From: Desulfurivibrio alkaliphilus AHT 2
GTDB taxonomy: Bacteria > Desulfobacterota > Desulfobulbia > Desulfobulbales > Desulfurivibrionaceae
Direction of reading: 5' to 3'
Length of the DNA stretch: 32,000 nucleotides
Assembly: GCF_000092205.1 (NCBI RefSeq)
Contig: NC_014216.1
Span: forward strand, 1,337,742-1,369,741
Position numbers and translations under genes: made by a program. Below the pieces are notes generated by a model. That model searched no databases. It had not been told where the DNA came from and saw nothing but the letters and a program-made list of their open reading frames with translations. Position 1 is the stretch's first letter. Every line of letters starts with the position of its first letter. Positions 1 to 32,000 of this stretch are shown in pieces.

Positions 1-681
1 ATAAGCCGCATCGGGCAGACGCACCGGAGCTCCCAGAAAATCCACCGTTACCGAAGACCCTTTGACCAGCCGGTCACCCATGATGGTGACCACCTCTCCC
101 CGTTGCAGGGCCGCCGTTGCCTCGACCACCCCGCCCAACGGCCCGTCTGTACTGATGATATGAAAGGGACGACGCCCCGGGCGCAGGTCGAAAAAATGCT
201 TGGCCACCGCCTGCTGGTCGTAATGCATCAGGGCATGCACCGGCACCGGCAGCCTTTCCAGATGGGCCAGGGCGGTCTGCCAGTTACCCACATGGGCGGT
301 GAGCAACACCACCCCCTTGCCTTCCGCCACCAGCTTGAGCAACTGCTCGTAGCCTGCGGTTTCACCTGCAAAGGCCCGGTTGCGCCCCATGCCCAGCCAG
401 GCCCGATCCACCAGCACCCGGCCAAAGGAGTGGACATTTTTGAAGGTGGCCAGCCAGAGTCCCCACCGGCTAAGTTCCGGGAAACGGCGCTGCAGATAAG
501 GCCTGGTACGGCGGTGAATCTCCCGGCTGCCCAGCAGATAAACGGCGACCACGGGCACCAGCAGCAGATAGGCCCCGGCAAGGCCAAACAGGCGCAAGGT
601 GAGATAAAAACAGGAATGCCCCAGGGCCTCCAGCCGCTGCCAGCCGCCGCTGCCTGGTTGTTTTTTACCGACGCTTTGCAT
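1..681 (-). CDS. LpxL/HtrB-family (lipid A late-acyltransferase-like) acyltransferase; the C-terminal end lies outside the window
   Basis: Absent from the ORF track because it runs off the left edge. My own minus-strand translation from the ATG at 681-679 is open for all 227 codons: MQSVGKKQPGSGGWQRLEALGHSCFYLTLRLFGLAGAYLLLVPVVAVYLL...VVLLTAHVGNWQTALAHL...VVTIMGDRLVKGSSVTVDFLGAPVRLPDAAY. It shows an N-terminal TM segment, an H-x-G-N-W block and an (F/L)G-x-P-x-x-x-P tail as in LpxL-like acyltransferases. The + ORF 103..702 is its antisense shadow. Confidence 0.7.
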   Translation of the reverse strand, partial: MQSVGKKQPGSGGWQRLEALGHSCFYLTLRLFGLAGAYLLLVPVVAVYLLGSREIHRRTRPYLQRRFPELSRWGLWLATFKNVHSFGRVLVDRAWLGMGRNRAFAGETAGYEQLLKLVAEGKGVVLLTAHVGNWQTALAHLERLPVPVHALMHYDQQAVAKHFFDLRPGRRPFHIISTDGPLGGVVEATAALQRGEVVTIMGDRLVKGSSVTVDFLGAPVRLPDAAY

Positions 682-706
682 ATTCCCAGTCAACACCAAT
701 AGCGGC

Positions 707-1885
707 TCATTTGTCCTCGATTCGGCAGGGAAACATCCTGACCCGGGCCCAGTAAATCAATCCCGCGCCGATCAGCCCCAGCACCGGTCCCACCACCAGG
801 GAGCCCAGCAGCCAGTCCCACAGGCGCAGATGAATCTCCAACAGCCACTTCTCCCAGGAAAGATCCAGCAGCAGTGTCCCCTCGCGCATGAAGTAACCGG
901 CCTGGATACAGAGCACCGGCACCACCGGCGGCATGCAGAACTGACTGGCCGCCACCGCGGCCAGTTTGTTGAGATGCAGGCGATGGGTAACATAGATAAT
1001 CGCCACGGTATGGCAGGCGATCAGGGGCAGGGCTCCCATGAACAGACCGATCCAGACCGCGGTGGCCAGCCAGAGTGGGGAGGTGTGCTCGGAGCAGATT
1101 TTTTTCAGGGTCTGCCAGGGCCGCCGCACCGCCATTTTGGCGGCATTGAGCGGGGGCTGGTCGTCCGGCCGCCGATGAGACAGGGGCAACAAACGCCGCA
1201 ACAGCAGGCGGGTATGAAGCACGGTCAACCGCAGGTTGTCTTTAAACTGGCCGAAATGACTAATTCGCTCACCGCTGGGGGGGTAATGCACCGAAATATC
1301 GACGGAAGCAAGCTCCACCCCGGCCCATGAGGCTCGCACCAGCACCTCGACTTCAAAGTCGTAGCGGCTGCTCTTGGGCTTTAAGGCCAACAACTCCCGT
1401 ACCGGATACAGGCGCATGCCGCTCTGGGTGTCCGGTAGCTCCCGGCCGGTCTCAAGCCTGACCCAGAAGTTGGAGAAGGCCCGGCCGAACAGGCTGGCCC
1501 TGGGCACCGTTTCCTGCACCATGCGCCGCGCCCCGATGACGATGGCCGGCCGGTCGATGGCCGCCGCCCCGGCCGCCAGCAACTCGGCCTCGGCGGGATC
1601 ATGCTGGCCGTCGGCATCAACGGTGATGATTTGCGTAAAACCCAGCTCCCCGGCCTTTTGCGCCCCGGCCATGATGGCCGCCCCCTTGCCCCGGTTAACC
1701 GGCAGGCGCAGCTTGTGGCAATCAAGATCGGTAATCTGCTGCCAGCCGTCATCGGTACTGCCGTCGTCAACCACCAGCACCGGCCAGCCCGCCGCCAAGG
1801 CCCGCTGAACCACCTCCCGCAGGGTGGCGCCATGGTTGTATACCGGCACTACGATAATGGTTTGTCGCTCATCTTCAACTCGCAT
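707..1885 (-). CDS. Family 2 glycosyltransferase fused to a C-terminal polytopic membrane domain (DUF2062-like)
   Basis: The N-terminus IIVVPVYNHGATLREVV...LVVDDGSTDDG...ITVDADGQHDP gives GT2 DxD/DADGQH motifs. The C-terminal ~130 aa are hydrophobic (WLATAVWIGLFMGALPLIACHTVAIIYV...). ATG at 1885; 11-nt overlap with the upstream gene. Confidence 0.8.
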   Translation of the reverse strand: MRVEDERQTIIVVPVYNHGATLREVVQRALAAGWPVLVVDDGSTDDGWQQITDLDCHKLRLPVNRGKGAAIMAGAQKAGELGFTQIITVDADGQHDPAEAELLAAGAAAIDRPAIVIGARRMVQETVPRASLFGRAFSNFWVRLETGRELPDTQSGMRLYPVRELLALKPKSSRYDFEVEVLVRASWAGVELASVDISVHYPPSGERISHFGQFKDNLRLTVLHTRLLLRRLLPLSHRRPDDQPPLNAAKMAVRRPWQTLKKICSEHTSPLWLATAVWIGLFMGALPLIACHTVAIIYVTHRLHLNKLAAVAASQFCMPPVVPVLCIQAGYFMREGTLLLDLSWEKWLLEIHLRLWDWLLGSLVVGPVLGLIGAGLIYWARVRMFPCRIEDK

Positions 1886-3221
1886 TTCTTTGCCGGGGCT
1901 GACGCAGCAGGAAATCCCAGAGCGGCCCGGTATGCCCCATCTCGTGCAGAATTGTCAGTTTACCGATAATTGATGAAACCGGAAAAATTCGATCCTCCCG
2001 CGGGGCAAAAGCGGCAGCCAGCTCCCGGTAGAGTTCCGCCTCCTGCAACTTGGGCGAAAAATAAAAGGTCGGGGTCATCAGGGACTGGTCGGCGTCAATT
2101 ACTCCATCCGCCACCGCCCGGGCGGCCAAGGCCGTACCCGGCAGGATCCGAATGCCGGAAAAGGCAAAAACGATACATTGTTCCAGCCGCAACAAGTTAT
2201 CCAACCCTTCGGCCAGGGTTTTACGGTCTTCATCCGGGCCGCCGAACATGACAAAATGCGCGCAGGGAATCTTTTCTTCCGCGGCCAGCCGGTTGGCGTG
2301 CAACACCTGGGTAAAGTCGAACCCTTTCTCCAGCCCGGCCAGGGTCCGGTCGCAAGCGGCATCGGTACCGATCTCCATGGCCGATAGCCCCGCCCTTTTC
2401 AGCAGCCGCAGATCTTCCCGCTCCAGGTTCTGGGGCCGAAAAAAAGCGCACCAGGGAGTTTGGTTGCCGTTTTTGATCAGCGCCTCCGCCAGGAGCCGGA
2501 AGTGCCCCGCCCCATCGTTGAACACCGAGTCGGTAAAAAAAATGTACCTGACCCGGTGCTCGGCCGCCAGCCAGGCCACCTCGGCCGCCGTCTCTTCCGG
2601 ATCCCGGTAGCGCAGGGAACGCCCTTCGATATTAGGATAGGAGCAATAGGCGCAGCGATAGGGACAGCCGCGCTTGGTCTGCACCCCCATCATCCCGCCA
2701 TGGGCCAGATAATACTTGAGGGGACCGGCGCCGAAAGAGGGGCGGGTCCAGAACTCCAGCGGCTGCTCGTTGCGCAACAGTTTTGCCTGCGGCGGGCGGC
2801 CGGCGGTCAACTCATCGGCCAACCAGGGCAACAGCACTTCACCCTCGCCGACCACCCCGTAATCGGCTTGCAAAAATTCCAGCAGTTGCCGGGGCATCAA
2901 GGAAAAGGCCGGGCCGCCCAGCACCACCGGGGCCGCCGAGTTTTCCCGAATCAAACGCACCACCGAGGCCACTTCGGGGATAAAATCGTTTTTGTCACAA
3001 CTGTCGACGGTATCCAGGTTGCGGATGGAAAGGCCGATCAGGTCATAACGGCTGCGGCGCAGCAGTTGCCGCAAGCCGGCAATGCCGCCGTCGGCCAGCA
3101 GGTCAAAATGATCGGCAGCATGCCCCGCCTGCTTCAAAGCCCCGCAAAGATAGGCCACCCCCAAGGGGTAGACGGGATAAGGCACCACCGCCTGATTAAC
3201 CGATACCAGCAGGCAGTTCAT
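1875..3221 (-). CDS. B12-binding-domain radical SAM protein (class B; lipid-biosynthesis type)
   Basis: The N-terminal Rossmann-like B12 domain reads LLVSVNQAVVPYPVYPLGVAYLCGALKQAGH. The rSAM cluster motif is GCPYRCAYCSY (CX3CX2C). The track start at 3227 is TTG; I prefer the ATG at 3221, 2 nt after the upstream TGA. Confidence 0.85.
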   Translation of the reverse strand: MNCLLVSVNQAVVPYPVYPLGVAYLCGALKQAGHAADHFDLLADGGIAGLRQLLRRSRYDLIGLSIRNLDTVDSCDKNDFIPEVASVVRLIRENSAAPVVLGGPAFSLMPRQLLEFLQADYGVVGEGEVLLPWLADELTAGRPPQAKLLRNEQPLEFWTRPSFGAGPLKYYLAHGGMMGVQTKRGCPYRCAYCSYPNIEGRSLRYRDPEETAAEVAWLAAEHRVRYIFFTDSVFNDGAGHFRLLAEALIKNGNQTPWCAFFRPQNLEREDLRLLKRAGLSAMEIGTDAACDRTLAGLEKGFDFTQVLHANRLAAEEKIPCAHFVMFGGPDEDRKTLAEGLDNLLRLEQCIVFAFSGIRILPGTALAARAVADGVIDADQSLMTPTFYFSPKLQEAELYRELAAAFAPREDRIFPVSSIIGKLTILHEMGHTGPLWDFLLRQPRQRNAS

Positions 3222-3223
3222 GG

Positions 3224-4495
3224 TCAACGGTCAAGCCCCGCTTGCCAGCGACGTTCGGCTGCTTGCCGGTGGGGAATATAGGTGCCGTCCTGCATCTCCT
3301 TTTTCACCACTTCGCTGAACAGCCTTGCCATGCGCAACGGCTGCGGCACCTCCCGATAAAAAGTGCGCCAGGCATAAGCATACATTTCCTGCAGTTCATC
3401 GGGGGTCATCTGCTTGGGCTGAAAACAGACCTCGGCGGTGGTGTAGCGCCGCCAGTCGCGGTGCAGGATACGCCCTTCCTGCTCGAATTTGGCGGTCACC
3501 GGGGTATGGGGAAAGGGGGTGAGGATGGAAAACTCCGCCATATCGACATCGATTTCCAACAAAAAATCCACCAGCCGCTTGATATAGTCGGCATCCTGAT
3601 TGTCCGGCCCCAGCAGTACCGCCGCCTCAACCCCGATGCCGTGGTCTTTCAGCCGCCGGACCCGGTTGCGGATCACTTCGGAAGTATCGAAAACCGCCTG
3701 GTAGACATACCAGCAGCCGGCTTCCGCCGCCGCAGTCAGCACCTCATCGTCATCGAGGATGGGGTGCGAGATCCATTTCTTCTTGAGCGGCTTCATGGCC
3801 GCAAAAAGCTCCAGCACCCACTCCTTGTCCTGGGCCAGCGAGTTGTCCACCATGAACAGGCGGTTGTTGTCGATCCCGGCCAGTTCCTCCACCACCCGAT
3901 CCAGGGGCCGCGGCCTGAACTGGCGGCCGCCCAGATAAGCAGTGGCACAGGGGAAGCAGTTGAAGCGGCAGCCCCGGGAAGCGTGGACCAGGTCCACCAT
4001 TTTCACCCCCCGGTAAACATAACGGGAGCGATTAAGAATATCCCGCCGGGCCGGGCCGACACTCTCAATGGGCGGGAAATCATGAAAGTAGTTGTATTGC
4101 GCCTGCAGTCGCCCCTGCCGGCAATCGGCCAGCACCCCGGCCAGGCGCCCATCTTCCACCTCGCCCAGAAAGACACTGTCCACATGCTCGGCAATCTCTT
4201 CGGCATGCAGCATGGTGGCAATCCCGCCGCTGACCACCGGCACCCCCCGCCGCCGGTATTCGGCGGCGATTTCCTTGCCCCGGGGCAGCTGGCAGGTCAG
4301 CATCATCGACAGCAGCACCACGTCGGGGGTCCAGTCATAATCCAGTGAATCGACGTTTTCATCGGTAAAACGCACTTCATACTGCTCGGGAATCGCGGCG
4401 GCCACGCAAACCGGACCGTGGGGCGGCAGATGAAATTCGGTCTGTTCCGGAATTTTGTTCCATTTGGGGTACACCAGGGCAATACGCATACTCAT
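3224..4495 (-). CDS. B12-binding-domain radical SAM protein (class B)
   Basis: The N-terminal B12-like domain contains IALVYPKW...VVLLSMMLTCQLPRGKEIAAEYRRRGVPVVSGGI. The CX3CX2C motif is SRGCRFNCFPC. ATGA start/stop overlap with the upstream gene at 4492-4495. Confidence 0.85.
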   Translation of the reverse strand: MSMRIALVYPKWNKIPEQTEFHLPPHGPVCVAAAIPEQYEVRFTDENVDSLDYDWTPDVVLLSMMLTCQLPRGKEIAAEYRRRGVPVVSGGIATMLHAEEIAEHVDSVFLGEVEDGRLAGVLADCRQGRLQAQYNYFHDFPPIESVGPARRDILNRSRYVYRGVKMVDLVHASRGCRFNCFPCATAYLGGRQFRPRPLDRVVEELAGIDNNRLFMVDNSLAQDKEWVLELFAAMKPLKKKWISHPILDDDEVLTAAAEAGCWYVYQAVFDTSEVIRNRVRRLKDHGIGVEAAVLLGPDNQDADYIKRLVDFLLEIDVDMAEFSILTPFPHTPVTAKFEQEGRILHRDWRRYTTAEVCFQPKQMTPDELQEMYAYAWRTFYREVPQPLRMARLFSEVVKKEMQDGTYIPHRQAAERRWQAGLDR

Positions 4496-5076
4496 CCACT
4501 CACAACGGTAAGGGTTAGGGAAATGGCGGCGGGTTCATCCGCCCCTGCCGAAGACGCCACCGCCCCTTGAGGGCGCGGCGGCAGAGCATCATAGGTGCCG
4601 GCCAGCATCAGGTCCAACTCGGGCCGACAGACCAGCCACCGCTCGGCCTCGGCAATGGCGGCGGCCATCGCCGGCGCCCGGCCGGGGAAGATCGCATATA
4701 CCGGCCCCACCAGACCGTAATGGCTGGCAGCCTCCGACAAGGCGATATTGGGCAGGGTATAACCAAAGAGCGCCGGGCTGGCCAAATGGAAGCCGCCCTC
4801 CAGAGTGGCGGCAAAGTCCAGGTCGGTGCTCAGGCAACCGGTAAAGGTGGCCCCGACCAGGCCCACCTTGAGCCCCCGGTCCGACAGGCGACGCCCGCCG
4901 GCCAGCAGCCCGGCCGCAGCCAGCACCCGGCCGGTTTCCACCACCAGCACCCGGCTTAAGGGCGGCATCCGCCCCCAGCGCCCGGGGATTTCCCCCAGCA
5001 GGGCCAGCACCTCCTCCGGGGGGGTGACGGCCAGGGCATAACGGTAATCAGGCTTGGTAACGGAATTGCCGGGCAT
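4492..5076 (-). CDS. Ketosynthase N-terminal-like domain protein lacking an obvious catalytic Cys (possible chain-length-factor/KS partner)
   Basis: 194 aa with weak KS N-terminal-half resemblance (LASPALFGYTLPNIALSEAASHYGLVGPVYAI resembles the region around the KS active site but has no ACxS Cys). Position in the operon and codon usage are consistent with coding. Confidence 0.5.
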   Translation of the reverse strand: MPGNSVTKPDYRYALAVTPPEEVLALLGEIPGRWGRMPPLSRVLVVETGRVLAAAGLLAGGRRLSDRGLKVGLVGATFTGCLSTDLDFAATLEGGFHLASPALFGYTLPNIALSEAASHYGLVGPVYAIFPGRAPAMAAAIAEAERWLVCRPELDLMLAGTYDALPPRPQGAVASSAGADEPAAISLTLTVVSG

Positions 5077-5090
5077 GGGTCATCGCAAAA

Positions 5091-5693
5091 TTAAAAGGTG
5101 AAGCCCACCAGCAACTTGCTGGAGTTCAGGGGCTCGTTGGGTTTCCGGCGCCCACCGTTGGAGATGTGGTGGAAGCGGTATTCCATTTTCAGGTAACGGC
5201 TACCCTCCAGGGGGCGGCGCAAACCGATCCCGAACTGATAGTTGCCGTTGAGCCTGGTCCCCATCCCCTCAATATCCGTGGCCACGTAAAGCGGACCGCC
5301 GCCGGCAAAAAAGTAGGGTTGCACCGTTTCCAGCCACCCGGTCATGGTCCAGCCGGCCAAAAAATTTATGCCCACCATGGGCGCCAGGTCGTAATTGGTG
5401 AGCAGATGCACCGGCAATTCCAGCAACAACGAGTGCCGGAGGCGGTACCAGGAAGTCCCGATCTCCGGCCGCACCACCCTTTCGTAGCGCGTCACCAGGT
5501 CCAGGCTCTCCACCCGGGTGACGGTTTCTCCCCAACCGGGATGGCTGGTCCCGTAACCGAACAGCCACGACCAGGGACCGGCCGGCTCTGCCTTCAGTTC
5601 ATCGGCCGCCGCTGGCGACGGTCCTCCCAGAAGCAAAATGGCGAGCAAAATAGCGGCCAGCATCGCTCCCCGGCCCGCCCACCACCGGGGCAT
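5091..5693 (-). CDS. PagL-family outer-membrane lipid A 3-O-deacylase-like protein (acyloxyacyl hydrolase)
   Basis: Signal peptide MPRWWAGRGAMLAAILLAILLLGGPSPAAA. The C-terminus YRFHHISNGGRRKPNEPLNSSKLLVGFTF matches the PagL H-x-S-N-x-G...P-N...S catalytic block and ends in Phe like a beta-barrel OMP. The track ORF extends to 5975, but that extension reads through a MITE and into the next gene; ATG at 5693. Confidence 0.75.
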   Translation of the reverse strand: MPRWWAGRGAMLAAILLAILLLGGPSPAAADELKAEPAGPWSWLFGYGTSHPGWGETVTRVESLDLVTRYERVVRPEIGTSWYRLRHSLLLELPVHLLTNYDLAPMVGINFLAGWTMTGWLETVQPYFFAGGGPLYVATDIEGMGTRLNGNYQFGIGLRRPLEGSRYLKMEYRFHHISNGGRRKPNEPLNSSKLLVGFTF

Positions 5694-5713
5694 CACTTGG
5701 CGGCTTCTTTGCT

Positions 5714-5864
5714 GTAACCGTTCACCAGGGGTGCTAACCTGCCGGTTTAACGGGCTGTAATCGTTCAGCAGTGCCGCAGGTTCGGGCAAGCAGCCAGGCG
5801 CAGCGTACCCCCTGTACGTAAGCCTGGCTGATCGCCCGAAGATGCGGTGCTGCTGTACGATTAC
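5714..5864 (-). mobile_element. MITE copy 1 (151 bp foldback element, GTAA termini)
   Basis: Starts GTAACCGTTCACCAGG and ends GCTGTACGATTAC. Flanked by the 8-bp repeats TCTTTGCT (5706-5713) and CCTTTGCT (5865-5872). Homologous over its full length to six other copies. Confidence 0.85.
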
Positions 5865-6904
5865 CCTTTGCTCTCCAGCCAGCACAGGGGATCCTCGGCC
5901 AGGTAATCGCCGGTCACCTGATAAGCATGACCCCGGCAGCCGTAACAGGTGGTGTTGTGGTCGCAACCGGAGCATTTGCCTTTGATGGTGTGGCGAATAT
6001 CGCGTAACTCTCGAATCACCCGGCTGCCGGCCAGAATCTCGGCCAACGGCTGCTGGCGGATATTACCCACCCCCACATTGACCCCGGGGCAAGGATTGAC
6101 GTCGCCCAAGGAGGTAACGGTGCAGGAATATTCATGCCGCGAACACTGGGAAGCGGCCAGCGGCGGCCGGGGCGACCAGTTGAAGCCGAATTCTTCCCGG
6201 TCGATGCCGGCCAGTTGCTCAAACAGGCTCCTGATCTCGGGGCCGGAGACCTCCAGCTCGGGGTGCTCTACCGCCCGGCCTTGCAGAGTCATCATCTCCA
6301 CGTAGGGAATAATGCCCCGGCACCGCGCCCAGCGCCAGATATCGGGCAGCTCGGCATAGTTATGGCGACAGACGATGGTCTGCACCCCCAGCAGCAGATC
6401 GTCGGCGGGATAACCGACTTCCTGCAGGGCCGCCAACCCCTGTTCAATGGCGGCGAAGGTTCCCGGTCGACCGGCCAGCAGATCCTGCACCTCGGGCTGC
6501 AGGCTGTTTCTCTTTACCACCACCGCCACTTGGCGCTCTTGCAGGCGGCGAGCAATTTCCGGGGTAATCAGGGTACCGTTGGTGAAGATATCCGCCTGCA
6601 GGCCCTTGCCGCGGATATAGTCGATCACCGTAAAGATCTCCGGGTAGAGCAGCGGCTCCCCTCCGCCCAGGACGATGATCTTGCGGGCTCCCAGCTCCGC
6701 CGCCTGGTCGATGACCTGCTTTATTTCCGCCAGAGACAACTCATCGGCCAGCGGCAACCCGGAACCGGCATAGCAATATATGCAGCGGATATTACAGGCC
6801 AGCGACAGCTCCAGCTCCAGGGAAAGCAAACCGTTTCTCGCCCTGGTATCGGCAATCTCCTGAGGGGTGAACTCCTGCCCCCAGTACTCACTTAAACATG
6901 ACAT
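5861..6904 (-). CDS. Radical SAM protein with C-terminal SPASM domain
   Basis: The rSAM cluster motif is LSLACNIRCIYCYAG (CX3CX2C). The Cys-rich C-terminus CSRHEYSCTVTSLGDVNPCPG...KCSGCDHNTTCYGCRGHAY is SPASM/twitch-like. The TAA stop (5863-5861) lies inside the MITE terminus. Confidence 0.85.
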   Translation of the reverse strand: MSCLSEYWGQEFTPQEIADTRARNGLLSLELELSLACNIRCIYCYAGSGLPLADELSLAEIKQVIDQAAELGARKIIVLGGGEPLLYPEIFTVIDYIRGKGLQADIFTNGTLITPEIARRLQERQVAVVVKRNSLQPEVQDLLAGRPGTFAAIEQGLAALQEVGYPADDLLLGVQTIVCRHNYAELPDIWRWARCRGIIPYVEMMTLQGRAVEHPELEVSGPEIRSLFEQLAGIDREEFGFNWSPRPPLAASQCSRHEYSCTVTSLGDVNPCPGVNVGVGNIRQQPLAEILAGSRVIRELRDIRHTIKGKCSGCDHNTTCYGCRGHAYQVTGDYLAEDPLCWLESKG

Positions 6905-6927
6905 TATCTAGCATCCTCGCGCAATTC

Positions 6928-7078
6928 ATAACCGTTCACCAGAGGCACCAGCCTACCGGTTTAACGGGCCGTAATCGTTCAGCAGTGCCGCAGGTTCGGG
7001 TAAGCAGCCAGGTGCAGCGTACCCACTGTACGTAAGCCTGGCTGATCGCCCGAAGATGCGGTGCTGCTGAACGATTAC
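6928..7078 (-). mobile_element. MITE copy 2 (151 bp)
   Basis: Starts ATAACCGTTCACCAG (terminal G>A) and ends GCTGAACGATTAC. Flanking 8-mers are CGCAATTC (6920-6927) and CGCAAATC (7079-7086). Confidence 0.85.
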
Positions 7079-8403
7079 CGCAAATCGAAAAATCTCTTCA
7101 CCTTACGGCTCCCTCCTCCTTCAATGACCGACCTTACTTCCGCCGGCGGCCTGACAACAACTTCCGGTATCACCCGTAAACGGGCTTGTAACATATCCCT
7201 GATCTTTTCCAAATTGATTTCTGCCCCCCCGACCACCACCCTGATTTCATCGGAAAGATCAAAAGAAGCCCTTACTTCCAGGTAAAAATCCCGTACCCCC
7301 GGCACCTCCTCCAGGAGCTGAAAAATGGTTTCGGGATACAAGGTGGTGCCCTTGTATTTCAAGCGCTGGGCCAGGCGCCCTTCAATGGGTCCCAGCCGCG
7401 GGGTCTGCCAGCCGCAGGCACAGGGTTCATAGTGCAGGCGGGCGACATCGCCGGTTCGGAAACGAACCAGGGGAAAGCCCTCCACCCCCAGGGGGGTCAC
7501 CACCACTTCCCCGGGAGAACCGGGGGCGACCGGCTGACCATGTTCGCCGATAATTTCCACCACCATCAGTTCCGGATGCACATGCCCGCCGCAGCCGGCG
7601 CTGCACTCACCGAAAGCGGTGGCCATCTCGGTGGCACCGTAGGAGGCATGCAGCCGCGCCCTCCAGGCCTCCTGCAGCAGTTCCCCCAGGGGAGTAAGGG
7701 TCATATCGGGCCGGCGCACCGGCTCACCGATGGTCACCAGCGAGGTGACTCCGCACCTGGCCGGGCTTATCCCGTTTTTTTTACCCCAGCGCGCCAGCTT
7801 AAGCAGAAAGGAAGGGACTCCCACCAGCACCATGGGCCTCAGATTGTCGATCAGTTCCCAATGCTGCTGCGGCTTGCCCGGGCCACCTCGAATGGCGGTG
7901 GCCCCCAGCCGCACCAGACCCGAGTAGTAAGCCAGGCCGGCGATGAAACAGCGGTCCAGGGTTACAAAGAGCAACGCCCGGTGGCCGGGCCGCACCCCGG
8001 CGCTGTAAAAGGCCATCATCTCGTTGTAGGCCAGCCGCTCCAGATCGTGGGCGGTGTAGGGGATGGTCACCGGCCGACCGGTGGTCCCCGAGGTTAGGGC
8101 CAGATCCACCGGCGGCACATCGCTGGCCGGCAGAAAAGCCGCCGGTTGCCGGTCGATATCCGCCCGCGCGGTCAAGGGCAGGGCCTGCAGATCGGCCAGA
8201 GTGGCGAGTTCCCCGGGGGAAAAGCCGGCCGCGGCAAACAGCTCCCGGTAGTACGGCGCCTGTTGCGCCAAGGCCAAGTGGTGACGCAGAAGCGGCAGCT
8301 GCACCTCCTGGCGCTCGGCGGACGGAGCCTGGCGCAGCCGCAGCCCCTGTTCCAGGGTTAAGCTTTTGGTTACCGCTTGCATCCGGATATCACCTTGCCA
8401 CAT
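7075..8403 (-). CDS. PaaK-like adenylate-forming enzyme (phenylacetate-CoA ligase / F390 synthetase family)
   Basis: LALTSGTTGRPVTIPYT gives the (S/T)GTTG P-loop, followed by YGATEMA and GDVAR...GRL blocks. An alternative start is the ATG at 8382, preceded by AAGGTGA. The TAA stop (7077-7075) is supplied by the MITE terminus. Confidence 0.8.
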   Translation of the reverse strand: MWQGDIRMQAVTKSLTLEQGLRLRQAPSAERQEVQLPLLRHHLALAQQAPYYRELFAAAGFSPGELATLADLQALPLTARADIDRQPAAFLPASDVPPVDLALTSGTTGRPVTIPYTAHDLERLAYNEMMAFYSAGVRPGHRALLFVTLDRCFIAGLAYYSGLVRLGATAIRGGPGKPQQHWELIDNLRPMVLVGVPSFLLKLARWGKKNGISPARCGVTSLVTIGEPVRRPDMTLTPLGELLQEAWRARLHASYGATEMATAFGECSAGCGGHVHPELMVVEIIGEHGQPVAPGSPGEVVVTPLGVEGFPLVRFRTGDVARLHYEPCACGWQTPRLGPIEGRLAQRLKYKGTTLYPETIFQLLEEVPGVRDFYLEVRASFDLSDEIRVVVGGAEINLEKIRDMLQARLRVIPEVVVRPPAEVRSVIEGGGSRKVKRFFDLR

Positions 8404-8411
8404 AACAAATT

Positions 8412-9158
8412 TTATTCACCGTAGCCTTGCTGCAAAGCCTTGCTGATCGACCGGCGGGCGGCGTCCCGCAACTCCTCCGGGGTGGGCGCTCCCTGCTCCG
8501 GTGCCGGCCAGGCCACCGGTGGCAGAATGACCACCCTGATCCGGCCGGGGTTGAACAGGAGGCTGCCCGGCGGCAGCACCCGCCCCGAGCCCAAAATACA
8601 AACCGGCACCACCGGGCGGCCGGCGGCCACGGCCAGTTGAAAAGCCCCTTTCCGAAAACGCCTCATCCGGCCGGTCCGGGAGCGGTGCCCCTCCGGCCAG
8701 ACGATGATCGAGCTGCCGAGCCCCAGTAGCAGTCGCCCTTGCCTTTCCACCTCGGACCAGCCGGTGCGGGAGTCAATATAGCCGGCTCTTCGCATGATTT
8801 GGCCGTAAAAAGGCATTTTAAACGGCCAGCTGGTAACAAAGGCGTTCTCCACCGGCAACAGGCCAAAGAGATAAGGATCCATGGCCGAGTTGTGATTGGC
8901 CACAAAAATTGCCGGCAAAGGCAACTCCCCGGCCCGGTTTTCCAGGGTAACCCGAACGGCCGGCCGGCCCAGCCAAAGCAGAAACCCGCCGAACTGGCGG
9001 ACGGCAAGGCGCAAAGTCCGCCCGGGGGATTTTTCCCCCACCACCATTGCGCCGGCCATAATCAGCGGCAGGGCAAGCCCGAACAGGATGGTAACCAGGA
9101 CAAACAGCGGCCAGAAATAAAGATTGACCCATAACTTCTCAAGTCTGCTGACCACCAT
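8412..9158 (-). CDS. PlsC-family 1-acyl-sn-glycerol-3-phosphate acyltransferase-like protein
   Basis: N-terminal TM helices, an HX4D motif (FVANHNSAMDP) and a VWPEGHRSRTG (PEG-x-R) block. Confidence 0.8.
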   Translation of the reverse strand: MVVSRLEKLWVNLYFWPLFVLVTILFGLALPLIMAGAMVVGEKSPGRTLRLAVRQFGGFLLWLGRPAVRVTLENRAGELPLPAIFVANHNSAMDPYLFGLLPVENAFVTSWPFKMPFYGQIMRRAGYIDSRTGWSEVERQGRLLLGLGSSIIVWPEGHRSRTGRMRRFRKGAFQLAVAAGRPVVPVCILGSGRVLPPGSLLFNPGRIRVVILPPVAWPAPEQGAPTPEELRDAARRSISKALQQGYGE

Positions 9159-9408
9159 GGACCCCTTTCAACCTGATCAGGAGTTCAAAAAGGTCGTTCA
9201 TGGTACGTACCGCCTGCAAACTTTCTTTGTCGGTCAGCTTCATGCCAAAGGTTTTTTCCAGGACCACCACCATGTCGACCGCATCCAGGCTATCCAGCCC
9301 CAAATCGTCAAACAGGGTTGCCTCGGGCTTCATCGCTTCCGGGTCCAGCTCAAACTCTTCAGCCAGGGTCTCTACTACCTTGCGGCGCAACTCGTCATCG
9401 GTCATCAT
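9139..9408 (-). CDS. Acyl carrier protein
   Basis: 89 aa and acidic. The phosphopantetheine site motif is DLGLDSLDAVDMVVVLE. ATGA overlap with the upstream KS stop. Confidence 0.85.
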   Translation of the reverse strand: MMTDDELRRKVVETLAEEFELDPEAMKPEATLFDDLGLDSLDAVDMVVVLEKTFGMKLTDKESLQAVRTMNDLFELLIRLKGVHGGQQT

Positions 9409-10655
9409 GACTCAAACCTCCCAATCACCAGAGCTGAATTGACGCCACCAAGAGCAAAATTATTCTTCAGTACCGTCTTCAAGTTTCTTTTCTCCAATTT
9501 ATCGATCAAATCCACCACCGCGCAGGCCGGGTCGGGGTTGGCCAGGTTGAGGGTGGGCACAATTTCCTGTCGGCGCAGCATCTCCAGCACCAGGATACTT
9601 TCCAGGGCCGCCGCCGCTCCCAGGGTGTGGCCGATGTGCCCCTTGCAGGAACTCACCGCCGCCTCCGGGCCGACCACCATGCCGATGGCCCGGGCCTCGG
9701 CCCGATCACCCTGCAGGGTGCCGGTGGCGTGGGCATTGACATAATCCACCCGGCTCCCGTCAAGCCCGGCTTCCGCCAGGGCCTTGCGCATGGCCCCGGC
9801 CATGGCGTCTTCATGCGGGTTGGCGATATGTTCGCTGTCGCTGACATTGCCAAAACCGGTGATCTCCCCCAGGATTTCCGCTCCCCGGGCCCGGGCCGCC
9901 TGGTAGTTTTCCAGCACCAGGATCCCGCTGCCGCCGCCACAGACCACGCCGTCCCGGTCCCGGTCAAAGGGGCGGGGGGCGGAGGCGGGCTCGGCATTGC
10001 TCTGCGAGGCCGCCCGCACCACATCAAAGACCCCGGTCACCGAAGGGTGAACCTCGTCGGCGCCGCCGCACAGTACCGCCTGCTGGCGACCGCTCTTCAC
10101 CAGCAGGTAACCCAGCCCGATGGCCTGACAAGCCGAAGCACAAGCGCTCACCGGGGCCCACTGCTCACCGCGAATCCCCAGGGTCAGGCAAATGTTGGCG
10201 GCACAACTGTGCCCCATGATTTTAAAAAATTCACCCGACTTGATCCCATCAATGGCCTCATCGGGCAGATAGCGCCGGTAAAAATCCTCGTAGGCGGACG
10301 GGCTGCCGGTGGTGGAACCCACCGCAACACCAACCTCGCCTGAGGCCAAAAACTCTTCGCTCAATGCCGCCTGCGCCACCGCCTCCCTGGCCGCCAAGGC
10401 GGCATAAACCGCCATGGGCCCCATGGTTCGGCGCAGGTTGCGCGACAGCACTTCTTTGACCGACAGTTCCGGCACCGGGGCGGCCAGCAGGCTGTTGAGG
10501 CCTTCTATCCTCCCCCACTGCGGCATGGCCTGCACGGTGGAGCGGGAGGCCCAGACACCCTCCACCAGGGCCTCAGCCCCCTGACCATAAGGAGATACGG
10601 CGCCGCAACCGGTAATGACCACTCTGTTTAGCGACACTGCCTGACCTCTTCCCAC
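9405..10655 (-). CDS. Beta-ketoacyl-ACP synthase (KAS I/II, FabB/FabF-like), catalytically complete
   Basis: RVVITGCG N-terminus, active-site PVSACASACQAIG, then NAHATGT and CKGHIGHTLGAAA (Cys-His-His). The start is uncertain: GTG 10655, or GTG 10637 preceded by GGAAGAGG. Confidence 0.9.
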   Translation of the reverse strand: MGRGQAVSLNRVVITGCGAVSPYGQGAEALVEGVWASRSTVQAMPQWGRIEGLNSLLAAPVPELSVKEVLSRNLRRTMGPMAVYAALAAREAVAQAALSEEFLASGEVGVAVGSTTGSPSAYEDFYRRYLPDEAIDGIKSGEFFKIMGHSCAANICLTLGIRGEQWAPVSACASACQAIGLGYLLVKSGRQQAVLCGGADEVHPSVTGVFDVVRAASQSNAEPASAPRPFDRDRDGVVCGGGSGILVLENYQAARARGAEILGEITGFGNVSDSEHIANPHEDAMAGAMRKALAEAGLDGSRVDYVNAHATGTLQGDRAEARAIGMVVGPEAAVSSCKGHIGHTLGAAAALESILVLEMLRRQEIVPTLNLANPDPACAVVDLIDKLEKRNLKTVLKNNFALGGVNSALVIGRFES

Positions 10656-12178
10656 GTCTTTTCAATTTCCAGGATCTCACCGGCACTGACCAGGCCGGCC
10701 AGGGCCGCCCCCACCACCCCGGTCATCAGGGTACTCTGGCCGCTCAGCCAAAAGCCCGGCAACCTGGTCCGGGCCACCGGATTATGCTGCAACAGAGAGT
10801 GCTGGGCCCCGTAAGCCGCACCCTCGGGGGCCGCCAGCTCGTCGCGGAAGGTAAGCGGCGTACCCACCGCCAACGGGCGCAGGGAGCCGTACCTGTCCCC
10901 CCAGTGCTGCCGGGTGGCGGCAAGCATCTCACCGGTCACCTCTTCCTTCCAAGCTTCGTAGTCGGCCGGACGATTGCGGGGAGTACTGGCCCAAAACCGC
11001 TTACCTTCGCGCCAAAATGCGGGGCTCAGCAATATAATCCCCCGGTTGGGTTCCCGCAAGCTTCCCGTCTCCCGTCTTTCCGGGCTGGTCATCATCAGCG
11101 CCCGGTGGCGCAAAGCTTGCTCCCGGCTCTGGGCAATAATGTCCAGTCCGGCGGGCAGCTTATAATAGTTGTTCCAGTCCGGCGGCGGTACCTCGGGGCC
11201 GTCCGGGACGGCAAAGACCGCATGCATGGAGCAGGTGTTCTGCAACTCCTGCAATCTCTTCAGGTAAATCGGCCGGAACAGGGCGGCGGGCACCATGGCC
11301 GGCACCGCCGCCGGATGCCCGGTAAAGATGACCTCCCGGCAGCTGATCACCTGCTCCCGGTCGGTGACCACCCCGGCCACCCGGTCATGTTCCACCAGCA
11401 CCTTAACCACCCGGTTCCCGGTCAACACCCGGGCTCCCGCCTGATCCAGCACCTGCAAATAGGCATCCACCACCGCCTGGCCGCCGCCGTCGATGGTATA
11501 AGCCCCCTGGTAAAAACCATGGGCCACGGTGGCATGGACCGGAAAAGCGGCCGCCTCCGGCGGTACGCCGTAAAGAAAGACCGGGGCCGCCAACGCCGCC
11601 TGCAGTTGCGGGTTGTCGGTAATGGCGCGCAAGTACTCCGCCAAGGCTTGCGGCCGCTCTTTAAACCCCCGCAGAAAAGGCGACAACGGCAAATCAAGAT
11701 TATAAAACGGCACCTCCCGGCAAACCTGTTTCACCTGCTCCAGGTAAGCCGTAATCGCCGCCCGCTCGGCGGGGAAAAGGCGTTGCAGTTCCTCGGCCAG
11801 CCGGGAGTAATTAAAGTATGCGCGAACGGGCCGGGCACAGCCGGTGATGTGCAAGGCATCGTGGCCGTCGGCCGGAAACGGCCGGATTTCAAGCCTGGAG
11901 CGCACCCCCAGATAATCCCACAGCACCGCAAGGATCTCGCCTTCTCCCAGGCAACCGGTGTAATGGAACCCGACATCAAAGGAAACGCCCTGCCGTTTGA
12001 AGCGTTTCAAGGCCCCACCGGGCCGGGCGGTGCGCTCCAGGATCGTCACCTCCCGCCCTTTTCGGGCCAGCAGGGCGGCGGCGGTCAAGCCGCTGATGCC
12101 GCTGCCGATCACCACCACCTCTGTGTTCTGATCACCTTTGATCAAGGTCGTACACCTCACGTCCCAGCGGGTTGTCAT
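10628..12178 (-). CDS. FAD-dependent oxidoreductase of the phytoene desaturase (CrtI-like) family
   Basis: The dinucleotide fold reads VVVIGSGISGLTAAALLARKGREVTILERTARPGG. Length of 516 aa and the C-terminal GQSTLMTGVVGAALAG are typical of CrtI-like amine-oxidase-fold enzymes. Confidence 0.8.
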   Translation of the reverse strand: MTTRWDVRCTTLIKGDQNTEVVVIGSGISGLTAAALLARKGREVTILERTARPGGALKRFKRQGVSFDVGFHYTGCLGEGEILAVLWDYLGVRSRLEIRPFPADGHDALHITGCARPVRAYFNYSRLAEELQRLFPAERAAITAYLEQVKQVCREVPFYNLDLPLSPFLRGFKERPQALAEYLRAITDNPQLQAALAAPVFLYGVPPEAAAFPVHATVAHGFYQGAYTIDGGGQAVVDAYLQVLDQAGARVLTGNRVVKVLVEHDRVAGVVTDREQVISCREVIFTGHPAAVPAMVPAALFRPIYLKRLQELQNTCSMHAVFAVPDGPEVPPPDWNNYYKLPAGLDIIAQSREQALRHRALMMTSPERRETGSLREPNRGIILLSPAFWREGKRFWASTPRNRPADYEAWKEEVTGEMLAATRQHWGDRYGSLRPLAVGTPLTFRDELAAPEGAAYGAQHSLLQHNPVARTRLPGFWLSGQSTLMTGVVGAALAGLVSAGEILEIEKTWEEVRQCR

Positions 12179-12181
12179 TAT

Positions 12182-13444
12182 TCATAAAGCCTGCACCACC
12201 AAGCTGGCGTTAACCCCGCCGAACCCCGCCGCGTTGCACAGGATAAAGCGCGGCGACTGGGCCAGCGTTGCCGTGGGTATCCGCAGCTTGGCTGCCTCCG
12301 GGGCCGGCTCGACCAGGTTGGGATGCGGGCCGACAAAGCCCGCCCGGCTCATCAACAGGGCATAGATAACCTGGGAGGCCCCGGCCATCCAGAACTCGTG
12401 CCCGGTCAGGGCCTTGGTCGCCGCCACCAGCGGCCCCGGTTTTCCCCGGTCGAGCTCGAAAAGCCGGCACAGGGCCTGGGCCTCCTTCTCATCGCCCACC
12501 GGGGTGGAGGTGGCGTGGGCCATCACCAGGTCAATTTGCTCCGGCTCCAGCCCGGCATCGGCAATGGCCCCGGCCATGGCCCGTTCCATCCCCTCGCCGC
12601 TGGGAACGGAAATATGATAGCCGTCGGCGGCAAAATCATAACCGCAGATTTCCGCCAGAATCTCCGCCCCCCGGGCCCGGGCCGTCTCTTCGGCCTCCAG
12701 CAGCAGCATGGCCGCCCCTCCGCCGGGCACCAGACCGTCCCGGCCCTGATCGAAGGGGCGGGAGGCCTGGTGCGGGGCCTCTTCCCGCCGGGCAAAAGCG
12801 CCCACCGCATCGAAGCTGCACATGGACTGCCAGGAAATCTCCTGCCCGCCGCCGCAAAGCATACGGTCCTGCCGCCCTCCGGCGATCAACTCGGCGGCCT
12901 GACCGATGGCCATCGCGCCGCTGGCACAGGCACCGCTTACCGTCCAGGAAGCGCCGCGCAACTGCAGCTTGGTGCACAGGTTCAAGGTTACAGTGCTGGT
13001 GAGCAGGCGAAAGATATGGCCGCTGCCGATCCCGCGGGTCTCCCCGGCCGCCTTCAACATCTCGCACTGCTCAACCCCGGTGACCACCGACGAGTCATTG
13101 CCGAAGAGAAAGCCGGTGCGGGTCTCCCCGGCCAACTCGGCCGCCTCCACCCCGGCCTGTTCCAGGGCCTGGCACAGGGCGTCCCAGGTCCACCAGCCAA
13201 ATTCCGGCAGCTTGCTGCGATATTTGCGATCCAGGGGATAGCGCGGCACAAAGCCGTCAATCACCCCGCTCAGGCCGCTCTGGAAACCCAGTTCCTTGCG
13301 TTCCGGCAACAGGGCAATCCCGGGGGTGCCGGCCTTAAGGGCCGCCTGCACCTCACGGCGCGACAACCCCAGGCAGGAGACAATCCCCATTCCGGTCACC
13401 ACCACCCGCCGTTGTTTAACCGGCCGCCCGTGCATCGATATCAC
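12182..13444 (-). CDS. Beta-ketoacyl-ACP synthase (KAS I/II-like), catalytically complete
   Basis: RVVVTGMG, then TVSGACASGAMAIG, MAHATSTPVGD and TKALTGHEFWMAGA (Cys-His-His). GTG start at 13444 (GTGA overlap with the upstream stop), or ATG at 13435. Confidence 0.9.
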   Translation of the reverse strand: MISMHGRPVKQRRVVVTGMGIVSCLGLSRREVQAALKAGTPGIALLPERKELGFQSGLSGVIDGFVPRYPLDRKYRSKLPEFGWWTWDALCQALEQAGVEAAELAGETRTGFLFGNDSSVVTGVEQCEMLKAAGETRGIGSGHIFRLLTSTVTLNLCTKLQLRGASWTVSGACASGAMAIGQAAELIAGGRQDRMLCGGGQEISWQSMCSFDAVGAFARREEAPHQASRPFDQGRDGLVPGGGAAMLLLEAEETARARGAEILAEICGYDFAADGYHISVPSGEGMERAMAGAIADAGLEPEQIDLVMAHATSTPVGDEKEAQALCRLFELDRGKPGPLVAATKALTGHEFWMAGASQVIYALLMSRAGFVGPHPNLVEPAPEAAKLRIPTATLAQSPRFILCNAAGFGGVNASLVVQAL

Positions 13445-14868
13445 CCTTCAATCCGCTGATTGGAGCGGGCAAAACGCAGAAAACTGGAGAGATTGCCCAT
13501 AAACCGCCACCAGCTGTGGGGGGATTGCCAAAGCATGGCCAGGTAGCCCAGCCACACCCGGGGCCGCATGAAATGACTGCGGTAAAATTCCAGGAAGAGC
13601 TCCTCCAGCCGTTGCCGGGTCATCCCCTTGGTCACAAAAACAAAATTCATGCAGTCCATCTTCCGGTAATCTTCCTCAAACTCGCCCAGTTCGTGAATTT
13701 TTTCATAAATGGGGGAGCCGGGAAAAGGGGTGAATTTGGCCAGGTTGAAATCATCGATGGGCAAGGAAAAGACATAGCGCATGCTGCGTCGCACACTCTC
13801 CTCGGTTTCTCCCGGCAGGCCCAGCATCAGCAGCCCTTTAACCCTGATCCCGGCCCGGTGAATATCGTGGATCACTTTGGCCAGCAGGTTAAGATCGGCA
13901 TTCTGCCGGTGCTGGGCCAGCAGATCGGGATCGCCGGTTTCAATACCCAGGCTGATCATCCAGCAACCGGCTTTTTTCATTAAGGCCAGCAGCTCCGGGT
14001 CCACATGTTCGGCCCGGACCGCGCAGTTGAAGGTCATGTTAAGCGGTTCTTCGATCAGGCGCCGGCACAGCTCCACCACCCGGCCCCGGTGGAAGGTGAA
14101 CTGATCGTCGTAGAAATTAAGGTGGCGAACCCCCCAGCGCTGCCGCAGATGCTGCATGTGCCGGTAAACATAGTCGGCGGAGTTGTATTTAAAGCTGCGC
14201 CGGAAGACCGAGCGGTCGCAGTAGCTGCAGGAGTAGGGACAGCCCCGGCTGGACAGGCAACTGGCGTTGGGATGGGTGGGGTAGTTGAAGATCGGCAATT
14301 GGTATGCCTCGGGGTAGCCACGCAACTTTTCGTAGGCCGGCAGGGGCAGGTCGTCCAGTTCCACCCCCCGGCCCTGCAGGCCGGTAAAATGTACCCCGGA
14401 GTCGGTGCGAAAAACCAGCCCCTCGATACTTGCCAAAGGGGCTCCCTGCAGCAGTTGCGCCAGCGGTAACTCGCCCTCCCCCACCACGGCGCAATCAACT
14501 TCCGGATACTGCTGCAGGATCTTCTCTTTCATGGCCGAAACGTGAACCCCGCCCAACACCGCCTTGATTTCCGGCCTGGCCCCCTTGACCATGCGCACGA
14601 TCCGCACCGCGTCAAGAAAGCCGTTGGTGGTGCAGGTCAGGCCGATCCAATCCGGCCGATGCTCATCGATGTAGGCCATAATACGGGCATCGGAATCCAG
14701 ATGGGCAAAACAGTCGATGATGGCGGTACGGCAACCCTGCTGATCCAGGTAGGCGGCGATACTGCACAGCCCCAGCGGCGGCATCAGGTTGGCCAGTCGC
14801 GCGATATCGGTCTTGCTGCCATCGGCGGTGTAGCCCAGAGGGTGAATCAGAAGAATGTGCTTGGCCAT
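13441..14868 (-). CDS. B12-binding-domain radical SAM protein (class B)
   Basis: ILLIHPLGY...MPPLGLCSIAAYLDQQGC forms the B12-like domain, and SSRGCPYSCSYCD is the CX3CX2C motif. The track start 14901 lies inside a MITE; I prefer the ATG at 14868 (MAKHILLIHP), preceded by GGAAGG. Confidence 0.85.
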   Translation of the reverse strand: MAKHILLIHPLGYTADGSKTDIARLANLMPPLGLCSIAAYLDQQGCRTAIIDCFAHLDSDARIMAYIDEHRPDWIGLTCTTNGFLDAVRIVRMVKGARPEIKAVLGGVHVSAMKEKILQQYPEVDCAVVGEGELPLAQLLQGAPLASIEGLVFRTDSGVHFTGLQGRGVELDDLPLPAYEKLRGYPEAYQLPIFNYPTHPNASCLSSRGCPYSCSYCDRSVFRRSFKYNSADYVYRHMQHLRQRWGVRHLNFYDDQFTFHRGRVVELCRRLIEEPLNMTFNCAVRAEHVDPELLALMKKAGCWMISLGIETGDPDLLAQHRQNADLNLLAKVIHDIHRAGIRVKGLLMLGLPGETEESVRRSMRYVFSLPIDDFNLAKFTPFPGSPIYEKIHELGEFEEDYRKMDCMNFVFVTKGMTRQRLEELFLEFYRSHFMRPRVWLGYLAMLWQSPHSWWRFMGNLSSFLRFARSNQRIEG

Positions 14869-14883
14869 CACTGCCTTCCAGTC

Positions 14884-15033
14884 GTAAACGTTCAGCAGCA
14901 CCGCATCTTCGGGCCAGCAGCCAGGCTTGAGTACCCGGTGTACGCGGCGCCTGGCTGCTGGCCCGAAGCTACGGCACTGCTGAACGTTTACGGCCCGTTA
15001 AATCAACAGGTTAACACTCTGACAAACGGTTAC
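14884..15033 (+). mobile_element. MITE copy 3 (150 bp, most diverged tail)
   Basis: Starts GTAAACGTTCAGCAG and ends GACAAACGGTTAC. The flanking 8-mers TTCCAGTC and CCCCATTC are only partly alike (5/8), consistent with an older insertion. It sits 15 nt upstream of the operon start codon. Confidence 0.8.
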
Positions 15034-15167
15034 CCCCATTCAGGTTTCTCCGACGAGTGCCTTACCATTTCATTGCTGCAATGAGCGGCAAAACTAGCAT
15101 ATCCCACGCCTGGGCACAAGGATTTGGTAAGTTTTATTAAATTTAGCCCAACTTGCTGAAATTTGCC

Positions 15168-15195
15168 GTGACCAATATTACGCTTGTGTTATAAT
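15168..15195 (+). promoter_or_regulatory. Candidate sigma70 promoter with extended -10 for the 15316 operon
   Basis: GTGACC (15168-15173), 16-bp spacer, TGtTATAAT (15187-15195). This is a consensus match only. Confidence 0.4.
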
Positions 15196-15315
15196 GGCCG
15201 CCGCCGCATCGGGGCAAAGTTTAACTCGGCCGTGGAGGGATCATTTTGCCTTGTCTTCAGCGCCGGCCGGTAACGCCCCCCCGGAATTTCGGCCTAACTC
15301 TATGAAAACGTCGAC

Positions 15316-16611
15316 ATGCAAATTCTGCTGATCAATCCACCCAATTGCGGGCGCAGTATCCCCGAGGAACGCTACGGCATCACCTCGGTCCGTCAGATCT
15401 TCCGAGGCGAGCCCCTGGCGCTGGAAGAACTGGCCGGCAACCTGACCGCCCACGATGTCCGCATCCTGGACCTGAAGGCCGAGCCCGACGGCCTCGACCG
15501 GGCCCTGAACCAAGGTCTACCGGACCTGGTGGGCCTTACCGGGGTAACCTGCGAGGCCAACACCGTTCGGCGACTGGCCGGGGAGTTTAAAGCGGCAGGA
15601 GTGAAAAACGTGGTGGTGGGCGGCATTCACGCCAGCAACGACCCGGCCTTTTTCAACCATGAGGAAATCGATTACATCTGTATCGGCCTGGGCAAACTCT
15701 CTTTCCGGGAACTGGTGGAAGCCCTGGAGCAGGGTCGGCAACCGGCGGATATTCCCGGCATAGCCAAGACCTCCCCGGGCGGGCAACTGCAATGGCTTGA
15801 GCGGGACTACCGGGAGGACGACCTGGTCTCCCACCGTCCGCCAGCCTACCAACTGGTCGCCTCTTACCGGGACCACTACCGGCTGGAAAGGCTGAAGGTA
15901 ACCATGGGCTTTGTCGTTTCCGCCGCCGGGTGCCCCCACCGCTGCTCGTTCTGCTGCATCAAGGGCCAATGCGGCGGCCGCTACCTGACCCGGCCCGAGC
16001 AGGAGGTGATCCGCGACATCGAACTGCTGGCCGACATTCCGGTAATCCGGCTGATTGACGCCAACACCTTCGGCAACCCCGAACAGGCCCGCAGGCTGGG
16101 CGAGGCTATCCGCGCAGCAAGGCTCAACAAACAATTTCTGGCCGATGTCCGCTCCGATACGGTGGTCAATCATCCGGAGCTGATGCAACTGTGGCGGGAA
16201 GCGGGATTGAGGGCGGTGATCATCGGCTTTGAAGAACTGGATGATCGCAGGCTTACGGCCATGAACAAGGCCAACCGGGCGGCAATCAACCGGGAAGCGG
16301 TGGGAGTGCTCCAGGAACTGGGAATCACCATTGTCGGCGATTTCATCGTTTCTCCCGGCTACCACGAGGAAGATTTCCAGCGCCTAAGCGATTACCTGGC
16401 CGCCAGCCGGATCGACTTGCCCATCATCACCGTGCTCACGCCCCTGCCCGGCACCGCCTACCATCGCCAGCAGCGCAACGAGATCATCAACCACGATCTC
16501 GACTATTACACCCTGACCAACGCCGTCACCCCCACCAGGCTGGCGGAAGAAGAATTTTACCGGCTCTATGCGGAACTGGTCCGCAACAGCCATCAACAGG
16601 CCAAACTGTGA
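15316..16611 (+). CDS. B12-binding-domain radical SAM protein (class B)
   Basis: MQILLINPP...DLVGLTGVTCEANTVRRLAGEFKAAGVKNVVVGGIH forms the B12-like domain. AAGCPHRCSFC is the CX3CX2C motif. Confidence 0.85.
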   Translation: MQILLINPPNCGRSIPEERYGITSVRQIFRGEPLALEELAGNLTAHDVRILDLKAEPDGLDRALNQGLPDLVGLTGVTCEANTVRRLAGEFKAAGVKNVVVGGIHASNDPAFFNHEEIDYICIGLGKLSFRELVEALEQGRQPADIPGIAKTSPGGQLQWLERDYREDDLVSHRPPAYQLVASYRDHYRLERLKVTMGFVVSAAGCPHRCSFCCIKGQCGGRYLTRPEQEVIRDIELLADIPVIRLIDANTFGNPEQARRLGEAIRAARLNKQFLADVRSDTVVNHPELMQLWREAGLRAVIIGFEELDDRRLTAMNKANRAAINREAVGVLQELGITIVGDFIVSPGYHEEDFQRLSDYLAASRIDLPIITVLTPLPGTAYHRQQRNEIINHDLDYYTLTNAVTPTRLAEEEFYRLYAELVRNSHQQAKL

Positions 16612-16618
16612 ACCAATG

Positions 16619-16768
16619 GTAATCGTTCAGCAGCACCGCACCTTCGGGCGATCAGCCAGGCTTGAGTACCAGTGTACGCGGCGCCTGGCTGCTTGCCCGA
16701 ATCTGCGGCACTGCTGAACGATTACGGCCCGTTAAACCTGTAAGTTAGTACCCCTGATGAACGGTTAC
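16619..16768 (+). mobile_element. MITE copy 4 (150 bp)
   Basis: Perfect 8-bp duplication AACCAATG at 16611-16618 and 16769-16776. The second copy contains the ATG of the downstream gene. Confidence 0.9.
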
Positions 16769-16773
16769 AACCA

Positions 16774-17925
16774 ATGAACGTCTTTATCACCGATCTTGCC
16801 ACTTTTCTTCCCGGCCCCCCGATCAGCAACCAGCAGCTTGACGACTACCTGCTTGGCGCCGACCGTATCTCGACCAAAACCAGGAAGATCATTCTACAGA
16901 ACAACGGCATCAGCACCCGCCACTATGCCCTGGAGCCGGGCACCGGCCGGCTTACCCACAGCAACCGGGAGTTGACCGCCGAAGCCGTACGCGCCCTTTG
17001 CGCCCAGGGCAGATGCCGCCTGGACCAGATCGCCTGCCTCTCCTGCGGTACCGCTTCCCCGGACCAGTTGATGCCGGGCCATGCCTCCATGGTCCACGGC
17101 GAGCTGGGGGCAGCGCCGTGCGAGATCAACACCGCCAACGGGATTTGTCTTTCCGGTATCATGGCCATGAAGTACGGCGCCATGGCGGTGGCCCTGGGGC
17201 TGGCGGAAAACGCGGTGGCCACCGGCTCCGACCTCTCTTCCAGCTTTTTGCGCCCCTCGTTTCTAAAGCCGCCGCCGAACCCGGAAGCGGCAACCGGCAC
17301 CCCACGCCATCCGGCCTTCTCTTTTGAGGCCGATTTTCTGCGCTGGATGCTGTCCGACGGCGCCGGGGCGATGCTGCTGGAAAAACAGCCGGCCGGCGAC
17401 GGCATCAGCCTGCGGATTGACTGGCTGGAAATAGTCTCCCAGGCCCACCACCGGGAAACCTGCATGTACGCCGGGGGGGTAAAGGAAGAAGACGGCAGCA
17501 TCAGAGGGTGGCGGCAGTACGACCATATCGAAGAGGCCCTGGCCCAGGGGTCTTTTGCCGTCAAGCAGGACGCCCGGCTGCTCAACCGGGCGGTGATCCA
17601 AGCCCTGATCGAAGAAAGCCTGCCCCCACTGCTGGCCAAACACGATCTGCAACCCGAACAGGTTGACTGGTTTTTACCCCACTATTCTTCGGAATACTTC
17701 CGAATGCCGCTGCATGACCAGCTGGCGGCCATCGACTTCCCGATCCCTTACGAAAAATGGTTTACCAACCTGAAGACCAAAGGGAACACCGGAGCGGCTT
17801 CATTCTATATCATGCTGGCCGAACTGTTTGCATCCGGCCGCTTGCAGCGGGGGGAAAAGATCTTCTGCTTCATCCCCGAAAGCGGCCGCTTTGCGGTGGG
17901 CTACATCTTGCTTACCGTGGTATAA
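16774..17925 (+). CDS. FabH-like beta-ketoacyl-ACP synthase III family protein
   Basis: Thiolase fold with a candidate nucleophile at TANGICLSGIMAM, then LPHYSSEYF and KGNTGAASFYIML (Cys-His-Asn-like pattern). Confidence 0.75.
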   Translation: MNVFITDLATFLPGPPISNQQLDDYLLGADRISTKTRKIILQNNGISTRHYALEPGTGRLTHSNRELTAEAVRALCAQGRCRLDQIACLSCGTASPDQLMPGHASMVHGELGAAPCEINTANGICLSGIMAMKYGAMAVALGLAENAVATGSDLSSSFLRPSFLKPPPNPEAATGTPRHPAFSFEADFLRWMLSDGAGAMLLEKQPAGDGISLRIDWLEIVSQAHHRETCMYAGGVKEEDGSIRGWRQYDHIEEALAQGSFAVKQDARLLNRAVIQALIEESLPPLLAKHDLQPEQVDWFLPHYSSEYFRMPLHDQLAAIDFPIPYEKWFTNLKTKGNTGAASFYIMLAELFASGRLQRGEKIFCFIPESGRFAVGYILLTVV

Positions 17926-17928
17926 GCC

Positions 17929-18079
17929 GTAATCGTTCAGCAGCACCGCACCTTCGGGCGATCAGCCAGGCTTGAGTACCCGGTGTACGCGGCGCCTGGC
18001 TGCTTACCCGAATCTGCGGCACTGCTGAACGATTACGGCCCGTTAGACCGGTAAGTTAGTACCCCTGGTGAACGGTTAC
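17929..18079 (+). mobile_element. MITE copy 5 (151 bp)
   Basis: Flanking 8-mers TATAAGCC (17921-17928, includes the TAA stop of the upstream gene) and TATAAGCT (18080-18087). About 96% identical to copy 4. Confidence 0.9.
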
Positions 18080-18091
18080 TATAAGCTTTGG

Positions 18092-18370
18092 CTACAGGGT
18101 GCGGTGTTGGCGGATGAAGGCGGCCAACGACGTTAGCGAGGCCATGATCCGCTGGCCGCTCTCAACGGATTCAATCCGCACCCCGTAGCGATTCTGCACC
18201 GCCACTACGATCTCCACCGCATCCAGGGAGTCGATCTCAAGGGGCGAGTCCGGCCCGATCAAGGGCTGGTCCATAATTGCCGCCACCTCCAACTCCCTGG
18301 CCGGCAACCGGCAGGTTTCAACAATAAGGGGCAGCAGCTCCTCGGCCAGCGCCCGATCCTGACTTTCCAT
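18092..18370 (-). CDS. Acyl carrier protein-like protein (second ACP)
   Basis: [19 protein letters not shown] gives the DSL phosphopantetheine motif. The track start 18394 is TTG; I prefer the ATG at 18370, preceded by GGAGAGAGG. Confidence 0.75.
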
Positions 18371-18402
18371 AAACCTCTCTCCCAATACAGACAAAATTTG
18401 CC

Positions 18403-18553
18403 GTAAGCGAACAGCCGCACCGCATCTTCGGGCGATCAGCCAGGCTTACGTACAGGGGGTACGCTGCGCCTGGCTGCTTACCCGAACCTACGGCACGGCT
18501 GTTCGCTTACGGCCCGTTAGACCGGCAGATCAGTACCCCTGGTGAACGGTTAC
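18403..18553 (+). mobile_element. MITE copy 6 (151 bp, GTAAGCG subfamily)
   Basis: Perfect 8-bp duplication AATTTGCC at 18395-18402 and 18554-18561. Termini are GTAAGCGAACAGCCG and CTGGTGAACGGTTAC. Confidence 0.9.
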
Positions 18554-18603
18554 AATTTGCCAAATCGCTGCAACAGCCACCCCGGCTTTTACAACGGGCG
18601 GTT

Positions 18604-19908
18604 TCATTCACGGCAAGCAGTCAACCGCCAGGCCACCAGCAGGTTTATCAGGCCGAACAACAGCAGCCAGAACAGCCAGATGGCGGCTCCAGCCAGGCCA
18701 TGCCCCCGGACCAGAAGCTCATGAAAGGCGGTCAGCCCCCAGTTCAGGGGTGACGCCACGGCAAGCTGCTGCATAAATTCGGGCATGGCATGGACCGGCA
18801 CCATGATCCCGCCCAAAGCGGCCGCCAGAACGATGGAGATGGAACCAAACATGGTAACCTGTTCGTAACTGCTGCAGGCACTGCCCAGCATCAAGCCGTA
18901 ACCGCAGGCGGCCAGACTGACCACCAGCACCACCAGGCCGACCTCCCAGAACACCCCGGCGGCGGTGAACGCCGGCAAGCCCAGCAGGGGAAAAAGCCGG
19001 TTGCCGATGAGGTAAATCAAGGCAAACTGGAGCAAACCCACCAGCAAATAGGCCAGCATTTTGCCACCCAAAAGGCTTACCACCGCCAGAGGCATACTGC
19101 GAAAACGCAGCCATACTCCAGAGCGCCGCTCCCAAAACAGGCCGCCGCCCAGCGGCAGCACGGTAAAAAACATGCCGAACAAAGCCCAGGCGGGAACATT
19201 CTGCTGCACCACCCCCGGCCGGCGGCGATCATCGCCGCTTTTCGCCTGCTCCCGGAGCCGGAGCAGCTCTTCCGGCAGGGTTTCAACCCCGAAGGTTTCC
19301 TGCCGCAGAAATTCTCCCGGTATTCCCAGCTGTTCCAGGCGGCTGCGAATGGTCTCTACCAGCAACTCCAACTTCCACTCCAGTTCAACCCGGGCCATGG
19401 CCAGGCGCACCACGGTGGCAAGCTCCTGGCGAAATCCCGGCAGCAGGGCCGGGTCAAAAAAGATTTGCAGTTCCAGCGCGGGGGCAATCCCCTCTTCCTG
19501 CCGGCCGTCATGATCTTCAGCCTCCCGGTCGGAGGCGGCCGCAGCCAGTCGCTGCAAACGGTGCTGCAAATCCGCATCGATTCCCGCCGGCAGGATCAGC
19601 AGGCCGCTGTACTCCCCGGCGGTCACAGCGGCTTGAGCCTCTGCCACCCGCTCCTCCGGCCAGACCACCAGCTCGAGCCCCCGGTGCTCCCGGAGCAAAA
19701 CCTGCAACTCCGGGCCCAGTTCTCCCTGATCCCGGTCAATAAAAATCATGGTGCCGGCCCGCTCACCGGTAAGCTCCATGACATTCTGCTGCACCAGGGT
19801 GATCACCAGCACCAGGGCCGCCGGCAGCAGAAAAAGGCTTAACAGGCCGGCATGATCCCGCAAGAGCAGCAAGAGCTCTTTCCATGTCACCGTCAAGATC
19901 CGGCTCAT
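18604..19908 (-). CDS. ABC-2 type transporter permease
   Basis: An N-terminal TM helix, a ~200-aa extracytoplasmic loop, then 5 hydrophobic helices. It lies immediately downstream of an ABC ATPase. Confidence 0.75.
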   Translation of the reverse strand: MSRILTVTWKELLLLLRDHAGLLSLFLLPAALVLVITLVQQNVMELTGERAGTMIFIDRDQGELGPELQVLLREHRGLELVVWPEERVAEAQAAVTAGEYSGLLILPAGIDADLQHRLQRLAAAASDREAEDHDGRQEEGIAPALELQIFFDPALLPGFRQELATVVRLAMARVELEWKLELLVETIRSRLEQLGIPGEFLRQETFGVETLPEELLRLREQAKSGDDRRRPGVVQQNVPAWALFGMFFTVLPLGGGLFWERRSGVWLRFRSMPLAVVSLLGGKMLAYLLVGLLQFALIYLIGNRLFPLLGLPAFTAAGVFWEVGLVVLVVSLAACGYGLMLGSACSSYEQVTMFGSISIVLAAALGGIMVPVHAMPEFMQQLAVASPLNWGLTAFHELLVRGHGLAGAAIWLFWLLLFGLINLLVAWRLTACRE

Positions 19909-19912
19909 AGCC

Positions 19913-20707
19913 TCAATCCCGCAACTCCTTGCCGGTCAGGGAGAAAAAAAGCTCGCCCAGGCCGGCAAAGCCACCGCTTTGTAACAACTCGGCGGGACTG
20001 CCGCAGACCACTACCCGCCCCTCATCGATGATCGCCACCTGCCGGCACAACTGTTCCGCCTCTTCCAGATAGTGGGTGGCGTAAACAATGGTCACCCCCT
20101 GCCCGGCCAAGGCGGCAAGCTGCTCGTGGATCGACTGCCGGGACTGGGCGTCGATGCCCACCGTGGGCTCATCCAGGCAAAGGATCTGCGGCTCGTGCAA
20201 CAGGCCCACCGCCAGGTTCAGCCGCCGTTTCATGCCGCCGGAATAGGTCGCCACCCGCTGCCCGGCCCGGGTCTCAAGCCCGGCCAGGCGCAGGCCGTGG
20301 GCAACCCGTTGTTGCAGCCGTTGCCCCCGCAGGCCGTACAGGCGGCCGAAGAAAAGCAGGTTTTCCCGACCGCTCAAACGGTCATAAAGGGCCAGATCCT
20401 GGGGCACAAAGCCCAGCCTTTGCTTGGCCGACGGCGAAGCCGGGCCGCCCTCCCACCCCGAAAAGGAGATGGCTCCACCATCCGGTCGGGCCAGCCCGCA
20501 CAACAGGGCCAGGGTGGTGGATTTTCCGGCCCCGTTGGGCCCCAGCAGCCCGAAGATCCCTCCCCGCGGGATACTCAAGGTAAGCTGGTCGACGGCCGGC
20601 CGCCGCTGGCCCGGATATGTTTTCCGCAGCCCCGCAAGCTCAATGGCAAAAGGCGCTGCGGCCGCTGCAACCGCCCGGGGCGTCTGTTCTCCCTGCCCCC
20701 GGCTCAT
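19913..20707 (-). CDS. ABC transporter ATP-binding protein
   Basis: Walker A GLLGPNGAGKSTT, signature YSGGMKRRL, Walker B ILCLDEPTVGID. I prefer the ATG at 20707 (ATGA overlap with the upstream stop) to the track start 20767. Confidence 0.9.
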   Translation of the reverse strand: MSRGQGEQTPRAVAAAAAPFAIELAGLRKTYPGQRRPAVDQLTLSIPRGGIFGLLGPNGAGKSTTLALLCGLARPDGGAISFSGWEGGPASPSAKQRLGFVPQDLALYDRLSGRENLLFFGRLYGLRGQRLQQRVAHGLRLAGLETRAGQRVATYSGGMKRRLNLAVGLLHEPQILCLDEPTVGIDAQSRQSIHEQLAALAGQGVTIVYATHYLEEAEQLCRQVAIIDEGRVVVCGSPAELLQSGGFAGLGELFFSLTGKELRD

Positions 20708-21726
20708 GGCATGGTTCCCAACATAAACCGCAACCGACGAAAGACCTGCTCCTCGAGAGCGGCACATTGCTCCAGGCCGGCGGCCAGGGCCTGATAGTCG
20801 TCACCGGCGCCGGGGCGACCCTTACATATCCGGGCTGCCATCACGGCAAAATCACGCCACCGGTCACCGGCGGCGGTCAATTCCCGCCCAACCGCCGCCA
20901 ATGGTTCGTGGCCCAAGAGTTCACCGGCTTCTCGCAAAAAATCGGCATAAAGAAAACGGAAACCTCCCCCTCCGGTGCCGATCTCCTCCTGCATCCGCAC
21001 CACATGCCCCAAGTGCAGGGCGGCCCGCTGCGGCCCCAAACGCCGGGGCCAGCGTTTTAAGCGGCGGGCCAGAAAACGGATTCCCCGGACCCCGGTCAGG
21101 GGGAAGGGCTGCAGCATGCCCCGCACCGCCACCCTTATTCCAGCCATGATAGCAGGCCGGAAATCGGGCTTTTCCGGGCGGAATTCAAGCCCGTACATCC
21201 TCCCCTTGGGAGCCAGGGCGCCGGCGGCAAAACGGGCCCGCTGCAAATCCTGAGCAGGACAGCTGACAGGGCCGGGAAACACCGGGTCGCTGATCAGGTA
21301 GTCATCACCCCGCTTACCATACACCACCAGGTTGTGACCGTTGAAATGGAACCGGTAGGCTTTGGGAAAATAGGGCAGCCAGAAGACCCCGGTCTGCAAC
21401 CCCACCGGTATCCCCCGGGCCAGCAGGTCGTCCAGGGCTTTCATGGCCCGCTCGGGATTACGGAAGCTCTGCTCCCACACCCGGATGCCCAGGTTGCCGG
21501 CCAGGCGTTTGATAATCCGGCCGCTGGCCACTCGGTAGGTCACCAGCGGCAGACCGTTGAGCCTGATAAACGGGAAGTAGCCGAAGAAAATACCGGCCCC
21601 GACCCCAAAGGCCATGGGCTCGGAAAGGGGTATGCCGCCATGACTTACCAGGTTGGCCGCCACCCCGCTTTCACAGTGCGCCGCCTGCCTATGTTGAAAA
21701 TCAAGCTCCAGATTCACCGGCACCAT
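20704..21726 (-). CDS. BtrH N-terminal-domain / DUF4872-like protein (papain-fold, ACP-dependent acyl/aminoacyl transferase-like)
   Basis: The N-terminus FQHRQAAHCESGVAANLVSHGGIPLSEPMAFGVGAGIFFGYF matches my memory of the BtrH_N block, with a His-Cys-Glu-Ser nucleophile region. Confidence 0.6.
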   Translation of the reverse strand: MVPVNLELDFQHRQAAHCESGVAANLVSHGGIPLSEPMAFGVGAGIFFGYFPFIRLNGLPLVTYRVASGRIIKRLAGNLGIRVWEQSFRNPERAMKALDDLLARGIPVGLQTGVFWLPYFPKAYRFHFNGHNLVVYGKRGDDYLISDPVFPGPVSCPAQDLQRARFAAGALAPKGRMYGLEFRPEKPDFRPAIMAGIRVAVRGMLQPFPLTGVRGIRFLARRLKRWPRRLGPQRAALHLGHVVRMQEEIGTGGGGFRFLYADFLREAGELLGHEPLAAVGRELTAAGDRWRDFAVMAARICKGRPGAGDDYQALAAGLEQCAALEEQVFRRLRFMLGTMP

Positions 21727-21742
21727 TCTCGATCAATTGCTC

Positions 21743-21893
21743 GTATCCGTTCACCAGGGGTACTAAACTGCCGGCCTAACGGGCCGTAAGCGAACAGCCG
21801 TGCCGCAGGTTCGGGTAAGCAGCCAGGCGCAGCGTACCCCCTGTACGTAAGCCTGGCTGATCGCCCGAAGATGCGGTGCGGCTGTTCGCTTAC
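21743..21893 (-). mobile_element. MITE copy 7 (151 bp, GTAAGCG subfamily)
   Basis: Perfect 8-bp duplication AATTGCTC at 21735-21742 and 21894-21901. It differs from copy 6 at 5 of 151 positions and is in the opposite orientation. Confidence 0.9.
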
Positions 21894-22342
21894 AATTGCT
21901 CAGGTGCCGCTGCACCGCCCAAGTTGCACGATTGCTCATAGAGCGCAGCACGCAACACGCCCCGGCGCAAATCATCCTCCGACACCTTAAAAAGCTCGGC
22001 ATAACGGCGCAGCATGGCGGAAGATAAGCGCCGGAAGCCCGCCGCGCGCAGATGCCACCTGACCCGCCAGACGGAAAAACCCATATACTTGCCCAGCAGC
22101 CGAGGGGTCATCTGGTTGACCACCATATAGTAATGGATAGGGCTGACCTTGCCACCCTCTACCAGGCGGCGGGCCTCAGCTACCTCTGCCCCCAGGGCCT
22201 GCCAGGCTTGCTCGTTAACCACATCCACGATGCCGGTATCAGCGCTGCTGATACGGCAACGGCCACCGTTGGCCGCCTTGGCGTACTGCACCAACGGCAA
22301 ACCGCCGGTAACCCCGGAATGATTACTTTTTTCCTGTATCAT
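21890..22342 (-). CDS. Hypothetical protein, possible XRE-like helix-turn-helix protein
   Basis: SPIHYYMVVNQMTPRLLGKYMGFSVWRVRWHLRAAGFRRLSSAMLRRYAELFKVSEDDL resembles an HTH followed by the usual 'A-x-x-F-x-V-S-x-x-D-L' helix. I take the ATG at 22342 (MIQEK). The TAA stop (21892-21890) is supplied by the MITE terminus. Confidence 0.4.
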   Translation of the reverse strand: MIQEKSNHSGVTGGLPLVQYAKAANGGRCRISSADTGIVDVVNEQAWQALGAEVAEARRLVEGGKVSPIHYYMVVNQMTPRLLGKYMGFSVWRVRWHLRAAGFRRLSSAMLRRYAELFKVSEDDLRRGVLRAALYEQSCNLGGAAAPEQL

Positions 22343-22461
22343 AGCAGCCCCAAGATAGCCGAAATCAGTCACCAAAACAAGGGCGCAGGCCCGGCAGCAA
22401 GGCAAAGTCAGTTGCCTGTACACTGAGGGCAGGTTTTGCGGCATCCACCCGGGCACAAATC

Positions 22462-22530
22462 AAAAAAGGCGGATAACCATCCACCTGCCTGGCCAGGCAA
22501 GTGGACCGTCATCCGCCCTTTTATCATTTA
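22462..22530. terminator. Bidirectional rho-independent terminator (two-tier hairpin flanked by an A-run and a T-run)
   Basis: AAAAAAGGCGGAT-aaccat-CCACCTGCCTGG/CCAGGCAAGTGG-accgtc-ATCCGCCCTTTTATCATTT. On the minus strand the stem is followed by TTTTTTGATTTG, so it is well placed to end the AP2-gene transcript. Confidence 0.6.
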
Positions 22531-22562
22531 CGCGGTAAAGTTGTTTAGCGCAGTCCATACGC

Positions 22563-22589
22563 GGGCTGTAAGCAACAGCCCAGTTTTTT
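22563..22589 (+). terminator. Plus-strand intrinsic terminator-like hairpin with T6
   Basis: GGGCTGT-aagca-ACAGCCC-ag-TTTTTT. The T-run is on the + strand only, and there is no annotated + strand gene upstream. Confidence 0.35.
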
Positions 22590-22602
22590 CACCCCTGCCG
22601 CA

Positions 22603-23217
22603 TCAGGCCCGAGCTGCCCTCCGGGAGGCGGTTTTCCCGGCCGCCGATTTGCGCACCGCAGCCCGAGCGGTGGACTTACCGCCTGCCCCTTTGCCGCTGC
22701 CGGCTTTAGCCTTGCCCCTGGCAGTGTTCGGCTTGGCCGCCGCTTTCCTGCCGACAGTCTTACCTCTTCCCCGCAGCGGGGTGGGCTTTTTCAAACCCAG
22801 GCGCTCGGCTTCTTTCTGCTGTCTGATCTGACAGGCCAGCTCAAAAGCCTTCTCCTTGCCGTGCTTGCGAATGGAAACCGAGGTCTTGCCCTGGCGCCCC
22901 TCGGTATTAACCCAACTGACCTCGTAACGATTCAGTTTCTCGTTGTGCCGGACCCCAACCACCCCGCTTTTGGTGTTGCTCACCGTAACGATATGGCGGT
23001 CGGTACGAACCTTGCCCAGGCTGATCTCCGTCTGATCCCGCCAGGCCAGAGCGGACAGCAGGCTGGAATAACGCCCGCCATACTTGCCGTCGGAAAAAAA
23101 CTTGGAGTGGGTTTTGCCCATGAAACGGACCCTTACATACCAGCCGTGGGTCCGCTTGCTTTCCTGGTCAATGCGGGCTACATCTTTGTGTTTTTCAAGC
23201 ATCTTTTTGGCAACCAT
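22603..23217 (-). CDS. Tandem AP2-domain DNA-binding protein with Lys/Ala/Gly/Arg-rich histone H1-like C-terminal tail
   Basis: There are two AP2-like repeats. The first is THGWYVRVRFMGKTHSKFFSDGKYGGRYSSLLSALAWRD. The second is NTKSGVVGVRHNEKLNRYEVSWVNTEGRQGKTSVSIRKHGKEKAFELACQIR. The tail reads GRKAAAKPNTARGKAKAGSGKGAGGKSTARAAVRKSAAGKTASRRAARA. ATG at 23217, preceded by GAGAGG. The upstream 48 codons of the track ORF look non-coding. Confidence 0.7.
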   Translation of the reverse strand: MVAKKMLEKHKDVARIDQESKRTHGWYVRVRFMGKTHSKFFSDGKYGGRYSSLLSALAWRDQTEISLGKVRTDRHIVTVSNTKSGVVGVRHNEKLNRYEVSWVNTEGRQGKTSVSIRKHGKEKAFELACQIRQQKEAERLGLKKPTPLRGRGKTVGRKAAAKPNTARGKAKAGSGKGAGGKSTARAAVRKSAAGKTASRRAARA

Positions 23218-23538
23218 AAATAAACCTCTCACTTGCGATAAATAATCAGCGGGGCAGGCGCGCCCAGTTTGCAATTCCCAGTTGCTTCCAAAAAACCATA
23301 CAACAGGTATCCTCTCAACAGGACACTGCCAAAATGTTGCAAAAATGATACCAAATTTCACAAAATACCCGGCAAAGCATCTAACTGTTTACATTTACAC
23401 TTCTTTTTTTTAATCTCACCTCACCGACAACTGCCTTTCGCTTCATTTGCACCGGCCATTGTCGCACGAAACGCGAAACCGCTGTGCGCCAGGCGCGACA
23501 AATTGTCGCACCTAACCAGTCCTGCCCTGCTGCAAGTC

Positions 23539-23567
23539 TTGCCCCCTAAACACAAAAGGTTTAATAT
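23539..23567 (+). promoter_or_regulatory. Candidate sigma70 promoter for mazG
   Basis: TTGCCC (23539-23544), 17-bp spacer, TAATAT (23562-23567). This is a consensus match only. Confidence 0.35.
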
Positions 23568-23611
23568 AAGCGATTTTACCCCCCACAACCAAGCAAGAGC
23601 ATCTGTCTATC

Positions 23612-24046
23612 ATGAGCACACCACCACCCCCCCTGGCCGACCGGCAACGACCGGAAGAGGCCCTGCTGCAACTGACCGCCCTGATCTCCCGCCTGCGCGG
23701 CCCGCAAGGCTGTCCCTGGGACCGCAAGCAAACCCCGGAGAGTTTCAAGCATTACCTGCTGGAAGAGGCTCACGAACTGCACGAATCCCTGGGGGGCAAC
23801 GACCACCGGCATATTCGTGAAGAGCTGGGCGACCTGCTTTTTCAGGTGCTGTTTATTGCCGAGCTTTACCGTGAACAGGGAGCTTTCACTTTAAGCGAGG
23901 TTATCAACGACATCATCGCCAAGATGGTCCGGCGCCACCCCCATGTCTTCGGGGACAAGCAGGTAAACTCGGAAGAGGAGTTGCGCCGGCAGTGGGAAGC
24001 CATCAAAGAGGGAGAGAAAAAGGACAAAGACACAATGGCCTCTTGA
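23612..24046 (+). CDS. mazG: MazG-family nucleoside triphosphate pyrophosphohydrolase (single-domain form)
   Basis: RGPQGCPWDRKQTPESFKHYLLEEAHELHE...EELGDLLFQVLF...MVRRHPHVFG gives the EExxE/ExxD MazG motifs. Confidence 0.85.
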   Translation: MSTPPPPLADRQRPEEALLQLTALISRLRGPQGCPWDRKQTPESFKHYLLEEAHELHESLGGNDHRHIREELGDLLFQVLFIAELYREQGAFTLSEVINDIIAKMVRRHPHVFGDKQVNSEEELRRQWEAIKEGEKKDKDTMAS

Positions 24047-24120
24047 CATTGCGCCCAATCCCATGGTAAGTGGTTGTTCTTTTTTGAGGAGCGGCCCGAT
24101 GGCCGCGCAAGATCCCCTCT

Positions 24121-24148
24121 TTGCCCCCGATAGCCTATATCCTATATA
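24121..24148 (+). promoter_or_regulatory. Candidate sigma70 promoter for the rpsF operon
   Basis: TTGCCC (24121-24126), 16-bp spacer, TATATA (24143-24148). This is a consensus match only. Confidence 0.3.
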
Positions 24149-24184
24149 GATACACGGGGCCGCATGCCCACAAGGAGGAACAAC

Positions 24185-24589
24185 GTGCGTAATTACGAGA
24201 GTGTCATCATCGTCAGGCCCAGCGCCGGCTCTGAAGCCGAGCTGACCGGAGTCATCGACAAGTATTCCGGGGTTATCACCGCCCATGAGGGCGAAATCGG
24301 CGGAGTTGACCGCTGGGGGCTGAAAAAGCTGGCCTACCCCATCAGCAAGGAGACCCAGGGGGTTTACCTCCTGTTCCGTTACACCACTTCTCCTGACGGG
24401 ATCAAGGAATTGGAGCGCCTGCTGCGCATCGACGACCGAATCCTCAAGTTCTTGACCGTCAAACTCACCGGTGAAGAAGCGCCCTTCACTCCCTCGGAAG
24501 ACGAAGGAGGTAACGGTGACGAGGAAGCCGCCGGTGACGAGGCGGAAGGCAACGACAACAACGAGGATAACGGCGAAGACAACGCCTGA
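24185..24589 (+). CDS. rpsF: 30S ribosomal protein S6 with acidic C-terminal tail
   Basis: (M)[12 protein letters not shown]...[29 protein letters not shown] at 24185 lies 6 nt after AGGAGG and is preferred to the upstream ATG at 24164. Confidence 0.9.
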
Positions 24590-24633
24590 TCGCCATTTCC
24601 CCCCGCACCTTCATTGCTTTTGAGGATATCAAC

Positions 24634-24873
24634 ATGATGAAACGTAAAAAATATTTCGGTCGCCGCAAGGTTTGCCGTTTCTGCAGTGATAAAAGCCTGG
24701 CCATCGACTACAAAGATGTTAAAACCCTGCGCGGTTTTCTCACCGAACGGGGTAAGATTATTCCCCGGCGGATTTACGGTAACTGCGCCAAACACCAGCG
24801 CCAGTTGTCGGAGGCGATCAAGCGCGCCCGCCAGATCGCGCTGCTGCCCTACACCGGTAACCCGTACCTTTAA
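24634..24873 (+). CDS. rpsR: 30S ribosomal protein S18
   Basis: [64 protein letters not shown]. Confidence 0.95.
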
Positions 24874-24891
24874 TCGGCACGGGAGTCCGGT

Positions 24892-25824
24892 TTGACCAAC
24901 AACAGCGGCAGACCGGCTTTCCCCACCGGGCAATTGCCGGCCCTGGCGGTAACGGCAGCTCCCCTGCTGCTGCCGCTGCTGAGCCCCGGCATGATCTGGC
25001 TGCAAAGCCTGATCCCCATGGTGGTGGCCTACCAGATGGTGGCCCTGGGTTATCACCAGGGCCGGACGGTGGTGATCTGGGCCATGCTGGCGGCGGCCAT
25101 GGTGGCCCTGATCAGCGGCGGCCTGCTGATCCTCTTTTTCGGGCTCAGCATGGTGCCGCTGGGCTATATTCTGGCCCGGGGGATCGCCCTGGGCGAGGCC
25201 CCCAACTGGGCCGGGGCTAAAGGTCTTGTGTACCTGTTGTGTTTCTGGTTGCTGCTGGGCGCTTTTTCAGGAATCACCGGCAGCCCGGGGCCGGTCCGGG
25301 TGATCCAGGAGAGCCTGGATCATACCGTGACCACCGTCATGGAAGAAGAAGAGGCCGCCGCGGCGGCCTTGGCAAACCTGCGGAGGGTGTTCGACCGCAC
25401 CTGGCCGGCACTGTTTACCATCTCGCTGCTCAGCCTGGTCTGGCTCAACCTGATGGCCAGCCACTGGCTGCTGCGCAGAAGAAACCCGGCCTTGAGCCCC
25501 TGGCCGGAGTTCAAGCACTGGCGCCTGCCGGACCATTTTGTACTGGCGGCCGCCCTGGGGCTGCTACTCTGGCTGAGCCGCCTGGAGCCCATCGCTTCCG
25601 TCGGGCTCAACCTGGTGCTCATCATGGGCATGCTTTATTTCATGCAGGGCCTGGGAGTGATGAGTTTTTTGCTGGCCCACTGGCGGTTGCCCCCTCTGCT
25701 GCGGGGCATCTGTTACGCCCTGGTGCTGCTGCAGGTATACGGCCCGGTGCTGCTGGCCATTCTGGGCCTGGCCGATGTCCACCTGGACTGGCGACGACGC
25801 CTTACCAATAACAATGCTGCTTAA
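24892..25824 (+). CDS. Polytopic membrane protein (DUF2232/YybS-like) in the conserved rpsR-rplI position
   Basis: It has at least 7 hydrophobic segments and lies between rpsR and rplI. TTG start at 24892; the start is uncertain. Confidence 0.6.
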   Translation: MTNNSGRPAFPTGQLPALAVTAAPLLLPLLSPGMIWLQSLIPMVVAYQMVALGYHQGRTVVIWAMLAAAMVALISGGLLILFFGLSMVPLGYILARGIALGEAPNWAGAKGLVYLLCFWLLLGAFSGITGSPGPVRVIQESLDHTVTTVMEEEEAAAAALANLRRVFDRTWPALFTISLLSLVWLNLMASHWLLRRRNPALSPWPEFKHWRLPDHFVLAAALGLLLWLSRLEPIASVGLNLVLIMGMLYFMQGLGVMSFLLAHWRLPPLLRGICYALVLLQVYGPVLLAILGLADVHLDWRRRLTNNNAA

Positions 25825-25880
25825 CATGCCGGTTGCGCTTTGGTGCCGGCCGGTCTGCAACCTAGTATGGAGAACTAAAA

Positions 25881-26336
25881 ATGGAAGTAATTCTCAAGGA
25901 AACCATCGATACCCTTGGCGAGATCGGCGACGTGGTCAAGGTCAAGCCCGGCTACGGCCGTAATTACCTGATTCCTCAAGGCAAAGCGGAACTGGCCAGC
26001 AAAGGCAACCTGGCTGTACTGGCCAAGCGGCAGGCGGCTATTGCCGCCCGCAAGGCAGAGCACCGGGCGGCGGCGGAAAAACTGGCCGCCACCATCAAGG
26101 CTGCCAAAATCACCATCTCCCAGCGTACCGGCGAGGACAACAAGCTTTACGGTTCGGTTACCAGTGGCGATATCGCCACCGCCCTGGCCGCCCAGGGAGT
26201 TGAGGTGGACAAGAAAAAAATCATGCTGGAAGAGCCCATCAAGAATCTGGGCACCCACACCGTGCCTTACAAAGCCGGCTACCAGGTAACTGCCGAGATC
26301 ACGGTGGAGGTGGTTCCCGAAGAAAGCGAGCAGTAA
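25881..26336 (+). CDS. rplI: 50S ribosomal protein L9
   Basis: MEVILKETIDTLGEIGDVVKVKPGYGRNYLIPQGKA; SD GGAGAA upstream. Confidence 0.95.
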   Translation: MEVILKETIDTLGEIGDVVKVKPGYGRNYLIPQGKAELASKGNLAVLAKRQAAIAARKAEHRAAAEKLAATIKAAKITISQRTGEDNKLYGSVTSGDIATALAAQGVEVDKKKIMLEEPIKNLGTHTVPYKAGYQVTAEITVEVVPEESEQ

Positions 26337-26357
26337 GCCGGCGGGACAACTTACCCG

Positions 26358-27719
26358 ATGGACCACCCCCAAGGCTCCACCATGCACCGCCTGCCGCCCC
26401 AGAACGTCGAAGCCGAGCAATGTGTGCTCGGCTCGGTTCTGCTGCAGGACGGAGCCATGTCCAAAGCGGTGGAGGTGCTCGCTCCGGAAGATTTTTACCG
26501 CGAGGGGCACCGCCACATCTTTACCGCCATGGTGGCTCTCTTTGAAAAAAGCGAGCCCCTGGACCTGATCACCGTCACCAATTTCCTCAGAGACAACCAT
26601 CAACTCGACCAGATCGGCGGCCCGGCTTATCTCGCCTCGCTCACCGATCAGGTGCCGATGGCCGCCAATATCAGCTACTACGCCCGCATCGTGCGGGACA
26701 AGGCCATTTTGCGCCGGCTGATTCAAACCAGCAGCGAAATCGCCGGCCGCTGCTACGAAGAGCAGGACGATATCGACGCCCTGCTGGACGAGGTGGAGCA
26801 GACCGTCTTTGAAATCTCCCGCTCCAAAAGCGGCCAGTCTTACTGGGCCATGAAGGCGGTGATCAACGAGACCTTCAAAATGGTGGAAACGCTCTATGAG
26901 CGCAAGGAACACATCACCGGCCTGCCCACCGATTATCACGACTTCGACAAAATGACCGCCGGCCTGCAGCCGTCCGACCTGATCATCCTGGCGGCCCGCC
27001 CCAGCATGGGCAAAACGGCTCTGGCCATGAACATGGTGCAGCATATCGCCCTGGTGAACAAAACCCCGGTGGGGGTTTTCAGCCTGGAGATGTCCAAGGA
27101 GCAGTTGGGGCTGCGAATGCTCTGCTCGGTCAGCCGGGTAGACGCCCAACGCCTGCGCACCGGCTTTCTGAAAGACCAGGACTGGCCCAAGTTGACCCGG
27201 GCCTACAACATGCTGCTGGACGCCCCGGTTTACATCGACGACACCCCGGCCATCTCGGTGCTGGAGATGCGGGCCAAGGCCCGGCGACTCAAGACCGAGC
27301 ACAACATCGGCATGATAGTGGTCGATTACCTGCAGCTGATGCGGGGCCGCAGCAACGTTCAATCGCGGGAACAGGAGATCAGCGAGATTTCGCGATCACT
27401 GAAGGCCATGGCCAAAGAGTTGCAGGTGCCGGTGATGGCCTTAAGCCAGCTCAACCGGAGCCTGGAAAGCCGCCCCAACAAGCGCCCGCAGCTTTCCGAC
27501 CTGCGCGAATCCGGCGCCATTGAGCAGGACGCCGACGTGATTTGCTTCATCTACCGCGACGAGGTGTACAACAAGGCCGAGGACAACCCCAAAAAGGGCC
27601 TGGCCGAACTGATCATCGGCAAACAGCGCAACGGCCCCACCGGCACGGTGGAACTGGCCTTCCTCGACCGCTACACCACCTTTGAAAACCTGGCCCGCCA
27701 CGACTACGGCAGCCACTAA
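26358..27719 (+). CDS. dnaB: Replicative DNA helicase DnaB
   Basis: PPQNVEAEQCVLGSVLL at the N-terminus, Walker A AARPSMGKTALAMN, then VVDYLQLM and SQLNRSLESR blocks. Its size indicates no intein. Confidence 0.95.
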   Translation: MDHPQGSTMHRLPPQNVEAEQCVLGSVLLQDGAMSKAVEVLAPEDFYREGHRHIFTAMVALFEKSEPLDLITVTNFLRDNHQLDQIGGPAYLASLTDQVPMAANISYYARIVRDKAILRRLIQTSSEIAGRCYEEQDDIDALLDEVEQTVFEISRSKSGQSYWAMKAVINETFKMVETLYERKEHITGLPTDYHDFDKMTAGLQPSDLIILAARPSMGKTALAMNMVQHIALVNKTPVGVFSLEMSKEQLGLRMLCSVSRVDAQRLRTGFLKDQDWPKLTRAYNMLLDAPVYIDDTPAISVLEMRAKARRLKTEHNIGMIVVDYLQLMRGRSNVQSREQEISEISRSLKAMAKELQVPVMALSQLNRSLESRPNKRPQLSDLRESGAIEQDADVICFIYRDEVYNKAEDNPKKGLAELIIGKQRNGPTGTVELAFLDRYTTFENLARHDYGSH

Positions 27720-27788
27720 GGGCGGGCTGGGCGGGCAACCGGCAATGCCGGCATGATGCAAATTTACTAATAAAATAAGGAGTATGCG

Positions 27789-28358
27789 ATGAAGAAACTT
27801 GTCACCGCGGCGTTAGTCGCCCTGACCATGACCGGAGCCCAGCAGGCCCAAGCCGCCTCCTTCGACCTGAACCTGAATGATTACTCCGTCCAAGCCAAGC
27901 TGGCCGGGCCGGTGGCCAACGATGCCCAACTGCACCTGCGCTTTCTTTACAACGACAAAAGAAGCCTGACCATGAGCTCCGCCGACCTGGAGTTCCAGGC
28001 CATGATTGAAGAGGCGCCGGGCTTCGGCATCGGCCTGGGAGTGGGGGTTCTGGGTGGCCGCAAGAAGAGCTCGAAGGCCAACCAGGATATGCTCGGTGTC
28101 CCGGTGGGCCTGCGGTTCTACTTCCAGCCGGCGGGGGCGGAAAACCTGGAGTTCCAGGGCAAGGTCTTTTATACCCCCAAGCTGCTCTCCTTTGCCGACC
28201 TGGACCGGATGCTGGAAAGAAGGGCTCGGATCGGCTACGCCATCAGCCCGACGGTGCAGATCTACATCGAATACCAGCACATCCGGGCCAACTTCGATGA
28301 TTTAAACAACCGCACCATCGACAACAACATCAGAGTGGGCTTCAAGGCCCGGTTTTGA
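27789..28358 (+). CDS. Small outer-membrane beta-barrel protein
   Basis: Signal peptide MKKLVTAALVALTMTGAQQAQA, alternating beta-strand pattern, C-terminal ...IRVGFKARF. SD AAGGAG upstream. Confidence 0.65.
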   Translation: MKKLVTAALVALTMTGAQQAQAASFDLNLNDYSVQAKLAGPVANDAQLHLRFLYNDKRSLTMSSADLEFQAMIEEAPGFGIGLGVGVLGGRKKSSKANQDMLGVPVGLRFYFQPAGAENLEFQGKVFYTPKLLSFADLDRMLERRARIGYAISPTVQIYIEYQHIRANFDDLNNRTIDNNIRVGFKARF

Positions 28359-28387
28359 TTTTTACGGCCCGGAAACTACTCCGGTAA

Positions 28388-28434
28388 CCAGCCTGCCTTC
28401 GGGGCCAATACAGGCGACCTCGAAGGCAGGCTGG
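28388..28434. terminator. 14-bp-stem hairpin between convergent genes
   Basis: CCAGCCTGCCTTCG (28388-28401) pairs with CGAAGGCAGGCTGG (28421-28434). Neither side has a clear U-tract, so its function is uncertain. Confidence 0.35.
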
Positions 28435-28501
28435 TGCCAAAATCAGCAGCACAACCGACCGGGTGTCCATACCTCAACCGGCCGGCTGGCGTCTGCTCCC
28501 A

Positions 28502-29383
28502 TCAAAGATCAAATTCATCCTCGTCAAGATCGACGATAAACCCGGAGACCCCGCCATAGTTGCCATGCAGTTCGGTGGCATCTGCGGTAAAAACCACCCG
28601 GATGAAGCCAGCAGCGAAATCAAGCCTGATCTCTCCCTGGTAAGTAATCCCGGCAGCATTCTCCCGGATAGTCTCGGGGGTGGAAATCGTCATTTGGCCA
28701 AACTCAACCGGATCGTTATAGGTTCCAGTCATTAAAATGTGCTCCTCACCACCAATCTTTTCCACGACAATTTGGACGTTCGTCATCTCATAGTCGTCAC
28801 CATCGTAGGTCACTTTGATGTTGAAAAGATTGGTGAATTTGGCCAGACTGGCTCGCTCATGTTCTACCGTACCGTTGAGTCTCACGGTATACGAATTACC
28901 GTTCTCATCAAAATCAAGTCGCACCTGGCTAAAGGTAAACTCGACTTCATTTGGATCATCACCAAATTTACCATCCATCAAAGCCACCACATCAACCGCC
29001 CCTGAAACCACGGTCACCTCATCGTCAGCGACAAAGTTGTTAAAAACAAGGTAGGCTTCAAGCACATCATTATCTTGGTTAGTCGTAACAGATACTCCGC
29101 TTTGTTGTTGTCCCTCCATTTCCCCCTCGATAATGGCGGCAATCCCATCCGGCACATTTTGCATCAACTCAGCAATCCAGAAAAAATCCTGCGCCAGCCG
29201 CACGGCTTTCATTTCCTCAGCGCTAAGGTCTTCATAAGGATCAGTGCCATTGTCGCCATCCTTCTTGCTGCTGCTGCTACTGCTACTGCTACTGCTGCTG
29301 CTGCAGGCCACCGCCAGGGCCAAAATCAGCAGCAATGAGGCCATAATCGCCAATAGTCTGGTGGGTAGTTTTTTAGAATGCAT
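28502..29383 (-). CDS. Acidic lipoprotein with poly-Ser linker, unknown function
   Basis: The signal peptide plus lipobox LALAVA-C is followed by 12 Ser. SD GGAGGAG upstream. GC content looks visibly lower than in the neighbouring genes. Confidence 0.7.
   Translation of the reverse strand: MHSKKLPTRLLAIMASLLLILALAVACSSSSSSSSSSSSKKDGDNGTDPYEDLSAEEMKAVRLAQDFFWIAELMQNVPDGIAAIIEGEMEGQQQSGVSVTTNQDNDVLEAYLVFNNFVADDEVTVVSGAVDVVALMDGKFGDDPNEVEFTFSQVRLDFDENGNSYTVRLNGTVEHERASLAKFTNLFNIKVTYDGDDYEMTNVQIVVEKIGGEEHILMTGTYNDPVEFGQMTISTPETIRENAAGITYQGEIRLDFAAGFIRVVFTADATELHGNYGGVSGFIVDLDEDEFDL
29267..29302 (-). repeat. Imperfect (AGC/AGT)12 trinucleotide tract encoding Ser12
   Basis: On the + strand: gct x4, act, gct, act, gct, act, gct x3, directly after the lipobox Cys codon. 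Confidence 0.9.
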
Positions 29384-29489
29384 GGGCTCCTCCTTCCCGG
29401 TTGAAATAAAACACCTCTGCCACTGCGGGTTATCGCCGACCGTTGGCCGGTAACCCGCTCTCAGAGCGGCACCACATAACAGTTAACAG

Positions 29490-29519
29490 ATTGTAACTTT
29501 AGTCATGCTGCGAAGTCAA
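29490..29519 (-). promoter_or_regulatory. Candidate sigma70 promoter for the lipoprotein gene
   Basis: On the minus strand: TTGACT (29519-29514), 18-bp spacer, TACAAT (29495-29490). This is a consensus match only. Confidence 0.45.
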
Positions 29520-29538
29520 GCCCCATGGCCCGGCTTGG

Positions 29539-30195
29539 TCAGCGGTAGAGCTGATGTTTGCGGATATAAGCCGCCACCGGGGGCGGAAGCAGGCGGGAGA
29601 TGTCTTCACCGGCGCGGATCTTGCGGCGGATGGTGGTGGAGGAAACCAGGAAGGCGTTGACCGGCAGCGGATAGAGATGAGCACCGTGGGGATGGGTCCA
29701 GCGGTTATGCTCCGAATCGTACTTAAAGCCGCCCGGCAGGCGGTTAATCAGGTTATTGAGCTGGCCGGGGGCGCTGTCCGGGCGTTCCGCGACCAGGAAA
29801 TCGGCATAACGAAAGAGGTCGGAGAAATTTTTCCAGCTAGCAAGCTCGACAAAGGCATCGGAGCCGATGATGAAGTAAAGGGCACAGGCCGGGCCCAGTC
29901 GGGCGCGTAACTCCCGCAGGGTATCGACGCTGTAGGAAGGACCGGGGCGCTGTTCCTCCATCCGGTTGACTGCCAAGGCCGGCTGATCGGCCAGAGCCAG
30001 TTCCAGCATGGCGGCCCGGTGGGCAAAAGGGGTTACCGGCTCGTCAAGCTTGTGGGGCGGCTGGGCGGCGGGGATCAACCACACCCGATCCAGGGCGAAT
30101 TCCCGCCGGGCCGCCTGGGCCAGCACCAGATGTCCGTTGTGCACCGGATCGAAGGTACCGCCCAGGACCCCGATCCGGTCAAGGCCTGCCGTCAT
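29539..30195 (-). CDS. nadD: Nicotinate-nucleotide adenylyltransferase
   Basis: GVLGGTFDPVHNGHL gives the (H/T)xGH motif, plus a SSTTIR block near the C-terminus. Confidence 0.9.
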   Translation of the reverse strand: MTAGLDRIGVLGGTFDPVHNGHLVLAQAARREFALDRVWLIPAAQPPHKLDEPVTPFAHRAAMLELALADQPALAVNRMEEQRPGPSYSVDTLRELRARLGPACALYFIIGSDAFVELASWKNFSDLFRYADFLVAERPDSAPGQLNNLINRLPGGFKYDSEHNRWTHPHGAHLYPLPVNAFLVSSTTIRRKIRAGEDISRLLPPPVAAYIRKHQLYR

Positions 30196-30222
30196 CCCCC
30201 CGCCTCCCTTACTGTTGTACTG

Positions 30223-31479
30223 CTATTCCCGAATTTCCCCCTCACCGTAAACGATGAACTTGCAGGTAGTCAACTCCCGTAGGCCCATGGGGCCGTAGGC
30301 ATGCAACTTGGTGGTGCTGATGCCGATCTCGGCCCCCAGGCCGTACTGGCCGCCATCGCTGAAACGGGTGGAGGCGTTGACCATCACCGAAGAGGCGTCC
30401 ACTTCGCGCAGGAAGCGCTGGGCATGGGCGTAGCGGCCGGTAATAATGGTCTCGGTATGCTGAGAGCCGTACTGTGCGATATGGGCCATGGCCTCATCGA
30501 GATCCGCCACCACCTTGACCGCCAGGATCAAATCGAGAAATTCCATGCCCCAATCCTCCGCCGCGGCAGCCTTGGCCTCCGGCAGCAGGGCCTTGGTCTG
30601 CGGGCAGCCACGGATTTCCACCCCGGCGGCAACAAGCTGCCGGCCCACGGCGGGCAAAAAGTCCTCGGCAACATCCCGGTGCACCAGCAAGGTTTCCAGG
30701 GCGTTACAGACCCCGGGGCGCTGGGTCTTGCCGTTGAGCACGATCCGGGCGGCCATTTCAAGCTCGGCATCGGCATCGACAAAGGCATGACAGACCCCTT
30801 TATAGTGCTTGAGTACCGGAATGCGGGAGTTCTGCGCGACAAAACGGATCAGCCCTTCGCCGCCCCGGGGGATGATCAGGTCGATCTCCTCCTCCCGTTG
30901 CAGCATACAGGTCACCGCCTCGCGATCGGTTACCGGAATCACCTGCACAGCGGCCGGGTCGATCTGCTCCGCGGCCAGGCACTCCTGAAGCACCTTGGCC
31001 AGGGCCAGGTTGGAATGGAGTGCCTCGGATCCTCCCCGCAGCAGCACGGCATTACCTGCCTTGAGGCAGAGGGCGGCGGCATCGACGGTGACGTTGGGCC
31101 GGGATTCGTAGATCATGCCGATTACCCCCAGGGGAATGCGCATCCGACCCACCATGATGCCGCTGGGCCGGCGCTGCATATCGGAGATCTCCCCCACCGG
31201 ATCGGGCAGGGCCGCCACCTCCTTGAGGCCGGTTACCATGGCGTCGATCACCTTATCGCTCAGGGCCAGCCGGTCCAGCATGGCCGCCGACAGGCCCTTT
31301 TCCCGACCGGCCGCCAGGTCTTTCTCGTTTTCCTGCTGGATGTAATCCTTACGCGCCAGCAGCCCGTCGGCCATGGCCAGCAACAGCCGATTTTTCACCG
31401 TGGTGGAAAGATTCGCCACCTGTCGGGCAGCCCGTTTGGTCTCCCCGGCCAGGGTTGCAATGGTATCTTCCAGGGCCAT
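30223..31479 (-). CDS. proA: Glutamate-5-semialdehyde dehydrogenase (gamma-glutamyl phosphate reductase)
   Basis: 418 aa with blocks IYESRPNVTVDAAALCLKAGNAVLLRGG, VCNALETLLVH, HTETIIT and ASTRFSDGGQYGLGAEIGIST. SD AGGAGGAG upstream. Confidence 0.9.
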   Translation of the reverse strand: MALEDTIATLAGETKRAARQVANLSTTVKNRLLLAMADGLLARKDYIQQENEKDLAAGREKGLSAAMLDRLALSDKVIDAMVTGLKEVAALPDPVGEISDMQRRPSGIMVGRMRIPLGVIGMIYESRPNVTVDAAALCLKAGNAVLLRGGSEALHSNLALAKVLQECLAAEQIDPAAVQVIPVTDREAVTCMLQREEEIDLIIPRGGEGLIRFVAQNSRIPVLKHYKGVCHAFVDADAELEMAARIVLNGKTQRPGVCNALETLLVHRDVAEDFLPAVGRQLVAAGVEIRGCPQTKALLPEAKAAAAEDWGMEFLDLILAVKVVADLDEAMAHIAQYGSQHTETIITGRYAHAQRFLREVDASSVMVNASTRFSDGGQYGLGAEIGISTTKLHAYGPMGLRELTTCKFIVYGEGEIRE

Positions 31480-31535
31480 AACGCTCCTCCTGTCGCTGCT
31501 TGGGTAATGTTGTAAATATACTGTTCAAATACGCC

Positions 31536-31564
31536 ATCGTTCAGCGGTGCTGCTGAACGATTAC
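31536..31564 (-). repeat. Collapsed remnant of the MITE foldback (10-bp stem, 6-nt loop)
   Basis: ATCGTTCAGC-ggtgct-GCTGAACGATTAC. Read on the minus strand it is GTAATCGTTCAGCAGCACCGC, identical to the first 21 nt of the MITE left end, joined to TGAACGAT. The ~43-nt tail and the foldback centre are missing. Confidence 0.6.
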
Positions 31565-32000
31565 AAGATCACCAGGTTGTCGCGATGAATCACCTCATCG
31601 CTGTCCTTGTAGCCAAGAATATCGACAATGGCCGAGGTTTTCACCCCCATAATGCGCTTGATCGCGGCGGCATCATAGGAAACCAGTCCGGCGGCCACGG
31701 GTTTGCCGGATCGATCCAGGCAATGCACCGGGTCGCCCAGGCCAAAATCCCCCCGCACCTCGACAACCCCCGAGGGCAGCAGGCTTTTGCCGCCCCCCAG
31801 AATGGCCCGGCAGGCCCCTTCATCTAAAACCAGATAACCCTTGGGCCGCAAGGTATAAGCAATCCAGTGCTTGCGGGAGGGGATTTTCTGCGGGGCGGGC
31901 AGAAAAAAGCTGCCCAGTTCCTCACCGGCAAAAAGCCGCAACAGGACATCGGGCTCCCGGCCGGGCCCGATGACCGCCGCCCCGCCACGGGAGACCACCA
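31561..32000 (-). CDS. proB: Glutamate 5-kinase, C-terminal part (PUA domain); the N-terminus lies outside the window
   Basis: ...HWIAYTLRPKGYLVLDEGACRAILGGGKSLLPSGVVEVRGDFGLGDPVHCLD...LVSYDAAAIKRIMG... is the typical ProB PUA end. The frame stays open to the window edge. The TAA stop lies in the GTAA of the MITE remnant. Confidence 0.85.
   Translation of the reverse strand, partial: VVSRGGAAVIGPGREPDVLLRLFAGEELGSFFLPAPQKIPSRKHWIAYTLRPKGYLVLDEGACRAILGGGKSLLPSGVVEVRGDFGLGDPVHCLDRSGKPVAAGLVSYDAAAIKRIMGVKTSAIVDILGYKDSDEVIHRDNLVIL

Follow-up and report, generated by a model that had tools for sequence, protein, structure and literature searches.

Layout of the locus

The window, a 32,000-nt stretch of the Desulfurivibrio alkaliphilus AHT 2 genome, had been described in an earlier note made from the sequence alone. 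All 21 genes listed there were recovered at the same coordinates by analysis of open reading frames, Pfam and NCBIfam, and every gene class named was found. The genes form three units. The minus-strand operon, read from 14868 to 1, contains 14 genes with intergenic gaps of −28 to +170 nt. The divergent plus unit consists of genes for a B12-binding radical SAM (rSAM) enzyme (15316–16611) and a KAS-III-like ketosynthase (KS; 16774–17925). The second minus unit, read from 22342 to 18092, encodes a DarG-family protein, a BtrH_N/DUF4872 protein, an ABC ATPase, an ABC-2 permease and an acyl carrier protein (ACP). The divergent intergenic control region (14869–15315) features a sigma-70-like promoter on the plus strand (15168–15195, GTGACC-16-TATAAT with an extended −10 TG, 10 of 12 positions matching) and a 110-nt palindrome (14883–14992).

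The left end of the window truncates the cluster. The boundary set at position 1 is a window artefact, as in an identical D. alkaliphilus contig (L001) the operon continues with ACP–KS. The window holds approximately the right-hand two thirds of one biosynthetic supercluster of about 30 kb with at least 29 genes.

Genes of the minus operon and its left flank

The leftmost gene (1–681, minus strand) encodes an LpxL/HtrB-superfamily acyltransferase. It is cut by the end of the window, which retains the N-terminal 227 aa only; in the identical contig the full length is 303 aa. The Pfam Lip_A_acyltrans score is 34.7 bits, and the NCBIfam lipid-A LpxL models yield only 19–42 bits versus cut-offs above 200. 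Upstream of it lies a gene for a GT2 glycosyltransferase fused to a DUF2062 membrane domain (707–1885, minus; Pfam Glycos_transf_2, 71 bits, and DUF2062, 49 bits). In locus L083 the two are fused as one 710-aa ORF, and they likely form an ApeJ-like glycosyl/acyltransferase pair. The PlsC-type (LPLAT) acyltransferase (8412–9158, minus; Pfam Acyltransferase, 69 bits) is ApeD-like. The gene at 5091–5693 (minus; Pfam PagL, 69 bits) encodes a putative lipid deacylase, an outer-membrane beta-barrel of the PagL family. It has a signal peptide, a start refined to ATG 5693 and a HISNG motif read near the C-terminus.

Left of the window, D. dismutans (L071) and Desulfurivibrio sp. (L004) carry the gene set ACP–KS–CLF (PF13723)–KR–DH–LolA–MMPL, which is the aryl-polyene/flexirubin core; past ACP–KS these genes are seen in the relatives only, D. 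alkaliphilus itself showing ACP–KS. The KR is FlxB-like (266 bits) and the LolA is LolA2_flexi-like, both under the curated cut-offs, and the DH is ApeP-like. The aryl-polyene-type chassis described in the earlier note is real, and stronger than its author could see, with KS, CLF, KR, ApeP-like DH, LolA and MMPL lying just beyond the window in relatives.

Two minus-strand genes encode ketosynthases with a Cys-His-His triad and both the N- and C-terminal Pfam ketoacyl-synt domains. The FabF-type one (9405–10655), with visible motifs ACAS, HATGT and GHTLGAA, scores 400 bits with PRK09116, under the 470-bit cut-off; the FabB/FabF-type one (12182–13444) is FabB-like at 323 bits, under the cut-off of 630. 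The third (4492–5076, minus; 194 aa) is a truncated, CLF-like N-terminal half. It has no Pfam or NCBIfam match; its profile, compared with PDB, matches residues 94–187 of FabF 1j3n (E 9e-6) without the active-site Cys, and by hhalign it matches the CLF family of the cluster with 97.4% probability (E 1e-11), in agreement with the initial description as a Cys-less KS fragment. ACP1 (9139–9408, minus) has the DSL motif and scores of 49 bits for PP-binding and 75 bits for NF003757 (cut-off 65). The CrtI/CrtD-like FAD oxidoreductase of the amine-oxidase fold (10628–12178, minus; Pfam Amino_oxidase, 82 bits) is far under the cut-offs of both CrtD (104 bits) and crtI_fam (77 bits).

The adenylating enzyme (7075–8403, minus) is a FlxY-like starter-acid ligase (NCBIfam FlxY, 422.7 bits, under the 520-bit cut-off). 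It had been called PaaK-like; that name needs correction, FlxY being much nearer than PaaK (122–155 bits). FlxY itself is a characterised 4-coumarate-CoA ligase (PMC3992019).

The CxxxCxxC motif is present in all five rSAM proteins of the window, and the proposed set of four B12-binding and one SPASM enzyme was recovered, with the caveat that the protein encoded at 3224–4495 is under the Pfam Radical_SAM cut-off (24.9 < 29.5 bits), though it has the motif CRFNCFPC. The gene at 1875–3221 (minus; motif CPYRCAYC) is a true member of TIGR04072 (607.3 bits versus a 360-bit cut-off), the family of the 'lipid biosynthesis B12-binding/radical SAM protein', rSAM_ladder_B12, a marker of "ladderane-type" clusters. 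Its nearest solved structure is that of the Trp C2-methyltransferase TsrM (6wte, E 1e-29), and a D. alkaliphilus protein matches it with 100% identity. The product of the adjacent gene (3224–4495, minus) resembles B12-binding/radical-SAM enzymes, falls in no named family and has a weakly matching DUF4070 tail; Pfam B12-binding passes (33.6 > 32.1 bits). It is one of the two or three best-conserved proteins of the cluster, ACP1 being similar: identity is 93–94% in other Desulfurivibrio and 60–64% in the Desulfuromonadales.

The first gene of the minus operon (13441–14868) also encodes a B12-binding rSAM enzyme (Pfam B12-binding, 98.8 bits; Radical_SAM, 91.6 bits). It resembles HpnJ, BchE and P-methylases and is outside all of these families, the best NCBIfam scores being 165–176 bits versus cut-offs of 481–578. 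Its orthologs (56–64% identity) directly follow TIGR04072 in loci of the Desulfuromonadales, Syntrophorhabdaceae and Desulfovibrionaceae. The Radical SAM/SPASM enzyme (5861–6904, minus; Radical_SAM, 84.6 bits; SPASM, 39 bits) has decarboxylating enzymes as its nearest named relatives (AhbD, NirJ, BlsE), all far under cut-off (AhbD, 168 versus 500 bits), and matches cytosylglucuronate decarboxylase 7vob in PDB (E 6e-11). Putative roles of individual rSAM enzymes are taken from the nearest characterised relatives alone, all of which are distant.

The dialkylresorcinol-type module

The plus-strand gene at 16774–17925 encodes a head-to-head condensing ketosynthase of the StlD/DarB family (NF005293, 560.7 bits versus a 450-bit cut-off). 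Its alignment with StlD 5gk0 spans the full length (E 4.6e-114), with the catalytic Cys kept; its score with the DarB exception model is 425 bits, under 550. The initial label of FabH-like KAS III has to be replaced. In the right-hand minus unit, the gene at 20704–21726 encodes DarH, a BtrH-related acyltransferase (NF053550, 472.4 bits versus 300). Pfam BtrH_N (171 bits) and DUF4872 (188 bits) are both detected, so that the BtrH-N-like description was correct as to the domain and DarH is the better name. The first gene of the unit (21890–22342, minus), with the start ATG 22342 confirmed, adjoins DarH and encodes a 150-aa DarG-family protein (NF053536, 86.1 bits versus 70); it had been left unnamed.

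The remaining genes of this unit encode an ABC ATPase of the DrrA/NodI type (19913–20707, minus; Pfam ABC_tran, 103 bits), whose refined start shares 4 nt with the DarH stop, an ABC-2 permease (18604–19908, minus; ABC2_membrane_3, 97 bits), and ACP2 in the DarC position (18092–18370, minus; PP-binding, 21.8 bits versus 20.8; DSL motif), syntenic with the ACP of dar loci. Given the StlD/DarB, DarH and DarG assignments, a module of the dialkylresorcinol type occupies the right third of the cluster. The earlier note had missed this module.

The Azoarcus dar locus comprises KS, ACP, ABC permease, ABC ATPase, a BtrH-like protein, DarB and DarA. The D. alkaliphilus cluster lacks DarA, the aromatase that usually partners DarB, and the B12-binding rSAM gene (15316–16611, plus; assigned by Pfam) occupies the DarA position. 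The HpnR score of this gene is only 146 bits versus a 650-bit cut-off. Among 62 resolved DarB loci, DarA is upstream of DarB in 45 and the B12-rSAM gene directly upstream in 17, with no locus having both; the two are mutually exclusive across these loci. The rSAM-linked DarB proteins form one near-exclusive clade, and the B12-rSAM–DarB pair is a conserved two-gene unit, observed also in L084, L085 and L166–L168. At least one class-B rSAM enzyme (15316–16611) is part of the DarB module and not of the acyl-chain line; the earlier suggestion that all four heavily tailor one acyl chain is a plausible, putative one.

Conservation and the predicted product

Co-conservation was assessed in 32 species genomes having a TIGR04072 locus with both 10-kb flanks complete. 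The flanking genes recur in 84–97% of these loci, far above chance: GT2-DUF2062, the LpxL-like acyltransferase and ACP in 97% each, KS in 94%, the B12-rSAM gene at 3224–4495 in 91%, CLF and DH in 88% each, and the KS fragment in 84%. Conservation in other genomes, a check set by the earlier note, is thus observed. The core is kept in the Desulfobulbales, Desulfuromonadales and Syntrophorhabdaceae. The three units co-occur across genomes with shuffled gene order: in L085 and L089, rSAM–DarB adjoins ACP–ABC–ABC–DarH–DarG–PagL–CLF–KS–ACP–LpxL–GT2; in the Desulfuromonadales, CLF is followed by DarG–DarH–ABC on the same strand; in L088, SPASM–rSAM–DarB are colinear. On the other side, the SPASM-to-KS module is present in only 53–66% of TIGR04072 loci, and the rSAM–DarB pair is solitary in Trichloromonas and accompanied by ABC and ACP genes only in Ca. 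Electrothrix. The modules are separable, which counts against the reading proposed below.

The ladderane-type link is confirmed by the TIGR04072 membership and by the gene set, which matches the Desulfotalea and Kuenenia "ladderane-type" clusters (Rattray 2009, PMC2649909). The two complete KS, ACP1, the CrtI-like flavoprotein and the B12-rSAM enzyme at 13441–14868 resemble in composition the anammox amxACP/FabF/PDH/B12-rSAM cluster. No product has been assigned, as the earlier note had it, and in reviews as late as August 2026 the pathway is still described as unresolved. The flexirubin-like architecture together with the dialkylresorcinol-type module does suggest a product class, flexirubin being the ester of an aryl-polyene acid with a dialkylresorcinol. 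In outline the cluster resembles the gene set behind flexirubin/aryl-polyene pigment lipids of the outer membrane, with five radical-SAM enzymes built in. Overall, the earlier interpretation stands as to the chassis, the ladderane-type link and the lack of an assigned product, and needs correction in the FabH, BtrH and PaaK names and the boundary.

Several observations count against a flexirubin-like reading. Neither this cluster nor any syntenic one has an observed product. The FlxY, FlxB, LolA2 and DarB exception scores are all under the curated cut-offs. The window and the flanks examined contain no gene for starter supply, such as one for a tyrosine ammonia-lyase or chorismatase, so that an aromatic starter is a putative one. 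For the syntenic Desulfotalea psychrophila, C31:8/9 hydrocarbons were reported, with neither pigment nor ladderane described.

Gene identities, family assignments, synteny and co-conservation are shown by the analysis, while the chemistry at each step and the nature of the product are inferred. The FlxY-like ligase would activate a starter acid, probably aromatic, and hand it to an ACP. KS/CLF, the FabG-like ketoreductase and the ApeP-like dehydratase, encoded just left of the window as seen in relatives, would elongate it, with no enoyl reduction, to a polyenoyl-ACP with conjugated double bonds. The two Cys-His-His ketosynthases, ACP1, the CrtI-like flavoprotein and the B12-rSAM enzyme at 13441–14868 may constitute a parallel chain-building and tailoring line. 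DarB would join two thioesters of fatty-acyl origin head to head, forming a carboxy-cyclohexanedione, with the B12-rSAM enzyme at 15316–16611, perhaps together with the decarboxylase-like SPASM enzyme, substituting for the DarA aromatase. DarH, as a BtrH-type ACP-dependent acyltransferase, with DarG and ACP2 would couple the acyl chain to the DarB-derived head group, and the ABC-2 pump would carry the product across the inner membrane.

The chains of aryl-polyene lipids are linked to glycerol-phosphate-GalNAc by ApeD and ApeJ, and ApeL/ApeM are responsible for export. A similar glycerol-phosphate-sugar anchor may be made here by the PlsC-like acyltransferase together with the GT2-DUF2062/LpxL-like pair, LolA and MMPL would bring the product to the outer membrane, and the PagL-like barrel may trim it. 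Finally, the TIGR04072 enzyme, whose closest relatives TsrM and BzaD are methylases of sp2 carbons, may act with the enzyme at 3224–4495 to methylate carbons of the aryl or polyene moiety, a task that an ordinary SAM methyltransferase performs in aryl-polyene clusters.

The cluster is a further example of a known, uncharacterised kind described since 2009. With a probability slightly above one half (about 0.55), its product in D. alkaliphilus would be a cell-bound, flexirubin-like polyene lipid that is tailored by radical-SAM enzymes and exported to the outer membrane.

Layout and extent of the cluster

The layout of three transcription units was reproduced by ORF calling and translation. The minus-strand operon starts at the ATG at 14868, runs to the window edge and contains 14 tightly packed genes with gaps of −28 to +170 nt; the plus-strand unit (15316–17925) has two genes, and the right minus-strand unit, from the ATG at 22342 to 18092, has five. 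The G+C content is about 0.60–0.65 across the cluster and 0.55–0.60 in parts of the rest of the window. The right boundary at 22342 is correct, since the genes from about 22.4 kb on are housekeeping or unrelated: those for an AP2-domain protein and MazG, then rpsF, rpsR, a gene for a DUF2232 protein, rplI and dnaB and, further right, a gene for a YfaZ-like outer-membrane protein, nadD, proA and proB. The AP2 DNA-binding-domain protein (22603–23361, minus strand; 252 aa, domain score 45 bits), which adjoins the boundary, has a Lys/Ala-rich, histone-H1-like C-terminal tail and is not kept beside the cluster in the other loci examined. Two ORFs of this region, 25875–27362 on the minus strand (495 aa) and 30301–31515 on the plus strand (404 aa), are antisense to rplI/dnaB and to proA, respectively. 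Both are rich in Gly, His and Gln and lack family support; most likely they are high-GC shadow ORFs and not genes, and the first was rejected as spurious.

The left edge, which the earlier note had placed at the start of the window, is only the point where the operon is cut. In a 100%-identical D. alkaliphilus contig (L001) the LpxL-like acyltransferase gene is complete (303 aa) and is followed by ACP and KS genes. In D. dismutans (L071) and a Desulfurivibrio metagenome-assembled genome (L004) all 13 shared genes are present in unchanged order, and the operon goes on with genes for an ACP, a KS, a Cys-less CLF (Pfam Ketoacyl-synt_2, PF13723), a FabG-type KR, an ApeP-like dehydratase, a LolA-like protein, an MMPL transporter and a 185-aa protein. 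The KR scores 266 bits with the FlxB model (cut-off 340), and the LolA-like protein 84 bits with LolA2_flexi (cut-off 125). The ApeP-like match is weak in L071 (21.6 bits, below the cut-off of 27), and E-values of at most 1e-5 are obtained in L084 and L168, two further loci. This set is the core of aryl-polyene and flexirubin clusters. In D. alkaliphilus itself the left flank is confirmed for the ACP and KS genes; the genes beyond them, with CLF, KR and dehydratase directly left of the window position, were read in L071 and L004, not in D. alkaliphilus, where their presence is predicted from these relatives. As the operon of the relatives continues past the window edge, the complete cluster would span about 30 kb and comprise at least 29 genes, the part beyond ACP–KS again by analogy with the relatives. 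The transferases of aryl-polyene and flexirubin clusters lie in the window (PlsC-like acyltransferase, GT2-DUF2062 and LpxL-like acyltransferase), and the LolA carrier and MMPL exporter are found in L071 and in 75–78% of the complete loci.

All gene classes named from the sequence alone were recovered by Pfam and NCBIfam: four B12-binding/radical-SAM proteins, one radical-SAM/SPASM protein, two full KS, two ACPs, an amine-oxidase-fold CrtI-like flavoprotein, an AMP-binding enzyme, acyltransferases of the PlsC and Lip_A_acyltrans types, GT2-DUF2062, PagL, BtrH_N/DUF4872, and an ABC-2 permease with its ATPase. The CxxxCxxC motif is present in five of the five radical-SAM proteins, the Cys, His and His motifs are visible in both full KS proteins, and the PagL-like barrel carries an HISNG motif. 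The 194-aa ORF 4492–5076 has no match in the Pfam and NCBIfam libraries. The profile of its 14 orthologues matches the CLF family of the cluster itself (hhalign 97.4%, E 1e-11) and residues 94–187 of FabF 1j3n (E 9e-6), with no Cys at the active-site position; hence it was rightly called a Cys-less KS fragment. Overall, the interpretation in the earlier note was largely right and yet incomplete, as its boundary was truncated, it lacked the dialkylresorcinol module, and several of its gene names need refining.

One of these names is that of the adenylating enzyme at 7075–8403. The PaaK identity was rejected at 122–155 bits against cut-offs of 646–700; the best family by far is FlxY (423 bits, cut-off 520), the biochemically characterised 4-coumarate-CoA ligase of flexirubin synthesis (PMC3992019). 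Other narrow identities failed similarly: BchE, HpnJ or P-methylase for the B12-rSAM protein 13441–14868 (165–176 bits against cut-offs of 481–578), CrtI or CrtD for the flavoprotein 10628–12178 (77–104 against 238–550), and AhbD or NirJ for the SPASM enzyme 5861–6904 (113–168 against at least 500), whose nearest relatives, AhbD, NirJ and BlsE, all decarboxylate. For the product of 1–681 an identity as LpxL/HtrB lipid A late acyltransferase was rejected (19.5–19.9 bits, cut-offs 273–439); only the superfamily domain PF03279 is matched. The B12-rSAM gene 3224–4495 (minus strand) belongs to no named NCBIfam family, scores below the Pfam Radical_SAM cut-off and is always accompanied by the Cys-less KS half directly upstream. 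Its product is among the two or three most conserved proteins of the set, with ACP1 comparable: the identity is 93–94% within Desulfurivibrio (83–84% for the TIGR04072 protein) and 60–64% to the Desulfuromonadales.

The intergenic regions contain a REP-like palindrome of about 100–115 nt, with arms of 38–46 nt that are 82–91% complementary and a loop of 21–24 nt. Its seven copies (5761–5860, 6975–7074, 14883–14992, 16619–16725, 17926–18039, 18400–18513 and 21790–21889) fill every intergenic gap of the cluster of at least 160 nt. With up to three mismatches allowed, an arm 20-mer has 13 matches (0.02 expected), all of them outside 21.9–32 kb. The copy at 14883–14992, which folds with −103 kcal/mol (z = −12), is separated by 15 nt from the start codon of the first gene in the minus operon. 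In none of the 168 loci fetched does the exact 20-mer occur, and D. dismutans lacks a gap where PagL and SPASM adjoin; the element thus has the appearance of an invader that is recent and specific to this lineage. Rfam contains no match to it, and a search of the window with Rfam yielded no riboswitches, the cobalamin riboswitch included, and no other RNA families. A near-consensus sigma-70-type promoter (GTGACC–16 nt–TATAAT, extended −10 TG) is located at 15168–15195 on the plus strand, about 120 nt upstream of the rSAM–DarB unit, and is the only such match in 9 kb.

DarB and its radical-SAM partner

The 16774–17925 gene had been described as a FabH-like KAS III, but belongs to the StlD/DarB family. 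The protein scores 560.7 bits with the family model NF005293 (cut-off 450), while FabH, at 61–87 bits, was rejected. Aligned with the solved StlD 5gk0 (E 4.6e-114), it matches over the full length at about 50% identity and keeps the catalytic Cys; it falls below the narrower DarB "exception" model (425 bits, cut-off 550). The first gene of the right minus unit (22342 to 18092) passes the DarG-family model (86 bits, cut-off 70), and the product called BtrH-N-like, whose BtrH_N/DUF4872 domain is confirmed, can be identified further as DarH (472 bits, cut-off 300). Together with ACP2 and the ABC-2 permease and ATPase, these genes form a dialkylresorcinol-type module, which had been overlooked.

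The aromatase DarA was not found in the window by tblastn with three DarA sequences. DarA sequences match no Pfam or NCBIfam model and have no solved homologue; they were identified by the names that NCBI gives to proteins clustered with them at 90% identity. In the survey anchored at DarB (80 metagenome and 2 genome loci), 66 loci had at least 900 nt upstream of DarB. The gene directly upstream encodes an approximately 310-aa flavodoxin-like protein in 45 of these 66, and this protein is DarA, as its cluster-mates are named "dialkylrecorsinol condensing enzyme" at NCBI. In 17 loci it is a homologue of the B12-rSAM gene 15316–16611 (49–64% identity), in four it is neither, and DarA and the radical-SAM gene together are seen in none. 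Three more loci were found from the radical-SAM side, in Ca. Electrothrix scaldis, Trichloromonas and one further genome, and in all of them DarB starts 3–22 nt after the radical-SAM gene. In the neighbour-joining tree, 20 of the 21 rSAM-linked DarBs fall in one block, with only unknown-class loci interspersed. Both classes, DarA-linked and rSAM-linked, are accompanied by DarG–DarH–ABC–ACP.

Some homologues of 15316–16611 are labelled "hopanoid C-3 methylase" in public annotations, which both the scores and the context contradict: HpnR (TIGR04367) was rejected at 146.5 bits against a cut-off of 650, and the neighbour is DarB, not hopanoid genes. In the loci L084–L168, those of cable bacteria (Ca. 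Electrothrix) and Trichloromonas included, these homologues are always situated immediately upstream of a DarB gene.

The module is close to the DarAB/StlCD pathways and to the dar locus of Azoarcus BH72 for arcuflavin (PMC3949708, PMC6836626), with which it shares the DarB/StlD ketosynthase and, in one neighbourhood with DarB, an ACP, an ABC permease and ATPase and a BtrH-like protein. It differs in the lack of DarA/StlC, the place directly before DarB being taken in every case by a B12-rSAM gene, and in DarB itself, which falls in a clade of its own. In the literature, "DarA-less" DarBs are mentioned for cyanobacteria only. Neither papers linking dialkylresorcinol genes with radical-SAM enzymes, nor the mutually exclusive partnership of DarB with DarA or a B12-rSAM, nor papers defining the NCBIfam names DarG and DarH were found in the literature searched. 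The pairing of DarB with a B12-rSAM is the most original element of the cluster.

The module might have nothing to do with the rest of the cluster. In that case the region would be a lipid "island" of three adjacent independent pathways: an aryl-polyene-like outer-membrane lipid on the left, a fatty acid modified by the KS–CrtI–KS–B12-rSAM genes, and a free dialkylresorcinol or cyclohexanedione signal or antibiotic made by the DarB module and exported by the ABC transporter. Indeed, 53–66% of the TIGR04072 loci contain the SPASM-to-KS_b module, and 16% have DarH at a distance of at most 10 kb; the rSAM–DarB pair stands alone in the L167 locus, and its sole companions in L166 are ABC and ACP genes; Chitinophaga has its dar genes in one locus and its flx genes in another (PMC3992019), and dialkylresorcinols are free signals in other bacteria. 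However, the Desulfuromonadales embed DarG–DarH–ABC directly after the CLF gene on the same strand, in loci L085 and L089 the same genes abut PagL–CLF–KS–ACP–LpxL–GT2, and rSAM–DarB is preceded by the SPASM gene in L088 and by GT2-DUF2062 in L090. Moreover, a 447-nt divergent control region is common to the units in the window, and DarH, a predicted ACP-dependent acyltransferase, needs an acyl donor line. Independence of the three pathways is unlikely.

TIGR04072 and the ladderane-type clusters

The product of 1875–3221 is a full member of TIGR04072 (607.3 bits, cut-off 360, residues 5–441 of 450), named "lipid biosynthesis B12-binding/radical SAM protein" with the short name rSAM_ladder_B12. 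It scores 58.7 bits with Pfam B12-binding and 64 bits with Radical_SAM and has the motif CPYRCAYC at residue 186. This NCBIfam family was built around the Kuenenia/Desulfotalea clusters; no publication on it was found in the literature searched. The nearest characterised relatives of the family are TsrM (PDB 6wte, E 1e-29) and BzaD (187 bits), both of which methylate sp2 carbons.

TIGR04072 was scanned for in one genome per species, and 355 loci encode a relative. The best 80 of these were examined; D. alkaliphilus AHT2 is not among them. Most come from the Desulfobulbales, Desulfuromonadales/Geobacteraceae and Syntrophorhabdaceae, and the Alphaproteobacteria and Desulfovibrionaceae contribute single cases. 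Neighbours were counted in the 32 TIGR04072 loci with both 10-kb flanks complete. GT2-DUF2062, the LpxL-like acyltransferase and ACP are present in 97% of them, KS in 94%, the second B12-rSAM (of the 3224–4495 type) in 91%, CLF and dehydratase in 88%, the KS fragment in 84%, LolA in 78%, MMPL in 75% and KR in 72%; the block of SPASM, FlxY-like ligase, PlsC-type acyltransferase, ACP, KS and CrtI-like genes is found in 53–66%. Co-conservation is seen at 84–97% for the core. The gene order is reshuffled between bacterial orders: in the Desulfuromonadales the radical-SAM gene of the 13441–14868 type directly follows TIGR04072, GT2-DUF2062 is fused to an acyltransferase, and DarG–DarH–ABC–ABC follows CLF on the same strand. 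One TIGR04072 locus (L046) is on a contig binned as "Promethearchaeota archaeon"; its identity of 54% is Desulfobulbales-like, and the archaeal label is probably a binning error. Others are on a "Rhizobiaceae" contig (L059) and, in a different gene context, in the alphaproteobacterium Terasakiella (L063).

The ladderane-type resemblance pointed out in the earlier note is borne out by the membership of 1875–3221 in TIGR04072 and by the Desulfotalea-type gene set, which is also present in a Desulfotalea metagenome-assembled genome (L018). Striking synteny has been described between K. stuttgartiensis and Desulfotalea psychrophila for genes of SAM-radical enzymes, phytoene-dehydrogenase-like proteins, a "phenylacetyl-CoA ligase", a glycosyltransferase, a membrane transporter and Cys-less FabF paralogues (Rattray et al. 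2009, PMC2649909). Like these extended FAS II clusters of D. psychrophila, Geobacter and K. stuttgartiensis, the one considered here contains a TIGR04072-class B12-rSAM, a phytoene-desaturase-like flavoprotein, several FabF paralogues, of which one lacks the catalytic Cys, a glycosyltransferase, a "phenylacetyl-CoA-ligase-like" enzyme and, as predicted from the relatives, an MMPL-like membrane protein. In addition, the window shows the DarB/DarG/DarH module, which is not discussed in that paper (PMC2649909). The ACP–KS–CrtI-like–KS–B12-rSAM segment (9139–14868) has the composition of the anammox-specific amxACP/FabF/PDH/B12-rSAM cluster (PMC10139942); no FabZ gene was found in the window. The comparison is made at the level of family membership and published synteny, and adds a member from a related family, the Desulfurivibrionaceae. 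Since reviews of 2023 (PMC10139942) and August 2026 report neither the ladderane pathway nor any enzyme of such clusters as established, this is a further member of a kind described since 2009 and not characterised.

In D. psychrophila no ladderanes were found, only C31:8/9 hydrocarbons (PMC2649909), and a route of the kind suggested by Rattray et al. could be considered, in which the CrtI-like desaturase and the radical-SAM enzymes add double bonds to FAS II products without oxygen, followed by incorporation in membrane lipids or decarboxylation. The synteny with L018 and other Desulfotalea-type loci, the occurrence of these hydrocarbons in a bacterium without a pfa-type PUFA synthase, and the position of the flavoprotein gene between two KS genes agree with this. 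On the other hand, by aryl-polyene biochemistry, KS/CLF, KR and DH without an enoyl reductase yield conjugated rather than methylene-interrupted polyenes, no PUFA was formed when the anammox genes were expressed heterologously (PMC10139942), and the aromatic-acid-type ligase, DarB/DarG/DarH and the outer-membrane export by LolA/MMPL are left unexplained, so that such a route is distinctly improbable. Least probable of all, and very much so, is a ladderane-like, polycyclic or bridged lipid, functionally related to anammox ladderane synthesis, whose chain is cyclised or cross-linked by the radical-SAM enzymes: the TIGR04072 member is shared with clusters proposed for ladderane synthesis and the ACP–KS–CrtI–KS–B12-rSAM composition with the anammox amxACP/FabF/PDH/B12-rSAM cluster (PMC10139942), and 13441–14868 is as near to the cyclase BchE and to HpnJ as to methylases, but no ladderanes were found in the syntenic D. 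psychrophila (PMC2649909), the anammox-specific cluster is said to occur in ladderane producers only (PMC10139942), and the closest characterised relatives of TIGR04072, TsrM and BzaD, are methyltransferases.

Predicted pathway and implications

Flexirubins are aryl-polyene acids esterified to a dialkylresorcinol; hence the combined gene content is, by analogy, flexirubin-like. Like the flx and dar clusters of Chitinophaga pinensis and Flavobacterium johnsoniae (PMC3992019), the cluster has a FlxY-like, putative starter ligase, a PlsC-type acyltransferase and a glycosyltransferase, as well as DarB, DarG, DarH, an ACP and an ABC transporter. Predicted from L071 and L004, and likewise shared, are a type II KS/CLF, a FlxB-like KR, a dehydratase with no enoyl reductase beside it, a LolA2-like carrier and an exporter. 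FlxY, FlxB, LolA2 and flexirubin-DarG all score below the equivalog cut-offs. Further differences are that the tyrosine ammonia-lyase FlxA was not seen in the window or the fetched flanks, a B12-rSAM is in the place of DarA, a CrtI-like flavoprotein, two more KS and the five radical-SAM enzymes are added, and the host is a strictly anaerobic member of the Desulfobacterota. With the aryl-polyene clusters of E. coli CFT073 and Xenorhabdus doucetiae (10.1101/2020.12.19.423268; PMC8253772), whose product is in the outer membrane, it shares at least two ACPs, a putative starter-adenylating enzyme, an LPLAT resembling ApeD and a GT/acyltransferase resembling ApeJ; judging by L071 and L004, a KS with a Cys-less CLF, a KR, an ApeP-like dehydratase, a LolA-like protein and an MMPL/RND exporter would be common to both as well. 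Unlike in those clusters, a class-I SAM methyltransferase (ApeB) and a thioesterase (ApeK) were not seen in the fetched DNA, the transferase genes are parted from the others by TIGR04072, the second B12-rSAM and an additional KS half, and a dialkylresorcinol module is attached.

A pathway can be drawn by analogy with flexirubin, arcuflavin and the structurally solved aryl-polyene lipids. In the latter, ApeD and ApeJ attach a conjugated fatty acid and an aryl polyene to glycerol-phosphate-GalNAc, and ApeL/ApeM serve for export (10.1101/2020.12.19.423268; PMC8253772). In the proposed scheme, the FlxY-like ligase would prime the ACP, KS/CLF, KR and DH would build a conjugated polyenoyl chain, the PlsC-like and GT2-DUF2062/LpxL-like transferases would build the anchor, and LolA and MMPL would carry the product to the outer membrane, where the PagL-like barrel may deacylate it. 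DarB would convert two fatty-acyl thioesters to a carboxy-cyclohexanedione, and its radical-SAM partner would take over or alter the decarboxylative aromatisation performed by DarA. The SPASM enzyme (5861–6904) may help, since its relatives AhbD, NirJ and BlsE decarboxylate and its gene is directly upstream of rSAM–DarB in L088. DarH, from the family of the ACP-dependent acyltransferase BtrH, is the obvious candidate for joining the acyl chain to the ring. For TIGR04072 we favour C-methylation of the aryl or polyene part, again by analogy, because TsrM and BzaD are the nearest relatives and no ordinary methyltransferase was seen in the fetched DNA.

The widest reading of the data goes beyond methylation. 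The B12-rSAM enzymes, TIGR04072 above all, would forge C–C bonds on the conjugated polyenoyl chain, the Desulfobulbales and Geobacter relatives would make an undiscovered class of outer-membrane lipids with polycyclic or cross-linked structures, anammox ladderanes would be formed by catalysts from the same family, and the B12-rSAM/DarB pair, which cable bacteria carry at least, would be an oxygen-independent substitute for DarA-type aromatisation. Taken jointly, these propositions are highly doubtful.

The cluster type is familiar to specialists: genome-mining tools flag such clusters as "ladderane", "arylpolyene" or "resorcinol" across anoxic environments, and since 2009 they have been the sole genomic lead to ladderane biosynthesis. 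The present analysis makes the question of their product more directly testable and offers cultivable, non-anammox hosts for the study of TIGR04072. The flexirubin/aryl-polyene architecture with radical-SAM substitutions leads to the prediction that the outer membrane contains a polyene ester or glycolipid which stays bound to the cell. Finally, the partnership of DarB with a B12-rSAM, found in cable bacteria and in numerous Desulfobacterota from sediments, hints that radical-SAM enzymes dependent on cobalamin may catalyse a new reaction.

Follow-up and report, generated by a model that had tools for sequence, protein, structure and literature searches.

In a lipid-like biosynthetic cluster of Desulfurivibrio alkaliphilus, seven copies of a non-coding element of about 151 bp lie at the junctions between genes. 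It is very probably a non-autonomous MITE, moved in trans by a single-ORF (ISBst12-like, DUF6444 + DDE_Tnp_IS66) DDE transposase of the IS66 family. Its mobilization by such a transposase in Desulfurivibrio itself is inferred.

Position and anatomy of the seven copies

The repeat finder and a MAFFT alignment gave exactly seven copies of 150-151 bp in the window (the whole 32,000-nucleotide stretch of DNA analysed), at the coordinates and on the strands given in a preliminary description of this DNA. The copies, their neighbours, their target duplications and the two modules of c5, taken as the family example, are as follows.

c1, 5714..5864, - strand: MITE between a radical-SAM/SPASM gene and a PagL-like gene, sense to both; target duplication 5706-5713 TCTTTGCT / 5865-5872 CCTTTGCT, 7/8
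c2, 6928..7078, - strand: MITE between an AMP-binding gene and a radical-SAM/SPASM gene, sense; target duplication 6920-6927 CGCAATTC / 7079-7086 CGCAAATC, 7/8
c3, 14884..15033, + strand: MITE in the divergent intergenic region of two B12-radical-SAM genes
c4, 16619..16768, + strand: MITE between a B12-radical-SAM gene (stop 16609-16611) and a DarB/StlD-like ketosynthase gene (ATG 16774), sense; target duplication AACCAATG, 16611-16618 and 16769-16776, perfect
c5, 17929..18079, + strand: MITE just 3' of the ketosynthase gene stop; target duplication 17921-17928 TATAAGCC / 18080-18087 TATAAGCT, 7/8
c5 foldback module, 17929..18036, + strand: 108-nt imperfect hairpin; the terminal IR (GTAATCGTTCAGCAG...) pairs with an internal inverted copy (...CTGCTGAACGATTAC)
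c5 tail module, 18037..18079, + strand: 43 nt; the terminus CCCCTGGTGAACGGTTAC is the outer right terminal IR, reverse complement GTAACCGTTCACCAGGGG
c6, 18403..18553, + strand: MITE between an ABC-2 permease gene and an acyl-carrier-protein gene, both on the - strand; target duplication AATTTGCC, 18395-18402 and 18554-18561, perfect
c7, 21743..21893, - strand: MITE between a 188-aa gene and a BtrH_N/DUF4872 gene, sense; target duplication AATTGCTC, 21735-21742 and 21894-21901, perfect

Alignment of all seven copies agreed with the anatomy first proposed, that is, a GTAA start, a foldback and a 43-nt tail, and with the absence of coding capacity from this small, multi-copy element. The left end of every copy is GTAA(T/G/A)CG (7/7) and the foldback is a 108-nt imperfect hairpin with the 3' limit CG(A/C/T)TTAC, followed by the 43-nt tail with the terminus CTGGTGAACGGTTAC and the variants (C)TGGTGAACGG(T/A)TA(C/T). 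The reverse complement of the right end is GTAACCG, or GTATCCG or ATAACCG where it has decayed, and the end pair of the family is GTAATCGTTCAGC / GTAACCGTTCACC. The outer IRs match over about 15 nt, with 2-5 of the 15 positions differing between the foldback-end IR and the tail-end IR. Folding of the element gave -80.4 kcal/mol (z = -7.1) as RNA and -46.7 kcal/mol (z = -7.05) as DNA.

Pairwise identity of the seven copies ranged from 77% to 97%, the closest pairs being c6/c7 (97%), c4/c5 (96%) and c1/c2 (92%). The most diverged copy was c3 (77-86%), and its flanking 8-mers match at 5/8 only, with no clear target duplication. The right end of c2 has degenerated to GGTTAT. The outer stem of c6 has compensated changes (GTAAGCGAACAGCCG / CGGCTGTTCGCTTAC). 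Alone among the window copies, c6 is antisense to neighbours that are themselves co-directional. The sole match of the promoter and terminator scan near the copies was a weak stem at the edge of c6 with a T-run after it in the flanking DNA; it is probably due to chance.

The GTAA terminus provides the stop codon of three upstream genes. The gene upstream of c1 (5861-6904, - strand) ends ...ESKG* with the TAA of the terminus as its stop, that upstream of c2 (7075-8403, - strand) stops inside the terminus, and that upstream of c7 (21890-22456, - strand) ends ...APEQL* in it. The c1 junction would have been a coupled TGATG before insertion, and without c7 the upstream gene would be about 10 codons longer and overlap the next start codon. 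At c4, the downstream start codon is contained in the second copy of AACCAATG. The copies account for false extensions of ORFs and unusual gene ends in the cluster.

Target site duplications and empty sites

Six window copies were said to carry 8-bp direct repeats, three perfect and three matching at 7/8, and this was found to be the case. We extended the comparison to 42 distinct full-length copies, made up of the window copies and copies from other genomes and metagenomes (at least five genomes and metagenomes); 24 had perfect duplications and seven matched at 7/8, so that 31/42 had duplications at 7/8 or better. When the 8-mer was shifted by 10 nt as a control, 1/42 reached this level, and the excess of duplications is far beyond chance. 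The duplicated 8-mers have 43% G+C against a background of 61%. Two further MITE families with similar ends also show 8-bp duplications.

The orthologous cluster of a close relative (L053), whose proteins are about 90% identical, is empty at the c4 site, with a single AAACAATG (read as TGAAACAATG, ...CTGTGAAACAATGAACG... and ...CAAACTGTGAAACAATGAACGTC...) where the window has AACCAATG-MITE-AACCAATG. The element is also missing from the c3 and c6 sites of L053, and a 68% ortholog cluster (L054) has zero copies throughout. These vacant sites show that the elements are insertions, and an ancestral conserved intergenic RNA was rejected on this ground. At the c5 position L053 holds a decayed copy with an internal deletion, and c5 is therefore an older insertion shared by descent. 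Of the four sites compared, three have no element in this relative of about 90% identity; the lineage has therefore gained several insertions in one operon system with its reading frames kept, which offers a small case study of the insertion tolerance of operons.

If the copies were instead palindromic units of the REP/BIME type, multiplied by recombination or by a RAYT (HUH Y1) transposase, the 8-mers would be incidental. Such an origin would fit the long palindrome that dominates the element, its intergenic position and the existence of hairpin-only 108-nt derivatives, which are REP-like (intergenic, palindromic, no duplication). It is already largely refuted by the duplications in 31 full-length copies against one in the control and by the clean empty site in the ortholog, and we give it almost no credence. 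DDE_Tnp_IS66 ISs have identical ends, and the size of 151 bp far exceeds the 20-40 nt of REPs, which are RAYT-associated, whereas the present elements form an 8-bp-duplicating family with IS66 ends. The head is GTAA, versus the GTAG and CGTC heads of the REP superfamilies as summarized in PMC3733652.

Distribution of the family

The DNA retrieved for comparison contained 123 matches to the family, whose copies are abundant in metagenomes from soda lakes as well as in the genomes of Desulfurivibrio. When 185,579 species genomes were scanned, it was limited to Desulfurivibrio/Desulfobulbaceae genomes, and many matches lay at contig ends, as a multi-copy repeat predicts. Assemblies made independently from read sets of D. 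alkaliphilus break within the copies flanking the ketosynthase gene, and the copies explain why contigs are interrupted in Desulfurivibrio MAGs and in assemblies of short reads. A blastn search of 72,556 plasmids with the element returned only chance-level matches of 25 nt; the best was to unannotated DNA of a Sinorhizobium plasmid.

The density of copies in the window had been considered unusually high. This did not hold, because the figure for related contigs is about 0.13 extra copies per kb, and 4 copies lie within 6-11 kb in some of them. The seven copies are genuine, but as bacterial repeats they are of a rather common kind. The family does not seem to have been described previously, and a 2024 review of prokaryotic MITEs mentions no IS66-derived family.

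Identity of the ends with those of IS66 family ISs

The right end of the MITE, GTAACCGTTCACCAGGGG, is identical at 18/18 positions to the termini of single-ORF ISs of 1.52-1.62 kb in L066, L074, L092, L090, L116 and L119. The ORFs of the L066/L074/L092 and L090/L116/L119 ISs match PF03050 DDE_Tnp_IS66 in Pfam at 1e-37 and 2.5e-40, and the ISs sharing the 18-mer also match DUF6444 and zf-IS66; the two lineages are only 35% identical to each other. The first 11-13 nt of the MITE terminus are common to the IS66-family ISs of L122, L123, L124, L125 and L129, and three complete relatives (L122, L123 and L129), from Nostoc, Chroococcidiopsis and a metagenome, have GTAACCGTTCA... ends and perfect 8-bp duplications. 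The duplication is CTAAAAAC in Nostoc p057_G, GTGAAAAC in Chroococcidiopsis pB and CATTATGC in L129. For seven insertions of metagenomic ISs with the exact 18-mer or a close variant the flanks were unmatched, and only L129 matches. The ends of ISCro1 are GTAACCGGCTC / GTAAGCGACTC.

The IRs of the IS66 family start with GTAAGCG and are flanked by an 8-bp direct repeat (PMC11946415). ISDge4, a single-ORF member of the ISBst12 group, has an 8-bp direct repeat and the TIR GTAACTGCTCAGCA (PMC12898284); this TIR is similar to the foldback end of the MITE, GTAATCGTTCAGCA. The single-ORF IS66 ISs compared (ISDge4, L066, L090, L129, Nostoc p057_G and Chroococcidiopsis pB) have GTAA(N)CG termini and 8-bp duplications like those of the MITE, and GTAACCGTTCA(CC) is common to those other than L066 and L090, which have the 18-mer. 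The MITE differs from them in its length of 151 bp, in having no transposase gene and in carrying a further, internal copy of the IR in inverted orientation, by which the 108-nt foldback is formed. A terminal foldback distal to the transposase is present in the L066-type IS and missing from the ISs of L090, Nostoc and Chroococcidiopsis, and is therefore not general to the group. Together with the duplications and the empty sites, the identity of the ends upholds the IS66-like reading of the preliminary description.

Three observations count against mobilization by an IS66-family transposase: none was detected in the Desulfurivibrio-type loci searched (see below), the flanks of the seven metagenomic insertions are unmatched, and the foldback-end IR is variable among subfamilies while the tail-end IR is constant, which is unusual if one IR-binding specificity is assumed.

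Search for a parent transposase

The window was said to contain no transposase, and Pfam searches of all major ORFs and tblastn searches with IS66 proteins gave none. Queries for tblastn were TnpA/B/C of ISCro1 and the transposases of L066 and L090, and they detected no IS66-family transposase in the window, in 45 Desulfurivibrio-type genome loci (about 265 kb) or in 31 MITE-bearing metagenome loci. A profile search of the transposase subgroup gave none named Desulfurivibrio among the best 120 of 6,488 homologues. In the Desulfurivibrio-type loci, every GTAA...TTAC pair that had a spacing of 60-4500 bp and whose IRs and flanks matched belonged to a MITE, and none to a full-length IS.

Two candidates for a parent were rejected. 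The 1.6-kb segment of L079, which has MITE-type ends, contains a 527-aa "ORF" that is the antisense of a response-regulator/HD gene. The hairpin-only copies are not left ends of full ISs, their neighbours being housekeeping genes (polA, hisD, leuB-like, UbiD and DUF1015).

Several IS families make 8-bp duplications, and the finding of no cognate transposase in the loci searched or among those best homologues would also fit a MITE moved by another of these families (e.g. ISL3, IS256, IS6 or IS1595), the likeness to IS66 ends being coincidental. We consider this very improbable in view of the 18/18 identity with DDE_Tnp_IS66 ISs of two such divergent lineages and of the 11-13 nt common to the MITE and four further IS66-family ISs. 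To our knowledge, GTAA termini occur in none of the ISL3, IS256, IS6 and IS1595 families.

In trans-mobilization by an IS66-family transposase, the enzyme would bind GTAA(N)CGTTCAGCAG, the outer terminus of the foldback, and GTAACCGTTCACCAGGGG, that of the tail, and would join both to a target cleaved with a stagger of 8 bp, giving the 8-bp duplications. The targets are relatively AT-rich 8-mers, and the copies lie between genes because such 8-mers are found mostly at stop/start junctions in this genome of 61% G+C. Copies inside operons probably survive because they are nearly harmless: a stop codon can be provided by the GTAA end and, in the sense orientation, the unstructured 43-nt tail would keep the large hairpin apart from the ribosome-binding site of the next gene.

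Conservation of the foldback

The foldback is structurally conserved. Among 31 distinct copies, 15 of 35 pairs showed compensatory changes and 97.6% of cells were paired, a result equalled by 0/500 shuffles, while only 29-40% of cells were paired when the partners were slid by 1-3 columns. All four Watson-Crick pairs were seen at position 5 and its partner. The outer stems of the c6/c7 subfamily, which has perfect duplications, are fully compensated, and the stems of about 12 hairpin-only copies (no tail, no duplication) are intact and compensated. Between co-directional genes, 11 copies were sense and 1 antisense (p = 0.006), a count that rests on crude gene calls.

These data are what would be expected if the 108-nt foldback of the MITE were also a selected functional module, which we regard as rather unlikely. 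It could be a stabilizing or processing hairpin in polycistronic mRNA, as in REP/BIME or Correia elements, and be retained by the host beyond the mobility of the element; this would account for the compensated hairpin-only copies and the sense bias inside operons. It could also be a DNA or ssDNA structure needed by the IS66-type transposition machinery, which would mean a structure-dependent end for a DDE family of poorly known mechanism. Either way, the element would in effect spread a structured signal to operon junctions. However, covariation can arise from selection for transposition on master copies, with no host function. Part of the hairpin has been lost from the c5 ortholog of L053, and at least that copy is therefore not maintained by the host. 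Stem mismatches counted as events (G-U at 6 and A-C at 9 pair positions) showed no clear strand asymmetry, and scans for consensus promoters and terminators gave no signals inside the elements. No family of Rfam 15 matched the whole window at gathering thresholds; a permissive search gave only sub-threshold, generic hairpin matches to miRNA precursor models (28 bits versus a gathering score of 77.5).

Comparison with other MITEs

Correia elements of Neisseria and MITEs of the ERIC/IRU type are likewise short and non-coding, form long hairpins when co-transcribed, lie at gene junctions and can bring signals to neighbouring genes. Correia elements have a TA duplication, 26-bp IRs and documented RNase III and IHF sites, whereas the present MITE has 8-bp duplications of varied sequence and outer IRs of about 15 nt. 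[quoted passage not shown] As outlined in PMC10969869, which cites Chen et al. 2008, Chunjie is 178-235 bp long, belongs to a family unrelated to ours and resembles the present MITE in its many full and partial intergenic copies.

The present MITE is a clean and abundant example of an element linked to the single-ORF ISs of the IS66 family, a branch that has been little studied. With one left end, two copies of the right end and strong covariation of its foldback, it would make a convenient natural substrate for determining which end features an IS66-type transposase reads.

Architecture of the repeat

The repeat finder and the alignments located 150-151-bp repeats at exactly the seven positions of the preliminary description:

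c1, 5714-5864 (-)
c2, 6928-7078 (-)
c3, 14884-15033 (+)
c4, 16619-16768 (+)
c5, 17929-18079 (+)
c6, 18403-18553 (+)
c7, 21743-21893 (-)

In the common orientation, every copy starts with GTAA(T/G/A)CG and opens a 108-nt imperfect hairpin with a CG(A/C/T)TTAC end, 3' of which is a 43-nt tail terminating in ...CCCCTGGTGAACGGTTAC. One 15-nt motif is present three times per element, as the left terminal inverted repeat (IR), as an internal inverted copy closing the hairpin and as the outer right terminal IR. A single copy had a folding energy of -80.4 kcal/mol (z = -7.1) when modelled as RNA and of -46.7 kcal/mol (z = -7.05) when modelled as DNA. The copies form three subfamilies: c1/c2 (92% identity), c4/c5 (96%, with c3 more distant) and c6/c7 (97%). 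The flanking 8-mers were as first listed, perfect for c4, c6 and c7 and matching at 7/8 for c1, c2 and c5; for c3, no convincing duplication was found.

Copies c5 and c6 (window 17929-18553) flank a small acyl-carrier-protein gene (~18092-18370, - strand) in direct orientation, a composite-transposon-like arrangement. The outer flanks of this unit, TATAAGCC and AATTTGCC, are mismatched and so give no indication of the whole unit having moved.

Mobility of the repeat

The repeat is mobile DNA. When a 31-nt core pattern was scanned against one genome per species (185,579 species), the family was found in Desulfurivibrio-type genomes only, namely a MAG labelled D. alkaliphilus SpSt-1224, D. dismutans AMeS2, Desulfobulbaceae CSSed10_361 and Desulfurivibrio sp. 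TamC05-19. Its matches often coincided with contig termini, a pattern expected for a repeat with multiple copies; likewise, public short-read D. alkaliphilus assemblies are interrupted within c4 and c5.

Pooling of the loci from the genome and metagenome scans gave 42 distinct full-length copies with both flanks. The 8-bp duplication was perfect in 24 of the 42 and matched at 7/8 in another seven, while three further copies had a perfect duplication after a one-base shift of the boundary; control 8-mers shifted by 10 nt matched at 7/8 or better in 1/42. The G+C content of the duplicated 8-mers was 43%, versus a background of 61%, which suggests that insertion prefers AT-rich targets, a preference that may account for the location of copies at gene junctions.

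Comparison of orthologous clusters showed a textbook empty site for c4: the cluster of locus L053 (~90% identical proteins) reads ...CAAACTGTGAAACAATGAACGTC... where the window reads AACCAATG-element-AACCAATG. Copies c3 and c6 are also absent from L053, while a decayed, internally deleted element occupies the c5 position, which makes c5 an older insertion. The more distant ortholog cluster L054 (68%) has no MITE copy.

Many tail-only or right-arm-plus-tail remnants were present in the OBJA01 metagenome (L067, L075, L086, L087, L101, L103, L106-L108, L113), and in some cases the deletion extends to the neighbouring start codon.

Relationship to the IS66 family

The hallmark of the IS66 family, IRs starting with GTAAGCG and direct repeats of 8 bp, is stated in PMC11946415. 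A single-ORF "ISBst12 group" has been described in the IS66 context, and its member ISDge4 has the terminal IRs GTGACTACTCAGCA / GTAACTGCTCAGCA and an 8-bp repeat (PMC12898284). Scanning a metagenome collection for the right-end 18-mer CCCCTGGTGAACGGTTAC returned 65 loci. About 30 of these were copies of the window MITE, mainly from one assembly (OBJA01), and seven were ends of 1.52-1.62-kb elements starting with GTAACCGTTCACCAGGGG and filled by a single ORF of 476-490 aa. These ORFs matched Pfam DDE_Tnp_IS66 (1e-37 and 2.5e-40), together with DUF6444 and zf-IS66, and belong to two transposase lineages with a mutual identity of 35%. In complete plasmids, their nearest annotated relatives carry the label "IS66 family transposase", and two of these have clean boundaries. 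These two and a metagenomic IS, whose transposase is 75% identical to that of the L090 IS, have the following ends:

Nostoc sp. C057 p057_G IS: IRs GTAACCGTTCACAGG / GTAATCGACCACAGGG, duplication CTAAAAAC
Chroococcidiopsis pB IS: IRs GTAACCGTTCAAGGGG / GTAATTGTTCACGGGG, duplication GTGAAAAC
L129 metagenomic IS (22.5-kb contig): IRs GTAACCGTTCACCGC..., duplication CATTATGC

As judged from sequence comparison, the MITE matches the single-ORF IS66-family branch in its ends and duplication length, and we assign it to that branch accordingly. The original reading as an IS66-type MITE thus held for the end motif, the duplication length and the ends common with real IS66-family ISs; the empty sites, the lack of coding capacity and the multiple copies of the repeat also agree with it.

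In our model, the autonomous parent would be an IS of ~1.5-1.7 kb encoding DUF6444 and DDE_Tnp_IS66, with ends of the GTAACCGTTCACC... and GTAATCGTTCAGC... type and 8-bp duplications. The ends are shared with IS66-family ISs elsewhere; no partner IS was found in the window, in ~265 kb of Desulfurivibrio-type genome loci or on the MITE-bearing metagenome contigs, and the best 120 of 6,488 transposase homologues included no Desulfurivibrio protein. The flanks of seven insertions of metagenomic ISs did not match, which could reflect a multi-copy IS being assembled chimerically or recombination among its copies.

Three copies of an IS66-family IS (L135 12-1651, L136 49-1688 and L137 31-1670) have the left terminal repeat, GTAACCGTTCACC, a second time, 48 nt beyond their normal left end, which recalls the two same-orientation ends of the MITE, 43 nt apart. 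At the transposase-distal end of the L066 and L092 ISs, the outermost 13 nt form a stem with an inverted copy at a subterminal position, GTAACCGTTCACC...GTGAACGGTTCAG (~-15 kcal/mol), a miniature version of the MITE foldback that the L090, Nostoc and Chroococcidiopsis ISs did not show.

Related elements and segments

The repeat is, by its sequence features, a bacterial MITE that belongs by family with the single-ORF IS66 elements. [quoted passage not shown] Our literature search found no paper on MITEs in Desulfurivibrio, and a 2024 review on MITEs in prokaryotes makes no reference to IS66.

A sibling family of ~133 bp was observed in the MAG CSSed10_361:

L040, 5706-5838 (-)
L032, 3228-3360 (+)
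L011, 6375-6508 (+)
L048, 1096-~1230 (+)

It has the same architecture, a 108-nt foldback plus a 24-nt tail ending in the third IR copy, but different IRs (GTAAGCGATCACAGGG / GTAAGTGATCACGGGG), which co-vary in all three IR copies. Two of its duplications are perfect (GTTTGCGG, AACCTCCG) and the third is TATCAATC/TATCAGTC. A second ~150-bp family, GTAAGCGTTCAGGG...CCAGAAACCAGGTTTTT...GCCCCTGGTGAACGGTTAC, was present on unrelated metagenome contigs (L060, L082, L085), with perfect 8-bp duplications (GTTGACGG, GCAGACGA). Since it has the exact right-end 18-mer of the window MITE, this IS66 subgroup appears to have given rise to several MITE families in different bacteria. A 1.6-kb segment (L079 8538-10148) carries a response-regulator/HD-domain gene between inverted MITE-type ends, GTAACCGTTCACCAGGGG on one side and the tail of a decayed copy on the other; its flanks do not match.

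Covariation of the foldback and hairpin-only copies

An alignment of 31 distinct copies, drawn from several genomes and with two diverged sibling subfamilies among them, gave a consensus hairpin of 35 pairs in which 97.6% of cells are paired. Compensatory double changes occurred in 15 of the 35 pairs (0/500 shuffles as good). Sliding the partners by 1-3 columns reduced pairing to 29-40%. At IR position 5 and its partner, T-A, G-C, A-T and C-G all occur. No covariation linked the outer right IR to the left end; c6/c7 combine the left end GTAAGCGAACAGCCG with an unchanged tail end, GTAACCGTTCACCAG.

About 12 copies are hairpin-only (108 nt, tail-less). All of them lack a duplication, and compensated stems are frequent among them. 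Those with GTAA...TTAC ends include:

L028, 5563-5670
L049, 6292-6399
L033, 2716-2822
L115, 5385-5492
L087, 1365-1475
L063, 1884-1991
L070, 5221-5331
L099, 4213-4319
L083, 7769-7877

Because their neighbours are ordinary genes, we rejected the possibility that they are ends of larger ISs. One hairpin-only copy exactly spans the gap between convergent leuB-like and DUF1015 genes and donates a stop codon.

We read the covariation as a constraint on foldback pairing; it may operate in transposition, on master copies, or on the mRNA. Against a role in the host, part of the hairpin is missing from the L053 counterpart of c5; a hand count of wobble-pair asymmetry in the stem was uninformative on this role. 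The strongly co-varying foldback, together with the immobile hairpin-only derivatives, is the most interesting residue of this analysis.

Host cluster, orientation and effects on genes

A cluster conserved among genomes of the Desulfobulbales type hosts the copies (window 707-22456). It codes for several B12-binding radical-SAM enzymes, two ketosynthases, a DarB/StlD-like KAS III, an acyl carrier protein, a flavin amine-oxidase-like protein, a SPASM radical-SAM enzyme, an acyltransferase, an AMP-ligase, a GT2-DUF2062 protein, a PagL-like protein, an ABC-2 exporter and a BtrH_N/DUF4872 protein, and looks like an unusual lipid or polyketide-like pathway. The ketosynthase at 16774-17925 is identical to ADH85837.1 / WP_013163366.1 (Desulfurivibrio alkaliphilus). 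The remainder of the window contains dnaB and housekeeping genes, and the ORF domain search and tblastn found no transposase in the window, as had been noted.

All seven copies are at gene boundaries, as first described. For c1, c2 and c7, the TAA of the G-TAA terminus is the present stop codon of the upstream gene; read across the duplication, these insertions cost the upstream genes 4-10 codons at the C-terminal end and disrupted junctions that had been overlapping or coupled (TGATG, for example). The duplicated 8-mer of c4, AACCAATG, contains the downstream start codon. Mechanical ORF calls at 5091-5975 (-), 13441-14901 (-) and 14542-15084 (+) traverse MITE copies, so their starts are over-extended, and the true ones lie downstream of the elements. 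For the PagL-like gene, the start is probably the ATG of a TGATG junction ~17 nt downstream of c1 (near 5693-5695), and comparison with the conserved start in L053 places that of the radical-SAM gene probably at ~14866.

Crude GC3-based gene calls around all copies gave 11 sense versus 1 antisense copies between two co-directional genes (p = 0.006), and manual inspection of the window added c6 as a second antisense case. Stop-codon donation cannot explain this bias, since G-TAA is present at both termini. The bias may arise because in the sense orientation the unstructured tail parts the hairpin from the ribosome-binding site of the next gene, which the hairpin would abut in the antisense orientation.

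The observation and interpretation of the preliminary description held up apart from two points: no parent element was found in the loci searched, and the "unusually high density" was not supported by comparison. Seven copies in 32 kb put the window at 0.22 per kb. MITE-bearing metagenome contigs had 0.13 additional copies per kb, and L099, L109 and L079 are among those with four copies or fragments in 6-11 kb. The density was lower in MAG loci (0.04 copies per kb), but the element itself fragments MAG assemblies.

Between c3 and the downstream B12-radical-SAM gene, a promoter-like GTGACC-16-TATAAT with an extended TG was observed at 15168-15195 (+), and the sequence around it is conserved in L053. 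Just past the cluster, at 22603-23361 (-), a 252-aa ORF has an AP2 DNA-binding domain (1e-11); AP2 domains are frequent companions of mobile or phage-derived genes.
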